The notes below the pieces were generated by a model. It saw nothing but the letters and a program-made list of their open reading frames with translations, did no database searches and was not told the DNA's origin. Positions 1 through 64,000 of a stretch of DNA of 64,000 nucleotides are shown here, piece after piece. Source of the DNA: a virus (lineage: Duplodnaviria; Caudoviricetes). The stretch spans positions 1 through 64,000 of IMG/VR virus record IMGVR_UViG_3300028887_000079, one strand, 5' to 3'. Numbering within the stretch: position 1 is the stretch's first letter; each line of letters begins with the position of its first letter. The translations under genes and the position numbers were made by a program.

Positions 1-1229
1 ACGCGTGCGCCGCCAGCACCGAGGGTATCGTATGCGGCTTTCCAAGTAGGATACACGCCATCCTTGCTCACCGAACCATTTTCCGGATCCATAGAATACA
101 CGGTATATTCGGTAGATTCGAACTTACGCTTCGATTCATCACCCGCCGGGTCAAATCCGGAGTCTTTGATGATGCGCTTGCCCTGCTTGAGAACCATCGG
201 AATCGGGGAACCTGAACCCCAATCGAAATCAAAGTGGTCCCAAACTTCTTCGGCGGAGTCATAATCATCGCGATCATCCCCGTCTTCGTCAAGGAGGAAT
301 TGAACCGCCTGTTCCAGCGCATCCGCATCGTCCTTCGCGGTGAAGGTTTCTTTATGCTTGGAATTTCTTAGATCAGCGCGAGTAGTGGGGCGGCGTTCAG
401 CCGCGGGCGCATTGTCCCACCAAGTAAAGGTGTAAGTGCTTGCGCCTTCCGTCTTCGATTCATCATTGAACCAAGTTTCGATAGCATACTCCGCCATCTC
501 GGCGGGGCTGTAATCATTGTTTGCCCAATTGTCCTTGATGAATTGGAGCCAGTCTTCGGTATTCAAAATCAACGCGTAAGCCTTTTCCCAGCCGTAAGGG
601 CCCCACTGAGTTTCAAATTCCTCCTTGAATTGCGCAAGGTAGTCATCAAATTCGGAGCTTTCCTTCACGGCGGATTTGCCGAGAACCAGCATTGCGAACA
701 TCTTGGCAACGCCTTCAAGCCCGGTCACATTGGTCGGGCAGTCGATGCGGTTGTTCGGATGTTCAAAATACTTGTAGGCGATCTTGAAGTTGCCATCGCC
801 GAGCGGGCTGTAAACATAGAGAGTCAGGTAGGCGCCGTTGTCCGGCATATCCTTGTCGACCACTTCCACATACGGATAAACATCATCATAGGTGCGCACC
901 GCATAATCAAGGTCAACTGAATCTTCCAGCTCGTTTTTCAAATAGGTGGCGAGAAAGTCGCGGACCGCGTTGGCGGTGCCTATTTGGGTGTCCGTGGGAG
1001 AGGCAACCTTCGCCTCATCCGGATTGATGTCGGTATCAAGTTCGTCCGCAATCTCTTCCGGGGACTTGCCCGCCTTGAGTTGCGTGCGGATGTAGTCATC
1101 GTAATAGGACATCAGGTAATCGACCTTGTTATCGTCCATATTGCGGTCCAAGAAAATGTCCGCGATAATGTCCATCGAGCGTTCGATTTCGCTATCATTC
1201 TTTGCTTCAAATCTTTTCTTGAAATACAT
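1..1229 (-). CDS. Acidic orphan protein, partial (runs off the window start); candidate internal head/cargo polyprotein
   Basis: Not in the ORF track. Manual translation from ATG 1229 gives MYFKKRFEAKNDSEIERSMDIIADIFLDRN..., open to position 1. Preceded by ATGTATTTTT motif (~1259-1268). Confidence 0.8.
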   Translation of the reverse strand, partial: MYFKKRFEAKNDSEIERSMDIIADIFLDRNMDDNKVDYLMSYYDDYIRTQLKAGKSPEEIADELDTDINPDEAKVASPTDTQIGTANAVRDFLATYLKNELEDSVDLDYAVRTYDDVYPYVEVVDKDMPDNGAYLTLYVYSPLGDGNFKIAYKYFEHPNNRIDCPTNVTGLEGVAKMFAMLVLGKSAVKESSEFDDYLAQFKEEFETQWGPYGWEKAYALILNTEDWLQFIKDNWANNDYSPAEMAEYAIETWFNDESKTEGASTYTFTWWDNAPAAERRPTTRADLRNSKHKETFTAKDDADALEQAVQFLLDEDGDDRDDYDSAEEVWDHFDFDWGSGSPIPMVLKQGKRIIKDSGFDPAGDESKRKFESTEYTVYSMDPENGSVSKDGVYPTWKAAYDTLGAGGAR

Positions 1230-1316
1230 TGTGCAGGCCTTGGCAAATGGTTTCTCTAAAAATACATTCATTCGCCGCAAGAGCCCACTGTCACCTTAAA
1301 ATGGTATATTAGTCCC

Positions 1317-3146
1317 ATGGAATATGCAAAAGAAGATTTGAAGAAATTGTCCACCCGCGAACTCTACGCGGCGGCGGCCGCTGCCGAAGGATACTCATCC
1401 GTTCCGGTGGACATTGATACGTTTTTGGACGACCCTTACTATTTAGGCCAAACCTACGGCGGACACGTTTATCAGTATTGGCGTGATGCGCTCCACAAGA
1501 TTTATCCGAACCCTCTGTATTCCCCCTATATCGAAATTTGTATCACCGGCTGTATCGGTGCAGGTAAAACGTCCGCCGCCATCATGGGCGCCCTTTATGA
1601 TTTGTATCATGTAACGCTGCTGAAGGAACCGCAGCGCAAATACAAGCTTCTTTCCATTACGCGCATCATCTTCTCGCTTGTTACCGCTACCAAGGACCTA
1701 GCGTCCGCCGTTATGGCAAACCAAATGCTTGATGTTATTGCCGCGTCCCCTTATTTCTGTTCCAAGTTTATGCCGAAGAAGGGCGAAAAGCTGGACGAGG
1801 ACATGTTCCCGCATCATGTTGGCGTAGGCTTCGGATCACGCGGCGGACACAACTTAGGTAAGGCAGTTATCGGCGCCATCATTGATGAAGCGAACTTTCA
1901 GGAGGCGGTTGCCGACCAGGCGGTGAAGAACTATGAAACCATCACGCGCCGTATGAAGTCCCGTTTCATGCTCAAGAACGGATCCCTGCCGTGTAGGCGT
2001 TGGCTTGTATCTTCCCGTAACGGCGACTCGTCATTCCTTGAATCCCATATCGAAGCGGTGAAGGACAACCCCGATGTGCTTGTCTTGGCGCCTGCTATGT
2101 GGGATGTTCAGGCGGAAAAGGGAATCTACAGCGGCAAGACATTCCCCGTCTTTATCGGGACCAATACCGAACAGCCGATGATTTGCACCACCGAGAAGGA
2201 GGTGGACGACCACGCTGGCTACATTATTGATGTCCCCGTTGAATACCGAAGCGACTTCGAAGAAAACCTCCCCGGCGCCTTGATGGATATTGCCGGCGTG
2301 GCGAGCCGTTCATCGATGTCCCTTGTTTACAATGTGGAGAAGTGGATTAAGTGCCAGTCGCTTGATAATGCGGTCTCGAAGGACGAAATCACGCTTTCGC
2401 TCGATGGCGATGACGACCTGATGGACTATGTGAAGAAAGATTTGCCGCCGCTTAGTTACTATGTCCATCTTGACGGCGCCTTGAAAGGTGACCGCTTCGG
2501 CTTTGCAATGTCCGCCGTTGAAAAGCAAATGGCGGTGACCGGAAATGATTTCTTGACCGGCGCCAAAACTGTTCGCCTGATGCCTTCGCTCGTCACCCCG
2601 ATTTGTTTTGGTATCAAGGCAAGGCCCGGATCCGAAGTGCCGCTGTGGAAGGTGCGCAAGTTCCTGCTTGACTTGAGAAACAAAGGCGTGCGCATTATGC
2701 AGGTTTCAACCGATGGATTCCAATCCGCCGACATGCGCCAAATGCTTGCCAAGATGGGATTCGAGGTGAAGTATGTGTCCGTTGATACGACAAAGGAGCC
2801 CTACCTTCAATTCGCATCCGGCATCAACCACGGAACAATCAAGGTGCCGAAGAGCGACATCTTGGACTTTGAGGTGCGCAACCTTCAAAACCAAGAAAAG
2901 AAGATAGACCACCCGATGAAGGTGATGGTCAACGGCAAATATGTCAAGGGTAGCAAGGATATTGCGGACGCTGTCAGCGCCAGCCAACACGAGGCGCTTA
3001 TGGCGGCACAGACCCTTACTCAGGCGTCAATCACCTCCCAATACAATGACAACCCCTACATGACAATGAAGGACCGCCAAGACTATGTCCAAGATTTGAT
3101 CTTTGGGCAGATCTTAGGGAATCAGGCGCCCAAGAATATGTATTAG
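1317..3146 (+). CDS. terL: Terminase large subunit
   Basis: Walker A GCIGAGKT, Walker B AIIDE, RNase H-like nuclease acidic motifs (YVHLDGA, STDGFQS, KIDHP...SKDIADA); 609 aa. Confidence 0.9.
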   Translation: MEYAKEDLKKLSTRELYAAAAAAEGYSSVPVDIDTFLDDPYYLGQTYGGHVYQYWRDALHKIYPNPLYSPYIEICITGCIGAGKTSAAIMGALYDLYHVTLLKEPQRKYKLLSITRIIFSLVTATKDLASAVMANQMLDVIAASPYFCSKFMPKKGEKLDEDMFPHHVGVGFGSRGGHNLGKAVIGAIIDEANFQEAVADQAVKNYETITRRMKSRFMLKNGSLPCRRWLVSSRNGDSSFLESHIEAVKDNPDVLVLAPAMWDVQAEKGIYSGKTFPVFIGTNTEQPMICTTEKEVDDHAGYIIDVPVEYRSDFEENLPGALMDIAGVASRSSMSLVYNVEKWIKCQSLDNAVSKDEITLSLDGDDDLMDYVKKDLPPLSYYVHLDGALKGDRFGFAMSAVEKQMAVTGNDFLTGAKTVRLMPSLVTPICFGIKARPGSEVPLWKVRKFLLDLRNKGVRIMQVSTDGFQSADMRQMLAKMGFEVKYVSVDTTKEPYLQFASGINHGTIKVPKSDILDFEVRNLQNQEKKIDHPMKVMVNGKYVKGSKDIADAVSASQHEALMAAQTLTQASITSQYNDNPYMTMKDRQDYVQDLIFGQILGNQAPKNMY

Positions 3147-3147
3147 T

Positions 3148-3237
3148 GCGCCGGAAACGCGCCTCTAAGCGCTTCAAATAAAAAAGGCGGGCATTTGCCC
3201 GCCTTCGGAGTTTATGGCTGTAAAATCGCTGTTTATG
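3148..3237. repeat. Dispersed ~90-bp repeat containing a bidirectional terminator (copy 1)
   Basis: Hairpin AAGGCGGGC-ATTT-GCCCGCCTT between convergent genes; reverse complement aligns closely with 53438-53526. Confidence 0.75.
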
Positions 3238-3240
3238 AGC

Positions 3241-3672
3241 TCATTTATCCGCTCCTTTTTCGGCTCCTTTTTCCGCTCCCTTTTTATAGGCGGCGGCAAT
3301 CTTTTTGATGAGGGCGGCGGTCAGGTCCTTACGACTCGTAATGTCAAAGCGTTCGTCACCCGCAAAGATCGAGCCTTCAAATTCCGGATAGCGCTCCGGA
3401 TTCGTTCCGCAGTCAATGTCGAACTGAATCGTATCACGGACGCCGGAATGAATTGTGTATTTGTAGCCGCTCGTGCCTGCTGCGCCGTTAATCAATTTCG
3501 GATCGGCGAAGGAACCGATTTCATCGTGCAGGTCTTCCAGCCACGTCTTGAAAAGGGTGAGGCGGTAGATCAGGTTTTGGAAGTCGAACCTTTTGGAATC
3601 TTCTTCCGCGTCCGCGAAGTCAAACGAATTGGCTTCATTCTTCTTGGCTTCATACTGCTTCTTGATATACAT
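3241..3672 (-). CDS. Orphan protein with leader MYIKKQYEAKKNEA (putative internal head protein)
   Basis: Start moved to ATG 3672 behind AAAGGAG RBS; C-terminal KGAEKGAEKGADK repeat. Confidence 0.7.
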   Translation of the reverse strand: MYIKKQYEAKKNEANSFDFADAEEDSKRFDFQNLIYRLTLFKTWLEDLHDEIGSFADPKLINGAAGTSGYKYTIHSGVRDTIQFDIDCGTNPERYPEFEGSIFAGDERFDITSRKDLTAALIKKIAAAYKKGAEKGAEKGADK

Positions 3673-3683
3673 TGGCTGCTCCT

Positions 3684-4019
3684 TTACCACGCTTCCGGAT
3701 CGGGGAGGTAGTCGCTGAGGATGCAATCGCGGTCGGATTTTGATTGGAAAGCAAACAAGGTGTCGCTGCCGCCAATCGCAATCAAATACGGATAGTCAAG
3801 ATCCATAATGCTAGAGACAGAGGAGAAACACGTTGCATCGCCATCCCATCCGGATTCTTCGCCGCCGTTCTGCGCGTTTTTGTATTGGGCGTGGATGTCC
3901 CAAACGAGATCGGTCAACCCCGCTTCATTGGTGAAGCCGGGGACGTAGACAAGGTCCTTCTCTACGGTCGGCAGCTTGGTGAGCTTTTCTTGAGTCTTCT
4001 TGATAAGTTTGATTCCCAT
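3684..4019 (-). CDS. Orphan protein with leader MGIKLIKKTQE
   Basis: ORF track; GAGG RBS; tightly packed operon. Confidence 0.7.
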   Translation of the reverse strand: MGIKLIKKTQEKLTKLPTVEKDLVYVPGFTNEAGLTDLVWDIHAQYKNAQNGGEESGWDGDATCFSSVSSIMDLDYPYLIAIGGSDTLFAFQSKSDRDCILSDYLPDPEAW

Positions 4020-4028
4020 TTTTATACC

Positions 4029-4844
4029 TCAGTATTCCGGTTCAGGTTCAGGGTTTTCGATAGCGTCAATCACGATATCCTTCATGTTATCCAAGGAGTA
4101 TTCCTTTGCGAACAAATCTTGGGCAAACTGTGCCATTTCATCGCGCGTCTTGAATACCCTGCCATTCTTGACGGCTGCTCTCAACTCTTTAAGGGTCTTT
4201 GTGTATTGGAGCATGTAGTCATCAAAATACGCCATCAAAATACCATCCGCAGTATCGTAATCGAATTCCGGATATTCCGTGTCTTCTTCCGGATAAAGAA
4301 TTTCGATCGCGCTATTGCGCAGGTTCGGGTATATCGTGTATTTGGGGTTGTCCGCACAATAATATGTTCCGAGTTTCGGAGACACCTTGAACATGTCGGT
4401 ATACGTCATTTGCGACAAGGGCTTACGGATCTGTGCGCTCAAATCACTGAATGCCAACGAACCGCCGGGGAAATGTGTCAGGGTTTTTGAGGTATCCACC
4501 GGGAAGTCCGATTCTTTAGAAGGGGTCATCGTCAGGTGGGGACTTGCATACAAGCCAAACTCTCCGGCGCCGGTATATGTTTGAGTGCATTCGCAATCAT
4601 ACACAAATGCGGCGTTGTCATCGAATGCGATGCGAACCTTGAATTTGATGTCAATCATTTGGTCGTCCCGGTCCACATTTGGCTGCTCGTCATAAATTTC
4701 AACAGAGCAACCTTCCGGGATGACATATTCAATTGAATGGAGGATTTTCTCGGCGAGGCCGGTGCTTTCAAGCGTAAGGTCGCCCCAAGTATCCCGTGGA
4801 GGGACATCTTCATTTTTCTTTGAAAAAAGATGAATCTTTGCCAT
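4029..4844 (-). CDS. Acidic orphan protein with leader MAKIHLFSKKNED
   Basis: ORF track; start moved to ATG 4844 just after the upstream stop. Confidence 0.7.
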   Translation of the reverse strand: MAKIHLFSKKNEDVPPRDTWGDLTLESTGLAEKILHSIEYVIPEGCSVEIYDEQPNVDRDDQMIDIKFKVRIAFDDNAAFVYDCECTQTYTGAGEFGLYASPHLTMTPSKESDFPVDTSKTLTHFPGGSLAFSDLSAQIRKPLSQMTYTDMFKVSPKLGTYYCADNPKYTIYPNLRNSAIEILYPEEDTEYPEFDYDTADGILMAYFDDYMLQYTKTLKELRAAVKNGRVFKTRDEMAQFAQDLFAKEYSLDNMKDIVIDAIENPEPEPEY

Positions 4845-4845
4845 T

Positions 4846-5151
4846 TTATCCCTCAAAGAATTTATTGACGATTTCAGCAGCCTTCTCGGAGGTCACGTTC
4901 GGGATATTGATGGTATATTCATCGCCGCTGTGATACAGCTGGATGGGCGCCAAGGCGGAAAGGACCGTGGCGAACAGCACGGCGTCTTCATCCTCGGCAT
5001 CACCGCCAAAACGGAAGGCAAGTGTTTTGACGTTGTCGCGGTAGGTGACCGTTGTGCCGTATTGGTCGCGGCAAAAGATGCCCTTCGGGATTGCCTTTGT
5101 GGCATACGGGTCGCCCTTGCACATTTGGTCAAACAAGTCTTCAATTTTCAT
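4846..5151 (-). CDS. Hypothetical protein
   Basis: 101-aa ORF in operon with the head-completion gene. Confidence 0.65.
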   Translation of the reverse strand: MKIEDLFDQMCKGDPYATKAIPKGIFCRDQYGTTVTYRDNVKTLAFRFGGDAEDEDAVLFATVLSALAPIQLYHSGDEYTINIPNVTSEKAAEIVNKFFEG

Positions 5152-5160
5152 AATCGCCCC

Positions 5161-5754
5161 TTACCAAAGAACTTTGCCCGGCAGGACAAACACTGTGTTG
5201 CTGACGCCTTTATAAGGCTCGTTGCGCAAGTCCGTGATGTTCTTGGGGTCCTCGTCTCGGTTGATCATAATAAAGTTTTCCCATTCCTTGCGGTCCGCTT
5301 CGCCTTCATTGAAGATTGCTTCGCCGTCCAGCTGGAAGGGCTGATTTTGATAGCTGCTGAACTTCAACTTTTGTCCGATCGTCTTTTTGCAATAGGCAAC
5401 AAACAAGCATTCAAGTTCATGTGGCAGGCCCGCCAAATAGGCATTGTCCGCCGTCAAGGCGATCGTTACCGTAATTGTTCCGGTCCCGTTGAAAACGCGC
5501 GTTTCGGTGTCCACCAAAGAGGACAGCTTCACGGTTTTGCCTTGATACTTAACCTTTTGATTCATATCGATTTCCGGGAGGTATTCGCCGGACTCGATGC
5601 TGTAGCGATAGGTATTTGTCCGAGGGAACAGCCTATACTTCCGATACCAGTGGACCGCTTTGCGATACATGCGGACCATAGCCTCGTCAGTAATGAGCTC
5701 CTCGGTTTCGAGCCCCATCTCATCATCTAAAACTTGTCGGAGTGTAACAGCCAT
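5161..5754 (-). CDS. Putative neck/head-completion protein
   Basis: Start MAVTLRQ. C-terminal KKTIGQKLKFSSY...QLDGEAIFNEGEADRKEW resembles the myovirus neck protein (gp13-like) LxGxxIxxEG pattern. Confidence 0.5.
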   Translation of the reverse strand: MAVTLRQVLDDEMGLETEELITDEAMVRMYRKAVHWYRKYRLFPRTNTYRYSIESGEYLPEIDMNQKVKYQGKTVKLSSLVDTETRVFNGTGTITVTIALTADNAYLAGLPHELECLFVAYCKKTIGQKLKFSSYQNQPFQLDGEAIFNEGEADRKEWENFIMINRDEDPKNITDLRNEPYKGVSNTVFVLPGKVLW

Positions 5755-5792
5755 ACCTGAAATATAATAAAAATCGGATGGCAGGCACACCG

Positions 5793-5892
5793 GCGCGTAT
5801 AACGCGTTTTAAGGCTCGAAAATAAAGAAGGCGCCCAAATGCATAGGCGCCTAATTTGAAAGGCGTAGGCGTCGTTTTAGGCGCCTTTATGA
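5793..5892. repeat. Terminator-centred repeat (divergent copy)
   Basis: TAACGCGTTTTAAGGCTCGAAAATAAAG-AAGGCGCC..GGCGCCT hairpin; same layout as the other copies. Confidence 0.5.
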
Positions 5893-6834
5893 TTAAGCCG
5901 CGATGCTTTCGACCCACTTGATGATATTGTTCATCGGGGTGGCGATGCTGCGTTCGAAACGCTTTTCCGCCATACGGGCACTCTTCTTTTGGTTGGTGCC
6001 GGAGTAGTGGGTGGCGAAGTCCGCGTAGGCGTTGATCAAGCCCCAAGCGCTGTTGCGGAAGTTGCCGTTGTCGTCCGCGTTGAAGCAGTTGCGGAGGTCG
6101 GCACGCTTCACTTCGAGGCGGCGGAGTTCGTTTTCCTTCAGTTCGCCCTTGATCGGGAAGAGGAAGTCCGCGAAGGCGTCCACGGCGTCCGCACCAACGC
6201 GGAGCGTAGCGAACTTTTCGGCGAGCTTGCTGAACTCGGCCATATAGGCGGCTGCGGTGGACATCGTTGCCTTAGCCTGTTCCAGCTTTTCGGCGGCGGT
6301 GCGGCTGTGGCGGATGCTCACAGCGTTTTCGGCGCTGCGGAAAGCAACGTTGAACTGGTTTTGGCACACAATGCGCAGCGGGTAAATGGCAGCCTTGCAA
6401 ATGTATTTCTTGTTGAACGAGTTTTGGAAGATGAGGTGCGGGGTGATCTCATCGCCAAGGACCTTGATGGACGGCAGGGCCGCAATGAGGTAGTTCAGGC
6501 CGGTTTCGGTTTCGCCGCCACGGAGGAACGTCAAGTCGTCCGTGATATACTGGGCGAAGTCGAAGGCTTCACGGTTCTGAATGATGTGGTAAGCATCGCT
6601 GACCACGCCGTGAATCTTATTGTCCGTGCCGACAACCGCGTTGGTGTTCGGGATGCGGGCGAGGATGCCATCCGGCATCGTGGTCATTGCGGGGGACATC
6701 GAGGCGGTGAAGTCAAGGCCGCATTCGGCGAGGGCTTCATCGAACTTAGAGGTGTTGATGCCTGCTCCGATGGAATCCCAAGTGGCTTCGCGAGCGGAGA
6801 GGGTGGTGACGAGTGCGGTGGTGTTGTTCTTCAT
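5893..6834 (-). CDS. DUF932 / phage-plasmid TIGR03299-like protein
   Basis: Motifs GVVSDAYHIIQNREAFDF, PLRIVCQNQ, SIRHS, SAWGLINAYADFATH; start MKNNTT behind AAGGAAAGAA RBS. Confidence 0.75.
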   Translation of the reverse strand: MKNNTTALVTTLSAREATWDSIGAGINTSKFDEALAECGLDFTASMSPAMTTMPDGILARIPNTNAVVGTDNKIHGVVSDAYHIIQNREAFDFAQYITDDLTFLRGGETETGLNYLIAALPSIKVLGDEITPHLIFQNSFNKKYICKAAIYPLRIVCQNQFNVAFRSAENAVSIRHSRTAAEKLEQAKATMSTAAAYMAEFSKLAEKFATLRVGADAVDAFADFLFPIKGELKENELRRLEVKRADLRNCFNADDNGNFRNSAWGLINAYADFATHYSGTNQKKSARMAEKRFERSIATPMNNIIKWVESIAA

Positions 6835-6975
6835 AATCTTCTTTCCTTTTTTGGCGAGGCAACATCGCCTCATCCTTATGACAATAATATAGAATCGTTT
6901 ACTGAAAAAGACACCCCGTTTTGAGAAAAATTCTCACTTTTTTTGAAAATTGGCGATTTTAGCGAAATTTCGCAG
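6835..6975 (-). promoter_or_regulatory. Conserved early-type promoter, copy 1
   Basis: GGGGTGTCTTTTTCA-N11-TATATTAT (6917-6884 on - strand), upstream A-tract, palindrome GCGAAATTTCGC at 6962-6973, leader hairpin, AAGGAAAGAA RBS. Confidence 0.8.
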
Positions 6976-6984
6976 GTTTTTATA

Positions 6985-7935
6985 TTAGCGGGCGTAGATT
7001 TTACAGCCGTTTTCGTCCGGATTGCTGGCGCACCATTCAAAAATTTCGGCTTTTTCACGGCTGGAAATAACTAGATCCGCCGTCTCCGGGCGGTTCAGCC
7101 AGTCCCGTGCCACATTTAGATATATGGTCGATACTGCGGGGAACAATTCTTTCAATGCCCGGGGCGCCTGCTTATACTCATGAAAATTCAGTTTGGAGAT
7201 TGTATACGATATGTGGTAGTCCGTGTCCGGAAAAACTGCGTGACACCTTTCATAACTGCGAACAAGGTTAGTCCAGCGCGATCCGCTGCGAATGCGCTCA
7301 TACAACTCCGGCTGAATGGAGTCCACCGAGAATGTGATTAGTTTCACAGCGCTGCGCGTCCTGGCGGATATGCGGCGGATATTATAGTTCGTCCAAAACT
7401 GCATATTCGTTAGAATGTGAATAGGCGCAATGCCGTAGGCAGGCAAATCAAATTCTAGCATCCGCCGATAGTTTTCCGAATAAAATATATCGCCGGATCC
7501 GCCCACCTGATAATATGGCGGTGGCGCATTCAATTTTGAATTGCGTTCGATCGCCGCTGCGCCCAATTCCCCTAGCGCAATCAAGTATGCTTCCATCTCC
7601 GAATCGGACAGCACCGGTTCATTTCGATTGTCTTCATAATGATTAAAGCAGGTGACGCACCGCAGCGGGCATTTTCGCCAAGTGCCGGCGACAATCTCAT
7701 AAATGGGAATCCGCCCCGCCTCAAATGACGGGCACATACTTGGGTTGCATATTGACGCCAGCCCTGCTTCGAAGACTCCCGCATCGAAATGATTGTTGGA
7801 ATAGAATCGGCGCTCTTGAAAGAAAAAGGATCGCGCGACCGGGGAATGGCAACACGGAAGAATGAGGTCTACCGGGATCTTCCCGTAAACATGCGTTCGC
7901 AAACGCTCATAGCGATCGTGGTGCTTGCAATCCAT
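6985..7935 (-). CDS. Radical SAM protein
   Basis: CxxxCxxC (CPLRCVTC), GGSGD, ILTN, FSVDS...YERIRSG motifs; extra N-terminal cysteines. Confidence 0.8.
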   Translation of the reverse strand: MDCKHHDRYERLRTHVYGKIPVDLILPCCHSPVARSFFFQERRFYSNNHFDAGVFEAGLASICNPSMCPSFEAGRIPIYEIVAGTWRKCPLRCVTCFNHYEDNRNEPVLSDSEMEAYLIALGELGAAAIERNSKLNAPPPYYQVGGSGDIFYSENYRRMLEFDLPAYGIAPIHILTNMQFWTNYNIRRISARTRSAVKLITFSVDSIQPELYERIRSGSRWTNLVRSYERCHAVFPDTDYHISYTISKLNFHEYKQAPRALKELFPAVSTIYLNVARDWLNRPETADLVISSREKAEIFEWCASNPDENGCKIYAR

Positions 7936-8668
7936 CGTATACCTTGATGACCTTTCCGGTCTTGTCTTTTTCGAGATGCGCGTAAAGATCGTTATTCCGC
8001 ATTGGATAACCTTTTGAGCGCATAAGGTTTATACGCGTTTGCAATGAAATTCCGTAGCCCTTGCGTGCGATTGTATCGCCAAGGGGTCCGCCGCCCAACT
8101 TGATCGCGTTGGTGAAGCAGGTTTTGAATCCGAGATTTTCCAGCTGGATTCCTAAATACTTGTCCTCTTCACCCCAATAGCCATTGAATGCGGGATGAAA
8201 CAACGCGCCATTATTTTCGGCGCATACCGCTTCTATCGCACGATCCGTTAAAACAAATCCGCACGAGAAGAATTCACTTACAAGGCAGCCCGCATCGACC
8301 GGCCCATCAAGTAGGGGGGACTTTGCAATAGATCGCGGATCCGTCTTGCAGGTAAGAAGCAAGGCATCCGCATCGTATTTCTTAAGGGTGTCCGTAATTA
8401 TCGCTTCCGAATAATGGTCCGGCGTGCGGTCTCCGTCAAGGAAAAGAACGTGCCCGGATTTTCCGAATTGGGCGTATGATGCAGCAAGGCCGTGGTTTCG
8501 ATTGGCGCCGGCATAAAAACCGGGCGCATGCACTCCCAACGCCGTAGTATACACGCCAGGTATTTCAATAGGCGCCTCCGCATCAAAGGACACTGTAATG
8601 CGGTCTTTTGTTGGAAATGCCGCCAACGACATTGGCGGCTGATCCTTGTTGATAATTACGATATTCAT
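7907..8668 (-). CDS. GT-A fold glycosyltransferase (GT2/GT7C-like)
   Basis: AGANRNHG, LFLDGD (DxD), FNGYWGEED motifs. Confidence 0.8.
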   Translation of the reverse strand: MNIVIINKDQPPMSLAAFPTKDRITVSFDAEAPIEIPGVYTTALGVHAPGFYAGANRNHGLAASYAQFGKSGHVLFLDGDRTPDHYSEAIITDTLKKYDADALLLTCKTDPRSIAKSPLLDGPVDAGCLVSEFFSCGFVLTDRAIEAVCAENNGALFHPAFNGYWGEEDKYLGIQLENLGFKTCFTNAIKLGGGPLGDTIARKGYGISLQTRINLMRSKGYPMRNNDLYAHLEKDKTGKVIKVYDGLQAPRSL

Positions 8669-10197
8669 TAGTAGCTTAACACATATACCTTTTCGCCGAT
8701 CTTCATCAGGTAAATGCTTCCGACATATGCCGGGGCAGATGTCATACCGGACTCCGAGGGGTATGCGCCAGTGCCTACGCCTTCGTATAAACGCGGCTTC
8801 AATTCCTGAACCGCTTCAGTTGCGGACGGAGTCCATAAGCAGGAGGTGTCCGCAACGATGCGCAGGGACGCGTCCATAGTTACGGTGGACCAGCTTACAG
8901 AATCGATATTGCCTGCCGTGAGCCCGATATTTGACGAGAAATGAAGGCACTCGTGCGCTTCGCCGGAATACCCCGTAGGCTTTCCAAGGTCTATCACAAT
9001 GTGACCCGGGGTTGCCGCGATCGTGCAATTAGTGCGATTCGGGGTCTGCGCATAATTATAAGCATCATTCCAGCTGACATCACAGCTGAGGGATGACAAG
9101 GCACCGGAAATTTCAAAATGAGAAGGTCGCCCGCTAGTATAGGAGATTGTTACATTGCATGTGGAGCCGTTTTGAACAAGCGGAAGAGCGCTGGGATACA
9201 AGCTGGTTTCTTTTCCCTCCGCCTGCCCGCCAAAGCTATACCCAACGGAGAATGATTGCCCTTCCCTGGTAAGATACAAACCGCCGGAGACTTCGCCACC
9301 TTCTCCGCCCGGGGAGGTCGCGTGGCCATCGCAATAACATGCGATATTGATTTCATAAACCACGCCCTCAATCATAGTCTTTGTGTCGAGGTAAAGATTT
9401 TGCTTGGGGTTTGTAGTAGAGCAATTATCGCCGGATCCGACCTTTCCACGAACGGTCCAAGTCACCCAATCAACGGTGACAGCTTCCGATAAGTCTAGCG
9501 CCTTACTGCTATCAAGACCGGTCCCGCTATCCAACGGTTCAGTGGATTTGCTGGCGAGATGGGTGATGTTGCCGTTCTTGTCAGCGAACGAGCACACGCG
9601 AATAACACCGGCGCCGCCCCCGTTACCGATGGAATTGCTCATCCAAGGCTTTTGTTCGATGGTCAAGCGGTGTTCCTCTTCGTCCGGCAATTCGCCAAGC
9701 GCCATCTCATAAATGAAGGTGGCGGCGATCGGGGCTTGAACTACCTCGGTCATATTAAAAGATCCGACATAGGTATTACGCCCAATCTCCGTAAGAGTTA
9801 CGGCGCCTTTTTCGCCGCGAGTGTGGAAGTAGAATGTAACTTGAGGATGCGTCCCCACCACCTTTGCGGTGTAAGGACCAAGCGCGTAAACATGCACGCG
9901 CAATTCGCCGGAGGGGCCGCCTACGCCACTACCATCGAATATAAGGGTGTGACTGCTATCTACGAGGGCATTGATGAGAACGCTGTATTCGCCAGTGCGC
10001 GAGGCAATCTTGTGGCCGCCGAGCAATTCGTCAACATCGATTTCGGTGTCGCCTTCTTCGATTGCCTTTTGAATCATCTCTTCCGTCACGACATAATCGT
10101 ATTGGACCGATGCAGCCAGGGCATTCATGTGCCGGGGCTTGACAATTTCGTCAATCGCAAAATCGGTCCTGATGTTCACGTCCGGATTGTTTTTCAT
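8668..10197 (-). CDS. Putative virion structural / fibre-like protein
   Basis: 509 aa, G/S/T-rich beta-type composition; head of the operon with GT and radical SAM genes. Confidence 0.45.
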   Translation of the reverse strand: MKNNPDVNIRTDFAIDEIVKPRHMNALAASVQYDYVVTEEMIQKAIEEGDTEIDVDELLGGHKIASRTGEYSVLINALVDSSHTLIFDGSGVGGPSGELRVHVYALGPYTAKVVGTHPQVTFYFHTRGEKGAVTLTEIGRNTYVGSFNMTEVVQAPIAATFIYEMALGELPDEEEHRLTIEQKPWMSNSIGNGGGAGVIRVCSFADKNGNITHLASKSTEPLDSGTGLDSSKALDLSEAVTVDWVTWTVRGKVGSGDNCSTTNPKQNLYLDTKTMIEGVVYEINIACYCDGHATSPGGEGGEVSGGLYLTREGQSFSVGYSFGGQAEGKETSLYPSALPLVQNGSTCNVTISYTSGRPSHFEISGALSSLSCDVSWNDAYNYAQTPNRTNCTIAATPGHIVIDLGKPTGYSGEAHECLHFSSNIGLTAGNIDSVSWSTVTMDASLRIVADTSCLWTPSATEAVQELKPRLYEGVGTGAYPSESGMTSAPAYVGSIYLMKIGEKVYVLSY

Positions 10198-10262
10198 AGA
10201 TACCTCGTTTTCACCTTATACCATTAAATCTAAAAACTTTAATGGCAAACAACAACCGGTTA

Positions 10263-11279
10263 TCAAACGTCCGGAGATAAAAGCACAGTGGCGCCATTTC
10301 CTTCAAGCGCAAGGATCACGCCGGACTCCCCGACATTCTTCACCGTTGCCTGAACACCCGATTTCATCAGGCGGAACGGGCTGGCGTCAACTGTAAAGTG
10401 TCCGGAGTATTCTCCATCCCAAGGCGCCTCGCCGCAAAACTCGCCACTGGAGTTGACAGCGTTGACAGAAATAGTCCCCGGGGCAAATGTGATGTGGACC
10501 GGCATTTGCTGCGAGAACACATCCGTGAATCCTTCTGCCTCCTTGATGGCGCCGAGCACTTCTTCATTGAAAGGCGCAGTTGCCGTGACCGGGGCATCCT
10601 TGAACGAATTGATGTAATCGCAAAGGGCGGGGATCGGAAAATCGTTGATGGCACGATAGAGCACCGAGCAAAGTGTCCCGTCATCATATTGGACATGAAT
10701 GTAGGGCATATCGTTCAGGACATGCGTTGCCACCTTGCCTGCCTTGGTGATTGCGCTGACAGCCGCCGTGGGGAGCCAAGCACCGCCCGGCAACCCTTCA
10801 CACTCCGCCGTGACAATTCGAATAGAGTCCGTTGCGATGAATCCGGGGTAGGCTTCACAATCCCACGCCACGCCTGCATAACCGGACTTGTTCGGGAATG
10901 CAACCGCCGCGAGCTTGGTGATGAAGTCGGCAGGCGCCGGCGTCAATTCTTCCGGGAATGTCGGCAGCGAGGCAGGCACTTCGGAACAAGGCAAGGTAAC
11001 GCGAGAGCGGCCGTGCTTCACTGTAATGCCGGTGGTGTCGCCAAGAATTGTGATGTTGCCCGTTGCCTTCGAAAGGATCTTGTCCAAAGATGCCTTGTCC
11101 ACCATAATGGACATATCAACGGCGGGGCACGGAACGCGGACGTTGATACTGGTTCCGCATCCCATAATGTAGCCGGGGACGAAAATGATTTTGCCAGCCT
11201 GCAAGAGACCGGTCCCGGCATCAACGCCGGGCGCACATTTGCCCACGGCATCCTTCAATTCTTTTGCTTCAATAATCAC
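10263..11279 (-). CDS. DNA polymerase sliding clamp (DnaN/beta-like)
   Basis: 338 aa; ATDSIRI motif (cf. ATDGHRL), FP motifs at domain junctions; lies next to DnaB and the clamp loader. Confidence 0.65.
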   Translation of the reverse strand: MIIEAKELKDAVGKCAPGVDAGTGLLQAGKIIFVPGYIMGCGTSINVRVPCPAVDMSIMVDKASLDKILSKATGNITILGDTTGITVKHGRSRVTLPCSEVPASLPTFPEELTPAPADFITKLAAVAFPNKSGYAGVAWDCEAYPGFIATDSIRIVTAECEGLPGGAWLPTAAVSAITKAGKVATHVLNDMPYIHVQYDDGTLCSVLYRAINDFPIPALCDYINSFKDAPVTATAPFNEEVLGAIKEAEGFTDVFSQQMPVHITFAPGTISVNAVNSSGEFCGEAPWDGEYSGHFTVDASPFRLMKSGVQATVKNVGESGVILALEGNGATVLLSPDV

Positions 11280-12736
11280 AGTTTGAATCCTCCGCGTCTA
11301 CCGCGTGCTGGTGTTCTTTGCGGCTCGTCTTCATCGTTTTCCGCCTGAATGTCCACATTCGCAATCATATGCGCATCCATCATAGGCTCGCAAATGGCAA
11401 GGCAGGATGTGCAAAGAAGTTGAGAAGGCGCCACCGGTTCATCACGCGTGGTGTTACATGCCAATCTATACAATCCTTGCTCACGCTCGGCCGCATTTTG
11501 GTTAATCATAATCATCTTGGTGACATGCGCCACCTTGCGGATATCTTCCGCCACGTCCGCTTCGTCCGCATCCTTTTGGCCGCCAACGGTGGCACGCCCG
11601 GTTTGGGTTGCAGTGATAAGCAGGCACTTGCGCTCCGAGGCGATACCACGGAGTGACACCCAAGTATCGTTGATGCGGTCGCGCATTTCCTTCGCCGCCG
11701 ATGTGTGGCGCATAATGTCCGCATAGTCAAGGACAATAACGTCCGGGATAAAATGCTCATACAACTGGAGCGAATCCAAATCTTCTTTCAGGCGGGCGAT
11801 GGTCAATGTGTTGGACGGATAAGTGCGCACGCGAAGGTCGCCGCGATAATACATCGCATAGTTGCCCATCGCCTTGGCAATTTCCTTTTCGTCCAGCACC
11901 GGAGCGCGTGTAAGCACTTGCCCCGGCACAATGGTATAACGCCCCGGCGTAGTCTCCATAAACGCGCTATATTCGGCGGATTGACCTTTACGGGTGGTTC
12001 CGGTAAGCTGTTGCCACAAACGCCTTAAAACCTGCGATTCCTTCATTTCTAGCGAGAGCACAAGAACGCGCAGACCCCGCTTGGCGCTTTCGGTCGCCAG
12101 TTTCAGGAGCCACATTGATTTGCCTCGTTTCGGCGGGGCGCCTAGTGCGACAAAGTCTTCGCGCGCGAAGGATCCGAGGACCTTCCCGGCATCGCCATCA
12201 AAGGTCAGCAGGGTCTCCGCTTCTTCATCGAATGCGCGTGCCACGATGGCAGCCGACTGCGGGGAGAACATTGCAACCGTTGAACTATGAATAGGCGCCG
12301 GAGCGGCATACTGCGCAACAACTGCCTCGCCACGCGAAGAGTCGCGAATAAGCAAGGCCCTATCAATGTCATCACGAAGTTTGCGAAGGGCGCTGATCTT
12401 GAAGAACTCAAGCGCCTGCTGTTTGACTAATTCAATGTTGGTGGGTTGCCAGTCATCGCTGATACTGCGCAAGAAAAGTCCAACGCCTTCGGCGTCCTCC
12501 TTGCGCATACTTTGGGACTTGAAAAGGAAAATGTCCTCGATGGCACGCCCTGGTGCCGCGTGCTGTGCTTGGAAGAACTCCCAAAGCCACGTTGCGACAT
12601 TGCGGCAAACGCCTTCGCTGAACAACTCGGGCTTCCCCATTTCAGTGCACGCCGACAAGAGCGGCGTGGACATAATGAGGTTTGCAATCAGGCGGCGTTC
12701 GCCTTCAACCTGAGCATTGATTTGGGTTATTTCCAT
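11276..12736 (-). CDS. dnaB: Replicative DNA helicase (DnaB family)
   Basis: GAPPKRGKS, LSLEM, VIVLDYAD, ITATQ, AED motifs. Confidence 0.9.
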   Translation of the reverse strand: MEITQINAQVEGERRLIANLIMSTPLLSACTEMGKPELFSEGVCRNVATWLWEFFQAQHAAPGRAIEDIFLFKSQSMRKEDAEGVGLFLRSISDDWQPTNIELVKQQALEFFKISALRKLRDDIDRALLIRDSSRGEAVVAQYAAPAPIHSSTVAMFSPQSAAIVARAFDEEAETLLTFDGDAGKVLGSFAREDFVALGAPPKRGKSMWLLKLATESAKRGLRVLVLSLEMKESQVLRRLWQQLTGTTRKGQSAEYSAFMETTPGRYTIVPGQVLTRAPVLDEKEIAKAMGNYAMYYRGDLRVRTYPSNTLTIARLKEDLDSLQLYEHFIPDVIVLDYADIMRHTSAAKEMRDRINDTWVSLRGIASERKCLLITATQTGRATVGGQKDADEADVAEDIRKVAHVTKMIMINQNAAEREQGLYRLACNTTRDEPVAPSQLLCTSCLAICEPMMDAHMIANVDIQAENDEDEPQRTPARGRRGGFKL

Positions 12737-13140
12737 CCCTGAGATTCCTTGCTGGTGCTGCCCTGATACTTGCCATCATACTGGGAAGCGGGGTCGCATT
12801 CAAAGAAAATCATTTGAGCGATGCGGTCGCCGGCATCAAACTTCACCGGTTCATTGCCCATATTGTAGATGGTGCATCCCGAGGCGCCGGAGAAGCCCGG
12901 ATCATAAAGACCGGACGAAATGAAGATGCCCTTGCGCGACAGCGAACTGCGGACACAAAGCATAGCGGCCGCGTTGGCGGGGACAGAAATCTTTTCAGCG
13001 ATTTCAATGTTCAAAAATCCGTGTGCGGGAATTTCGCAAGATTCTTTGATGGTAACGTCCACGCCGCATTGCTGCTTCTTCGTGCCTTCGGCGGGAATGA
13101 TGTGCTTGTTTTCCAAAATCTTATCGGGATTGATAATCAT
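12727..13140 (-). CDS. Trimeric dUTPase / dCTP deaminase superfamily protein (probably dUTPase)
   Basis: RSSLSRKG, GLYDPGFSG, RIAQMIF, YDGKYQG; the deaminase Glu after DPGxxG appears to be absent. Confidence 0.8.
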   Translation of the reverse strand: MIINPDKILENKHIIPAEGTKKQQCGVDVTIKESCEIPAHGFLNIEIAEKISVPANAAAMLCVRSSLSRKGIFISSGLYDPGFSGASGCTIYNMGNEPVKFDAGDRIAQMIFFECDPASQYDGKYQGSTSKESQGWK

Positions 13141-13197
13141 AAAAACTCCAATTTGGGTTTATTTAATATACGGAAAAAGGCGCGTGGCGCCTTTGTG

Positions 13198-14154
13198 TTA
13201 AACCTGCAACTGGTCCGGTCTCAAGTGGCAAAGTTTGAATACCTGTGCCGCCATCTTCGGGAACGCTTCGCCTTGGTCGTAGACCGGTTCGCTGAGATGT
13301 TCAATGAGGCGCAAGCACGCAACTTCGGACCTTGCAATGAGCGTGGTTGTCGCATAGGCGAGTGCCGTGTGGCGAATCGCTTCCATCATCACACCCTGCT
13401 TTTTCAGGTTGGTGAGTTGGGCGCCAAGGGTAGGCCACGCTTCCGGCACGCCTACCGATTTATACAAGGCACGGCAAAAGTCGATGACCACTGTATCCTT
13501 CTTGCTTTCTTCCGCAACCATCGGATCACCGGTGATCGCCTGCTCCAGCATCACAAGTGCTTCACGGGGCACGCCGTTACAGCCGTTCACAATCGAGTCA
13601 AGCGCTTCCGGCGTCAGGTTGATTTCATATTTCTTTGCGGCGTCCGTAACAAGTTTGGTGATGTCCGTTTTCGTCAATGCCTTCAACTTCCAAAAGGTCA
13701 TGCGGGACTTCAATGCGGATCCGGCATCCCCGGCGAACAATGTGTCAGGGTCGGTAGTGCAGAAGAACCAATAGGTATACGGCGGGGTATCTTCGGTCGG
13801 CTTGAGAAGTGCCTTCTTGCCCGGAGCGAGCAGGGAGTGCGCTTCGTCAAGGATGATGACGCGTGCGTTGCCAACGGGCGGACGATACGGCGCCATATCA
13901 ATAACATCTTTCATTGCTGCCACGCCGCGTTCGGTTCCGCAGTTCACTTCTTGGATGCCCATATTTTCAACGGCGCCAAGAATTGTGGTTGCTGCGATAC
14001 GCGCAAGGGTGGTCTTCCCGCAGCCACGCGGACCGACAATGCAGTGAACGCGGGAGTGGGTTTTTACGGTGAAGTGCTTTTCAAATGCGGCAAGGGTTTT
14101 TTCATTGCCAAGCATTTCGGAAATAGTTTTAGGGCGATGTTCTTGGTATAACAT
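13198..14154 (-). CDS. Clamp loader AAA+ subunit (DnaX gamma/tau-like)
   Basis: LYQEHRPKT, GPRGCGKTT, IILDEAHSL, ALLKPTEDTP, ALKSR, GVPREA. Confidence 0.9.
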   Translation of the reverse strand: MLYQEHRPKTISEMLGNEKTLAAFEKHFTVKTHSRVHCIVGPRGCGKTTLARIAATTILGAVENMGIQEVNCGTERGVAAMKDVIDMAPYRPPVGNARVIILDEAHSLLAPGKKALLKPTEDTPPYTYWFFCTTDPDTLFAGDAGSALKSRMTFWKLKALTKTDITKLVTDAAKKYEINLTPEALDSIVNGCNGVPREALVMLEQAITGDPMVAEESKKDTVVIDFCRALYKSVGVPEAWPTLGAQLTNLKKQGVMMEAIRHTALAYATTTLIARSEVACLRLIEHLSEPVYDQGEAFPKMAAQVFKLCHLRPDQLQV

Positions 14155-14185
14155 AATTTTCCTTGAGTTTTATAGAATATACGGA

Positions 14186-14203
14186 AGGCCGCTTTCGCGG
14201 CCT
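14186..14203 (-). terminator. Hairpin between the TGT-like gene and the clamp-loader promoter
   Basis: AGGCCGC-TTTC-GCGGCCT. Confidence 0.45.
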
Positions 14204-14223
14204 AGATATTAGAGGATCAGGTA

Positions 14224-14985
14224 TTAAATGCAGTTGCGCTCTACGATCTTGCGGAACATGCGGATATTGTATTCCAGCAAGTCCGGGTCGATTTTCGGAG
14301 GCGCATCCATCATGAGGCGAATGTTGCTCTTCGCATCAATGCCCGTTTCGGAATAGCGCCAGCCTTCAGCGGCTGCCGTGACCGGATTGGAAGTGTCCAC
14401 CGTTTCGAACTTGACGTGGCGATAAACCGGAGACAAGAACTCGCGTGCAGCATAGGTCCCGAACAAGTGCATCGGGTTTTCCTTCCAACACGGCAACTGA
14501 GACAACTTCTCAAGGAAAGCAGGTCGGCGCTCCCACGGCATAAGGTTTTGATCATAGCCGTGCGAGTCAAACGGGATGGCGATCTTCTCGGTCTTCTCAA
14601 TCATGAACTTGTAGCAATCGACAAGGTCATCAAAGGTTTCGCCCTGGATGGCGCAGATGCCGATGCCGGGAAGATCGGGGAAGGTTTCCACAAACTTCTT
14701 GTAGGACTCGATGGTTTCCGGCCCATTGTGGCGCACGTCCGGTATCACATACCAAGTCGGTTTCAGGTCGACCACGTGGCGTCCAAATTCATCGAAGATT
14801 CCGGCGCCGAGTTCAAATGCGCTGTTATCGAACAGCACCTTGCGGCCAAGATCGAGGACGCTTTCCTTATAGAAGAAATGAAAGTCCGGGTCGTTGTAGA
14901 GGTGTGCGAAGGCGTAGTCATAGTCGTTCCATTTACGGGATTCGGCTAGAAGGCTCCTCGGAACCTCGTGGGAGATTAGAGGCAT
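14224..14985 (-). CDS. TGT-fold protein; candidate DNA 7-deazaguanine transglycosylase (DpdA-like)
   Basis: LFDNSAFELG (cf. TGT DSGGF), YVIPDV, AIQG, HLFG, VDTSNPV in TGT order and spacing; 253 aa. Confidence 0.6.
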   Translation of the reverse strand: MPLISHEVPRSLLAESRKWNDYDYAFAHLYNDPDFHFFYKESVLDLGRKVLFDNSAFELGAGIFDEFGRHVVDLKPTWYVIPDVRHNGPETIESYKKFVETFPDLPGIGICAIQGETFDDLVDCYKFMIEKTEKIAIPFDSHGYDQNLMPWERRPAFLEKLSQLPCWKENPMHLFGTYAAREFLSPVYRHVKFETVDTSNPVTAAAEGWRYSETGIDAKSNIRLMMDAPPKIDPDLLEYNIRMFRKIVERNCI

Positions 14986-15000
14986 AGAATGTCCTTGTTT

Positions 15001-15288
15001 TTAGAACTTGTAGGCGATTGCGATTCGATTCCCGCTAGGCAGCGCCAGCTTGTTGAATGCCTTTGCGCCTGAGCTGATGAAGTAATCGCGATGAGACCCT
15101 TTATGTGTAATGATGATCGCATGTCCCGTTGCGTCATCCACTTCAAGACCCAAGATTGGATCCTTGCAGGTATACGAATGCTGCCACACGGTGTGGCTGC
15201 TTAAATTCGATGCCCATTGGAGCTCGCGCTCATTGGTAGGATTGGACCGAAAATAGAGTTTGTCTTTCGGGGCATAAATAACAGGCAT
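15001..15288 (-). CDS. Hypothetical protein
   Basis: Start MPVIYAP behind AAAGGAG RBS. Confidence 0.6.
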   Translation of the reverse strand: MPVIYAPKDKLYFRSNPTNERELQWASNLSSHTVWQHSYTCKDPILGLEVDDATGHAIIITHKGSHRDYFISSGAKAFNKLALPSGNRIAIAYKF

Positions 15289-15289
15289 G

Positions 15290-15478
15290 TTACCATCTCC
15301 TTTTGAGCTTATCGGCTTTTCCTTCGGCTTCGCAATAACTGCATACTGCGTGCCCAAAGATTGTCCGATATGTTCTGCGCTCCTTACATATTATACATTT
15401 TGGCGCCGGCTTTGCGGGTGTGGGGTTTATGCCACGCGGCTCCGCCGGGACTAATGAAATTTCCTCACCCCAACTCAA
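15290..15478 (-). CDS. Small zinc-finger protein
   Basis: TTG start 7 nt after GGAGG; CIIC...CSYC. Confidence 0.5.
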   Translation of the reverse strand: MSWGEEISLVPAEPRGINPTPAKPAPKCIICKERRTYRTIFGHAVCSYCEAEGKADKLKRRW

Positions 15479-16388
15479 AGGTCGACCTCCCCGCAAAGTG
15501 CTTTTCAAGATAGGACTTGACTGCGGGGGCGAACTTTCCGTTAGTGTCGTTGAAACATACCACCCGCTTGTTCTTCAATGCCTCAACCTTGTCCGGCGTG
15601 GCATCCGGCATTTCAATGTATCCCTTGTGAGGGAACTTGTCCGAATGCTTTGATATGCCGGTGAAGTCCTGCCAGTAGCGAAGGATCCAATGATTGTAGT
15701 TCTTCGCATCGCGGAATTTAGTCAAGGTCTTTTCAATAAAAGGCCAAAACTTATCCAGCGCAGGGATGATAGCATCTCGCTTATAACACACCGCCAAGTG
15801 GTTGTGGTTATAATGCGGGCACGTCTTTCCGGCAAACTTTGATACAAGATCGAAGTTATTGCAAACAATGGAGCGGAAAAGGCAAGTCGGGCGGAAGCGA
15901 GAGTTGCGGACATCAATCCACGTCAGCGGCTGCTCGCCTTCCACGAAATTCTCAAAGGTGCACGGGGCATTGAAATAGAAGTCGTCATTCATCATCAAGA
16001 AGAACGGAGTCAACTCGGACGCATACTTGCGGAGGAAACAAAGTTCAATGCAAGAACTGTTGTAACTCGGGGTAGCGCCTTTGGGCATGAAGTCCGCGTG
16101 ATAATGAATCTTGAGGCGGGGATGATTGCGGTCCAGCCACGAGGGGATTTGAGATTCGGACTGGAGCAACAAATGCACTGTGCCCGGTGGACCGAATTGT
16201 TCATACCCACGCCACCAATAACGGAACATTCCGTAGGAGGCGTAGCGGTTGGAAAATAGTTTCAAAAATAATTCGCGTGCTTTCGGTGTGCGGAAATGCT
16301 TGCCACGCGTTTCAAGGAATCGGTCCTGCCATTCGCGGTCGGACGAATCCACATACGGGAGAACGATGTCGATGTCGGTATCTACCAT
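15465..16388 (-). CDS. Stealth family hexose-1-phosphate transferase
   Basis: CR1 IDIVLPYVDSSDREW; CR2 IPSWL...H.DFMP...PSYNS..IE...FLMMNDDFYF; CR3 H...FRD; CR4 VVCFND. Confidence 0.85.
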   Translation of the reverse strand: MVDTDIDIVLPYVDSSDREWQDRFLETRGKHFRTPKARELFLKLFSNRYASYGMFRYWWRGYEQFGPPGTVHLLLQSESQIPSWLDRNHPRLKIHYHADFMPKGATPSYNSSCIELCFLRKYASELTPFFLMMNDDFYFNAPCTFENFVEGEQPLTWIDVRNSRFRPTCLFRSIVCNNFDLVSKFAGKTCPHYNHNHLAVCYKRDAIIPALDKFWPFIEKTLTKFRDAKNYNHWILRYWQDFTGISKHSDKFPHKGYIEMPDATPDKVEALKNKRVVCFNDTNGKFAPAVKSYLEKHFAGRSTFELG

Positions 16389-16579
16389 CTACGGCGCCCT
16401 TTTTTCGGATGATACTTCGGGTTCAGTGTATTGTAGGGAATGTTGTTGCGCTGGCGCTCGCGGGATGCGGGCACTTGCGGGGTATAGAAATAGCGCATAA
16501 TGCGCTTCAGCTTAATGCAAACCACAATAAGCAAAAGCACATTAACGCTAGATACTGCGAGGGCTGCTATACTAAGCAA
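16382..16579 (-). CDS. Small membrane protein
   Basis: N-terminal hydrophobic helix, basic tail. Confidence 0.55.
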   Translation of the reverse strand: MLSIAALAVSSVNVLLLIVVCIKLKRIMRYFYTPQVPASRERQRNNIPYNTLNPKYHPKKGRRRW

Positions 16580-16925
16580 TATCGCCCTCCGCTTCAGCCT
16601 TCTTCTTCTTGCTCTTCTTCTTGGACTTGGTCTCGGTTTCTACCGGGGCTTCTTCCACGGGCATTTCAACGGCGGGCGCTTCGACCGGTGCCTCCACTTC
16701 GGCGGCTTCGAGTCCCGCCGAAGTTTCAGCATCAACCGGAGATTCCTCGGCCGGTGTTTCCGGAGCGGGAATGTTTTCGGCAGGTGTTTCCGGTGCCGGG
16801 GCAGGCTGTTCGGGTGCTGCCTTTTTGGGATCCGGTGCCTGCTTGCGCTTCTTGCGAGCGGCAAGTTCGCGCGCCTTCTTACGCTTGGCGATAGTGTCGA
16901 TCACTGCGCTGAGTTTCGGGTTCAT
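16572..16925 (-). CDS. Low-complexity protein (basic termini, P/A/E-rich core)
   Basis: PAPETPAE repeated twice, PVEAP repeats; ATGA-type overlap with the upstream gene. Confidence 0.6.
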   Translation of the reverse strand: MNPKLSAVIDTIAKRKKARELAARKKRKQAPDPKKAAPEQPAPAPETPAENIPAPETPAEESPVDAETSAGLEAAEVEAPVEAPAVEMPVEEAPVETETKSKKKSKKKKAEAEGDIA

Positions 16926-17455
16926 TTTTTCAACTCCTTTGTAAGGGTGGTTTTGATAATCTTCACGCGGTCCGCAACGGATCCGGTGAGTTCCTTATAT
17001 GGAACATTACATTCTTTTGCGAACGCAATCAAGGCTTCGTGCCATTTCCGCTGATAGTCCGCGTCCGTGGAGCGGATGCCGTTCGCCGGAATTGCAAATT
17101 CGCCGGGCTTGGGAATGAAGGCGTAATTGATGTAGGACGCCATCTTGCGAAGGCGCTTTTCAAATTCAGCCTTGACCGCCGCGGGCAGGTTATGGTCCAG
17201 CTTCATGTAAGAATAGCAGTCAAGCGCCGAGCGGTCCAAATAAACAGTGTCGTCCACCGCAAGTGCCTGATTCAATTGAGACTCCATTGAAGAGACGATA
17301 AATTCCTGCTTTTCAACGGAGGTATTGAATTGCATCTGTGCGGCAATGTTGGAAGCGGACGGAGTGACCACCGTTCCCCCTTCTGCGAAAAGTGCTGTAA
17401 TGATGGATGTTTTTCCTACGCCCTGTGCGCCGGAAATGGAGATAATTCTGTTCAT
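16922..17455 (-). CDS. P-loop nucleoside/nucleotide kinase-like (AAA_28/NadR-type)
   Basis: ISGAQGVGKTS, YLDRSALD, GSVADRV. Confidence 0.75.
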   Translation of the reverse strand: MNRIISISGAQGVGKTSIITALFAEGGTVVTPSASNIAAQMQFNTSVEKQEFIVSSMESQLNQALAVDDTVYLDRSALDCYSYMKLDHNLPAAVKAEFEKRLRKMASYINYAFIPKPGEFAIPANGIRSTDADYQRKWHEALIAFAKECNVPYKELTGSVADRVKIIKTTLTKELKK

Positions 17456-17463
17456 GAAATAAC

Positions 17464-17607
17464 CTACGGTTTGAGAACGGGAATCTTGCGTTCGAGTTCG
17501 TCAAGGTGTTTGAGAATTTCTTTTAATGCCTTGCGGAGGCGCACTACCCTAATCGAAAGATAGACGCACACAATGAAAAGGAGAATTGAAAGTATCATCC
17601 AGCTCAT
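17464..17607 (-). CDS. Small membrane protein (47 aa)
   Basis: Manual translation MSWMILSILLFIVCVYLSIRVVRLRK...; ATGA overlap with the upstream gene. Confidence 0.5.
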   Translation of the reverse strand: MSWMILSILLFIVCVYLSIRVVRLRKALKEILKHLDELERKIPVLKP

Positions 17608-17900
17608 GCGGGGGTCTCCTCCATTTCTTCGATAGTTTTATTGATTTCGTCTTCGGCGGCTTGCAACCACGCATCGCCAATAGACTGATCCAGCGCCACG
17701 GCAAACTGGCGGAGGAACAGGTCAAGCGATTCGTGTGCCTGAGTAGCCAAGAGATTCAAAACCATTCGGGCGTGCGGAGCACTTCTCTCAGCCTCGGGGA
17801 TGAGAGCAAGGCACTTGTTGGCAGCCTTTTCAAATGCCTTCAGCGATTCCTTGCGGACCGACTTGATGGCTTCATTGATTTTCTTAGTTTGAATATCCAT
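17604..17900 (-). CDS. Hypothetical helical protein
   Basis: ORF track, operon packing. Confidence 0.6.
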   Translation of the reverse strand: MDIQTKKINEAIKSVRKESLKAFEKAANKCLALIPEAERSAPHARMVLNLLATQAHESLDLFLRQFAVALDQSIGDAWLQAAEDEINKTIEEMEETPA

Positions 17901-18201
17901 ACGTTACCCTATACCATTTAATGTCTTCTCCGAAGCGTTCGCACCAAAGAAGGACGTCCTCGTCCGTAGGATAGGCGCCGCCGCATCCGTCCAGCCCAAG
18001 CTTGTTTCGAATCCAAGGATCCGAGATGGCAATGCCAATACGGGACACGGTTTCCGGCTTTTCGCTCCCATCCTTGTAGATGTAGGCATCGAAGCCACCG
18101 AAAAGGTTGCGGTCAAATACCACTGCATCTAGGCGCTCGACCGTAGCCTTAACGCCTTCGTTGTGCGGCATATCAAAAGAATCTTTAGCGTAATGTCTCA
18201 T
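17884..18201 (-). CDS. Hypothetical protein (apparently leaderless)
   Basis: GCGTATATT-AAAGC-ATG. Confidence 0.6.
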   Translation of the reverse strand: MRHYAKDSFDMPHNEGVKATVERLDAVVFDRNLFGGFDAYIYKDGSEKPETVSRIGIAISDPWIRNKLGLDGCGGAYPTDEDVLLWCERFGEDIKWYRVTYGYSN

Positions 18202-18227
18202 GCTTTAATATACGCCGCACGCCTTGT

Positions 18228-18491
18228 TTAATTCAGGCATTTATAGGCGACCGACCAAACATCGTTCATCGCCGTCAATGCCGAATCGCCCCATACCGAG
18301 GCAATCTTTACAACTTGGTTGTCCACCGAAATCTTCACGATGTCATCATCCGGGACGTATTCGAAAGACACATTCTTGCCGACCGCCGCGAAAACTTCTT
18401 CCATTTGGGTGAGCCCCGCTTGAATTTTCCTGGCGTTTGTGATGTCCGTGCTTTCGGACGTTTTCTTTTCATAGCGTTTCTTGATGTGCAT
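18228..18491 (-). CDS. Orphan protein with leader MHIKKRYEKKTSES
   Basis: Own AATGTATTTTT motif and GGAG RBS. Confidence 0.7.
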   Translation of the reverse strand: MHIKKRYEKKTSESTDITNARKIQAGLTQMEEVFAAVGKNVSFEYVPDDDIVKISVDNQVVKIASVWGDSALTAMNDVWSVAYKCLN

Positions 18492-18569
18492 AATTACTCC
18501 GTGTTTCCATAAAAATACATTAAATAAGACCGGGCGCCAACAAGCATCAAATTAAGGTATATTATCAAT

Positions 18570-18917
18570 ATGGACTTTAATCACGACTTCAACGGAAACA
18601 ATGAATTCCTTTTGACCGGGGCGAAGGAACGCCTCCAAATGGTGAAGAGCGCCATCCTTTCATTCGGCGATATGGGCTACACGGATCCGCCGGTCCCGAA
18701 TGTTCAATTTGCCGTTGGCGATTATACCGACCCTAACGGCCACGCCAATCTTGAAGGCGCCATCAAAGAAGTCCTGATTACCTCTATGGTTGTCCGCCCG
18801 GAAGAAATCGTGGGCATTAAAGTGGTCTCCCCGGTTGGCGACAATGGTTTCCGCGTCCGCCTCGATTTCACCTTCGGGACCACCGAGATCCAGCATCCCG
18901 CCATATCCGGCGAATAA
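18570..18917 (+). CDS. Putative baseplate wedge (gp25-like) protein
   Basis: 115 aa; size and helix-helix-strand pattern (RLQMVKSAIL...IKEVL...IVGIKV...VRLDF) fit gp25-like proteins; leaderless start. Confidence 0.4.
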   Translation: MDFNHDFNGNNEFLLTGAKERLQMVKSAILSFGDMGYTDPPVPNVQFAVGDYTDPNGHANLEGAIKEVLITSMVVRPEEIVGIKVVSPVGDNGFRVRLDFTFGTTEIQHPAISGE

Positions 18918-18980
18918 CGCGCGTTTAAGGCGATAAAAATTAAAGGCGGGTATTTGCCCGCCTTTGTTTTATTTGCCTTT
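18914..18980. repeat. Terminator-centred repeat copy
   Basis: TAACGCGCGTTTAAGGCGATAAAAATT-AAAGGCGGG-TATTTG-CCCGCCTTT. Confidence 0.75.
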
Positions 18981-19072
18981 TATTTGCTTGTTATTTGCCA
19001 AATACGCGCATTCTAGCGATATATCTAATAGATACGCGGATTTTTATTTGCCGGTTATTTGCTAAATACGCG
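18968..19072. repeat. Short direct-repeat cluster (TTATTTGC x5, ATACGCG x3)
   Basis: Directly visible in the intergenic sequence. Confidence 0.6.
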
Positions 19073-19486
19073 TTATTCGAAGGGGATGCGGATAGCATCT
19101 AACGGATACTTGCTGTAAATCTTTTCAGCGGCTTCTTCCGGGGAGCCAAGTTCTTGCAGCTGTGCCACATTGAACGTTTTTGTAAATGTGGAAAGATATT
19201 TCCCCGATTGAGGATCGAGGGGCCGCACTTCAAGTTGAACTGTGCGAGGTTTATCGGTGGCAAGAAAAATTGCATCCCCGCCATCCGGCATTTTCAGCCA
19301 AATTTGGTAAGGGCTGCCCGTATCCATAGTCCCGTTCTTTTGATCTAGCCAATAGCGGTCCGAAAAACACTTTTCTTTGCCTGCCATATCAAAATACTTT
19401 TTCTGAATAGCTTTCGCATACGGCTTGGTGAGGTCATTCAAAGATTCGCGCCGTGCTTCATTATGGTATTGTTTGATGATATACAT
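19073..19486 (-). CDS. Orphan protein with leader MYIIKQYHNEARRES; paralog of 52852-53442
   Basis: Shared C-terminal PEExAExxYSKYPLDAI; own ATGTATATTT motif. Confidence 0.75.
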   Translation of the reverse strand: MYIIKQYHNEARRESLNDLTKPYAKAIQKKYFDMAGKEKCFSDRYWLDQKNGTMDTGSPYQIWLKMPDGGDAIFLATDKPRTVQLEVRPLDPQSGKYLSTFTKTFNVAQLQELGSPEEAAEKIYSKYPLDAIRIPFE

Positions 19487-19541
19487 ATCCCTACCTAATT
19501 TCAATGTCTTAAATATACATCGGCGCCAATAGAAAACCCAG

Positions 19542-21182
19542 TTACTTCTTTTTCTTAATCATGTCCGAGATTTTCACGATGTGGGAGTCCGTGCCATCCA
19601 ACGCCGATGCCAAGGCAACCGCCTTCGAATCAAGCTGGTAGGCCATCGTCACGTCAATCGTTCTAGGCGCCACAAGATAATAGACATTGACTGGAACCTC
19701 CTGCCCGCCACGATGCAAGCGGTCTTCCGCCTGCCAGTGGTCCGTAGGCGCCGCAGTGAACTCAACAAAGACGCAATTCGAACAAGCCTTCTGCAAACCG
19801 TCAATACCAACGCCCGCCGATTGAATGTTCGCCACAATCACGCGGATATTGGGATCGTTGATGAATGATTCCTTGATTTTGTCGCGCTGCGCTCCGCTGG
19901 TTTCGCCAGTCAATACATGCGCCCCGATTCCCTTATCTTTCAGGAATCCAGCGATGTCATCCACAACGGCGTGGTGCCACGCAAAGACAAGGAGCTTTTC
20001 ATCGGTGGACAAAAAGTCCATAATCCATTGCTTGCAGGCGTCCGCCTTCAAATCATAGGCGGAACGGAACAGCCCGGCGATGGCGGCGGACTTTTCAAAT
20101 TCGCTTGCCTCGCGTGCCTTCTTCGCCTGCTCGCGGTATGCTTCCATCTTGCCTTTGTCAACCGAGCACGGAACCGTGGTGATGATTTTGGGCGGGAGGA
20201 ACGACATAACCTCAGCCTTCGTCCTTCTCAAGGAACGCGTGGAGAGGAGCGCGTGAAGTTCCGGACCATTTGAAATGCCTTTGTATTCGGTGCCATACGG
20301 ACCGACTTTCGGATTGCAATAGCGATTCGCATACGCATAGAAGTCGGGGAAGGTCCCCGGATCGATTGAATGCAGCGTGGGCCAAAGCTGGACGGGGCGG
20401 CTTCTAGCAGGCGTTCCCGACATTGCCAGCAGGCAAGGAATGCGCGTAGCAAGTCGCATAAACGCCTTGGTTCTTTGGGAGGTGCGGTTTCCGATCGCCT
20501 GCACTTCATCTCCAACCAATGCCTTGAAGCCTTGCGCATAAAAGTTTTGACGTAGCGGGGAGCGCTCCCACTTATAGAGAATGTCCCAGTTGATTACATA
20601 GGACTTGCCCGGTTCGAGTTGATAGGGGCGCTCGCCTGAAAGAACTTCAACGTCATCGCGGCCGAGCCACGCCTTATAGTTTGCCGCCCACTGCCCCTTA
20701 GTGGAGGAGGTAACGACAATCAAGGCAGGCAGGAGGCCGTGATAACGCAGCCACGCCAGCGCCTGAACGGTTTTACCCGTTCCCTGTTCATCGAACAAGG
20801 CAAGGCGCGGGCGGGTCAGGGAGAATTTCAAAAAGTCTTCTTGATAGGGATAGAGACCGGGAAGCACGCGCTCCTTGATATAGGGAGGCGGCGGGCGGTT
20901 CACAATTTCGGGCTCAGGTATTTGCCAGCCCGAGGCACGGCACCAATCCCGCATCTCCTTTGTATTTGGGACAGACCACTTCTTTGTGGAGGAACTGTAA
21001 CGGCGCCCGGGAATGTTCTTGATTGCGTCAAGCACACGGCGCCACGCAACCTGATCTTCGATGTGCCATTCAAGGTTGATCCGGTATTTGTCCAAGTCAA
21101 AAGTATACTTCATGCCCGGTATCACTATCGGGTCGGGGATGGCTTGGGCCTGCAAAAATAAAGGTTTCCGCATGTCAAACAT
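19542..21182 (-). CDS. SNF2/SMARCAL1-like SF2 helicase with N-terminal HARP-like segment
   Basis: LYPYQ, DEQGTGKT, GDEVQ, SGTP, LRRTK, GVGIDGLQ, QAEDRLHRGGQ; N-terminal IKNIPGRRY...KKWSVP. Confidence 0.88.
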   Translation of the reverse strand: MFDMRKPLFLQAQAIPDPIVIPGMKYTFDLDKYRINLEWHIEDQVAWRRVLDAIKNIPGRRYSSSTKKWSVPNTKEMRDWCRASGWQIPEPEIVNRPPPPYIKERVLPGLYPYQEDFLKFSLTRPRLALFDEQGTGKTVQALAWLRYHGLLPALIVVTSSTKGQWAANYKAWLGRDDVEVLSGERPYQLEPGKSYVINWDILYKWERSPLRQNFYAQGFKALVGDEVQAIGNRTSQRTKAFMRLATRIPCLLAMSGTPARSRPVQLWPTLHSIDPGTFPDFYAYANRYCNPKVGPYGTEYKGISNGPELHALLSTRSLRRTKAEVMSFLPPKIITTVPCSVDKGKMEAYREQAKKAREASEFEKSAAIAGLFRSAYDLKADACKQWIMDFLSTDEKLLVFAWHHAVVDDIAGFLKDKGIGAHVLTGETSGAQRDKIKESFINDPNIRVIVANIQSAGVGIDGLQKACSNCVFVEFTAAPTDHWQAEDRLHRGGQEVPVNVYYLVAPRTIDVTMAYQLDSKAVALASALDGTDSHIVKISDMIKKKK

Positions 21183-21216
21183 ATATCAAATATACGTCCG
21201 AGCGGACATGTCGGGG

Positions 21217-21309
21217 TCATTTCTTGGGTGGTCTTCCCCAATCATTCGGACTAAAAAGCGCCTTGCCGGCAACGACAAGGGCGCCAATAAACAGCAGCGT
21301 AAGGATCAT
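21217..21309 (-). CDS. 30-aa membrane peptide
   Basis: MILTLLFIGALVVAGKALFSPNDWGRPPKK; ATGA overlap. Confidence 0.4.
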   Translation of the reverse strand: MILTLLFIGALVVAGKALFSPNDWGRPPKK

Positions 21310-21581
21310 GAATTTTCCCCATTCGGGTCGAACACCGGATCGCCTTCTTTCCATTCGTTCGGATCGAATACGGCATCCCCGTATGTTTGCGGCTTGCTGA
21401 CTTCGGACGGGTGCTTAATAGTGCAATCCGGCGACTCAGGGTCATCCGGGTCGTGGAAGAGTTTTTTCTCCTTCACATTCGTGAGGGTGATGGTGTCACC
21501 CTTCTTGAACCGGGAGCCCACTCGGATCTTGAGTTCGATTCGTTGGGTTCGGCGGTTTACACTATCGCGCTTGATTTCCAT
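21306..21581 (-). CDS. Hypothetical protein
   Basis: Start MEIKRDS; C-terminal GDxVFDPN repeated twice. Confidence 0.5.
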   Translation of the reverse strand: MEIKRDSVNRRTQRIELKIRVGSRFKKGDTITLTNVKEKKLFHDPDDPESPDCTIKHPSEVSKPQTYGDAVFDPNEWKEGDPVFDPNGENS

Positions 21582-22377
21582 CGGTGATCTCCACAGACTG
21601 AACGTCCTTGAATAACTTCCGCTTGATCGGCGGATTCGTTTCCAGCAATTCCAGCGCACGAGCAGACAAGTCAATGCACGGAATCATCACCGGCCCTTTC
21701 GCCGTGATGTGAATGAGCATCAAATCGCCAATGCGGATGTTCGTTTTCTTTTCAACGATCGCCTTGTAAGTGGACAACTGCAAACTGTAATGGTAGTAGT
21801 TGGCATCGGGGAAATCGGAGAACGGCGGCATCATGCGCTGCCACGGGTTGTCATTCTTGATTTCCTTGTTAGTCTTGTAGTCAAGAATCGCATACTGCCC
21901 GGTCTTGGTATTGTAGGCGAGAAGGTCAATCGTTCCGCACAAGCCCCAATCGGAGTTGTGAACTATGAGTTCTTCTTGGACCGGAATGTAGGTTTGCGTG
22001 ATCATTTGGTAGGCCGCGTTGCAGGCGGGGATGCGGGAGTCATAGTCGGCAGGCATCTCCGGCCACTTCGCCATATCGAAATGCGGCACATAGCGCTTGT
22101 GCTGCATAAGATTTTCCATATAGGCGTGGACCTCGGTTCCGAGATCACAAGAATAGTCGCCAGCGCGTTTCCACTTAGCCCTCAATTCTTCCGGCGTGCA
22201 TCCGTTCTTTGCGGCGGATTTCTTGGCAATTTCATCCCAGTCCTGAGGCGGGCTGAATTCATGAACCCAAGAGGTGACGGAGGTAAATGCGGTCCCCTTG
22301 CTGTCCGTGTATTTGTGCGGAACGGGGTCGAAGTGAATGTCGTGGAATTTCCAAAGCTCGAGTTGTATCATATCCAT
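21562..22377 (-). CDS. PD-(D/E)xK exonuclease (Cas4/lambda-exo-like)
   Basis: HKY...SVTS, LGTEVH, QEE, GTIDLL, ILDYKT, YSLQLSTY. Confidence 0.85.
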   Translation of the reverse strand: MDMIQLELWKFHDIHFDPVPHKYTDSKGTAFTSVTSWVHEFSPPQDWDEIAKKSAAKNGCTPEELRAKWKRAGDYSCDLGTEVHAYMENLMQHKRYVPHFDMAKWPEMPADYDSRIPACNAAYQMITQTYIPVQEELIVHNSDWGLCGTIDLLAYNTKTGQYAILDYKTNKEIKNDNPWQRMMPPFSDFPDANYYHYSLQLSTYKAIVEKKTNIRIGDLMLIHITAKGPVMIPCIDLSARALELLETNPPIKRKLFKDVQSVEITDGNQAR

Positions 22378-22520
22378 AAATATAACTTTTTTTAGTCCTT
22401 AAAACAATGACTATTTGCGAGATGAAAAAGATATTGCGAGAGCAGGCAGTTCGCCAGTCCGCATCTTATAGGAAAGCGCATATAATATACGGCGCCTTGG
22501 CTGGATGGGAATAGAGTCCG

Positions 22521-22553
22521 AAAAAGAAATACGCCCCGATGAAGGGGCGTATT
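22521..22553 (-). terminator. Intrinsic terminator
   Basis: AATACGCCCC-TTCATC-GGGGCGTATT followed by TCTTTTT on the - strand. Confidence 0.75.
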
Positions 22554-22571
22554 ATTTAACAGAAGGGAAAC

Positions 22572-23441
22572 TTACCATTTGGACAAAAGGACTTCTGCGA
22601 TGTCCTCTTCACTCTTGCAGGCCGCCAAACGGGCATTAACCTTGTCGGCGACATCTTTAGTGATTTCATAGCCATCTACAGGGACAATTTCCATTTTAGA
22701 AAAGAGAGCGCTTTGCGTAAGAAGATTGCTGCCACGCCCATTATGCATAATACGCCCTGTGGGGGAATAAAGGGCAAACGCAAATGTAGGATGCCCGCCA
22801 ATATCAAGGTAGGCGGTAATGTCGGAGCGATCGCGATCGGTAACATCCCACATCGTGCGGGCATCAATTACACTGCGCACATCACTCCATTGAAACGGAG
22901 CGGTTTCTTTATATGTCTTGCGCTCGGCAGAAGTTTTTGCAACTTGGCGCATAAATTCTTCTTGATAAGCAAGAACCTTGGCGGCATCGCCTTCCGGGTC
23001 GTCCGTGATGGAAATATCATCATAGTGATCCTTCCACAATTCAGTGTATTTTTGATTAAGATGCCCGCCCGGATAATACGTGGCGCCTGCTTCATCTATG
23101 CGCCCTTGCGGTTGGATAATGCCCTTCTCAAAAACGGTATATGCCTCAAATTGGGAGCAAATGGTTCCTTTTTCATACGGCCAATCCTCATTCGGGAGAA
23201 GGCAGCAATATCGGACCTCTTTATATTTATTCCCTTCGCCAAATGTCGTTTCGGTTTTCACGTCTCCGAGATAGTTGCCATCTTTTGGCGCTCCCTTGGC
23301 AAGGGCGTTTACATAGCGAGTTTTCCATTCTAGGACGGGTATACCGATTTCCTCAAACAACGCATCGATAGCAGCTTCCCGCTGTTTGTATTTGGGTAAC
23401 GCTTTTGCTTCATTCTTGGAAAGAAGGCGAATGTGCGGCAT
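22572..23441 (-). CDS. Orphan protein with leader MPHIRLLSKNEA
   Basis: Stand-alone unit with own GGTATATTAG motif, GGAG RBS and terminator; more AT-rich codons. Confidence 0.75.
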   Translation of the reverse strand: MPHIRLLSKNEAKALPKYKQREAAIDALFEEIGIPVLEWKTRYVNALAKGAPKDGNYLGDVKTETTFGEGNKYKEVRYCCLLPNEDWPYEKGTICSQFEAYTVFEKGIIQPQGRIDEAGATYYPGGHLNQKYTELWKDHYDDISITDDPEGDAAKVLAYQEEFMRQVAKTSAERKTYKETAPFQWSDVRSVIDARTMWDVTDRDRSDITAYLDIGGHPTFAFALYSPTGRIMHNGRGSNLLTQSALFSKMEIVPVDGYEITKDVADKVNARLAACKSEEDIAEVLLSKW

Positions 23442-23463
23442 ATAAAATCTCCATTGTTTTCAA

Positions 23464-23994
23464 CTAATATACCTTTTTAGGCTGGCGTTTCCCACTAGGC
23501 GCCGGGGAAAATAAAAGGACAGCGCTGCCCCACTTTGTGGCGCCTATCTTATGCACGGACAACTTGTATCGCCGTGCCATATGACGCCAAAACTTTTCAG
23601 CCTCCTCATCCCAGCACCACAAATAAAATGTTGAGCCATACAGGTCCATAAAACGGGACAACAATGTGTGCCCCATTCCGCTTGTCCCTTTCGCCGTATC
23701 GAAATCCCCTATGTGCCAAATAGGGCCAACCTTGTAAGTTTCATTCCATTCTTCAAACCAATATGTCATCGCGCCTTTCAACTTCCCCTTAACGGAAAGT
23801 ATCATAAATTCACAAGAATAATGCGGCTGTTCGAAGGACTGCTTGAACAAAACGGATTTGAAAGAATGAAGACCGCCGAGACGGCGGATCCTTTTTAAGG
23901 CGCTGTCCCAAGATGTTGTGTGCCATTCATCAAAGCGGATCTTACTAACGCGGCGGCGCGATGGCGAAGATTTATGCATTCTAGTCGCGCACAT
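23464..23994 (-). CDS. Putative GNAT-fold acetyltransferase
   Basis: HIGDF...GTSGMGHTLL (motif A-like), AEKFW (motif B-like); start uncertain. Confidence 0.45.
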   Translation of the reverse strand: MCATRMHKSSPSRRRVSKIRFDEWHTTSWDSALKRIRRLGGLHSFKSVLFKQSFEQPHYSCEFMILSVKGKLKGAMTYWFEEWNETYKVGPIWHIGDFDTAKGTSGMGHTLLSRFMDLYGSTFYLWCWDEEAEKFWRHMARRYKLSVHKIGATKWGSAVLLFSPAPSGKRQPKKVY

Positions 23995-24196
23995 CCGTGT
24001 CCCATGAATTGTATTTGCGATCGGGGATCAAATTACCATCGCCGTAGGCCACGCTGCAGCGGCCGAACCATATTCGCGGAATGATTGTCGGGAGAATTGG
24101 TCCGTGCCAAAAGAATCCGAAAGATCCCCACCAATAGCCGAAGCCGCCGCTTGTGGAGAAAATGCGTATCGGCTTAAATCGTTTTAGTCTTCCCAT
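23981..24196 (-). CDS. Small aromatic-rich hypothetical protein
   Basis: Abuts the polymerase stop codon. Confidence 0.45.
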   Translation of the reverse strand: MGRLKRFKPIRIFSTSGGFGYWWGSFGFFWHGPILPTIIPRIWFGRCSVAYGDGNLIPDRKYNSWDTDVRD

Positions 24197-26985
24197 TATT
24201 GCCTCATGCGAACTTCATCGCAAATGTGTTTGTCAATTTCAAGCCAGTTCTCTTCGCCCGGTGCAATGCAGCCGTTCGTTGCCGCGTTCTCCGAGAAACC
24301 CAAGGCGTGTTCCCCTCCCATTTCTGCCCAGCATCCCCCATCCTCGGATACTTCGGCTTCAATGACAAGGGGAACCGCAATCCACTTGAAGTTGTGCATA
24401 ACCTTGACAACGCCGTTCTTATACAAGATGTCCTCGACAATCTCCTGCTCCTCGGACTTCACAAGCAACACAATAGCATCGTGAATCTGTCCGATAATGC
24501 GGCTCTGTAAACCAAGCCTTTCAAAGTCGTCAAGGTCATCGCCGAGCGCCTGCAACAGCGTGTGGAAACCGGATCCCTGAATGCAGCGGTTGGCGCATTC
24601 GGTGAACGACATCGGGCCATAGCAGCGACAGCCCATATATCCTTCCACATAGCCGTTCTTTTGATAGCGCTGCCATTCGGCATTGCGCCATTCGTTGTAG
24701 ACCTTGAAGCGCTCGTTCCAAAAGATCGAGTCAGCCGTTTTGACGTGGTCAAGAAATTGCGGGTAGTTCCGGATGCCGTGTGCCGCCAAATTCTCCTTCG
24801 CGGTATCCGGCATCTTTGCCCACATTCGCTCGGCACAATGCTTATAACTGGCACCGTAGAAACTGGAGAACACATAACCGGTCTTGATGGACTGGCGCTC
24901 CAATTTCGTCACCTCTTCCGGCTTGCGCATATACATGTCCGCCGCAGTATCGCGGTGCATGTCGGAACTTGGGTCTTGCAGGTATTTAAGCATACTCGGG
25001 TCGTGATGATAACTGGCGGACACCATAACTTCAAGTGACTTGTAGTCCGCTTCCATATACTTCCAGCCCGGCGGGGCAATGAACAGCGAGCGCAAAATGT
25101 GCTTCATGACTTTATCGCGCTTCGGAATGTTTTGGAAGTTCGGCGAGTCGGCGGAGGAGCGGTATGTTCTCGGGCCGCCACTTTCACCGCCGGAACCGGT
25201 GGACAAGTTAAAGAACGGGCGGATCAAATAACTTCCGGTCGGGGCATCAAACATTGCCTCGCGGTCATAGCCCTTAATAAAGGTCTTCCCGATCTTCGCA
25301 TACTTGCGCATTTGAAGAATGTTTTCGGAGAGCGGGGTGTTCAAGGATTCAAGGTATTCAACATCAAACGATTTGCCCTCGGCATCCTTTTCGGAAATTG
25401 TGCCGTTCATTATAAATAGTTTCTTGAGGTCGGCGGGCGAGTTCGGATTGAGTATTGCGGCGTAGCGCTGCATATACTTCTTCGCATCGTCCGAATTGAG
25501 GATGGCGTTGAGCGCCTCCTGACGCTTTGCCTCGACTTCCGCCTTCGCGATTTCCACCTGCTTTTTATCCATAGGCAGGCCGCCGCTTTGAACCTTGGAG
25601 AGCGTAACCATCCCGCGCATGAAGAACTTGAAGAATTCCAATTCATGCCCCACCATTTGCTTTTCTTGGATGTCGCGGATCGGCAAGGTGTAGATGGAGT
25701 CCTGACCGCAGTAGTTCGCGATTTGGAACCACGGCACGCGCTTATCATCCGCAAGCCTATTCAAGGCATAGCACGATTCGTTGTCCTCGCCCGGCATACA
25801 CTGCGACATGTAAGGGTCTGCATCGGTATCATAACCGATAATGCCGAGTTCAGTGTAGGTGTGGAATTTCAAGCCCACCTTTTGGTTGTTGTTGAGAACG
25901 TGGGCGCCAATGCAGGTATCCCAGTCCCAATTCAAAGGCCAGTCCGTTACGGTTCCGTGTAGGCCTGCCTTGAAATGGGTCCAGCAAGTTTCGAAGTCCG
26001 CCTTATGCGCGACAAGGCCAACCGGGGAACCGGGCTTGAAAAGTTCGTGCCAAGCATTGATAAGATTTTCGTTGTCCTGATCCCACTTGAAACCGATGCC
26101 GCGATATTTGCCATTCGCACGCCAAGCAAGGGAACCGGCGACAATGCGCTGTTCCGGGCGGTGCGGCTTAATGCCGGTGGTTTCATAGTCTATTGCCATT
26201 GAGGGGTGCGGGTCGTATTGGAGTGCTTCCTGAATGGCGGCACGGATCCAAGACGCAGCCTCGTCCGGATTAACTGTGGTTCGCAAGTCATTTGGAATTT
26301 CGGGGAAAGGCTTGTTAACAAGTTCCAGCGCCTTTTCGATGTGCGCAAGACGTTGCTTGTAGTAGGCGTTGTCTTCTTCCGCCTTGCGTCTCATCGCCTG
26401 CATATAAGGGCAACCCCAAGTCGGGCAAATCCACGCATTATAATAGCGGTCGGGGATGGTCTTGCCAAAGAAGTCATCCGCCTTCACGTTTGAAATACGC
26501 CCGGACAATCTCGGACCGATCACACCCCAAGTCGCCACGATGCCAACGGGGACGATCACCTTCGGTTTATACTTTGCAATGACATCGGCGAGGAACGGTT
26601 GCCCCGCTGCCGCAGTTTTAGTATCGAGCGCGGTGCCTGAAGTCTTCCACGGCACTGCATTGACGAATGCGAACTGGTCAAACACATCGGACGCATCCAT
26701 ACCGATTTCGCGGAACGCATCCCACAATTCCTTGAAGCGGGGAGACTGGAGCGGGCGGTTGCCATCCTCTATAATAGAAGGCCCGGCGACCTGGCGCTCC
26801 CACGGCTTCGGCAGGTTAACAGTGTATTTTTCCGAAAGCGGATAGTCGCCGACAAATAGAATCCCGCCGGACATATTGCCGACAACGGGGCTTGATGTTA
26901 TACCATTTGCTTGGGGCGGAACTACGGCTTGCTTCTTTTTCGTATCTTGTTTTTCAGGCGCGATGCCTAAATTAAAAAAGCCCAT
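24196..26985 (-). CDS. Family A DNA polymerase with N-terminal uracil-DNA-glycosylase-like domain (SPO1-type)
   Basis: N-terminal ILFVGDYP..FVNAV..KPKVIVPVG; exonuclease IDYETTG, HKADFE, YCGQD; polymerase RSSADSPNFQNIP, EADYKSLE, DMH, RQSIK...FYG, NRCIQG, IHDAI. Confidence 0.92.
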   Translation of the reverse strand: MGFFNLGIAPEKQDTKKKQAVVPPQANGITSSPVVGNMSGGILFVGDYPLSEKYTVNLPKPWERQVAGPSIIEDGNRPLQSPRFKELWDAFREIGMDASDVFDQFAFVNAVPWKTSGTALDTKTAAAGQPFLADVIAKYKPKVIVPVGIVATWGVIGPRLSGRISNVKADDFFGKTIPDRYYNAWICPTWGCPYMQAMRRKAEEDNAYYKQRLAHIEKALELVNKPFPEIPNDLRTTVNPDEAASWIRAAIQEALQYDPHPSMAIDYETTGIKPHRPEQRIVAGSLAWRANGKYRGIGFKWDQDNENLINAWHELFKPGSPVGLVAHKADFETCWTHFKAGLHGTVTDWPLNWDWDTCIGAHVLNNNQKVGLKFHTYTELGIIGYDTDADPYMSQCMPGEDNESCYALNRLADDKRVPWFQIANYCGQDSIYTLPIRDIQEKQMVGHELEFFKFFMRGMVTLSKVQSGGLPMDKKQVEIAKAEVEAKRQEALNAILNSDDAKKYMQRYAAILNPNSPADLKKLFIMNGTISEKDAEGKSFDVEYLESLNTPLSENILQMRKYAKIGKTFIKGYDREAMFDAPTGSYLIRPFFNLSTGSGGESGGPRTYRSSADSPNFQNIPKRDKVMKHILRSLFIAPPGWKYMEADYKSLEVMVSASYHHDPSMLKYLQDPSSDMHRDTAADMYMRKPEEVTKLERQSIKTGYVFSSFYGASYKHCAERMWAKMPDTAKENLAAHGIRNYPQFLDHVKTADSIFWNERFKVYNEWRNAEWQRYQKNGYVEGYMGCRCYGPMSFTECANRCIQGSGFHTLLQALGDDLDDFERLGLQSRIIGQIHDAIVLLVKSEEQEIVEDILYKNGVVKVMHNFKWIAVPLVIEAEVSEDGGCWAEMGGEHALGFSENAATNGCIAPGEENWLEIDKHICDEVRMRQ

Positions 26986-27101
26986 AAATAACCTCGCCAA
27001 TAATATACGGCGAAGCAAAATCGGGAAGGGTTCGGCACGTGCGTATATTTAAGCACCCACAAAACAAATCGCTTCGGCTAAACACTAACGGGGTATTAAA
27101 T

Positions 27102-27587
27102 ATGGCAACGAAATTTGACTTAGACCGCCCGGAGATGTCCGGTGGACCGGTCTTCATCAATCAGGACAACTTCAAGGTCCTTGATCTCGCGGATGACATC
27201 CGCAAACAGTCCTCGCTTTTCCAGTATTACGGAAAGCTCGCAATCAATGCAAAACGCGAGGCATCCCAAGCAAAGCTCCGTCTCAAACAAGCCACCGGCG
27301 AAAAAGAACTCGCATTGCGTGAAAAAGCAGACGAGAAGGGTAAGAAATATACCGAAAATCACATCAAGGCGCTCCTTGCGGTTGACCCCGACCTCATTGC
27401 GCTTGAAAACGAACTTATTGACGCCGAAGCCGTGGCGGGTCTTTTAGATACCGCTAAATGGGCGATGGACCACAAGAAGTCTATGATTGACGATGCGGTC
27501 CGCCTCGAAGTATCCGGCGGCTTCAATGGCAACTTCACCAATGCGCTCGCCGATGAAGCGCGTCTCAACATTCGCAAAAAAGTATAA
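27102..27587 (+). CDS. UvsY-like recombination mediator
   Basis: Helical, KYTENHIKALLAVDPD motif; directly upstream of the SSB and RecA-like genes. Confidence 0.6.
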   Translation: MATKFDLDRPEMSGGPVFINQDNFKVLDLADDIRKQSSLFQYYGKLAINAKREASQAKLRLKQATGEKELALREKADEKGKKYTENHIKALLAVDPDLIALENELIDAEAVAGLLDTAKWAMDHKKSMIDDAVRLEVSGGFNGNFTNALADEARLNIRKKV

Positions 27588-27637
27588 TCACCTAACCAAG
27601 AACCGGGCAATGCCCATAACTAAAAGGAAAAATCAAT

Positions 27638-28663
27638 ATGCCTTACAATCCGCAAACAATGAACCTCAACGCCGCACAGGCAAACGCAGCAGCATCTAAG
27701 GACAGCTACGGTGCCTCCGGTCCGACCATCATCGATGCCCCCGCCGGCGTCAAGTTCTTCGCCCTCAAGAAGGACATGATCGGTCAGGACGTTTACCTCA
27801 ACATCATTCCGTGGGGAATTGAATCCGACAAGCACATGGGCGTCCACAACGGCACGGCACAGATCGGCCAGGGCGAAATCTTCGCCGAAATGTGGACTCA
27901 CCGCGTGGAAGGTGTTGTCAAGGGCAATTCTCTTTGCCTTCAGCGCATGTATGGGACGCGTTGCCCGTTCTGCGAAGCATCCAAGAATTCCGGCGCTGGT
28001 GAAGCCAAGGCTTCCCACCGTATGGCCCTTTGGGTTCAGCACGTTGACGCGCAGGGCAATCCGGTTGGCGGCGATCCGACCCCGAAGCTCTTCATTACGT
28101 CCTACGCCACGTTCGGCAAGGAATTGCTTGATTCCGCCGAAGTGCAGGGCCGCCGTATGGGTCTCCCCGGTTCCATTCCGTTTGCCGACCCGTCCATCAA
28201 CGGCAAGATCGTGACCTTCCGTGTTGAAAACAAGAGCGGTGGCGGCTTTGATTTCCTCAACTGCGTCCAGTTCGGTTTCCTCCCGCGCCGTGCTCCAATT
28301 GCGCAGAACATTCTCGATACCATTCCGGCCATCGACAAGTTCCTGCACATTCCGACCGACAAGGAAATCGCCGAAGCGCTTTACGGCGCCGACAATACCC
28401 CGGCTGCTCCGGCTGCTCCTGCCTATCAGCAGGCCGCTCCGGCCACTCCCGCTGCGCAGAACTACGGCGCTCCGGCTCAGGGTTACGGGCAGGGTGGGTT
28501 TCAGCAGGCCGCTCCGGCCGCTGCCCCGAATTACGGCGCTCCCGCCGCACCCGCTGGTCAGTCTCAGGGTTTCGGCGCACCGGGCACTGCCGCACCGGCT
28601 GCTCCGACTGGCGCTCCCGCTTATGACCCCAACGCAACCGGCTATCCGGAACCGACTTTCTAA
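27638..28663 (+). CDS. Single-stranded DNA-binding protein (gp32-like)
   Basis: H...CL...CPFCE zinc motif, DP..G motif, long P/A/Q/G tail ending PEPTF. Confidence 0.7.
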   Translation: MPYNPQTMNLNAAQANAAASKDSYGASGPTIIDAPAGVKFFALKKDMIGQDVYLNIIPWGIESDKHMGVHNGTAQIGQGEIFAEMWTHRVEGVVKGNSLCLQRMYGTRCPFCEASKNSGAGEAKASHRMALWVQHVDAQGNPVGGDPTPKLFITSYATFGKELLDSAEVQGRRMGLPGSIPFADPSINGKIVTFRVENKSGGGFDFLNCVQFGFLPRRAPIAQNILDTIPAIDKFLHIPTDKEIAEALYGADNTPAAPAAPAYQQAAPATPAAQNYGAPAQGYGQGGFQQAAPAAAPNYGAPAAPAGQSQGFGAPGTAAPAAPTGAPAYDPNATGYPEPTF

Positions 28664-28687
28664 TTGATATCGGTAAAGGCTACGGCC

Positions 28688-28720
28688 GAAGGCCGCCTGA
28701 GTATTTGGGCGGCCTTTTTA
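28688..28720 (+). terminator. Intrinsic terminator
   Basis: AAGGCCGCC-TGAGTATTTG-GGCGGCCTT-TTTA. Confidence 0.75.
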
Positions 28721-28783
28721 TTCCGACTCTTCCAATCAAAAAAAACAATGAACGAATCACTAACACAGCTAAGGAAATTTTTT

Positions 28784-30172
28784 ATGGCTAAAGAAATTGC
28801 AAAGCCCACGCCCTACATGAGCATGGGTTCGGATCTCCTTGACCTGCTTGTTGGCGGAGCCAAGGGCGTGATGGGTTTGCCTTACGGCGCCATCCTCAAC
28901 ATCGCGGGCGACAAGTCCAGCGGCAAGTCGTTTATCAAGAACGAAATCCTCGCCGCCAACTACCACAAGAATAACGGCGACCCCAAGAAATTCGCGTGGT
29001 TCTCCGATGACTGCGAAAGCGGTGATACCTTCAATACTGGCGCCCTCTACAATGTGGACCTCCGCCCGATGGACGCAGAAGGCAAACTTCCTATCGGAAA
29101 GAAGCGCGTCTATGACTCTACAACCGTTGAAGAAATGGACGCCCACGTTTCCCTGTTCCTCGAACATTTGGATTCCTTGCCGGACGATGCGGTTGGCATT
29201 TATGCTATCGACTCCCTCGATGGTTTGAGCGATGCCACGCGCGAAGCAATGGAAGGCGCCCGCCTCGGTCAGTTGAAGACCGGAAACGAAGTCAAGGACA
29301 AAGGCGACTTTGGTATGCAAATTCCGAAGTTCCTCAGCCAGCAATTCTTCCGCCCGAAGCACCAAAAGCTGGAAGATGCCCGCTGCTCGCTCATCATCAT
29401 TTCGCAGATTCGCGACAAGGTTGATGCGGTTGGCGGCTACGGACAGAAGTGGGAAATCTCGAACGGCAAGGCATTGGAATTCTATTGCCACACCCGCGTA
29501 TTCCTCACAACGGTTCGCAAGATCGAAAAGGACGGACTTGTCATCGGCGCCTATGTCAAGGCAACCACCTTCAAGTCCAAGACGCCGCGTCCTTACCGCA
29601 CGGTTTACTACACCGTGTATTTCAACTACGGCATTGACAATATCGGCAGCAACCTCGACTATCTCTTCAACCTCCGCGAAAAGGACGGCAAGCTCAAAGA
29701 ATGCGCCAACGCAATTAAGTGGGAAGAAGGCGCCGAGTTGTCCTTGCAGTCGATGAAGGACTGGATGAACGAAATGGGTTGCACCGCTGAATGCCGTGCC
29801 GAACGCAAGGCTAAAGAAGGCAACCAAAACATTTCGATGGATTGGGCGAAGGGCTGGATCGCGCAGCGCCCGGAATTGTTGGCAAAGTTCGAGGAACGCT
29901 TCGGCAAGCAGTATACGCGTGAAGAACTTATCAACATGTGCGAAGTGAATCCGGAGATGGCTCAGGAACTTACCCGCCGCGTCATTGCGAAGTGGGAAGC
30001 GCTTGAAGATTCCGTCCTGCTTAACCGCCCGAGCAAGTATGGTCCGCGTCCGGCGATGCCGGTTCAGCCTGCCCCGGCTGCTGCGCCTGCTCCCGTGGTT
30101 GAAGCAGCCCCGGAACCGCCTGCCGATGCGGAACCTGAAAAGCCCGCGGATGAGGAACCCCTCCTCGCTTAA
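28784..30172 (+). CDS. recA: RecA/UvsX-like recombinase with C-terminal extension
   Basis: GSDLLDLLVGG, GDKSSGKS, AIDSLD, IISQIRD, GKALEFY, KSKT..PYR, YGID. Confidence 0.85.
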   Translation: MAKEIAKPTPYMSMGSDLLDLLVGGAKGVMGLPYGAILNIAGDKSSGKSFIKNEILAANYHKNNGDPKKFAWFSDDCESGDTFNTGALYNVDLRPMDAEGKLPIGKKRVYDSTTVEEMDAHVSLFLEHLDSLPDDAVGIYAIDSLDGLSDATREAMEGARLGQLKTGNEVKDKGDFGMQIPKFLSQQFFRPKHQKLEDARCSLIIISQIRDKVDAVGGYGQKWEISNGKALEFYCHTRVFLTTVRKIEKDGLVIGAYVKATTFKSKTPRPYRTVYYTVYFNYGIDNIGSNLDYLFNLREKDGKLKECANAIKWEEGAELSLQSMKDWMNEMGCTAECRAERKAKEGNQNISMDWAKGWIAQRPELLAKFEERFGKQYTREELINMCEVNPEMAQELTRRVIAKWEALEDSVLLNRPSKYGPRPAMPVQPAPAAAPAPVVEAAPEPPADAEPEKPADEEPLLA

Positions 30173-30186
30173 ATGGCAAATGCCAG

Positions 30187-30270
30187 CGCATAAACGCGCT
30201 TAAAATCGCTTATTTATAATAAGGCGCCCCAATACAAGGGCGCTTTTCTTTTTGCCGTAAACGCGCTTTT
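30187..30270. repeat. Terminator-centred repeat copy
   Basis: CATAAACGCGCTTAAAATCGCTTA...AAGGCGCCC-AATACAA-GGGCGCTTTT...TAAACGCGC. Confidence 0.55.
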
Positions 30271-30274
30271 TTGC

Positions 30275-30395
30275 GCAAAATCGCCAATTCTTAAAAAAAG
30301 TGAGAATTTTTCTAAAAACGGGGTGTCTTTTTCAAACAATGATTCTATATTATGGACATAACGGCGCAGGTAGCGCTGAATCAAGGAAAGAAAAT
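30275..30395 (+). promoter_or_regulatory. Conserved early-type promoter, copy 2
   Basis: GGGGTGTCTTTTTCA (30320-30334)-N11-TATATTAT, near-identical to 6835-6975. Confidence 0.8.
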
Positions 30396-30743
30396 ATGGC
30401 AAACGTTTTACGCTTCAAGACCAAAAAGGCAGCGGTCGCCTTCTTCGAGAAAAAGATCGCCACCGAAGACAAGTGGGTGGTAGGCGCCCTCAAGACCTTG
30501 ACCGATTATCAAACCGAAACGGAAAAGGCTACGCGCACAACCATCAACCACAACAATGTCGGTTTTCAGCCGCGTCACGCCAATTTCTGCACCACGGCAG
30601 CCAACTACACGCGCATTTATCCTAACACGATGGCAAAGCTCCGCACCATCCTCCCGCACTACTGCGGCCAGCTGGTCGAACACTGCCGCGCGAAAGGCAC
30701 AGTCATCATTGAACGTAAAACTCGCTCGGACAAGGAGGCATAA
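30396..30743 (+). CDS. Early hypothetical protein
   Basis: AAGGAAAGAA RBS; QTxxE...HNNVGF motif. Confidence 0.7.
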   Translation: MANVLRFKTKKAAVAFFEKKIATEDKWVVGALKTLTDYQTETEKATRTTINHNNVGFQPRHANFCTTAANYTRIYPNTMAKLRTILPHYCGQLVEHCRAKGTVIIERKTRSDKEA

Positions 30744-30744
30744 C

Positions 30745-31146
30745 ATGTTCGATAGAAAAGCAATCCGCCAGCACCACGAAGCCCTCAACGCAATCATGAA
30801 AAAGTATTGCGAAGAACACGGCCTTGTATTCGTGCCGAAGTCCCTCTCTTACACCAACACCTCCTTTGACTACAAGTTCGAAGCGAAGGAAGCAGGCGAA
30901 GAAGGTTACCCCGAACTCAGCGAACTTGAACGCATGATCATTCTCGGTCATATGGACAAGGCGCCGGAAGAAACCAAGAATTGCAAGACCCCGCTCGGCC
31001 GCTCCGTTTACACCATCTCCGGTCGCGTGATCAAGCTGGTCGGCTTCAACCGCAAGAAACAGTATTGCTGGGTCATCGAGGTTGATGGCAAGCAAAAGAT
31101 TTGCAAGAACGAAATGATTGACTGGTCCCGCGGCTTCGCCGCATAA
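30745..31146 (+). CDS. Early hypothetical protein (ends GFAA)
   Basis: AAGGAGG RBS; start MFDRKA. Confidence 0.7.
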   Translation: MFDRKAIRQHHEALNAIMKKYCEEHGLVFVPKSLSYTNTSFDYKFEAKEAGEEGYPELSELERMIILGHMDKAPEETKNCKTPLGRSVYTISGRVIKLVGFNRKKQYCWVIEVDGKQKICKNEMIDWSRGFAA

Positions 31147-31159
31147 GGAGGTTTTCATC

Positions 31160-31597
31160 ATGCGCACCATCAAAGAATTTCTCGGATCGTGGTTTGCCGC
31201 CGAACCTACCAAGGCAGGCCGGAACGAAATTGCAGTGGACATTTGGTATGACTGGTTTTGTTCCGAAGAGGGCCTTTTCGCCCGCACGCGCAAGTTCATC
31301 GGGCCGCTTCATCAGCTTATCAAGGCTGTCCCTGAAGCAGGCGAGTTCTCGCCTAGCGGGAAAAACTGCTGCCCGGTGTCCGCACCGCTTTACGATTGCC
31401 TTCGCGTGTTCGATGGCGATAACTTCGTGGTGGGAGTTTCTTTTGATGACGTGCGCGAAGATTACCGCTTCGAGGTGTGGGTCATCAAGAACAATGCTGT
31501 TCAGGATGTATATACCGGAAGTGATCATGCGGAAATGGTCAAGGCTATGATCGAAGCCACCCGCGCCTACATCGCAACCAAGGCTGTTGCCGCATAA
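31160..31597 (+). CDS. Early hypothetical protein (ends AVAA)
   Basis: AAGGAGG RBS; WYDWFC...KNCCP...PLYD motif. Confidence 0.7.
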   Translation: MRTIKEFLGSWFAAEPTKAGRNEIAVDIWYDWFCSEEGLFARTRKFIGPLHQLIKAVPEAGEFSPSGKNCCPVSAPLYDCLRVFDGDNFVVGVSFDDVREDYRFEVWVIKNNAVQDVYTGSDHAEMVKAMIEATRAYIATKAVAA

Positions 31598-31610
31598 GGA
31601 GATTTTTATT

Positions 31611-32012
31611 ATGGCTGAAAAACCGAACTGGGGAGATATCCTCAACTTTGTCAAGTCGCTCGAAATTATGGGTTATACGCCCGATCGCGACAAGAACCAC
31701 ATTGAAAAGCGTGGCGCCTATTTCACATTCGAAGTGAACATTTGCCGCACCGTTAAGGGCGACTTCAAACACCTCGATTGCCGCCTCATTCTTCATTTCG
31801 TGAATTTTGATTGCCGTGCGCTGCCCCGCGTGATTGAATTCCAAAAGTGCAAGGCGCTTTCGGTGGAATATGTCCGTGCTTGCGAAGAGCGCGTGCAGAC
31901 CATCGGCACTACGATCAACGCGATGTTCAATGCCATCAAAAATCAGGCATCGTTGGTCGATCCCAAGGAAATTCTCAAAAAGGAAAACGAATCTAAAAAG
32001 GAGGACGCATAG
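31611..32012 (+). CDS. Early hypothetical protein
   Basis: AAGGAG RBS. Confidence 0.65.
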   Translation: MAEKPNWGDILNFVKSLEIMGYTPDRDKNHIEKRGAYFTFEVNICRTVKGDFKHLDCRLILHFVNFDCRALPRVIEFQKCKALSVEYVRACEERVQTIGTTINAMFNAIKNQASLVDPKEILKKENESKKEDA

Positions 32013-32013
32013 T

Positions 32014-32277
32014 ATGCACCCGGTAGTTATCATCCCGAAAATTTGCGCAGACGAAACCCTGCACGATCTCGCCATCACCAATTTCATCGCCGACATGATC
32101 GCGCGTATGGAAGACAGCCGCTCCGAATTCAACCCCGCCAACTTCCGCCTTTATAAGGAATGCGGCAACCTGATGGTGTCCGTGCGCAACGTTCAGCGCT
32201 GCCTTGAAGGCTACAACTATGCGTATCAGGTTAAGCAGGTGATGGACGCTGTCACCGAAGCGGGGTTCTTCGAATGA
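32014..32277 (+). CDS. Early hypothetical protein
   Basis: GGAGG RBS; start MHPVVII. Confidence 0.6.
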   Translation: MHPVVIIPKICADETLHDLAITNFIADMIARMEDSRSEFNPANFRLYKECGNLMVSVRNVQRCLEGYNYAYQVKQVMDAVTEAGFFE

Positions 32278-32387
32278 CCGGCGCCCGCACCCTGAAACGC
32301 AAAATCCTTGTCGGACTCGGCTATGCAGGCGCCACCGCTGTCCTGCTTGCCGCATACGGCTTTGCCGGATGGCTTGAACATTTGTAG
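32274..32387 (+). CDS. 37-aa membrane peptide
   Basis: MTGARTLKRKILVGLGYAGATAVLLAAYGFAGWLEHL; ATGA overlap. Confidence 0.45.
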   Translation: MTGARTLKRKILVGLGYAGATAVLLAAYGFAGWLEHL

Positions 32388-32395
32388 AGGTTATT

Positions 32396-32899
32396 ATGCT
32401 GACGGATCTTACAAAAATTGATTGGGAAGACATCATTAAGCAGGAGGCGCCCGCCGTCAAGGAGGACGTGCTGAAGACCGCTTCGGAGCGTAACGGACAT
32501 GAAAAGCCGGGCGCCCGCCTTGCATACTTCTGCACGATGGGAGTTGAATGCGCCAAGGCTGGCAAGCGCACCCTCCTCATTTCGCTGGATTATCCGGTCG
32601 GGATGGTTATGCGCAAGCTGTTCTCCATTTGCCTCAATGAGCCCTTCCCGCCCGGATCCGAGGCAACGCCGGAAAAGATCGAAGCGGTCCGCAATGTTGT
32701 CGGCGATCGCATTCTCATCTTCACCCCGCCGGTCCCCGGTTTCTCGCTGAAGGCATTGAATGAAATTCTTCTCCGCCACCCTAAAACGGATATCGTGGTA
32801 TTCGACAACATCATGATAGTCAACCGCACAACCAATAAAATCAGCAGCAAGGACTTGCGTGACATCGCCGTCAAGCATAAGGTAGCAGTCGTAACGTAG
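32396..32899 (+). CDS. Truncated, degenerate DnaB/RecA-fold protein
   Basis: AKAGKRTLLISLD, DIVVFDNIM, LRDIAVKHKVAVVT align with DnaB H1a/H2/H3; no GK[ST]. Confidence 0.55.
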   Translation: MLTDLTKIDWEDIIKQEAPAVKEDVLKTASERNGHEKPGARLAYFCTMGVECAKAGKRTLLISLDYPVGMVMRKLFSICLNEPFPPGSEATPEKIEAVRNVVGDRILIFTPPVPGFSLKALNEILLRHPKTDIVVFDNIMIVNRTTNKISSKDLRDIAVKHKVAVVT

Positions 32900-32909
32900 G
32901 AGGCACCAA

Positions 32910-33158
32910 ATGAAAATTCGCATCACAAAGAAGTCCAACAAAAAGGACGTTGGCATCATCAACTTGGATTGTGCAGCAGCGGTCCACATTAAGCCGCGTG
33001 TGGGGCTTGAAGTATTTATCTCGCCCGGCGCACAGCCTGCCATATTCCCGCGCAAGGTCTACAAGTTCGAATATGTAGAAGTAAGCGGAAGTGGCGCCGT
33101 TGCCTATCTCGAAAAGCCGCTGGACTGGATCCTTGAAAAGTATGGAAAGGGGTTGTGA
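32910..33158 (+). CDS. Hypothetical protein
   Basis: AGGAGG RBS. Confidence 0.6.
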   Translation: MKIRITKKSNKKDVGIINLDCAAAVHIKPRVGLEVFISPGAQPAIFPRKVYKFEYVEVSGSGAVAYLEKPLDWILEKYGKGL

Positions 33159-33364
33159 TGACTTGCTTTGCAATCTTTCCTCGTGTTGTTAAGGTGCTTG
33201 AAATCCGGCACGACCCTTTCGGTTATCGCCCGCTACGCAAAAGGGTGATCGGGAAAAAGCTGCATGTCGGCACATACTACGTGGCGGAGCATTCCAAAAC
33301 ACCGGGCCTTGAAGTAGGCGACCTTTTCATTATCAAAGAACATTTTGAAACCTGTCTCCGATGA
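33155..33364 (+). CDS. Hypothetical protein
   Basis: GTGA overlap with the upstream gene. Confidence 0.5.
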   Translation: MMTCFAIFPRVVKVLEIRHDPFGYRPLRKRVIGKKLHVGTYYVAEHSKTPGLEVGDLFIIKEHFETCLR

Positions 33365-33371
33365 GGTTTAT

Positions 33372-33944
33372 ATGGCAGTCGAAAAAGAAGAAACCCTTTA
33401 TGTTGGAATGATGCGCGACAAGTATGAACTTCTCCGCGAAGGTTCCCTTCAGTGCAATGACAACGCGCAAAAGTTCCTTTATTTCGCAGCGCTGCCAAAA
33501 TCCAAGAGCGATGGGTGGCACACGAACAAAAGCGAGTGGACATTCAAGCCCAATGGCAGGCGCCTCGTTGCCTATCAGGCGCCCCACACGATTTACGGAT
33601 TCCCCGTAATTGAAATTGACGAGGAGCGCTCCGTTGAAAAGCGCTATGAAATCGAATGTATGGAAGCCCGCAAAATCCCGCGCAATGCGTGGTGGTCGGA
33701 CACAACATTCACCCCGGACAAAGAACTCACTTACGTGTTCTTGGAAGAACTCCCGAAATTCGTTCCGGAATACGGGACGATGGGCTGGAAGCTCAAGCGC
33801 GAAACCGATTTCGATCGTATAATTTATAGGCTCGAAGAAAACTTTGAGCCCGCGGCGGAGCGCGAGCAACGCCATCGTAACAACGCCCCGCATGACAACG
33901 GGGACTACTTTACCGGAATCGGACTAGGACACGGAGATGACTAA
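33372..33944 (+). CDS. Hypothetical protein
   Basis: GAGG RBS; start MAVEKEE. Confidence 0.6.
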   Translation: MAVEKEETLYVGMMRDKYELLREGSLQCNDNAQKFLYFAALPKSKSDGWHTNKSEWTFKPNGRRLVAYQAPHTIYGFPVIEIDEERSVEKRYEIECMEARKIPRNAWWSDTTFTPDKELTYVFLEELPKFVPEYGTMGWKLKRETDFDRIIYRLEENFEPAAEREQRHRNNAPHDNGDYFTGIGLGHGDD

Positions 33945-34203
33945 AAAAGAAAAACAATCCAAATCGGCGGCGAAGCTCGTAATCGCGATCGTTGCCGCCA
34001 TTCTTATCTCGGTTGGCATTGTCGGTATCTATGTCGGAATGTGCACCGCTATGGTTTCGAATCTTGTCGGCGCCTGCATCGCCTTGCTTGGGGTGATCTT
34101 GTGCCTGATTGGCGGTGGATTGCTCATCGTTACGTTTGCCACCCAGCTTGATGATGATACCGATGGTCCGCACTTCTATGGGCCGGGAGGAACGATTATA
34201 TGA
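33937..34203 (+). CDS. Two-TM membrane protein
   Basis: Two long hydrophobic helices. Confidence 0.6.
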   Translation: MTKKEKQSKSAAKLVIAIVAAILISVGIVGIYVGMCTAMVSNLVGACIALLGVILCLIGGGLLIVTFATQLDDDTDGPHFYGPGGTII

Positions 34204-34505
34204 AAAATGGGTTGACCGCGTATGAGTCCAAGCTGGTGGTTCGTGCCGCGGGCATTATGAGCGGACTCAATATGCCGGTGAAAAGCACCTGCTGGAGCAC
34301 CCGGGCGGTAACGAAAGAACGCGCCTATGTGATCACCTTCTACAATACGAATCCGGATGTGTTGGAAAAGGCCGCAACCGGTATGAAACGCGCTTTTCGC
34401 CGGGCCTGCGTATTGCACGGAAAACAGAGCCTTCACCCCGGCGAATTGCCGACCCAATTCATCATTTTGACGCTGAATGAGGCCCACCACAAGAAATGCG
34501 CATAA
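34200..34505 (+). CDS. Hypothetical protein
   Basis: ATGA overlap, GGAGG RBS. Confidence 0.55.
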   Translation: MKNGLTAYESKLVVRAAGIMSGLNMPVKSTCWSTRAVTKERAYVITFYNTNPDVLEKAATGMKRAFRRACVLHGKQSLHPGELPTQFIILTLNEAHHKKCA

Positions 34506-34592
34506 ACGGCGATTTAAGGCGATAAAAAGTTTAGGCAGGTAAATACCTGCCTTTTTAATTTGACGCGCTTATACGCTCAGTAAACGCGCATT
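34500..34592. repeat. Terminator-centred repeat copy (bidirectional terminator)
   Basis: CATAAACGGCGATTTAAGGCGATAAAAAG..AGGCAGGT-AAAT-ACCTGCCT..ATTTGACGCGCTTATA. Confidence 0.75.
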
Positions 34593-35079
34593 ACTTAGGA
34601 ATCCAAATCGTTGTGACCTTGCCGATGTTACAGCGGCACCAATCGTCTTCGCTAGGAGGTCCATACCACGAATCGTCAATCCCCACAGCGGTTTCAATGA
34701 GCCACGCCTTGAACTTGCTATAACCCGCCTGATCGCGGAGGAATAGGCGAAGGAACCGGTTGGTATCCTGAAAGTTGAGACTATCGCCGTATGCCAGCAA
34801 ATCGTGGAACAGCCAGCCCGCCCTTTCATCTTCAGTGCCGAGATTGGGCACGATGCGATCAATAAGCGGAGGACCACTTCTTCCATCAAACATGAAGCCT
34901 GCCTCGGAGCGGGCAAGCAGGCGCCCGGTATCACACTCGGCAATCATGTAGACCGGATGCTCCAGCAAATACCGGCGCTTCCATTTCTTGGATTCAATCA
35001 GGTTGTTGAGGTCTTCCCGGCCCTTATCGTAGTCGGCGCCCCGCACGAATGAATAAGAATAAACAGCGTTCATAAGCAC
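34591..35079 (-). CDS. DUF1353-like protein
   Basis: GFMFDGRSGP...LFHDLLAY...NRFL pattern. Confidence 0.6.
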   Translation of the reverse strand: MLMNAVYSYSFVRGADYDKGREDLNNLIESKKWKRRYLLEHPVYMIAECDTGRLLARSEAGFMFDGRSGPPLIDRIVPNLGTEDERAGWLFHDLLAYGDSLNFQDTNRFLRLFLRDQAGYSKFKAWLIETAVGIDDSWYGPPSEDDWCRCNIGKVTTIWIPK

Positions 35080-35501
35080 TAGTCCTCATCTGTTTCCTTC
35101 TTTTTCTCTTTGCGATCGCTGCGGTCTTTCAGGACCGCTACATTCTCGGACATAGCATTGATCTTCTCATAGATCTTGCTTAATTCTTCCTTGAATTCGT
35201 TTTTGATTGAATTGTCGGCGCTTTCGAGTTTTTCGAGCCGTGTGGTCACTTTAGAAAGTGCCTCGTCCATCCGCTTTGTGATGGCATCCGCAACGGAACC
35301 CATCTCGGTTTCAAATTTCCCTTCAAGTTCTTTCTTGGTGGCGGCCAACGAATCGGAGAGCGCCTTCTTTTCAATTTCGAGCGATGAGACACGCTTGGTC
35401 AAATCGCGAATAACGAAAATCAAAATCACGGCGACAACGACCGCAGGCCAACCAAGAAGTTTTCCAAGATCCATCAAATAGGGTATCAATTCCATAACCA
35501 A
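35079..35501 (-). CDS. Single-TM coiled-coil protein (holin/spanin-like candidate)
   Basis: N-terminal TM helix followed by coiled coil; downstream of the fibre gene. Confidence 0.5.
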   Translation of the reverse strand: MVMELIPYLMDLGKLLGWPAVVVAVILIFVIRDLTKRVSSLEIEKKALSDSLAATKKELEGKFETEMGSVADAITKRMDEALSKVTTRLEKLESADNSIKNEFKEELSKIYEKINAMSENVAVLKDRSDRKEKKKETDED

Positions 35502-35504
35502 CTC

Positions 35505-37859
35505 CTAGAACAAATAAGTGTTGCCATCCGTGTCCGTAATCAGGCAGACCGGGCGGCCGCCAGCGGACACCACCTCGTTTGAAGCGGACTGCGCCGGATT
35601 GTAGAGGTCGCCCATGAGGAGCAAGGTCTTGTCGGATGCATCCTGAGGTGCAGTGAACTCGATGATGTCAGTGCCTGCAACGGTGCTCTCAAGACCGCCA
35701 ACCGCCGGAACCCAGTAATTGGTATTCGCAAGCAAGGTGACCGCAGTGGTCAACTCATATTCATGAATGTAATGAGTTCCATCAATTGTGTCGCCATCAT
35801 TATCGCCTCGGGAAATGGTGCTGGTTCCACTGCCGTGCGAGACAATGGCCTGATATGTGGAGCCATCCATAATCAACGGGATCGGGGATCCGCTCCAACC
35901 GGAGTTCGGTCCGGCGTAGAGATGTGTATCCACAAAGGCAATCTTCTTGACAGAAACATCAACCGCCGGGGTAATGCGCTGCATCACCATTGTGTTGCCT
36001 ATATTGCTAATGTGATCGCCCACGAAGATTTGGCCGAGATTGCGGGAAGACCCAAGCGTGTAGGAATCGTAGTTGCGGAACGGAGATCCGGGCGGCTCAG
36101 GCGGTTCTTCTTCTTCGCGGTTGCTAATCAGCATAAAGAGACGAGGCTGTTCCATTGCTTCGCTATGATCGCGGAACCACGCGTTTTCAAGGGTCGAGGC
36201 GTTTCCGCTCCAGTCCGTTCGCGGAGTATCCGCCGCAGTGGGATCCAAAGACAGATTTTCCTGGCGCATTGAAATTGCCGGAAGACATGCCGAATTATTC
36301 GGATTCGTATAGGCAGGCGCTCCCGCCAAATTGATGCCGCTGGCAGGCTGCCCACTATCGTTGTGGTATGCGATGACGGCATAATACCAACGAGAGCTTT
36401 CGAGTCTACGCGGTTCCCCATTGACGCCCGGTCGGATGTATTTCAACGGGAAGTGATTTACGCCGGGCGTAAGATGGACCGGACCGGTATCGGCGATCCA
36501 AACAGTTGAATCATAGTATTCGTAAATGCCAAAACATACGTCACCGGAATACGCGGTATCGCTGCAATACACGGTTATGTGTGTGGGGTAGTCGCCATCG
36601 TTGCGGAGTTCCTGAGCGACCGGCACAAGGAACAGCTGGCCGACCATATCGGCGTTCCCGGTTTTATACTTGTCTTTGAAATCAAAGAATCCCGTAATCT
36701 GTGCATACGGGAATGTGGACGTGATCTTGTGGTCCATATCGTGAAGAAGGTTGACCATTTCATCGGTCACATCAATGACTTCTTCTTTAATGACAATCTC
36801 GCCGTTGATAACTTCAAGGCCGTTGCCAACCTTCGCCACAAGGAATCCGTTTTCATCAATATCAAGGCCATCGCCATATCTCACGGAGATAACGCGGTCG
36901 ACAATGCTAATGGCATCGCCTTCCCCATACCCCTCGGAACCCATACTTCCACCTTCCGGGGCAAAGAGTTCGCCTTCCACCCCATTGATGGAAAAGTCGG
37001 CAATCTTCACGCCGTGGTCGTAAATCGGAGTGATTTCAACATCACAGGGCGCCTCGCTGCTGTCCGGGATGTAAAGTTCCCCGGACTGGCCATTGATTTT
37101 GAAGTCGGCAATCTTGAGGCCGCGTTCATAAATCGGCGTGAAGGAATCATCGCTGCTATTGTCCGGGATGAAGAGTTCGCCTTCCACCCCGTTGATTTTG
37201 AAGTCGGCGATCTTGATGCCACGTTCATAAATCGGTTCCAGCGCATCATCACAACTGTTGTCCGGAATGAAGAGCGCACCGGACTGACCATTGATTTTGA
37301 AATCCGCGATCTTAATACCGCGATTATAAATCGGGTCGATCTCATCATCGCGGCTGTCATCCGGAATGAAGAGGGCGCCGGCTTCACTGTTGATGGAAAA
37401 GTCAGCAATCTTCTTGCCTTTGTCGAAGGCGGGCGTAATGGCGACTTGGTCACCGAGATCCTTGCTGCCGCTTTCCCACGTTCCTTCAAGGCGCTTACAG
37501 ATGGCCCAATAGTATTTTCCCTTCCAAATACCGCCGAAGCGAAAATCGCCGGGACCGAGCCACTCCGGATACAGATAGATGGAACCCTGGCCTTGAGATT
37601 GCGTCAAGACCGGAATTGCGCCACCGGCGTGCCCATTGTCATCGCCGAAAACAATTCCCCAAAGTTGCCCGTAATTTTTACTTGAATCGACTACTACAAT
37701 CTTGGAGAGCGGGACAAGTTTTCCATCTCCGTTCTTGATATACAAAACATTGTCATCGGAGCACCAACCTGCTTCATTCTCAAGCAGGCGGCTCTTGAGT
37801 TCGGCAAAAGTGCCTTTGTTCTCAAGTTGCTTCGCGGGGATGTGGGTTTCTCCAGCCAT
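35505..37859 (-). CDS. Putative tail fibre / receptor-binding structural protein with internal repeats
   Basis: N-terminal LLENEAGW...LYIKNGDG; five PIYxxGxKIADFxINGxxGxLFxP repeats; GDGLxI motifs; beta-rich C-terminal domains. Confidence 0.65.
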   Translation of the reverse strand: MAGETHIPAKQLENKGTFAELKSRLLENEAGWCSDDNVLYIKNGDGKLVPLSKIVVVDSSKNYGQLWGIVFGDDNGHAGGAIPVLTQSQGQGSIYLYPEWLGPGDFRFGGIWKGKYYWAICKRLEGTWESGSKDLGDQVAITPAFDKGKKIADFSINSEAGALFIPDDSRDDEIDPIYNRGIKIADFKINGQSGALFIPDNSCDDALEPIYERGIKIADFKINGVEGELFIPDNSSDDSFTPIYERGLKIADFKINGQSGELYIPDSSEAPCDVEITPIYDHGVKIADFSINGVEGELFAPEGGSMGSEGYGEGDAISIVDRVISVRYGDGLDIDENGFLVAKVGNGLEVINGEIVIKEEVIDVTDEMVNLLHDMDHKITSTFPYAQITGFFDFKDKYKTGNADMVGQLFLVPVAQELRNDGDYPTHITVYCSDTAYSGDVCFGIYEYYDSTVWIADTGPVHLTPGVNHFPLKYIRPGVNGEPRRLESSRWYYAVIAYHNDSGQPASGINLAGAPAYTNPNNSACLPAISMRQENLSLDPTAADTPRTDWSGNASTLENAWFRDHSEAMEQPRLFMLISNREEEEPPEPPGSPFRNYDSYTLGSSRNLGQIFVGDHISNIGNTMVMQRITPAVDVSVKKIAFVDTHLYAGPNSGWSGSPIPLIMDGSTYQAIVSHGSGTSTISRGDNDGDTIDGTHYIHEYELTTAVTLLANTNYWVPAVGGLESTVAGTDIIEFTAPQDASDKTLLLMGDLYNPAQSASNEVVSAGGRPVCLITDTDGNTYLF
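36958..37440 (-). repeat. Five tandem ~93-105-bp intragenic repeats
   Basis: Repeat units visible at both DNA and protein level. Confidence 0.85.
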
Positions 37860-37927
37860 ACTTCATGCCTCGGATATAATGCTTTTTTCATATCAAAAAT
37901 ACATTATATTCAGGCAAAAGAACACGG

Positions 37928-40384
37928 CTACCAATTTTGGGTTGCAGTAACCAATTCATCCCTCAGGTTGTAAACCGTATCGATGGCATCCTTCAAGCGC
38001 GAGGCGAATTCATTCATTGCCTTGAACTCCATCCGGACATTTTGCCCATCATCACCGGGAAGCTGCCCAATGAAGTGGGCGCCATTATCCGGACCATCCG
38101 CGACAATGCCAAATTGATTGAGCAGGTCATCCAGCTCGGCACGGCGCTTGCCGCCATCGCCACACAGCGGGGTGAGCGAATCCGCAAGCAGCCACAACTC
38201 GTGGATCAAATCCATCACGGACCACTTTTCCGGGTCTACATATTTGGGCCAGCGCGGGATGGCGTTGGTCGCCAAACTATACATGTATTGGACGCCGTCC
38301 GGACTTTCCGCGTCCACGCGCTGCAGGCTTGCAAGACTTGGGAAGTCCACCCCAAATGCCTGCGAGGGTGGCGGGACGACATACACGGAACACGTTTCGC
38401 TCGGGAAGATATGCACAGTGTAACTTTCGGATCCGCGACTCATTGTTTCTTTGTGGACCGCCTTACTTGTCGCAATGTATTTCAAAACACCAACACGGAT
38501 AATGTTGTCCGCGAAAATTATTTCGGACGGCTCATTTTCGTTGTAATAGACGTGGTAGGAATTCTTGATGCGTTTGTATTTTTTGCGGAACGATTCGTAT
38601 GGGACAACTTCATAGTTCCACGGATACAGACCTTTGAGATCGCCGTAAACGCCGATTGCGGCGAACATCGGTTGGCGCCCTCGATCAATCTTGCGGCCGA
38701 TTTCCGCGTCCACATCAATCTCCATCGAAAGCGTATTCGTTGCCGCCGTGTAGAGCGGGGCAGCCGGATTCTTGGCAAGATACTCCGCCACATACTCATA
38801 AATCTCGGACAAGTGCCCGCTTGCCTTATTCGTGTAGAACGCATACGGCATCCCGAGTTCCGGATCATCCTTTTCATAGGTGTCCAGCAACGCGGTCATC
38901 TCTTCGGTAGGCGCCTCCTCCTGAATCTTCTTGAGGAACTCGACTAGGTAACCCAACGGCGGGCTTTGCCAAGCAGCCGAAGCGTAAGGGCGCCCCCAAT
39001 CGCCAACCAAATCGTCATTGTAAGGCGTAGGGAATTGCTCGTTATACGCTCTACTAAGCGCGTTTATTGCATCGCAAAATGCGGTAAACTCCGGAAGGGA
39101 AGTTGCCACATCTTCACAAATGTTGTAGGCAGCACTAACTTCAGGCGGAATGTGCGTGATAATGCCGTGCCCGGAATACGTCCAGCTTCCAATAAATTCA
39201 GCGGCGCCCTCCTGATTTTCCGCCAAAAGGGTATCGCGCTTCTCCGTGGTCTCGGGGTCCTCCATTTTAGTCAACAATGCGGCAAATGCGGCATCGACCT
39301 TTGTGAAGGCTTCCATCAGCGGATCATCATACAAGGTGACCGGGAAACTTTCGTTCTTTTGGACATACAGCTGAGAAAAAGTATGTCCAACGCGAAGCGG
39401 AGTGCCAAGCGGGTGATTGTGCTTGCGCCTGCCGAATCCGGCGGTGAAGGCGCCTCCGGTCAATTTGCTGGAAGCCGCCGACAACAATTCATTCACGCTT
39501 GTCGCGTTGGTATAGTTGCTGCGCCAATACTTGTATGCCTTTTGGAACGCTGCGCGAGATTTAGGCGTAAGCACATCCCAAGTGGTCGGATCGTCATAGC
39601 TGAAATGACTGGCGATCTTCTGCGCCGAGTTGTGTTCGTAGTCGAATACCGGAATCGGCATCGGGGCAAAGTTATCGGACCCCGGTATGGGGTTGTATCT
39701 GTCAAGGCCGCTGTTGCTGCTGTCCGGGAACTGGCCGTTGTCTTCCGGCTTGTAGAAGTATGCGCAAGTAACCTGAGGGCAAATGCTGTCCGTCAACGGC
39801 AGCCAAATTTCCTTCGCATAAAGCCAGCCCCAAAATTGAGTGAGTTGCGTGATGTATGATTCATAGCGCATGAGCCCATTCGTCATAGAAAGGAGCGCAT
39901 ATATTGTCCCCTTGATGGCGCCTTTGAGATTCGACATCAAGTCGGCACCGATCGAGGCGCCTTGGGAAGACAGCGTTGCCAAGGTATCCCAAAGCACCCA
40001 GTAATTCGCTTCGCCTACATAACGGCGGAGGATGGGGTTGGAATCAAGCAGGTCAAACGCATCCCGCGCAATATCAAGATTCATTCCGGCGGAGAAGTCG
40101 GCGCCGGCGTCATTCAGGTTCTTGAGGATTTCCTGATACTTGTCCGCGATCTCCTTGCATTTCTTTTCCAGCTTAGAGACCATCTTGTCCATCTTTTCAA
40201 GGACATCCGCCTTGCCTCGAATAACAAACTTCAAGGCATCGAACATCGTATCATAGACGTTGCACGCGGTATCAATGGCAGCACCCACAAACTTGTCGTT
40301 GCGGTGGTCCTCTTGCATTGACTGGTCGTCAACATATTTTTCATTAGGGGCGCTGTCCCCGAAAAGGCTTCCAAGAAAACTCAT
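37928..40384 (-). CDS. Large hypothetical protein (probably virion-associated)
   Basis: 818-aa ORF; no motif recognised. Confidence 0.6.
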   Translation of the reverse strand: MSFLGSLFGDSAPNEKYVDDQSMQEDHRNDKFVGAAIDTACNVYDTMFDALKFVIRGKADVLEKMDKMVSKLEKKCKEIADKYQEILKNLNDAGADFSAGMNLDIARDAFDLLDSNPILRRYVGEANYWVLWDTLATLSSQGASIGADLMSNLKGAIKGTIYALLSMTNGLMRYESYITQLTQFWGWLYAKEIWLPLTDSICPQVTCAYFYKPEDNGQFPDSSNSGLDRYNPIPGSDNFAPMPIPVFDYEHNSAQKIASHFSYDDPTTWDVLTPKSRAAFQKAYKYWRSNYTNATSVNELLSAASSKLTGGAFTAGFGRRKHNHPLGTPLRVGHTFSQLYVQKNESFPVTLYDDPLMEAFTKVDAAFAALLTKMEDPETTEKRDTLLAENQEGAAEFIGSWTYSGHGIITHIPPEVSAAYNICEDVATSLPEFTAFCDAINALSRAYNEQFPTPYNDDLVGDWGRPYASAAWQSPPLGYLVEFLKKIQEEAPTEEMTALLDTYEKDDPELGMPYAFYTNKASGHLSEIYEYVAEYLAKNPAAPLYTAATNTLSMEIDVDAEIGRKIDRGRQPMFAAIGVYGDLKGLYPWNYEVVPYESFRKKYKRIKNSYHVYYNENEPSEIIFADNIIRVGVLKYIATSKAVHKETMSRGSESYTVHIFPSETCSVYVVPPPSQAFGVDFPSLASLQRVDAESPDGVQYMYSLATNAIPRWPKYVDPEKWSVMDLIHELWLLADSLTPLCGDGGKRRAELDDLLNQFGIVADGPDNGAHFIGQLPGDDGQNVRMEFKAMNEFASRLKDAIDTVYNLRDELVTATQNW

Positions 40385-40827
40385 CGATGCATATCTCCAC
40401 GGCGCATAAGGAATGAAATATAGCCGTAAATGTGCTTACAGCAGGTCACGATGTTTTCCGGATTCGCCTTACGCCCGGTCTTTGACGGCTTCTTGGTATA
40501 ACGCGTATAGAGCGAAGCGCCCATCGAATTGAGAAGTTCGTTGTTGCGATATACATAGGTCGGGCAGTTACAATCGACCTTGCACGGGCTGGCGAGCGTA
40601 TAGGCGCCGTTGCGATCCTTGCCGAGCTTGATGATTACCGGATGAATGCCGCCCGTTGCGGAGCGGATCGTTGCGGTGAAGGTCTTGGCGGTTTGGTCCT
40701 TGTCTTCGGTGGCATCCGATTTGACAACATTGCAATCAACCTTCGAATCATACAACTTGTTATAGTTGTTCAAAAGTCCGCCGAGAGTGAGTCTCGAAGT
40801 TACGCCTTCATTCAGCTGCATAATCAT
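40381..40827 (-). CDS. SWIM zinc-finger protein
   Basis: VDCNCP...CCKHI (CxC-xn-CxH). Confidence 0.65.
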   Translation of the reverse strand: MIMQLNEGVTSRLTLGGLLNNYNKLYDSKVDCNVVKSDATEDKDQTAKTFTATIRSATGGIHPVIIKLGKDRNGAYTLASPCKVDCNCPTYVYRNNELLNSMGASLYTRYTKKPSKTGRKANPENIVTCCKHIYGYISFLMRRGDMHR

Positions 40828-41687
40828 TCTCCTTTTTGCACATAGCCTTCTTTGGTGTAGTAATAGCCATCGCGCTCAAACGTGTAGTGCACCGATTTGT
40901 CGGAATCAAAATATCCGATGATGATGCTGCCGGGGTTCATATAGATGGGGTCGCCCTTGCTTACGAAAACTTCCCCGGACACCTCAGTTCCGGATTCGGT
41001 CCCATCGCCGGTTGGCTTCGGAAGATCCGGCGCCATCACCGGCTTATTCAAAACCGTTGCCACGTCATTCTTGAACGCCTGCCATCCATTAAACGCGGCA
41101 TCATTGTTGCACCACATTGCGGGGCACAGCTTTCCGCTGATGTTGTGGTGCATAATCAGGTTGCCTACGGGGATGCCAAATTCATCAAGAAGCCACGCAC
41201 ACAATTCCACAAGGTTTTCGTAGGTCGCGTTCGGGAAGTAAAAGTCCGTGTCCATATAGGCATTCGGGCGCTTGCTGACCGGGGTGCGCTTTGCAGAACA
41301 TGCCTCGATATTGATGGTGTTATAGTTGCCTGCCAGCTTGAGATGTGTGCAGGCGTATTGACTCGGATGCCCATTTCCATCGGTATAGAACTTGATGTGG
41401 GCATCGGCTGCCTTCGCTGCGCACGCATATTGGCACGAATAGGTTTTCGGATCCACGCATTCATAGATGCCGCCGGCATCAACGATGTAGTGGGCATTTC
41501 CGCGTTCGCTCTTCTTGCGCGAAAGCCAGTCCTTGTATGTTCCTGCTGCGGTGCCGCCATCCCCGCCGGATCCGGTGAAATGGACAACTACAAATTCAGG
41601 GGCGGGAGCAACCTTTCCTCTACCCCATCGGGCAATGTGCCAGTCAATCGAAAATGTGTGCCTGATACTTGGCTTCTTTGCGGTCAT
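40824..41687 (-). CDS. N-acetylmuramoyl-L-alanine amidase (Amidase_2) endolysin
   Basis: VVVHFTG, AHYIVD, INIEAC, MHHNISGKLCP. Confidence 0.85.
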   Translation of the reverse strand: MTAKKPSIRHTFSIDWHIARWGRGKVAPAPEFVVVHFTGSGGDGGTAAGTYKDWLSRKKSERGNAHYIVDAGGIYECVDPKTYSCQYACAAKAADAHIKFYTDGNGHPSQYACTHLKLAGNYNTINIEACSAKRTPVSKRPNAYMDTDFYFPNATYENLVELCAWLLDEFGIPVGNLIMHHNISGKLCPAMWCNNDAAFNGWQAFKNDVATVLNKPVMAPDLPKPTGDGTESGTEVSGEVFVSKGDPIYMNPGSIIIGYFDSDKSVHYTFERDGYYYTKEGYVQKGE

Positions 41688-41866
41688 ATACTCAATATAC
41701 TATTTTTGAGGTTTGTCCGGCGCGTCCTTTATTGGGAAGATGATTGCCTCCTCGTCATCGCGATATAATCGAATGCAGTCGATGGGGAGAAACTCGCCAT
41801 TATGGTAAATGTAAAGAACCGTGTCTTCCGGCATCAGCGCCGTCTTTCTCCGCATCTCGCCTGCTG

Positions 41867-42775
41867 TCATAATCCCAATTCACTCCGTATTCTTGCTATC
41901 TCATGTGGCGCCAAATCGCCAACGTCCCTTTTCTTGCCATCGGGAGTTGTCCCAAAGTCTTCGCACGCCACGGACACCTTGACGCCATAACGCGCCAATT
42001 CTTCCGCATACGCATGTGCTTCCGCCTGAGCGGTTGGTTCGGGGTCGAAGAAGAATACCACTTCCGGCCATCGAGTTAAGCACATGATTTGCGCTTTTTT
42101 ACACCCGGTGCCAAAAGTTGCCACGGCGCCCGGACCTAATTTCCAAGCATCCACAACGCCTTCAACCACGACTACGCGGCGGCCCTTGGCAAGGTTTCCG
42201 CCGTAAACAATGTCCTTGTAGTGCATCAGCGCCTTATCAAGCGGGCATACCTTATAGCGCTCCACATCATCGCGCCCGGTTACATCACGCCCTTGGAATG
42301 ATACAAGCCTGCCATCAAGATCGTAGATGGGAATGATAATGCGATTCCCGTAATCCTTCCCTTCAAATTTGTCAAAAGGATTAGTCCCTAAAATGCCATA
42401 CCGCTGAACGAGCATGTCGGGGTCCAGCCCACGGCGAAGAAGATAGTTGCGATGGTATGGCATAAGCTCGCGCCCCGGCAATTTGAGAGAGGACGCATAT
42501 TGAAGATGAGAATCCGGAACGGCAGCATCGCCGCCGCAGTCCTTCAACGCCTTTATGATTTCGCGTTGTGGGCGCCCGCATAGCGCCTGAAGCGCTTCGA
42601 ACCCCGTGCCGCCGGGGCAGCGCCAACAATGGTATCGAAGCGCATAGCGATAGAAGCCCCCGTGCTCGCTTGGGTCATCACAGAAGGGGCAATGCACCTG
42701 TAACCAATTACCGGTGCTTTTGCCCTTCGTGTCGAATGGGATTCCAAGATCATGTAGGAGCTTCGCTGTGTCCAT
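41867..42775 (-). CDS. DNA primase (zinc ribbon + TOPRIM)
   Basis: CPFC...CWRC, YLLRRG, RIIIPI, SFQGR, VVEGVVDA, FFDPE, KRDVGD. Confidence 0.85.
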   Translation of the reverse strand: MDTAKLLHDLGIPFDTKGKSTGNWLQVHCPFCDDPSEHGGFYRYALRYHCWRCPGGTGFEALQALCGRPQREIIKALKDCGGDAAVPDSHLQYASSLKLPGRELMPYHRNYLLRRGLDPDMLVQRYGILGTNPFDKFEGKDYGNRIIIPIYDLDGRLVSFQGRDVTGRDDVERYKVCPLDKALMHYKDIVYGGNLAKGRRVVVVEGVVDAWKLGPGAVATFGTGCKKAQIMCLTRWPEVVFFFDPEPTAQAEAHAYAEELARYGVKVSVACEDFGTTPDGKKRDVGDLAPHEIARIRSELGL

Positions 42776-42776
42776 C

Positions 42777-43295
42777 TTAGATAGTCAGCGTGAACGGGAA
42801 GGTTTGCTTGACCAATTTGGTTTCTTCGCCGCCCTTGGACCACTGCGTCTTCGGCTTTTCAACGGTTTCTTCCTCGCGTGCGTTGAGATACGGCACGACA
42901 AGGGAGTTGACGGTTTCAAGCGACATTTGACGCGTGAGAACGAATTTGTAGGTATTCGTTCCGCCATCCTCGCACAGCTTGCGGGAACAGCCGACTTCGG
43001 ACAATTCGCCGGTATAGCGCGTGCCATCAAAGTCAACGGTGCAGCGGCTGTCCTGAGGATACTTGACGCTCCAAGCACGCGGATCCGCCGAGATCTTTGC
43101 ATCGAAGTGGCTGAGGATTGTCGGATAGCCTTCTTCCTTCAGCGTGAAGGTGAGCTTCTCGTAAACGAGGAGGTCTTCTTTCTTGGTGAATGCCTGATAA
43201 CCGGTAAGGGATGCGGCGCCTTCGATTTGAAGTTCGAATTCCTTTTCCGGCTGCAACGGGGTCGGCTCTTGGGCCGAGTTCTGTTCTTCGCTCAT
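42777..43295 (-). CDS. Hypothetical protein
   Basis: 172-aa ORF, operon packing. Confidence 0.6.
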   Translation of the reverse strand: MSEEQNSAQEPTPLQPEKEFELQIEGAASLTGYQAFTKKEDLLVYEKLTFTLKEEGYPTILSHFDAKISADPRAWSVKYPQDSRCTVDFDGTRYTGELSEVGCSRKLCEDGGTNTYKFVLTRQMSLETVNSLVVPYLNAREEETVEKPKTQWSKGGEETKLVKQTFPFTLTI

Positions 43296-43298
43296 GTT

Positions 43299-43736
43299 TT
43301 ATCCTTTTTTGAAGAAAAGCTGGTGGCGGGGCTTGTCGGAGAAACCAATGTGAATCCATTTGATATTCTCGTTGTCCTTGCCATCCGGGGTGTAGATGAT
43401 AACCTGATCGACCGGGCTAGAAAGCGTGGTTGCCCACTCGCGGCAAAGTTTTGCCAGCGCCAACATATTCGCCTTCGTGTTCTTCCAAGGCTGAATGTCG
43501 GCGGCCATACCTTTACGGTGGGCGCTGGTCTTGCTCCCGCCTACGGCCGCGTTTACGGCGGCGGAACGGAAGCCGGAAGTAATACGGATGCCTTGACCGA
43601 ACTTCTCGCGGAGGGCATCCAGCAAGAGCGCCGTATCGCGCAAGGCGGAAAATTCTTCCCAAGTCTCCGGGCTATTAGGGAGTTTTTGGGAGGTGGTTGT
43701 CATTTCCTTGAGGGAAAAGTATTTCGGTGTTAGCAT
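43299..43736 (-). CDS. Peptidase M15A (D-Ala-D-Ala carboxypeptidase-like)
   Basis: YFSLKEM, ITSGFRS, VGG...SAH..GMAADI, WIHI. Confidence 0.88.
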   Translation of the reverse strand: MLTPKYFSLKEMTTTSQKLPNSPETWEEFSALRDTALLLDALREKFGQGIRITSGFRSAAVNAAVGGSKTSAHRKGMAADIQPWKNTKANMLALAKLCREWATTLSSPVDQVIIYTPDGKDNENIKWIHIGFSDKPRHQLFFKKG

Positions 43737-43737
43737 C

Positions 43738-44472
43738 TTAAACGTCCTTTGTGGTTGGATCCCAAAAATACTTGTGCTGCTGAAGTTGGCAACAGAAGTT
43801 TCCGTCCGGATGGTTGAGGACAAACATCGGAATATGGGACATAGTGACCTTGCCGAAACTCGGACTGATGTAGATCGGGGTCGGCGGGGCGAGACGTTCG
43901 CGCACGGCGAGGACATCATCGAAGTCGTCATCCGCAACCACACACTTCACAATGTCCCAAGGACGGAGCAGCCCAAGGTTTTCGGGAAGCATCTTGTCCA
44001 ACATCTTGGAACTGGAGCACTTCCAGTCCATAATGAAGTGGACGAGAACCGGATACGGCGCATTGAGGGACGTGCGCCATTCAACCATCTCCTTCAGCGG
44101 CACTGCGCCGTTGGTTTCGAAGTCGATGTCAAATCCGGCGCCAAGCAGCATGTTGCCGAGGACCTGCATCCAAGGGACGTTTTCGGGGAGGAGCGGTTCG
44201 CCGCCGGTGATGGTCACGTGGCGGATATACTCGCCCGCCAATTTCGTGATTTGGGCGAAGGCTTCTTCCGGCTGCATTTCAAGCAGCGGGCGGTCGTAGA
44301 GTTTGTTATACACCGCGGGATTCCAGCTTTCCGGCGTATCGCAAGGATAGGCGCATCTCAGATTGCAACCGTAGGTGCGGAGAAAAATAGTGGGGCGGCC
44401 GGCGTGATAGGCCTCCCCATCAATGGACCTGAAAATGTTGATGATTTTAAGGCTGTTCATATTACCTTCCAC
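43738..44472 (-). CDS. queE: 7-carboxy-7-deazaguanine synthase QueE (radical SAM)
   Basis: IFRSIDGE..GRPTIFLRTYGCNLRCAYPCDT, VTITGGEPLL, ETNG, MDWK, QLQQHKYFW. Confidence 0.82.
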   Translation of the reverse strand: MEGNMNSLKIINIFRSIDGEAYHAGRPTIFLRTYGCNLRCAYPCDTPESWNPAVYNKLYDRPLLEMQPEEAFAQITKLAGEYIRHVTITGGEPLLPENVPWMQVLGNMLLGAGFDIDFETNGAVPLKEMVEWRTSLNAPYPVLVHFIMDWKCSSSKMLDKMLPENLGLLRPWDIVKCVVADDDFDDVLAVRERLAPPTPIYISPSFGKVTMSHIPMFVLNHPDGNFCCQLQQHKYFWDPTTKDV

Positions 44473-44552
44473 AAATTAGATGATAATTATTATACGGGAC
44501 GTGTAAAATAAAAGCCTGCCACGCGGGCAGGCCGGAAAGGACTGGTCCTCGA

Positions 44553-44900
44553 TTAGGTGAGTTCGAGGAGATACTTGATGGCGGCGCCGAGAGCGTTCTT
44601 GTAGGCGACCATCGCTTCGCGGACCTCGGCGATCGGGCGGGCGATCGCAACAGTTTCGCCAGTCGGGTTCTGTTCCTTGATGTCTTCGTCCCATTCGTTG
44701 ATGCGGTCGAAGATGAAGTCGCGATCCCTGGCGAGCTTGATGATGCGTTCGCTCAAGGTCATCGGCTTCTTCTTGTCATTCATGATGTGGTCCAGCACTT
44801 CCGAAATGCCGCGGGGAAGGCCACTCGGGCGCTGCGGCGTTTCCGGGGTTTCCTGAGTCACATTCTTGTTTTCAGATTCCTTCTTCTTGTTGTTCGACAT
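44553..44900 (-). CDS. Hypothetical protein
   Basis: Start MSNNKKK behind AAAGGA. Confidence 0.6.
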   Translation of the reverse strand: MSNNKKKESENKNVTQETPETPQRPSGLPRGISEVLDHIMNDKKKPMTLSERIIKLARDRDFIFDRINEWDEDIKEQNPTGETVAIARPIAEVREAMVAYKNALGAAIKYLLELT

Positions 44901-44934
44901 AGTTAATCCTTTGCCTATCAGGCGGTTAGAGTTT

Positions 44935-45093
44935 TTATTTATCGTCACATGCATTTACGATAAAGCAAACGGCATTGATAAGTAGGCATACAATGCCAGT
45001 CGGAATGTCGTGCTTCACGAATAAAATTACAAGGGACATGAGGATTCCAATGATGCTCACCCATGTAAGCGGCTTGTGCAAAATATCGCGCAT
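44935..45093 (-). CDS. 52-aa two-TM protein
   Basis: Manual translation MRDILHKPLTWVSIIGILMSLVILFVKHDIPTGIVCLLINAVCFIVNACDDK; GGAGG RBS. Confidence 0.5.
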   Translation of the reverse strand: MRDILHKPLTWVSIIGILMSLVILFVKHDIPTGIVCLLINAVCFIVNACDDK

Positions 45094-45260
45094 CAAATTT
45101 CCTCCGTAAGGACCTTTTTCATTTCAGCCTTGAATTCCAAGACTGCGCGGGATCCGATAATGGTCCCGCCGGTGACCTTGTCGAAGTGGACAATGCCGAG
45201 TGCTGAATCAACATTGAGTCGCTTCAGGAGCTGAATTGCCTTTTGAATTTGGCGCGTCAT
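45093..45260 (-). CDS. 55-aa hypothetical protein
   Basis: Manual translation MTRQIQKAIQLLKRL...; ATGA overlap. Confidence 0.5.
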   Translation of the reverse strand: MTRQIQKAIQLLKRLNVDSALGIVHFDKVTGGTIIGSRAVLEFKAEMKKVLTEEI

Positions 45261-45598
45261 TCTTTCCTCTTATTCTTATATCGCTCATATACCTTCAAGC
45301 TGTCACGCTGGTATGCGTGATATTTTTCAAGGCACAGATGATTGGACATGTCCGGGCACGCGGCTATCACATTTTCGCGCTTCGCAAGGACCTTGTCGTA
45401 TTCATACGCGTAGTATTCCGAGCCTTCCATCACCGTGGCGGTGATGATCATCAGGATGAATGCAATGAAGGCAACGCTTCCCATAACGCATCCGCATTTG
45501 GTCGCGTCATTGGGCGCCATAACCATAATGGCAACGGCGCCAATAAAAACGCCCACATATGCCGCTCCATACTCCGCTATTTCGAAAGCGATTACCAT
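45257..45598 (-). CDS. Two-TM membrane protein
   Basis: Two hydrophobic helices. Confidence 0.55.
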   Translation of the reverse strand: MVIAFEIAEYGAAYVGVFIGAVAIMVMAPNDATKCGCVMGSVAFIAFILMIITATVMEGSEYYAYEYDKVLAKRENVIAACPDMSNHLCLEKYHAYQRDSLKVYERYKNKRKE

Positions 45599-46230
45599 AA
45601 TGCCGCCCCGACCGGTCCGCATTTGCCGTTCACATTGCCGACAACGGAGACGCCGTTATGAATGTCCACGTGATAGTGCTCGGAGCCATCAATCGGGGCG
45701 CCGGCAACGTCCGCAACCATCACAACCTGAACCTTGCTTTCAACCGCGAGCAGGTTCAGCAGGTCGCCAAGGCGCGTTCTCGCATCGCCACGGATGAATT
45801 TGAAAGGTTCATCCAAGAAAAGGACCTTGCGATTCTTGGACAAGAGCAGGCAGCAAGTGCGCAGGGCGAACGCAATCACGTCCACCACGCCGCCGCCAGC
45901 GGCTTCCAAGGGCGGAACCTTTTCGCCATTGCGATCGAGCCACATGTCCAGCTCCGCCTGATTACGGCGCGATTCAAATTTCATCTTGAACTGGTATGAG
46001 CCGGGGAACACAATGTCAAGCGCCGACTGGACGCAAGAGGTGAAGAACGCGGTAAGATCCGCCTGCAATTCATTGGCGATGGTTTGCACCGTAAGAATTG
46101 CCTGCGTGATATGGTCCGAGCGCTTCGTCAGGTCGTCAATGCGCTGACGGGAATCGGCTACGGCCTTGGCAAGCGTTTCGCGCTGCCCTTCGGCCTTCGC
46201 CAGCGATATCAATGCGTTACTAAGTTTCAT
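45592..46230 (-). CDS. SbcC/Rad50-like ATPase, C-terminal half
   Basis: Signature-like AAGGGVVDV, Walker B/D-loop LFLDEPF. Confidence 0.8.
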   Translation of the reverse strand: MKLSNALISLAKAEGQRETLAKAVADSRQRIDDLTKRSDHITQAILTVQTIANELQADLTAFFTSCVQSALDIVFPGSYQFKMKFESRRNQAELDMWLDRNGEKVPPLEAAGGGVVDVIAFALRTCCLLLSKNRKVLFLDEPFKFIRGDARTRLGDLLNLLAVESKVQVVMVADVAGAPIDGSEHYHVDIHNGVSVVGNVNGKCGPVGAALW

Positions 46231-46257
46231 ATTGACTTATACGGAAAAAGGGACAAG

Positions 46258-47424
46258 TTATAGCGGCTTGCCGCAAATCGGGCACGCCTTGCCTTCAAGC
46301 GATGCGGACACCTCCGCCAATTCATGTTCAGCGGTGTGAATCGAATTGGAAAGGGTTTCCACCTCGTTTACATAGCGGATTGTTTCTTCAAGATCGCGGA
46401 TGCATTCGCCAACATACTGACCTCGCTCAATAAGCGCGTTTGCTGCGCTTATACAGCTGTTTTTCTTGGCGAGTCCATTAGTTAGTTGGTCGAGCCCATA
46501 AATCGCCGTAGACAGGGTGGAAAGCTCGCTATCGAGCGTGCGGGTGTCAATGCGGGAAAGCGCATCAATCTTCGGTTCGACTGCCTGAACGGCGAACTTG
46601 GCGCGTTCCAGCTTGGCCCCGGTATCCTTGATTTCGTCAAGGCGCTGAAGGCTCATCAGGTCCGCATACAAGGCGTCCGTGTTCGGGTAGGAATTGATTT
46701 TGGCATCCGCGTTGATGAGGACGCATTTGGTGCGCTGGATTTTTTCATCAAGCTGAGCCAATTCATCCAAGGTGCCCAACGCGGCAATATCGGATTCAAG
46801 CCCTTCAACAACGCCACAAACCTTTTCCAGCTCGGCAACCTTTTCTTTGGCGCCGTCAACCCAATCATACTTGGCAAGGTTCTTTTCAGCCTCGGCAAGG
46901 CGGGCGGTTTCGTCCTTCAAGGAATTGGCGTTGTCGCGGCTCTTGCCTTTCAATGCCTTTTGATAGGTATCGATTTCTTCAAGGCCGACCAACGAATTCA
47001 GGTAGCGGGCAGCTTCGCCCGGGGTGGACGAAAGCAGGAACGGCGGATCCATTTGACGCTGAATGTTGACAGCGCCAATGTTGACGGCGCGTTCAATTTC
47101 AACGGGGACGGCGCCCTTCAATGCTTCATAGCGCTCTTCGCCGTTGGCGCCGTAACGGATATAGCCGTTAAACTCCTTCGAGCGAATGCGCGAGATGTTG
47201 TCAATCGAAACGGAAACGGGGGCTTGAATTTCGCCCTTCTTGTTCTTTGCCCAATAGGAGGCAAATGCGGTTCCATCCGGCTTGTTTGTCAGCGCCCAAA
47301 GCATTGCACGCAAGACTGCCGACTTGCCGGAATCGCTCACGCCTTCAAAAGAGTTGACCGTAGGGGACAACTCAATTTGGGTTTCCTTGTGCGATTGGAA
47401 GTTTCGGATGGTTACGTGATGCAT
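46258..47424 (-). CDS. SbcC/Rad50-like ATPase, N-terminal half ending at the zinc hook
   Basis: IRNFQSH, GVSDSGKS, Q-loop NIQRQ, coiled coil, terminal CPICGKPL. Confidence 0.85.
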   Translation of the reverse strand: MHHVTIRNFQSHKETQIELSPTVNSFEGVSDSGKSAVLRAMLWALTNKPDGTAFASYWAKNKKGEIQAPVSVSIDNISRIRSKEFNGYIRYGANGEERYEALKGAVPVEIERAVNIGAVNIQRQMDPPFLLSSTPGEAARYLNSLVGLEEIDTYQKALKGKSRDNANSLKDETARLAEAEKNLAKYDWVDGAKEKVAELEKVCGVVEGLESDIAALGTLDELAQLDEKIQRTKCVLINADAKINSYPNTDALYADLMSLQRLDEIKDTGAKLERAKFAVQAVEPKIDALSRIDTRTLDSELSTLSTAIYGLDQLTNGLAKKNSCISAANALIERGQYVGECIRDLEETIRYVNEVETLSNSIHTAEHELAEVSASLEGKACPICGKPL

Positions 47425-47427
47425 TGA

Positions 47428-47655
47428 TTATGCTCCGGCAAAGATGGTGTCGAGTTCGCCTTCGATCTTGGTCTGTTCCGCCTTGGCGCTTGCCAATTCG
47501 TTTTGCTTGCTGTTGCGGATCGAGATGAGGGTCGGAATGTCATCCGTGCCGAACTTTGCTTTCAGGTCGGTGAGGATGGTGGCACGCTTGTTTTCCATAA
47601 TGCCGATGTCAACCTTGATTTGGTCGCGGCGCTTGATTGCGGTTTGAATATCCAT
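47428..47655 (-). CDS. Small coiled-coil protein in the SbcCD cluster
   Basis: 75 aa with heptad pattern; AAGGAG RBS. Confidence 0.65.
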   Translation of the reverse strand: MDIQTAIKRRDQIKVDIGIMENKRATILTDLKAKFGTDDIPTLISIRNSKQNELASAKAEQTKIEGELDTIFAGA

Positions 47656-47684
47656 TGTAAAACTCCTTTGATTTAATATACGGA

Positions 47685-48593
47685 CTAGTCCGCGTTAAGT
47701 GATTCCATAACTTCTGTGAGGACCTGCTGAACGCCTTCGGGAAGGGTAGGCATCTTTTCGGCGAGCGCCTCGGAGAAGGATTTCATTGAAATTGTCCCGG
47801 ACTGAAGGGTGGCAATGAAGTGCGCCTTCATCCCTTCGACCTGATGCTCGCGCTCAAGGTATTCGGTGGCGACTTTGCCTTGAACCGGAATATCCACGCG
47901 CTCGGCGGAAAGATCGAAAGTGTCATAGATGTAGACATGCGGTTGGTAGTCCTTCATGTCAGCAGCCTGAATGTTCAGGCAGCCCGGCGTAATAACGCGG
48001 CGGCCATCTTTGGGGCTAGTGTAAATGTAGCCGTGGTGGTAGTCGCCAGTAAGGACAACGCTTGCGGCCGGGCAGGCATCCAACAAATCCTGAGCGATGA
48101 CGCCTTTCATACCGGGGACCGGCTTCGCTTCTTCATTAGGGAAGGTGAGCTGGTGGGTTGCCCAAGTGTGCATCGCATTTGCCTTCATATAGTTGGACAG
48201 CTCCTCGTATTGAGGTTCCGTGCCGAACGGGTATGAGACAAGCCCGGAGGGTTGGTCGATGCCGAGCATCGGATGTTTATGAAGAATGATGCCGATGGAG
48301 GAGCGCTCCAGTTCCCGGAAGTTGTGGTAGGGCAGGTCGTGGTTTCCGCAAAGCACGCGGACTTCGCACGGCGCCTTTTCAAATTCCTGAAGCACGAGGT
48401 TCACCGCCTCGGTGGAGACGCGGCTAGTGTCGAACAGGTCGCCGAGAATCCAAATCGATTCAACTTTCTTGGCGCGGGCAATTTCCCACACCGATTCAAT
48501 ATCGCGCCGTTGGGTTTCAATCCAATCTTCATCGGCGCGGCAAAGCGGACGCGATCCGCTTATGTGCCAGTCTGCTGTAAGTAATACTCTCAT
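47685..48593 (-). CDS. SbcD/Mre11-like metallophosphoesterase nuclease
   Basis: TADWH, GDLFD, GNHD, TH, GDYH, TPG. Confidence 0.88.
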   Translation of the reverse strand: MRVLLTADWHISGSRPLCRADEDWIETQRRDIESVWEIARAKKVESIWILGDLFDTSRVSTEAVNLVLQEFEKAPCEVRVLCGNHDLPYHNFRELERSSIGIILHKHPMLGIDQPSGLVSYPFGTEPQYEELSNYMKANAMHTWATHQLTFPNEEAKPVPGMKGVIAQDLLDACPAASVVLTGDYHHGYIYTSPKDGRRVITPGCLNIQAADMKDYQPHVYIYDTFDLSAERVDIPVQGKVATEYLEREHQVEGMKAHFIATLQSGTISMKSFSEALAEKMPTLPEGVQQVLTEVMESLNAD

Positions 48594-48620
48594 AGGCCTT
48601 AATATACGGACAAGTTGTCG

Positions 48621-48935
48621 TTATTTCTTCTTGGTTTTGGTGAGCTGCTTTTTGAGCATCTCAATCATCTTCACGCGGTTGTGGTTTTTCTCTTCGCTGT
48701 TCTTGCCATCCATCTCATAGAGGTTCAGGCGCAGCATTAAAATATCCAGTTGCGTGTCGTGCAATTCGGTGGCGCGTTGCGCGACCTCCGCCAGCAAGCC
48801 CCGGAAGATGACAAGGATGGAAGGACTAATGGTTTCCTTCGGCAACGCATTAGGGATAATGTCATTGAGCAGGGCCGGCGTATCAACTGACCACTCCATT
48901 TTTTGCGGTATACGCATTGTGAGTGTTTTTGCCAT
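48621..48935 (-). CDS. Early hypothetical protein
   Basis: AAGGAAAGAAAT RBS. Confidence 0.65.
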   Translation of the reverse strand: MAKTLTMRIPQKMEWSVDTPALLNDIIPNALPKETISPSILVIFRGLLAEVAQRATELHDTQLDILMLRLNLYEMDGKNSEEKNHNRVKMIEMLKKQLTKTKKK

Positions 48936-48954
48936 ATTTCTTTCCTTATATCGG

Positions 48955-49215
48955 TTAGTCGGTGATCAAATGGAAACCGCTTATGAAGCGATTCCACTTC
49001 TTATCGTTTTTGATTGCACGGGCATCCGAAGAATTTTTCCCGCTGAACTTTTCATATGCACGGAGGTATTCTTCTCGGAAGGCTTCTTCGCCTTCTACAA
49101 TTTTATAAGGTTCGCCGTTGTAATAGGCGATCTTTGCGTGCTTCTCCGCGATCTCCGCAGACGGGAATTTATTGGGGAGATAGCCTATCTCGTAGATGAC
49201 GTAGTAATTTGCCAT
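48955..49215 (-). CDS. Early hypothetical protein
   Basis: First gene after promoter copy 3. Confidence 0.65.
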   Translation of the reverse strand: MANYYVIYEIGYLPNKFPSAEIAEKHAKIAYYNGEPYKIVEGEEAFREEYLRAYEKFSGKNSSDARAIKNDKKWNRFISGFHLITD

Positions 49216-49335
49216 ATTTCTTTCCTTGAACCGGGACCGCTGGATCGCCGCCCCGCCACTATAATATACATTCGTTGTTTGAAAAAGACACCCCGTATTT
49301 CGAAATCAAATATGGCGATTTTAGCGAAATTTCGC
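49216..49335 (-). promoter_or_regulatory. Conserved early-type promoter, copy 3 (leftward)
   Basis: GGGGTGTCTTTTTCA (49294-49280)-N11-TATATTAT. Confidence 0.8.
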
Positions 49336-49443
49336 GGATTTCAAAAAAAGTGGACTTTTTCTCAGAAAAGGGGTGTCTTTTTCAGTAGACGTTTCTATAT
49401 TATTGTCATACGGCACAGGTAGCGCCGGAACAAGGAAAGAAAA
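49324..49443 (+). promoter_or_regulatory. Conserved early-type promoter, copy 4 (rightward)
   Basis: GGGGTGTCTTTTTCA (49370-49384)-N11-TATATTAT; shares palindrome GCGAAATTTCGC at 49324-49335. Confidence 0.8.
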
Positions 49444-50304
49444 ATGCAGTTTGAAACCACAAAGACACTCGTTCGCACCGACAAGAACGGAACCAAGATT
49501 TATAATGTCATCCGCCCGTGCTACCGCTGTGGCGGCCGCGGGATCCTCAACTGCTATATGCATGTTGAAGCGGGCACCTGCTTCGCCTGCAACGGAACCG
49601 GCCGCGAAGAAGCCACCGAGAAGGAATACACTGAAGAATACCTCGAACGCAAGGCCGCACGCGCCAAGGCAAAAGAGGACGCCCGCAAGGCCGCGTGGAA
49701 TGTGACCGATGCGCTGGCGAAACTCGGTTACGGCGAATACATCGGCATCGTCACGGATATGAATGGCACGCGCAACTACGGCGACAACTTTGAATGGCTG
49801 GTCCGCGATGGCAAGTGCAAGTATGAAAAGGGCTGCTCGGGCCTGCTTTCCCCGGATGTGACCCGCAGCGAAATCACCTTCGCCCTGATGCCTGCCACCG
49901 AGAAGTTCCTCATCGTGCCGGTGCATTGGTCCGAATTGCTCGAAGCCGACTATGAAAATTGCCGCCTGAGCTGGAAGGATGGCGCCGCCAAGGTCGCCCT
50001 CAAGAATCACACCTACAACTTCCCGCAGGCGAAATTCGAGTCCGCATTCGTTGGCGCCGAAGGCGATAAGATCGAAATCAACGTGAAGCTCCGCCGCGTC
50101 ACCGGTTTCGAATCCACATTTGGCTACACCAATGTTTACACCTTCGAAGATGCCGCACACAACCTGATCGTGTGGAAGACCGGGAAGGGCCTTGACTTGG
50201 AAGCTGGCGCCTACGCCCGCATCACCGGAACGATCAAGGAACATTCCGAGTTCCGTGGCGAAAAGCAAACCGTTCTCACCCGCTGCAAGGTCATTGCCGC
50301 ATAA
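49444..50304 (+). CDS. Early protein with N-terminal zinc ribbon and C-terminal OB-like domain (ends VIAA)
   Basis: CYRCGGRG...CFACNGTG; GTIKEHSEFRGEKQTVLTRCK. Confidence 0.7.
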   Translation: MQFETTKTLVRTDKNGTKIYNVIRPCYRCGGRGILNCYMHVEAGTCFACNGTGREEATEKEYTEEYLERKAARAKAKEDARKAAWNVTDALAKLGYGEYIGIVTDMNGTRNYGDNFEWLVRDGKCKYEKGCSGLLSPDVTRSEITFALMPATEKFLIVPVHWSELLEADYENCRLSWKDGAAKVALKNHTYNFPQAKFESAFVGAEGDKIEINVKLRRVTGFESTFGYTNVYTFEDAAHNLIVWKTGKGLDLEAGAYARITGTIKEHSEFRGEKQTVLTRCKVIAA

Positions 50305-50314
50305 GGAGGTCATC

Positions 50315-50470
50315 ATGAACAAGCCCGTTTATTTCGAAGAATACAAGAGCCCGGCATATTGGGCACAGCAGCGCAAGGGTCACCCCGTCCGCGATCGCCT
50401 GCTCGCCCTTGCCGCCTTGGCGCTGGTTATTGGCGGCGATATGCTCACCTCTATGATTTGCGGAGGTTAA
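50315..50470 (+). CDS. Small membrane protein
   Basis: AAGGAGG RBS; C-terminal TM. Confidence 0.55.
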   Translation: MNKPVYFEEYKSPAYWAQQRKGHPVRDRLLALAALALVIGGDMLTSMICGG

Positions 50471-50471
50471 T

Positions 50472-50681
50472 ATGACCGGACACGCAATTTTACTCATAAC
50501 GGTGTTTATGCCGGTTATCGCATACATCGTAATCTATTTCTTGGAACGCAGGGTCGGAACCGCCCCGCTCCGTGCCCATCGGCGCACCTTCTTATGGCTC
50601 ATCAAAAATTTGTCCGCGTCTTACGGCATTGGCGTATTGCTGGTGCTTGGCTACAAGCTGGCGGAAATTCTCATCGGATAG
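50472..50681 (+). CDS. Two-TM small protein
   Basis: GGAGG RBS; two hydrophobic segments. Confidence 0.55.
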   Translation: MTGHAILLITVFMPVIAYIVIYFLERRVGTAPLRAHRRTFLWLIKNLSASYGIGVLLVLGYKLAEILIG

Positions 50682-50690
50682 GAGGCACAA

Positions 50691-51062
50691 ATGACTTCGG
50701 AACAGTGGTATGCACCCGCGCATCAGCGCATCGCCGAAATCAAGGCAAAAGGCCGCGACCCGTATTGGCGTGCCAAGGACTTGATCCGTGCCGCACACCT
50801 CACGGATGGCAAGGTGAAAATCAACCTCAAGAATCTGTATGACAAAACAGACGTCCTCCCGCTCACGCTGGAAGAAAACAGTTGGGGCGATTTTGAACTG
50901 CGCTACGGCAACGGAGTGCTTTGCGCCAAACTCCAACGCGCCACCCACGAAAAGGCGGCGGAGCAGCTGACCCGCGAACTGCTTGCAATGAGCGCCAACA
51001 TGGACCTGACTTGGAAGCAATACAACATTGACACCGCCCGCGCTCGCGGATATGACGTATAA
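50691..51062 (+). CDS. Hypothetical protein
   Basis: AGGAGG RBS. Confidence 0.65.
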   Translation: MTSEQWYAPAHQRIAEIKAKGRDPYWRAKDLIRAAHLTDGKVKINLKNLYDKTDVLPLTLEENSWGDFELRYGNGVLCAKLQRATHEKAAEQLTRELLAMSANMDLTWKQYNIDTARARGYDV

Positions 51063-51071
51063 GGAGGCAGT

Positions 51072-51473
51072 ATGGCAACCCTTTATGAAAAAGAATTCAC
51101 GGCACAGGTCGCCCGTTTGATCGCGGCCGGATATACTATAGCGGTCCATCCTATGGGCGGAAGTCAAGGCGAAATCGCCAAGGTCTGTTTCGAAAAGGAT
51201 GGCAAGTATTACGCCCTGTATTTGACCAACGAATTTAACGATGATGGCGCAACGCCGGAAAAGCCCGGAGATGCCGTCCACATGATTTTTGGATCCGCAG
51301 CCGGAGATTACGGGGCGCCCCAGTCAATCATGTGGCTGAAAAACCTATTTGAAATTGAACGCCGCACCTTTCACATAATCGGCGGCTATAACAAAAAGAA
51401 CGCGTTTATCACGGAAGATAAAGACGCGGCTTGGAAGGCAGCACAAGAACACGAGGTAGCGATATGCCGGTAA
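51072..51473 (+). CDS. Hypothetical protein
   Basis: AAGGAGG RBS. Confidence 0.65.
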   Translation: MATLYEKEFTAQVARLIAAGYTIAVHPMGGSQGEIAKVCFEKDGKYYALYLTNEFNDDGATPEKPGDAVHMIFGSAAGDYGAPQSIMWLKNLFEIERRTFHIIGGYNKKNAFITEDKDAAWKAAQEHEVAICR

Positions 51474-51994
51474 AGACACTAGCAATGCGTAGGCTCAACG
51501 GCCAAAAGCGCTCATTCTATTGCGATGATGGAATCCATCACTGTAACATCGACTTCTACCCCGCCGAGCTGGTCGAAAAAATCATTACGGATCTCGCCGA
51601 TCAGGTTCTCGAGGGCCGCAAGAAGTGGAATTCCTTGTTTGACCAATTTAAGGCGAAGCGCAAGGAACTCCGGGACGATCGCCACACAGCCATCGCCGAA
51701 CTCCACGCGCTTCAAGACAAAATGTGCGAGGACGTGTTCTATGGGGTTACGCCGAGCCACATTGCGTGCCCGCCGTTGAGAAACGCGGCATACATCACCA
51801 ACAAGACACGCCGAAACTATTTTCTCGCCCTGGCGCGTGCCGCCGAAACCGGTCGCCGCTTTTGGGCAAAAGAAGGCATCTTTGCGTTGCGCGAAGGCCG
51901 CAAGAAGGATTCGGAAAAGGCCTACAAGATGGAACTGCGCCGTAGCCGTCAGGTTCGCGTGTTCACGGAAAAGGCGATGGAGGTCAAAATCTAA
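51464..51994 (+). CDS. Hypothetical basic protein
   Basis: GAGG RBS; start MPVKTL. Confidence 0.6.
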   Translation: MPVKTLAMRRLNGQKRSFYCDDGIHHCNIDFYPAELVEKIITDLADQVLEGRKKWNSLFDQFKAKRKELRDDRHTAIAELHALQDKMCEDVFYGVTPSHIACPPLRNAAYITNKTRRNYFLALARAAETGRRFWAKEGIFALREGRKKDSEKAYKMELRRSRQVRVFTEKAMEVKI

Positions 51995-52242
51995 TGTATT
52001 GCGATTACGTTTTCATAAAGGCTAGACGCGCCCTTCGCGAACTCTGTGACCGCGAGGCGTGGGAGAACCTGAAAAAGCGGGCCGCCAAATGCACCGTGAG
52101 CCTTCCCAAAGGACCGGAATGCAAGGCGCCTGAAGAACATGGCTATCCGGTATACTTTGTGGATTATGTGGGTTGCATACTCGCGCCGAATCCACAACCG
52201 CTTACGAATCCGGACCAACTAATAGGGTGGGAACGCAAATGA
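51994..52242 (+). CDS. Hypothetical protein
   Basis: TAATG overlap. Confidence 0.55.
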   Translation: MYCDYVFIKARRALRELCDREAWENLKKRAAKCTVSLPKGPECKAPEEHGYPVYFVDYVGCILAPNPQPLTNPDQLIGWERK

Positions 52243-52490
52243 CTGATGAAGAATTCCAAAAGGCGCCGGACTGGTCTTACTGGACCCCGAAGCGCATCCT
52301 CAAGAAGAAGTGCGATTGCCCGGACTTCTGTGAACGGCGCGTGGTAGGATGCGGCTATGATGGCAGCAAGCTGTATCTGTGCAAGAACTGCGGCCAAATT
52401 TATGAACTGAAAGAGCTCCGCACGATCCGCTTGCAGCCTACCCCGGCGGTTGCCGCAAAACTGAGACAATGCGAAAGGAGGATAAAATGA
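52239..52490 (+). CDS. Zinc-ribbon protein
   Basis: CPDFC...CKNCG; ATGA overlap. Confidence 0.55.
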   Translation: MTDEEFQKAPDWSYWTPKRILKKKCDCPDFCERRVVGCGYDGSKLYLCKNCGQIYELKELRTIRLQPTPAVAAKLRQCERRIK

Positions 52491-52822
52491 GCGCGTATCC
52501 TAAACAAACAATCATGATTTGCACGAAATGCGGATTGACCGAGCCGCAAACCAAACAGAACGAAACCGGCTATTGCAGCCGCTGCGATGCCTTTCATATG
52601 GTCGCGAAGGCTGGAAAGCGCGTCTATTTGACGGCGGATGAGATCCAAATCATCAAGAAGGCGATGGACGCCTATTTCGACCACTGCGGCGAAGTCATTG
52701 CGGACTACAAGGAAAGCGAAACCCTGGAGATGCAGCATACGGACTTTGAAACGGAGAACTATCATGAAGCATTCCACGATCGGGATGTAATCCGGCTCTC
52801 GTTGACGCGCAAGCTCAAATAA
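52487..52822 (+). CDS. Zinc-ribbon protein
   Basis: CTKC...CSRC; AGGAGG RBS. Confidence 0.6.
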   Translation: MSAYPKQTIMICTKCGLTEPQTKQNETGYCSRCDAFHMVAKAGKRVYLTADEIQIIKKAMDAYFDHCGEVIADYKESETLEMQHTDFETENYHEAFHDRDVIRLSLTRKLK

Positions 52823-52851
52823 TATATTTTTGAAGAAACTAAGGAGGCATC

Positions 52852-53442
52852 ATGTCCCGCATAAAACTCATTAAAAATGAAGCAAATACCCCAATATCTG
52901 CAGCGGATGTCACTGCCGCGAATGCCGAAGACTTTGTCGGCCAAGTGTTTCACCTGAGGAGTGATTCCTCCTACACAGCATCTATCATTGGCACCGGCAA
53001 AACATTCAAGGGCGAGGATGTTCTCCTCCTTGATAATGGCAAAGCGGTTCCGGTCGCCAATTTCCAAAAGGCTTACATGTCCGATGCGGATCTTCAGCAA
53101 CGCCGAGATGTCAGCCAGCATGTAAATGACTGCGTGACCGCCATCATTAAAAAATACCGCACCGAAGCACAAAAATTAAAAATGAGTCCCGGCCCCCTTA
53201 CCGGTGGCGATAGTAAATGGCGACATGAAACCACATTCACCATTAAATACCCGGACGCCGGCGAAATCTCCGTAATGGGCGCCCGCGGCTACGGGATTGA
53301 CGGGACAATCAAAATCGGGCAGTCTAAAACGGAAATTCGCGCAACGGATCTTCGCGTAGACCGCAACACCCCCGAAGAATTGGCGGAGTGGGTCTATTCG
53401 AAATATCCTCTTGACGCCATTGTCGCGGGATACGGCGCATAA
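52852..53442 (+). CDS. Orphan protein with leader MSRIKLIKNEA; paralog of 19073-19486
   Basis: Own ATATATTTTT motif, AAGGAGG RBS, shared YSKYPLDAI. Confidence 0.75.
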   Translation: MSRIKLIKNEANTPISAADVTAANAEDFVGQVFHLRSDSSYTASIIGTGKTFKGEDVLLLDNGKAVPVANFQKAYMSDADLQQRRDVSQHVNDCVTAIIKKYRTEAQKLKMSPGPLTGGDSKWRHETTFTIKYPDAGEISVMGARGYGIDGTIKIGQSKTEIRATDLRVDRNTPEELAEWVYSKYPLDAIVAGYGA

Positions 53443-53526
53443 ACAGCGATTTAAGGCGATAAAAGAAGGCGGGCATATAAATGCTCGCCTTTCGTATTTG
53501 AAGCGCTTATAAGCGCGTTATTGCGC
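53438..53526. repeat. Terminator-centred repeat copy
   Basis: CATAAACAGCGATTTAAGGCGATAAAA-GAAGGCGGGC..GCTCGCCTTTC-GTATTTGAAGCGCTTATAAGCGCG. Confidence 0.78.
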
Positions 53527-53545
53527 AATTATAGTGATTGTCCGC

Positions 53546-54373
53546 CTAGACAACCCAATATGTGAATCGGGCGCCACGCGTAGTATAAACGGACTCCTTC
53601 GCAACAACCAATCGCTTATCATCCGTCAATGCGGAAATGACCATACTACCAACCGGAATGTCCTGCCCGGTGGTCGTGAACGTTTGCTTCTTGGCCCACA
53701 GCGCCGCAAGGTCATTGTAGTTCTTTACCAAGTTGCGCATGATGCCAGCGGATCGAAGATTGGGCCGCCCGCCTTCAAGAACCACATTCGGCGCCTCATG
53801 TCCGCCATACGTGGTTGACCCCGGTTCGGACAATGTGTATCCTACTGAAACCGGGCGGCTGTATGTTGCCTGAAATCCCGACAGCACCTCGATCGGCTGC
53901 TGCTTGTAAAGGCGATTCAGGAACATCACCTTCAAATTCGTAAAGTCAACAAACGCGGGAGAACTGCCCATATTCGCAAGCGCCAAAACCATATCGGCGT
54001 CCGAATGCGTCATATTCAAAAGCGACATTTCGGCGGACAGCATATCGGCGCCGTCAATTTCAAATCCATAATTCGCAATCATGTCCGCAATGGGCGTGTC
54101 GCGGAAACTGGTCGGATGGACCTTGTCAAATTCAGGGCAGGCGGAATCAACGGCGCCGACATTGTAGAGCAGGGCGCCGTTCGCATCAACGGAAACATCC
54201 ATACCGGAAAGGACGCCTTCGAACTCCTTATCGCCAGCTTGAAGTTTCACCTTCTCACAAGAGGTGTAACTATCGGCCTTGCAGGTAAAGCGATAGAACG
54301 GATATTCGGACAGCGCCTCGCGGACAATGAGGTTCTCCGGCGGTTCCGATGCGATTGAAATGCTTATGTTCAT
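53546..54373 (-). CDS. Putative baseplate hub protein
   Basis: Last gene of the tail operon; N-terminal beta-barrel pattern and SDADMVLALA segment typical of hub (gp27/gpD-like) proteins. Confidence 0.45.
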   Translation of the reverse strand: MNISISIASEPPENLIVREALSEYPFYRFTCKADSYTSCEKVKLQAGDKEFEGVLSGMDVSVDANGALLYNVGAVDSACPEFDKVHPTSFRDTPIADMIANYGFEIDGADMLSAEMSLLNMTHSDADMVLALANMGSSPAFVDFTNLKVMFLNRLYKQQPIEVLSGFQATYSRPVSVGYTLSEPGSTTYGGHEAPNVVLEGGRPNLRSAGIMRNLVKNYNDLAALWAKKQTFTTTGQDIPVGSMVISALTDDKRLVVAKESVYTTRGARFTYWVV

Positions 54374-54654
54374 ATATGGAAGTCCTCATCCATATCCACG
54401 AGCTCGCGGTTCAGCGTAGGATGATCCGGGGTCGGATAGGCGCGACCCGCCACAAGCATCCAGGGCGAATCAATGCCGGTTGCGACCATATCGAGTTTCA
54501 TATACTCGGTAGTGCCGAATATCTTGTCCGGGCGGTATTCCGTATTGCGTGTGATGACAACGGGGCGCCCTTGCTGAACCTTCTTGACGTGGAGGTCGCT
54601 GTTCGTGGTGAGCAGCATTTGAATGTTCTTAGATTCCAAATTTACGCCGGGCAT
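54370..54654 (-). CDS. Putative baseplate wedge small protein (gp53/LysM-like)
   Basis: EYRPDKIFG...GIDSPW...G..YP pattern. Confidence 0.45.
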   Translation of the reverse strand: MPGVNLESKNIQMLLTTNSDLHVKKVQQGRPVVITRNTEYRPDKIFGTTEYMKLDMVATGIDSPWMLVAGRAYPTPDHPTLNRELVDMDEDFHI

Positions 54655-54662
54655 AAAACCTC

Positions 54663-55610
54663 CTACCACAATTTCTTCGCTGCGCTCAAATAGTTGGACG
54701 GGACTGTTTCAAGAGAGGTGCTGCTGTCCTGAGCCGCACCGGCCTCTTCATTCGAGAAGTTAGCAAGCAGGCCGCCAAGCGGGTTTTCCATTTGAATTGA
54801 AATGGCACATTTGGTCGGATAGAATCCGGACTTGTCTGCCACAAAGGCGCCCGGAGTTATCGACATGCTGGACGGCATATACGAGATGTTTGCGTGAAGG
54901 ACCGGTTGCCCATCCACTATCAATGTCGGCGAAGCCTTGGCGCCCATTCCTGCCCACTGGTTTTGAATTGCCAGCGGGGTATTCGAATAATACTGAATGG
55001 CCGCCGTATTGAACACGCTGCCGCCAAGATAGCGGTCGCGTGCGGCAAAATACGCTTTCTCCTCATTGGATCCGGCTTCAACATCTTCATTCGTGGTCGC
55101 AATGGTAAGAGCATCGCCCACATCGGAAAACGAGTGCATCACCATACCCTTGATGGCTGCCTGCACCGGATCCGAGTTCGTGAATGAATTCTTGGCGGGG
55201 TGGTAGACGGCGCACGAGGTAGCCTCGGACACCGACTGGCGCCAGCCGTATTCCTTTGCGATACTGGACACATTCGAGATGAACGCTGCATACTGCTTGG
55301 CGTCCTCGAAATACACATCGCCGGACAAGGTCATGCTCATAGATGAAATTTCATCATAAGTCACGCCGGGAACCGGCTTGGAGTCACTCATGCGCAAGCC
55401 CTTGCGGATTTGCTCGATCTGAGTATTCATGTTCACCAAAGTGGAGAACAACTGAGATACGGCGCCGGTAGGACTTTGTGTCTTGAAATTCGGAAGGGCG
55501 AGTTTTTGCATCTCAGGGATATTCGTGACATAGATGGGAATATCCAAATACTTAATGCAATTCTTGCGGGCAGCGGCACGGAATGATCTTGATTCTACTG
55601 CATCAGGCAT
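54663..55610 (-). CDS. Putative tail tube initiator / baseplate protein
   Basis: Follows the tape measure; C-terminal YPTKCAISIQM. Confidence 0.4.
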   Translation of the reverse strand: MPDAVESRSFRAAARKNCIKYLDIPIYVTNIPEMQKLALPNFKTQSPTGAVSQLFSTLVNMNTQIEQIRKGLRMSDSKPVPGVTYDEISSMSMTLSGDVYFEDAKQYAAFISNVSSIAKEYGWRQSVSEATSCAVYHPAKNSFTNSDPVQAAIKGMVMHSFSDVGDALTIATTNEDVEAGSNEEKAYFAARDRYLGGSVFNTAAIQYYSNTPLAIQNQWAGMGAKASPTLIVDGQPVLHANISYMPSSMSITPGAFVADKSGFYPTKCAISIQMENPLGGLLANFSNEEAGAAQDSSTSLETVPSNYLSAAKKLW

Positions 55611-55612
55611 AA

Positions 55613-57499
55613 CTACCTCCACTCATCTACGTTGCGGTTGCTTGCGCCGACCGGGACAACTCCAACGGACTGCTCGGTGGCGCGAACCGGAAGATTGCGT
55701 TGGCGTTCTTCTTCCCTGACCCTTGCCTGAGCCTGAGCCTGAACGGCTTCATGGGTCGGGGCTTCGTGGGTGATGCCGGACGCTGTGCCGGGGATCTTTT
55801 CAACAGAATACGATGCCGGCTCATTCATCCGAACGGGTCCACTCAGTTTGGCCGCACTCAAAATACCGCCGTCCGAGCTGGTCACCTTGACAGACTTCGC
55901 ACGCTGCTTTTCTTCTTCAACACGGGCATCCTGATATGCGGTAAACCACTCGGCGCGAGACTTGCCGGTGGCATCAATAACTTCTTTATTGGACTGTTCA
56001 TAACGCTCGCGGAGGTCGTTGTCCGTGAAGCGAATGGCATCGGAGATTTGAGAGCCCAAGAAGATGAGCTTTGCGGTCAACTCATTGCCGAGAGTAATAG
56101 CCACGGCAGGGAGCGCCGTAGCCAATTCAATCAAGGCGCCACCGGTCTGTTCAATGACCGGGAACATTTCCTTGAACTTCTCCATCACCTTGCCAATGAT
56201 AACAAGGGCAGGCGGGGCGATCGCCATATTCATAGTGTTGGCGGATCCGATGTTCTTCTTTTCCTCGTCCGAAACAAGGGAGCCTTCTTGCTTTTGGGTA
56301 AAGGCCTCCTTAACGGTTTGCTCCTCTTCCCTAAGGGCGCCCGCCTTTTTATCAACAGTGGCGTTCTCAATGTAGGCAAGTTGGGCGTTGGCGGTTTCTT
56401 TCGCCTTCATCGCCGCACTTGCATCCCCGGTGCCTTCGGCGTATTCTACAAGGCCTTGGGTGTCCTTCGCCACAGCCACCGCATACTCATCGCCAGCCTT
56501 GGACACTTCGGCATCGGCAGCCAAATTCTTTTCGGCAACCTCGGCTTCAACCTTGGACACCTTTTCTTTTTGGATAGCGTCCTTTGTAGAAGCATCCAAG
56601 ATGAGACCGGAGTTCTTCTCGGTTCCCTCACGGATCGCGGATGCAATGTCGCCGAGCGGAGCAGCCAACGGGGCAGCGCCACCACGTTCAGCGCGTTCGC
56701 CACGGGCGGGTGTTTCTTCATTGCCTTCTTTGACCGCCTTGATCTTGGCAGTGCCTTCGTCAGCAACAGCGCGTTGATTTGCCTTTGCGGCCTTCAATGC
56801 GGCGTCCGCTTTCTCGGTAGTATCGAGAGTCTTGTCGCCCGCCATCATCTTTTGAAGGGCGCGACCTTCCATCTCGGTTGCATTTTGAATTGCTTGCCCG
56901 TGTGCCTGCTTTGCGGTCTCAAGCCCCTTGTCCGCTGCCGCGAATTTGTCTTCGCGGGCTTCGGCGGCCTTCGCGGTTATATCCTCATAACGGGCATCGG
57001 AAATTGTGGCGATGTCCTTTTTGGTCTGTTCGCTTGCCTTGACAAAATTCTCGACAACGCCTTGGAAACCTTTTCCACCAATGGCGCCGATAAGTCCAAG
57101 CCAATTCTTTTGACGCTCGCCAGCTTGGCGATCCCCAACCGAGTTTAACTTCTCAGCACGGCGATTTGCGGCTTCAACGCGTTTACGATAGGCTGCACCC
57201 TCTTTCGCCTCCTTTTCGGCGAGTTTGAGCGAATTAGCCTCGGTTTCGTTGAGTGCCTTGAAGATGCGGGCGGTTTCTTTAAGATCCGCCTGATATTGGC
57301 GGAAAAGACCATCAATAGCCTGATTGCGTTTTTCGGAAGCGGTCAACTCCTTCTTGGAAGTATTCGTGCGCTCCTGCATTGATTTGGTGATGGCTTCGGT
57401 TAACTTTTTAAGCGAATCGGGAAGAGAGGAGTCCTCACTCCCGGCGGACTTATTTCCGCCCAATGCCTTCAACAAAAGAGAGCTAATATCTTCCGCCAT
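55613..57499 (-). CDS. Tape-measure-like protein
   Basis: 628 aa, A/E/K-rich helical with a hydrophobic segment; canonical position after tube and chaperone genes. Confidence 0.55.
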   Translation of the reverse strand: MAEDISSLLLKALGGNKSAGSEDSSLPDSLKKLTEAITKSMQERTNTSKKELTASEKRNQAIDGLFRQYQADLKETARIFKALNETEANSLKLAEKEAKEGAAYRKRVEAANRRAEKLNSVGDRQAGERQKNWLGLIGAIGGKGFQGVVENFVKASEQTKKDIATISDARYEDITAKAAEAREDKFAAADKGLETAKQAHGQAIQNATEMEGRALQKMMAGDKTLDTTEKADAALKAAKANQRAVADEGTAKIKAVKEGNEETPARGERAERGGAAPLAAPLGDIASAIREGTEKNSGLILDASTKDAIQKEKVSKVEAEVAEKNLAADAEVSKAGDEYAVAVAKDTQGLVEYAEGTGDASAAMKAKETANAQLAYIENATVDKKAGALREEEQTVKEAFTQKQEGSLVSDEEKKNIGSANTMNMAIAPPALVIIGKVMEKFKEMFPVIEQTGGALIELATALPAVAITLGNELTAKLIFLGSQISDAIRFTDNDLRERYEQSNKEVIDATGKSRAEWFTAYQDARVEEEKQRAKSVKVTSSDGGILSAAKLSGPVRMNEPASYSVEKIPGTASGITHEAPTHEAVQAQAQARVREEERQRNLPVRATEQSVGVVPVGASNRNVDEWR

Positions 57500-57568
57500 A
57501 GAAACACCTTAAATGCCCGTAAAATCTAATACAAATCTACATAATTAGGCGGCGCCAAACACCGCCGC

Positions 57569-57718
57569 CTATTTACGCTTCGCATCCCTTTGACGGATCA
57601 TTTCCTCGCGTGCACTGAGAAAATCCAATATCTCCGCAAGGCATTGATCCTCGTCAAGGTTATAGCCTAAAATTAGTTTTATATTGGCCAAGCGCTTCCG
57701 TGTCAAGAAACGGGACAT
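57569..57718 (-). CDS. 49-aa overlapping ORF (tail assembly chaperone / gp51-like small partner)
   Basis: GGAGG-N9-ATG; MSRFLTRKRLANIKLILGYNLDEDQCLAEILDFLSAREEMIRQRDAKRK; followed by hairpin. Confidence 0.5.
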   Translation of the reverse strand: MSRFLTRKRLANIKLILGYNLDEDQCLAEILDFLSAREEMIRQRDAKRK

Positions 57719-58385
57719 ACTGAGTGACCTCCAGGGCACTCAGCGGCACTCGATAAGTTTTCTTGCACTTGGGGCATTCAACCTGTTTGTAAGTGTCCGT
57801 GATTGCAAAATACTTGGACACCGTTTTGAGCATAAGCGCAATCAAAGAGAAGTCCGTAATACTGCCAAGGATTTCGTAGATCTTGTCCGGATCCGTTTCC
57901 TCATCAATCTTCGTTACATACTGCGCAATACTGGCGATCAGGTTTTCGCCCTTCGGGTCGCGCTCCTTAAATTTCTCCATCGATTCAACCGTGGCGAAAC
58001 CAAGAGTGTAGGTATGCGTTTCATCCGCAATGGTGAGCGGATACGGAGCATCCTTTTCAAGAACCGTAACCGGCGGGAAGTCGTGGCGGGTCAACCCCAT
58101 CGTGCGCTTGTCATTACAATACGGACAAGTCACGTCCACGCGCCAAGAGCGGTCCTTCTCTGTGTTGAATGCCAACACGGCAATCAAGAAACGCAGGTCC
58201 TTCGGGACAAGAAGCGAAGTGTCAATCTCATCGGTCAACTCGCCCATCAGGTCGCGGATCTCGCGGTCGGTCGGACGAGAGCCCAACTTCAGTGCCTGAT
58301 TGATGGTGAGTGCCTTGAGTTTGAAACGTTTGAAAGGATATGGACGAAATCCAGTGGGGAGTTCATTGATTGGTATATAGATCAT
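57660..58385 (-). CDS. Baseplate hub assembly / tail chaperone (gp26/gp51-like)
   Basis: ELPTGFRPY, DLRFL, two CPxC motifs; lies between tube and tape measure. Confidence 0.6.
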   Translation of the reverse strand: MIYIPINELPTGFRPYPFKRFKLKALTINQALKLGSRPTDREIRDLMGELTDEIDTSLLVPKDLRFLIAVLAFNTEKDRSWRVDVTCPYCNDKRTMGLTRHDFPPVTVLEKDAPYPLTIADETHTYTLGFATVESMEKFKERDPKGENLIASIAQYVTKIDEETDPDKIYEILGSITDFSLIALMLKTVSKYFAITDTYKQVECPKCKKTYRVPLSALEVTQYVPFLDTEALGQYKTNFRL

Positions 58386-58387
58386 AT

Positions 58388-58852
58388 TTATATTAACCTC
58401 AATACCAAAGATACGGGCAACATAGTCGCGGACGAAAAACTCACATTGTTCGGTGGGGTATAGGACGCAAGATAGAAATCATGCGAGTCCAAACCGGCAT
58501 CATCCAAAAGGCCATCGACATCGGCGGACGGATTTGCAAAAGGCATCTCCGAGACATCGCCCCATTCAACCTTGATGGGGTAACGCTGATCGATATAACC
58601 GGGATGAACTGTTGCCGCATACAGATGGCGGAGGAGCGAGTCCTGCTTTTTCGTGACGTGCGCCGAGATCGTAATCTCGGGGGTATGCATTTGGCCGTTT
58701 TCCATCAGGAAAGCGTTGGCGCCATTTATGCTTTCTACCAATAAGGAATTAGGCCCCCCGTCATAGGGGGCCGGTAATTTCACGAAAACATCAAAGTTCC
58801 CGTTATCGAGATATTGCGTCTCAATTACAGATTCCAAGATGTTTTTTGCCAT
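58388..58852 (-). CDS. Putative second tail-tube-like protein
   Basis: Position and size; C-terminal strand pattern. Confidence 0.4.
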   Translation of the reverse strand: MAKNILESVIETQYLDNGNFDVFVKLPAPYDGGPNSLLVESINGANAFLMENGQMHTPEITISAHVTKKQDSLLRHLYAATVHPGYIDQRYPIKVEWGDVSEMPFANPSADVDGLLDDAGLDSHDFYLASYTPPNNVSFSSATMLPVSLVLRLI

Positions 58853-58855
58853 TCA

Positions 58856-59434
58856 TTAAGCCTCGAACGGCTTATGCCAGCCGTGAGCATACAGGGTGAG
58901 CTGCGTGCCTACGATTTCGGCATTGTTGCCGGAAGTGAACGTGCCGGGTTGGACACCCTTGATTTGGACGCCATCCAAGATGATGATGTTGTCCGCGTCA
59001 GCCTTACCATCATTCCCAAGTTCGAGGAGCGTGATGCCGGAGAACGTGTAAACACTCTTCGGGGCGATATCGCGCTTGTCGAAGTAGCCGGCGCCCTTAT
59101 TCTGCGCCTTGATAAGCGCATTTTCAACCGCACGGCTCATAGGTTCGAGGATCGTGATTTGCAAGCTGTCAATCACGCGGGACTGCCAAGCAGCCTGACT
59201 GATAGGAATGCCCTTGATGTTCGCCTGAGCATAAGTCGTTTCGGAGTTGAACGAATAATCGCTGGTGCACGCATAGCTCATGTGCTTTGCGATACCAACG
59301 TCACCGCCCAACAGATCCACGAACTTCTTGCAGGTCGCGAAATCAATACGCCAGTTCGAACTGACGGCGTAGTCCTTCTCGCTGAAGTCCTCGCCGAGCA
59401 ATTCGTTGAAGGTTACGTTTGCAATGTCTGCCAT
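58856..59434 (-). CDS. Tail tube protein
   Basis: 192 aa directly after the sheath; beta pattern of gp19-like tubes. Confidence 0.6.
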   Translation of the reverse strand: MADIANVTFNELLGEDFSEKDYAVSSNWRIDFATCKKFVDLLGGDVGIAKHMSYACTSDYSFNSETTYAQANIKGIPISQAAWQSRVIDSLQITILEPMSRAVENALIKAQNKGAGYFDKRDIAPKSVYTFSGITLLELGNDGKADADNIIILDGVQIKGVQPGTFTSGNNAEIVGTQLTLYAHGWHKPFEA

Positions 59435-59436
59435 AA

Positions 59437-61710
59437 TTATGCATCCTCCGCCAAGCTGATTTCAAGTGACTGCGTCTGCGGGTAGGCGGTAACGTAGATG
59501 TCCACGTAACGGCCAACGCCCTTGAAGCGCACCGGGAAGTCGAAGCGCATAACCTTGTCACCGATAATGTTCTTGTCGGCGTTCGGCTTGCCTTCTTCAA
59601 TGTAGTTGCGTTCCTTGAAGGTCTTGTTCAGGCTCTTCAAAACGCGGACGCCTTCGTTGATGGTCGGCACATCATTGTATTCCGCAACGAACGGACGCAT
59701 TGACTGGTAGATCATGTATTTCATCCAGCAATACGAAAGAATGACGTGCGTGTCGGAAAGAGCCGTGTCCGTGAGCTGGGAGGTGGTTTCTTCCCAAAGA
59801 TAGAAGCCGCCTTCATTGATACACGGATTGAGCTTGTAGGTCTGTGCAAGAACCTTGCGCTGCGGTCCGGTGTATTCTTCGGACAACTCTTCGCACTGGA
59901 TTTGACCATAAGAAAGACCCATCGGAGGACGAGCCTCGTTGCCGTTCTTATAGTTGTTGTTGAGGCAAAGAGTAACCAATGCCGCAAAGGTCATCCACAT
60001 GCGGCGGCCAGCAACAGTCTTGCGGCCATACTGCGGGAAGTCCGCAATGAAGCGGTTGCCGTGGCGGCCGCCCAAGTTCGAGAATACCGCGAGAGATGCA
60101 GCCTTGCCGATGTTGGTCACGCCAAGGGTCGTTTCGCTAGCGGCTTCAATCACGCCCAAGAAGTCCGGCACGTTCATCACGTCACCGAGGTTTGCCGTAA
60201 CCACGCAGCGATGCTTAGTCAGGTTGTCCCCGGCGATTTGGCGAAGAGCCAACGCATAAGCGTAAGACTTCTGCCCCGGAACGATCGCATTGGATTCCAA
60301 GTCGCCAGTGCCATCGAAATACTGCGGGGTCTTAATGAAAAGACTCGGCTCGGCGGGTTCATCCTCGCCAGCAATGATCGCGGCATCGACATCGCTTTGG
60401 AAGTCAATCTCATAATCGTCAAACACTTCACTGGTGCGGGACACGAGGTAGTTCGAAGAAGCAAGGACAGAGTCAAGCTGCATCGAAACATAGGAGCCAT
60501 CATAGTCATCGTAGTTGAAGCTGGCGATGTAGGTTTCCTTCAAGTAGGCGGAGTAGCAAGATGCCCACACGGCATTTTCTTCGCCCATATACATGTAGTT
60601 CTTGCGGTTTTCGAGGTAAAGACCCGTTGCAATCGCAAATTCCACAGTTGCCATTTCGCCGTCCGCATCCGGGGTGACGGAGACCGAGCCGCAACCATAG
60701 TTGAGGTAAGCGGTGCGAGCCTTGCCTTCTTCCGGAACGCCCTGGGCGCTTGCGGAGATCGAGATGGAGATCGAAAGGTTAAAGCAGTTGAATGCGCCGG
60801 CGGCAACCGTAAAGGTGCCATCGCCATTCGACTTGAAAGAGGTAAGGACCGGTTCGCCCTTCGAATCCTTCGCAGCAAGGACAGCGTCTTCGATAGCCTT
60901 ATACACGGATCCGCCGGTATACGGCGCCGTGCCCTTGCAGCCATTCACAAAGGCGGTCACAAGGTTGGTTGTGCCAGTCGAGGAGCCTTCGCCCGAAGAA
61001 CCGGAATCAAAGGACAACTCATAGCCATCCAAATGAAGCATGTCGGAGTCGCCGGATTCGCCACCGCCCAAAACAGGATCAAGACTCGGAGTCAAACCCA
61101 AGACCCCGGGCATATCCTTGTCAATGTGGCGGGCGCCAGCAAAGTCAAACACCTGAAGCTGGAAGGCGCGATGTTCATCCGCATAAGCGGACTTGGTAGC
61201 AGGTTCACTGAAGCGGAGGACGATGTTCGAATAGTTGGCGGGGTCGTTGCCCTGACCAATAACCTTCGAACAATAGTTACCTTCACCCTTGAAGAAGAGC
61301 AACGCGGTGTTCTTGTCCGCCGGGGTGGCAATGGCATTCGAGTTGGCGTTCGGATCGATGAACAGCTTTCCACGAATGCCCTTTTCCGGATCGGCGCCCT
61401 GAATGCTTACGCGCATACAGCCGAAAACCTGGTCGCCCGGTTCAATGCTCGGATCCTTTGCACGGGAAATCACGAGAGGCACATTGTGCTGTGCCAAGAA
61501 GTAGGCTTCCATGTTTGCCTGACCATACTTATCGAAAGCAGGGTTGCCAAACACCTTCACAAAATCATCTGCACTCGTGATAAATACCGGCTTGTTGCAA
61601 AGGCCGCGTTCCGCTTCCATCGCAACGGCAGCCTTGAACCCATCCGCAGAAGCGGGGCGCTGGGACTTATCAACGAGAATTACGTCAGTTCCGGCGGAAT
61701 CATTAACCAT
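59437..61710 (-). CDS. Contractile tail sheath protein
   Basis: N-terminal PVFITS..DFVKVFG; C-terminal PPMG..YG, LNP, WEETT, FVAEYND. Confidence 0.85.
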   Translation of the reverse strand: MVNDSAGTDVILVDKSQRPASADGFKAAVAMEAERGLCNKPVFITSADDFVKVFGNPAFDKYGQANMEAYFLAQHNVPLVISRAKDPSIEPGDQVFGCMRVSIQGADPEKGIRGKLFIDPNANSNAIATPADKNTALLFFKGEGNYCSKVIGQGNDPANYSNIVLRFSEPATKSAYADEHRAFQLQVFDFAGARHIDKDMPGVLGLTPSLDPVLGGGESGDSDMLHLDGYELSFDSGSSGEGSSTGTTNLVTAFVNGCKGTAPYTGGSVYKAIEDAVLAAKDSKGEPVLTSFKSNGDGTFTVAAGAFNCFNLSISISISASAQGVPEEGKARTAYLNYGCGSVSVTPDADGEMATVEFAIATGLYLENRKNYMYMGEENAVWASCYSAYLKETYIASFNYDDYDGSYVSMQLDSVLASSNYLVSRTSEVFDDYEIDFQSDVDAAIIAGEDEPAEPSLFIKTPQYFDGTGDLESNAIVPGQKSYAYALALRQIAGDNLTKHRCVVTANLGDVMNVPDFLGVIEAASETTLGVTNIGKAASLAVFSNLGGRHGNRFIADFPQYGRKTVAGRRMWMTFAALVTLCLNNNYKNGNEARPPMGLSYGQIQCEELSEEYTGPQRKVLAQTYKLNPCINEGGFYLWEETTSQLTDTALSDTHVILSYCWMKYMIYQSMRPFVAEYNDVPTINEGVRVLKSLNKTFKERNYIEEGKPNADKNIIGDKVMRFDFPVRFKGVGRYVDIYVTAYPQTQSLEISLAEDA

Positions 61711-61752
61711 TTTTCTTACCTCATAAGGTTGAAAAGTTGGGGCAAAATTGGA

Positions 61753-62891
61753 TTACTTCGCCTTGATCGTTTGGCTTGCGATGATCGCGCTCACACCGGG
61801 GCTAGCACGATGAGAACCGGTCATACCACGATGAAGGTTGTCCAAAAGCGATTCAAAGGCATCCGGAGAAGTTGCCTTCTTAGGATCACCCTTCGGGGCG
61901 GGAGTGCCAAGAGCTTCAATCACGGCGCGAGCCTTGCGGGCACCGAAGCGAAGAGTCATCAGGGCTTCAGCCTTGTCGTTGCCGTAAGCGTCACGGACGG
62001 AAGCAACCGCCTGAGCGAACTTTTCATCGGACATCGCAAGGGCAAGGCCATCAGCGCTCTTCATGAACGAAAGGCGGCGAGCCATATTGGCGTCCGGGGT
62101 AGCGGCTTCAATGTCGCCAACCCAAGAGTCAACGTCCTTCGGTTCCGGCTTGTCAGCATCATCAAGAACGCCAACCACAGCCTTGTCGATGAACTGGAGC
62201 AATTCTTCCACGCCGAAGATTTCGGACGGAAGGACCACCACCACGCAGTCGCCATCATCGCAAGTTTCGAAACCGGAGCCGTAGTAGTCATCACCGCCAG
62301 GGATCGATTCGCAAATCTTGGAAAGGGTTTCGCTCTTGGCGCCCTTAATGCGAATAGTGCGATCTTCGCGCTTGATGGTGCAACCGGTGCCGGTAAGCGC
62401 CGTCATTGCTTCTTCAATGCGGGCATCGATCAGGTCTTCAGCCTTGCGGAAGTTAGAGCCGGTGGTCTTGTTCAGGTTGGCAACATACTTGTCGGGGTCT
62501 TCAACTTCAACAGCCTTGCCATCCTTGTTGACCATATACTTTTTTCCGTCCTTTTCGATGGAGGCCACAGTGTTGTTGCCATCCTTGTAAACGGATTCGC
62601 TTTTCTGTGCGCTAGCCGGAGCGGCATCACGGGCGCCAGTAAAGTCAATGGTAACACGTAAGATTCATCCGCCCTGGAAGTGGAGGAAACCTTCACGCCG
62701 CAACCGATGGCTTCTTCCAAGCGGGTGCAAATCGCCATAGCATCGCGGGCGCTGGTAGCGTGTTCTGTTACGGCCACATGCCCACGGACGAAGTCCTGCT
62801 CATACAGCCAGTTGTCGGGGTTTTGCGTGGGCCTTCCAAATACGGTGGAGATGCCTTCGCAGATTTTTTGACTCAATTCGATACGGGTCAT
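61753..62891 (-). CDS. Hypothetical late protein, apparently one gene interrupted by a -1 frameshift near 62658
   Basis: Upstream ORF has AGGAG RBS; the downstream frame is open from 62664 with typical codons and no RBS. Confidence 0.55.
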
Positions 62892-62924
62892 GATGATCTC
62901 CTAATGTCTAATGGAAATATAAGA

Positions 62925-62956
62925 AAAAATCCCCAAGGAGAACACCTCGGGGTTTT
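62925..62956 (-). terminator. Intrinsic terminator
   Basis: AAAACCCCGAGG..CCTTGGGGATTTTTT on the - strand. Confidence 0.55.
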
Positions 62957-62969
62957 GTAAAAACGAGGC

Positions 62970-63686
62970 CTACGCTTCAGCGGGCGCCGGAGGAAGTTGG
63001 TCATCCTCGCCGCCCACGGGGTTCGGCGTTGCGTCAGGTGAAGTGGGCTCTTCATTGTAGATGGCGGACACTTCCGAACTCAAGGAGTCCGAGGGTGCGC
63101 CAGCTTCTTCTTCCGAGCCGCCTTCTTCGCCGCCGGCGAGTTCCTTGATGGCATCGCCGAGCATCGAAATCGCCTTCATCGTATCTTCGTTCTTTTGGTA
63201 GGACATCGACTTGCCCATCGAATAGAGCGAGATGGAAGCCTTTTCAACACAAGACTGCATTGTGGCGATTGCGTTGTTGAGGGCGAGAATGTCGCCTTCG
63301 CAATCTTCCACCATAACAGAGTTGGTGTCGTAAAGCGCCTTCACGGCTGCATTTGCCTTGTTAGCAAATGCTTCCAGGGACTTCTTCAGGCACATTGCCG
63401 GGGCAGGGGCAGCACCTAAAGTGGATGCGCTTTCCTTGGACGGCTTGGGATCCTTCGGAAGAGGCGGATTTTCCGGAGTGCGGACTTCCATAGCGGAGTA
63501 GAGTTCTTTGTTTTCCTTTGCTGCGGCGCCGAGTTCGGCAGCTTCTTCTTCGGAGATGAAGTTGTCTTGGACAAGGCTTGCGGCCCAATCGTAGACGTCT
63601 TCCAGCTTAGGCTTATCGGTTCTACCGCTGATGGCGAACCAAGTGGGGAAATCGGCAAAGTAGTGCCTGATTGCGTTTTCGGTCAT
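62970..63686 (-). CDS. Acidic late protein (possible head scaffold/core)
   Basis: GGAGG RBS; E/P-rich tail; upstream of the tail block. Confidence 0.5.
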   Translation of the reverse strand: MTENAIRHYFADFPTWFAISGRTDKPKLEDVYDWAASLVQDNFISEEEAAELGAAAKENKELYSAMEVRTPENPPLPKDPKPSKESASTLGAAPAPAMCLKKSLEAFANKANAAVKALYDTNSVMVEDCEGDILALNNAIATMQSCVEKASISLYSMGKSMSYQKNEDTMKAISMLGDAIKELAGGEEGGSEEEAGAPSDSLSSEVSAIYNEEPTSPDATPNPVGGEDDQLPPAPAEA

Positions 63687-63701
63687 TTTGGTTTTCCTCC
63701 A

Positions 63702-64000
63702 TTAGTCTTCGGCCGCATCAAGCACGGTCATAAGGGAATTGACTTCGTCATCGGCTTCATTGACGAGGCCGAGAACGTTGCTGACAAAACCACGGATCTT
63801 GTCGGCGATGTTAGTGAACCAATCCGCCAGCTTGGAGAAGATGCCTTCGCGGAGCTTGGCTTCGCCGAGGGTATCCGGAAGCGGGATTGCCTTGAGATCT
63901 TCAGGATCAGCAGCGGCAACGGTGGTCTTCACAGTTTGCTTGATCGTTTCAGCATCCTTCTGTGCCTCATCGAACATATCCTTCATTTCGAGGAGGATGG
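63702..64000 (-). CDS. Hypothetical late protein, partial (5' end outside the window)
   Basis: Frame is open upstream of ATG 63986 to the window end; contains KLREGIFSK. Confidence 0.55.
   Translation of the reverse strand, partial: ILLEMKDMFDEAQKDAETIKQTVKTTVAAADPEDLKAIPLPDTLGEAKLREGIFSKLADWFTNIADKIRGFVSNVLGLVNEADDEVNSLMTVLDAAED

Follow-up and report, generated by a model that had tools for sequence, protein, structure and literature searches.

In phage T4, internal proteins named IPI, IPII and IPIII (and Alt) carry an N-terminal propeptide of 10-19 aa, the capsid-targeting sequence (CTS), which is removed by gp21 (PMC9026906, PMC3012670). This protease cleaves after Glu (PMC9026906; PMC12991175), at the motif L/I-x-E (PMC9026906), and both gp21 and its SPN3US counterpart gp245 are known to process their own C-terminal part (PMC9026906, PMC10052503). 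In phiKZ, 201phi2-1 and SPN3US, the propeptides of head and ejection proteins are cut after S/A-x-E or A-x-E (PMC9026906, PMC10052503). The anti-restriction proteins of the phage P1 Dar system are also packaged in the head (PMC9024508). On the host side, CBASS enzymes have been reported to sense gp21-type proteases via decoy loops (PMC12991175).

The DNA analysed here, referred to as the window, comprises 64,000 nucleotides of the record of an uncultured cattle-gut phage, whose complete genome has 131.7 kb and roughly 200 genes. It is a myovirus, and its head module is of a distant T4 type. A sequence-only reading of the window had described eight ORFs starting with the same kind of short leader, and had proposed that this leader loads a variable set of effectors into the head. 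The translations and starts of all eight were as described (Table 1), and a Shine-Dalgarno-like motif was present 6-10 nt upstream of each (8/8). By analogy with T4, the leader is probably a capsid-targeting propeptide cut after Glu, in a system extending to polyproteins jointed at the cut sites.

Table 1. Leader genes and promoter-like elements of the window (the arrow marks the predicted cut)
Feature	Leader or motif	Position	Strand	Remark
Leader gene	type A, MYFKKRFE↓A	1..1229	-	N-terminal 409 aa of 535-aa protein
Leader gene, 143 aa	type A head + second site, MYIKKQYE↓AKKNE↓A	3241..3672	-	
Leader gene, 111 aa	type B, MGIKLIKKTQE↓K	3684..4019	-	
Leader gene, 271 aa	type B, MAKIHLFSKKNE↓DVPPRD	4029..4844	-	
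Leader gene, 87 aa	type A, MHIKKRYE↓KKTSE↓S	18228..18491	-	among replication genes
Leader gene, 137 aa	type A variant, MYIIKQYHNE↓ARRE↓S	19073..19486	-	
Leader gene, 289 aa	type B, MPHIRLLSKNE↓A	22572..23441	-	
Leader gene, 196 aa	type B, MSRIKLIKNE↓A	52852..53442	+	
Promoter-like element	GTATTTTT, GTATATTW variant	1258..1265	-	before 1229 gene
Promoter-like element	GTATTTTT	18511..18518	-	before 18228-18491
Promoter-like element	GTATATTT	19511..19518	-	before 19073-19486
Promoter-like element	GTATATTA	23465..23472	-	before 22572-23441
Promoter-like element	ATATATTTTT	52822..52831	+	before 52852-53442

Extent and architecture of the leader family

All eight genes are real members, but the count was too small: over the whole genome the family comprises about 19 genes (about 10% of all genes), some 11 of them outside the window, with leaders such as MAKIKLIKNEG, MAKIKLAKKNEA and MFIKKRFEAKKRNEE. 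They are spread genome-wide, the replication module included, and form clusters at genome positions 112298-116357 and 127390-131154, among large unannotated, probably structural genes. Since the contig ends overlap by 160 nt and the ORF starting at 1229 runs off the beginning of the window, its protein is in reality 535 aa long; beyond the circular junction, the gene extends to genome position 131173.

Within the same probable explanation, the leader would be a two-part N-terminal propeptide, in which a basic amphipathic address precedes the predicted cut site. Two types of address were found, M-(Y/F/H)-I-K-K-x-(Y/F) (type A) and M-x-(K/R/H)-I-(K/H/R)-L-x (type B), and the predicted cut-site part reads (K)-(K/T/R)-(N/S)-E↓(A/S/G). 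A Glu site followed by a small residue was present in 40 non-redundant leaders; as the rows were anchored on this site, P1 is E in all 40 by alignment and the column is not an independent test. P1' was occupied 23 times by A, 7 times by S and 5 times by G, and P3 25 times by K, 7 times by T and 5 times by R. The P3 residues L/I of T4, S/A of phiKZ and A of SPN3US were all absent from these 40 leaders and, because of this difference, the specificity of the predicted protease is only assumed. Several internal Glu sites occur in some leader proteins, while most have the N-terminal site(s) only. The leaders do not resemble Sec, Tat or lipoprotein signal peptides, being Lys-rich, 8-16 residues long and devoid of a hydrophobic core, for which about ten or more residues behind a basic N-region are needed.

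The leader occurs far more often than chance would give. Of the 199 called proteins, 11 have KNE[ASGD] within their 20 N-terminal residues, against an expected mean of 0.22 and a maximum of 3 in 1000 within-protein shuffles, and its density was 22 times higher there than internally. The two-part leader rule matched 16 true starts (15 called starts and the 1229 start) and 0 of 1,781 other ATGs (at least 40 open codons, any frame), a partly circular test, as these data were also the source of the rule. Conservation of the leader is at the peptide level, with synonymous codons varying freely. As for the mature parts, they had been taken to be mostly unrelated; by BLASTP this was correct for most, with two exceptions: 69223/70433 form a paralog pair, and 19073..19486 and 52852..53442 have a C-terminal motif of 18 residues (the YSKYPLDAI motif) in common. 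The mature cargo is mostly acidic (pI 4-5) and contained no recognisable domains, one weak ParB-like nuclease match excepted.

An AT-rich motif had also been ascribed to each stand-alone cassette. Such a motif does lie before five leader genes (Table 1), but it is no mark of cassettes: GTATATTW occurred 14 times in the window against 1.9 expected and, genome-wide, preceded some 35 genes from every class, among them those for the helicase, the polymerase, a nuclease and the portal. It is the general promoter-like element of the phage and not specific to leader genes.

Prohead protease and head module

The capsid protein matched Pfam Gp23 above its cutoff, as well as the PHROG major head protein. 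The protease gene (genome 67348-68364) matched the PHROG head maturation protease (4e-19), and was connected by tblastn to genes annotated as 'prohead core protein protease'. When the protease was compared by hhalign with gp21 of a T4-like cyanophage, a probability of 95.5% and an E-value of 1.4e-8 were obtained, with the GH and VSSRG motifs aligned. His88 and Ser142, which align with the GH and SSRG motifs of that cyanophage protein, were invariant in 97 homologs; the catalytic residues of T4 gp21 are H85/S140 (PMC12991175). Furthermore, a search of the PDB by Foldseek with the AF2 model (pLDDT 88) gave chains of T4 gp21 (5JBL) as the top three hits (E 3e-6, probability 1.0; TM 0.68-0.70 normalised to the target), the herpesvirus proteases appearing lower in the list. 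The protease is assigned to the gp21 family, with a predicted gp21/herpesvirus-assemblin fold. Its orthologs have a conserved K-x-E site about 70 residues from the C-terminus, which fits the C-terminal self-processing of gp21 and SPN3US gp245.

Leaders were also found in the head module itself: one on an acidic 150-aa protein encoded between the protease and capsid genes (scaffold slot), and three on genes between portal and protease (T4 gp67/68 slot). Both slots likewise have leaders in two complete relatives. The basic leader is absent from the phage's own capsid protein, in which a conserved ..RQLE↓S at residue 24 is the sole candidate for a site. In the distant cultured relatives Ralstonia RP13 and E. 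coli EP_H11, ..(I/V)-(N/D)-E↓(A/S) opens the capsid proteins and small head-module neighbours.

Cargo exchange and the function of the leader

Type A and type B leaders were interchanged on orthologous cargo in three cases. In relatives, 3241..3672 has orthologs with a type B leader (MGIKLVKKTNE↓A), and in the relative G001, 3684..4019 has one with a type A leader (MYIKKKYESKHE↓K). In six module families, the module begins at P1' after a leader in one phage and is located inside a longer protein elsewhere, where it is preceded exactly by x-(N/S/T/M)-E; P1 was Glu in 8/8 internal joints, Glu making up about 8% of residues. The module of 4029..4844 is also found in proteins of 415 aa and 371 aa from other phages, directly after ..KKME↓ and ..GKNE↓, and that of 18228..18491 in a 183-aa protein of the relative G002, after ..NKTE↓. 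The leader is retained in homologs of 43-60% identity; that of 22572..23441 with 43% identity keeps M-HIK-FRKNE↓A, and the G001 homolog of 52852..53442 lacks a typical leader. Cargo genes turn over faster than other genes: full-length orthologs were found in G001 for 6/19 leader genes versus 105/145 other genes (p = 0.001), and in G002 for 7/19 versus 93/145 (p = 0.026). The 19073..19486 cassette is replaced in other cattle-gut strains.

The capsid-targeting reading is favoured on indirect but convergent grounds, because a gp21-family protease and a gp23-like capsid protein are encoded in the same genome, because leaders occur on scaffold-slot and core-slot genes, and because the leader types are swapped, the module joints fall exactly at the predicted Glu site and the cargo genes change rapidly. 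The enrichment and peptide-level conservation of the leader, the K-x-E site of the protease orthologs and the protein starts of RP13 and EP_H11 also speak for it. Against it speak the residues at P3, the capsid protein without a basic leader, the mostly acidic cargo, the G001 homolog of 52852..53442 and the partial circularity of the leader rule. The address would carry the protein into the scaffolding core during prohead building, and the gp21-family protease would cut after Glu, by which the mature protein would be freed inside the head. Scaffold-like leader proteins would then be degraded or expelled, while the remaining ones would be kept beside the DNA and would probably reach the host together with it. 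Modules inside longer cargo proteins would be joined by this cut site as well, so that cargo may be made either from separate leader genes or as polyproteins cut at maturation. For the leader proteins, cleavage, head targeting, retention and injection are all steps that we infer. What remains of the original proposal is a distinct, non-T4 leader that behaves like a capsid-targeting or prohead-protease propeptide on a variable set of proteins; not every member is an effector, since the set includes probable scaffold and core proteins.

Alternatively, the leader could be a propeptide removed by the protease without any addressing function, which keeps proteins inactive or soluble, or its bearers could all be degraded core or scaffold proteins, nothing being delivered. 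This would agree with the leader of the scaffold-slot protein, with the several internal Glu sites of some members and with the precedent of T4 gp22, gp67 and gp68, which are handled as degraded or expelled core components (PMC9026906). We regard it as improbable, as most members have the N-terminal site(s) only, a conserved address in two interchangeable forms is needless for cutting alone and nineteen fast-changing scaffold proteins would be unprecedented.

Considerably less likely is an uncleaved assembly tag, for instance a short beta-strand that docks variable proteins on one common partner in the virion, such as the baseplate, the tail or the head surface. The alternating hydrophobic/basic pattern would suit a strand, and the two gene clusters lie among probable structural genes. 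Such a tag leaves unexplained the invariant Glu with its small residue, the tandem Glu sites and the exact preservation of x-N-E before internal modules; known anchor domains are also much longer than this leader.

Little credence can be given to the idea that a modifying enzyme, for example a radical-SAM maturase, recognises the leader. A candidate protein (6985-7935) is encoded near the 3241-4844 leader array, but its twitch-rSAM match is weak (29.8 bits for a cutoff of 170), it falls below all curated cutoffs and it gave no match to a SPASM/RiPP maturase family. The ryptide maturase match (E 1.9e-4) belongs to a QueE-like protein at 43738-44460, the other radical-SAM gene being QueE. Most leader genes are far away from 6985-7935, the family being genome-wide and tied to the head module instead, and no conserved Cys/Ser/Thr target pattern was found in the leader. 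Finally, shared N-termini lacking a function at the protein level, due to a translation-initiation preference (A-rich codons after ATG) or to recent recombination copying 5' gene ends, would fit the A-richness of Lys-rich starts and the promoter-like element before each stand-alone gene, but are largely refuted by the codon variation, the retention in homologs and the control ATGs, the Asn-Glu-Ala part moreover not being A-rich, and we attach almost no weight to them.

Returning to the capsid-targeting propeptide, an anti-defence role of the cargo is only a guess, which builds on the precedent of T4 IPI, on the fast change of the cargo genes and on the likely 7-deazaguanine modification of the phage DNA. 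A more extensive version is possible and rather doubtful: a plug-and-play delivery platform, in which any module with either tag, or behind a K-N-E joint, would be loaded into the capsid, released by the cut and injected. Fast-evolving injected effectors would then make up about a tenth of the genome, and counter-defence proteins suited to 7-deazaguanine-modified DNA would be among them.

If the capsid-targeting reading is true, the T4 mechanism is not peculiar to T-even phages, and capsid targeting would be an old, repeatedly re-invented form of protein delivery in phages with gp21-type proteases, on the scale here of about 10% of genes. The rule of an address followed by K-N-E↓A would then pick candidate injected proteins among dark-matter proteins, and the resulting list would be a short list for anti-defence screening. 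The capsid-targeting reading would also suggest that cut sites serve as recombination-tolerant joints for the shuffling of cargo modules. K at P3 would be a likely specificity of a gp21-type protease, which is relevant to the sensing of such proteases by CBASS (PMC12991175). Given a host, the leader could serve as a packaging tag for engineering.

Comparison with known systems

As in phiKZ, 201phi2-1 and SPN3US, many head proteins would be cut after Glu by a diverged gp21 homolog that is predicted to remove its own C-terminal part, and some propeptides would be cut at several sites. In those phages, however, propeptides are mostly long (111-254 aa) and share no short tag. In the present genome, of 131 kb, a virion RNA polymerase was not noted. 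With P1 Dar, the system has in common the packaging in the head of proteins delivered with the DNA, which is inferred here; the Dar system is not known to rely on a shared cleaved N-terminal tag.

The system resembles the T4 CTS in several respects. In both cases, a short N-terminal propeptide ending in Glu, and followed by a small residue, is carried by otherwise unrelated, poorly conserved proteins, the genome encodes a gp21-family protease and a gp23-type capsid protein, and the cargo set varies between related phages. The CTS of T4 IPIII is MKTYQEFIAE, with only the final Glu in common with the present leader; no sequence likeness between the leader and the T4 CTS is evident. P3 is K/T/R here and L/I in T4, and the T4 internal proteins are basic, whereas the mature cargo is mostly acidic. 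Furthermore, the present system, known from sequence alone, differs from that of T4 in its two interchangeable leader types, in its bearers, about 19 over the whole genome with the replication module included, and in a predicted cut site that doubles as a polyprotein joint.

The phage and the extent of its leader family

The two ends of the contig overlap by 160 nt (window 1-160 and genome 131552-131711) with 2 mismatches, so that the genome is circular or circularly permuted, and the ORF starting at 1229(-) in reality crosses the overlapping ends and encodes 535 aa. Two complete relatives, G001 (127,987 bp; protease identity 87%) and G002 (134,991 bp; 69-70%), are classed in IMG/VR as having direct terminal repeats. 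The contig was found repeatedly in cattle-gut metagenomes of many studies; when 6 kb of its sequence was compared by megablast with the phage collection, no near relative was detected. The functions recognised in the window are a family A DNA polymerase, a RecA-like protein, an SNF2 helicase, an SMC/Rad50-like ATPase, a tail sheath, a baseplate hub and an endolysin. Just beyond it lie a portal-like protein, GTP cyclohydrolase I, a head maturation protease and a Gp23-type major capsid protein. These functions mark the phage as a myovirus whose head module is of a distant T4 type. Judged by its capsid and protease, the closest cultured relatives were Rhizobium RHph_TM30-like phages, Ralstonia RP13, Vibrio Va2, E. 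coli EP_H11/IME392 and YerA41, with an identity of only 25-45% over the conserved half.

The first ~500 residues of the 929-aa DNA polymerase gave no Pfam match. YerA41, Carin-5 and RP13, distant relatives by their head genes, appear in the literature on phages with T-hypermodified DNA and on PolA-UDG fusions (PMC13697223). A gene for a DUF932/TIGR03299 'phage/plasmid-like protein' adjoins one for a weak twitch-type radical-SAM protein, and this pair is conserved in relatives (loci L009, L011 and L012). Alongside seven tRNAs that form a normal set, ARAGORN called two unusual tRNA-like genes, one with a 4-base and one with a 2-base anticodon loop.

The sequence-only reading had described a short leader at eight dispersed N-termini of the window. 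All eight were exactly as described, and in a crude gene call of the whole 131,711-bp contig (199 genes) the dispersed family was both confirmed and enlarged by about eleven further genes outside the window. Two leader types were distinguished (↓, predicted cut after Glu at P1): type B, M-x-(K/R/H)-I-(K/H/R)-L-x-x-K-N-E↓(A/G/S/D), and type A, M-(Y/F/H)-I-K-K-(R/Q/K)-(Y/F)-E↓(A/K/S), in many cases with a second ..K-N-E↓ site behind it. The leader is commoner than chance allows: in 11 proteins KNE[ASGD] fell within the first 20 residues, whereas shuffling gave 0.22 (maximum 3 in 1000 shuffles), and its density in this N-terminal stretch was 22 times that in the remaining proteome. A two-part rule, which requires both the address and a Glu site, recovered 16 real starts and 0 of 1,781 other ATGs followed by 40 open codons, a result that serves as a control and is no independent test, the rule having been fitted to the same data. 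The leader codons vary synonymously, and therefore selection acts on the peptide.

As had also been claimed, the mature parts were unrelated by BLASTP; the exceptions were a pair of paralogs and a common C-terminal motif. This 18-residue motif, ..EE-x-AE-x-x-YSKYPLDAI, is common to two otherwise unrelated leader proteins; no further YSKYPLDAI-type C-terminus was found in this genome, G001 or G002, and the motif may represent a C-terminal propeptide or else a small module that the two proteins share. An internal KNEA at residue 37 of a 365-aa head-module protein (genome 71761-72858) was rejected as a cut site, since the orthologs do not conserve it. In the distant cultured relatives EP_H11 (L007) and RP13 (L008), the capsid protein, a protease-scaffold fusion and several small neighbours start with short leaders ending in ..(I/V)-(N/D)-E↓(A/S). 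N-terminal processing data were not found in the literature on YerA41.

Features of the leader system and of its surroundings (window, positions 1-64,000; genome, full contig; L001, L002 and L004, pieces of this genome)
Feature	Position	Observation
Leader genes (starts)	window 1229(-), 3672(-), 4019(-), 4844(-), 18491(-), 19486(-), 23441(-), 52852(+)	
Three leader genes		outside window, between portal and protease
Leader gene		outside window, between protease and capsid gene; acidic 150-aa protein
Run of five leader genes	genome 112298-116357	
Three leader genes	genome 127390-131154	adjoin the 1229 gene across the contig junction
Leader swap	window 3241-3672	type A head; orthologs type B, 47% identical from ..KNE↓A onward
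Leader swap	window 3684-4019	type B; G001 ortholog type A
Leader swap	genome 70029-70424	type B; G002 counterpart type A
Joint 1	genome 127390-128598	..ERKSE↓AVLNRITM in 402-aa protein and in 211-aa G002 protein; ..EKNE↓AVLNRITM in 93-aa G001 protein
Joint 2	genome 69223-70029	..KTNE↓ASTFIRGG; ..VANE↓ATLMIRGG at residue 247 of 506-aa G002 protein; 60% identity over 260 residues
Joint 3		..NVRE↓GNSGSLEINSG; ..HANE↓GNSGSLEINSG at residue 134 of 252-aa G001 protein
Joint 4	window 18228-18491	..KTSE↓STDITNARKI; ..NKTE↓ATDIANARKI in 183-aa G002 protein
Joint 5	window 4029-4844	..KKNE↓DVPPRD; in other phages ..KKME↓AVPPRD (415-aa proteins) and ..GKNE↓AIPPRD (371-aa protein)
Joint 6		weaker case
C-terminal motif	window 19073-19130 (-), 53380-53442 (+)	
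Protease	genome 67348-68364	338 aa
ParBc_2-matching leader protein	genome 130279-131154 (L004:18279-19154, -)	begins MFIKKRFEAKKRNEE..
QueE-like radical SAM; FolE; QueC	window 43738-44460 (-); L001:8446-9135 (-); L001:16869-17576 (-)	
DNA polymerase	window 24196-26985 (-)	
DUF932 and radical-SAM pair	window 5893-6834 (-), 6985-7935 (-)	
Odd tRNA-like genes	genome 80092-80475 (L002:92-475)	
GTATATTW (examples)	window 13164-13171, 27001-27008, 47674-47681, 48600-48607	
Longer promoter-like element	window ~49262-49300 (-); genome ~83030-83067 (+), ~88030-88066 (+)	

Module joints, leader swaps and turnover of the cargo

Modules that start at P1' behind a leader in one phage were found inside longer proteins elsewhere, where x-(N/S/T/M)-E stands exactly before them. 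In every joint found, P1 was Glu, and we regard these joints, read as sequences, as the strongest of the indirect evidence for the predicted cut site. Furthermore, when relatives were compared, leader types A and B were exchanged on the same cargo in three cases.

Compared with the remaining genes of the phage, the leader genes turn over much more quickly. Contigs of other cattle-gut strains diverge beside the 19073-19486 cassette, with loose ends at 18929/18965 and 19422/19458; thus a stretch holding this gene and part of the preceding spacer has been replaced, and in other cattle-gut runs the cassette was recovered as a short separate contig of lower depth. As judged from these contigs, a leader-cargo gene is exchanged between strains at window ~18965-19458.

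The mature parts are mostly acidic. Pfam and PHROGs searches with all leader proteins, their polyprotein relatives and the large genes at genome 112298-130268 returned nothing beyond a weak match to the ParB-like nuclease domain ParBc_2 (E 2.7e-4, below the cutoff), and the protein concerned is the only cargo with a domain hint. For two cargo proteins, the ESM Atlas gave no usable match, and structure matches, obtained with a low-confidence model, stayed at TM < 0.35. The phage carries FolE (GTP cyclohydrolase I), QueC and QueE-like genes, the first of them inside the head module, and because of these genes it probably makes 7-deazaguanine-modified DNA, a likely target of modification-dependent restriction; a DpdA-like transglycosylase gene was not identified in the phage. 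Considering the precedent of T4 IPI, the rapid turnover of the cargo genes and these three genes, an anti-defence role of the cargo is plausible, as a guess.

The prohead protease and a promoter-like element

The 338-aa protease of the head module is a member of the T4 gp21 family, on the basis of its PHROG match (head maturation protease, 4e-19), its alignment by hhalign with gp21 of a T4-like cyanophage (95.5% probability, E 1.4e-8) and its fold, Pfam contributing no match to the T4 protease family at E up to 10. By tblastn, it is related to genes annotated 'prohead core protein protease' or 'prohead core scaffolding and protease'; a sequence search against PDB chains gave no match. Homologs of the protease numbered 1,669, and among 97 of them that were aligned His88 and Ser142 are invariant. 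The AF2 model built from a 97-row alignment reached pLDDT 88 (a 3-row alignment gave an unusable pLDDT of 44), and T4 gp21 (5JBL) provided its only clear PDB matches, herpesvirus proteases appearing lower in the list. In T4, gp21 (catalytic H85/S140) cleaves behind the Glu of L/I-x-E (PMC9026906, PMC12991175); for its giant-phage homologs the motif is S/A-x-E or A-x-E, with cleavage again behind the Glu (PMC9026906, PMC10052503). The protease orthologs retain a K-x-E site some 70 residues from the C-terminal end, and it is at such a place that gp21-type proteases trim themselves (PMC9026906, PMC10052503). In addition, leaders occupy the slots of T4's cleaved core proteins in this genome, G001 and G002. 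Complex prediction with protease residues 21-262 and the first 40 residues of the 52852 protein gave no answer (score 0.00) and is uninformative either way.

The sequence-only reading had given each of five stand-alone cassettes its own AT-rich motif, and had proposed a T4-like loading scheme. The motif is present before the five genes concerned, but GTATATTW precedes genes of every class, and a special cassette motif was rejected; the loading scheme is partly supported, in that a leader distinct from that of T4, with the features of a capsid-targeting propeptide, is carried by a variable set of proteins whose genes turn over fast. The window carries 14 copies of GTATATTW where 1.9 would be expected, almost all of them intergenic, just 5' of a gene and in its orientation; GTATATTW is, from its distribution, the general promoter-like element of the phage, likely of the -10 type and possibly read by a phage sigma factor. 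For the stand-alone leader genes, the motif indicates no more than that they form separate transcription units. Three copies exist of an extended conserved sequence, GGGGTGTCTTTTTCAAA-(4-5 nt)-(G)AATGTATATTW; they possibly define a separate (early?) class of promoters where divergent gene blocks begin. In one metatranscriptome study, contigs of two runs covered 18186-18487 and other parts; as RNA libraries can hold DNA and contigs give no level, no expression is claimed, and the gaps at 19005-19800 and 22422-24000 are uninformative.

Proposed mechanism and comparison with T4

By analogy with T4, the leader is probably a CTS-like address and a propeptide cut after Glu, the same site joining the modules of polyproteins. 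The basic amphipathic address would bind the assembling core, where the acidic scaffold-slot protein with its Glu runs is the obvious candidate partner. After closure of the shell, the protease would cut behind Glu; scaffold-like pieces would leave the head, polyproteins would be cut into modules, and single-site cargo would be retained in the head and probably ejected with the DNA.

That the leader is a propeptide without an addressing role, or that its bearers are all scaffold components, has a small probability. An uncleaved docking tag is unlikely, since it gives no reason for Glu at P1 in all module joints. We give very little credit to a recognition tag for a radical-SAM enzyme, the nearby radical-SAM protein being only a weak, sub-threshold match. 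A translation or recombination by-product is hardly credible: a translation signal leaves the same Glu unexplained, the residues are kept while their codons vary, the leader is retained in a 43%-identical homolog of the 22572-23441 product, and no control ATG matches the two-part rule.

The proposed system would work like the CTS/gp21 system of T4, most testable features of which were found here. To our knowledge, the leader has no evident homology to the T4 CTS. For packaging of T4 IPIII, its 10 N-terminal residues are enough, and gp21 removes the propeptide (PMC9026906); the internal proteins of T-even phages are diverse, the CTS being all that they have in common (PMC3012670). The T4 rule of L/I at P3 failed, as the leaders here carry K/T/R. 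In comparison with T4, the system described here also differs in its scale (about 19 genes), in the dispersal of leader genes into the replication module, in the use of two interchangeable addresses, and in a putative cut site that would serve as a polyprotein joint as well.
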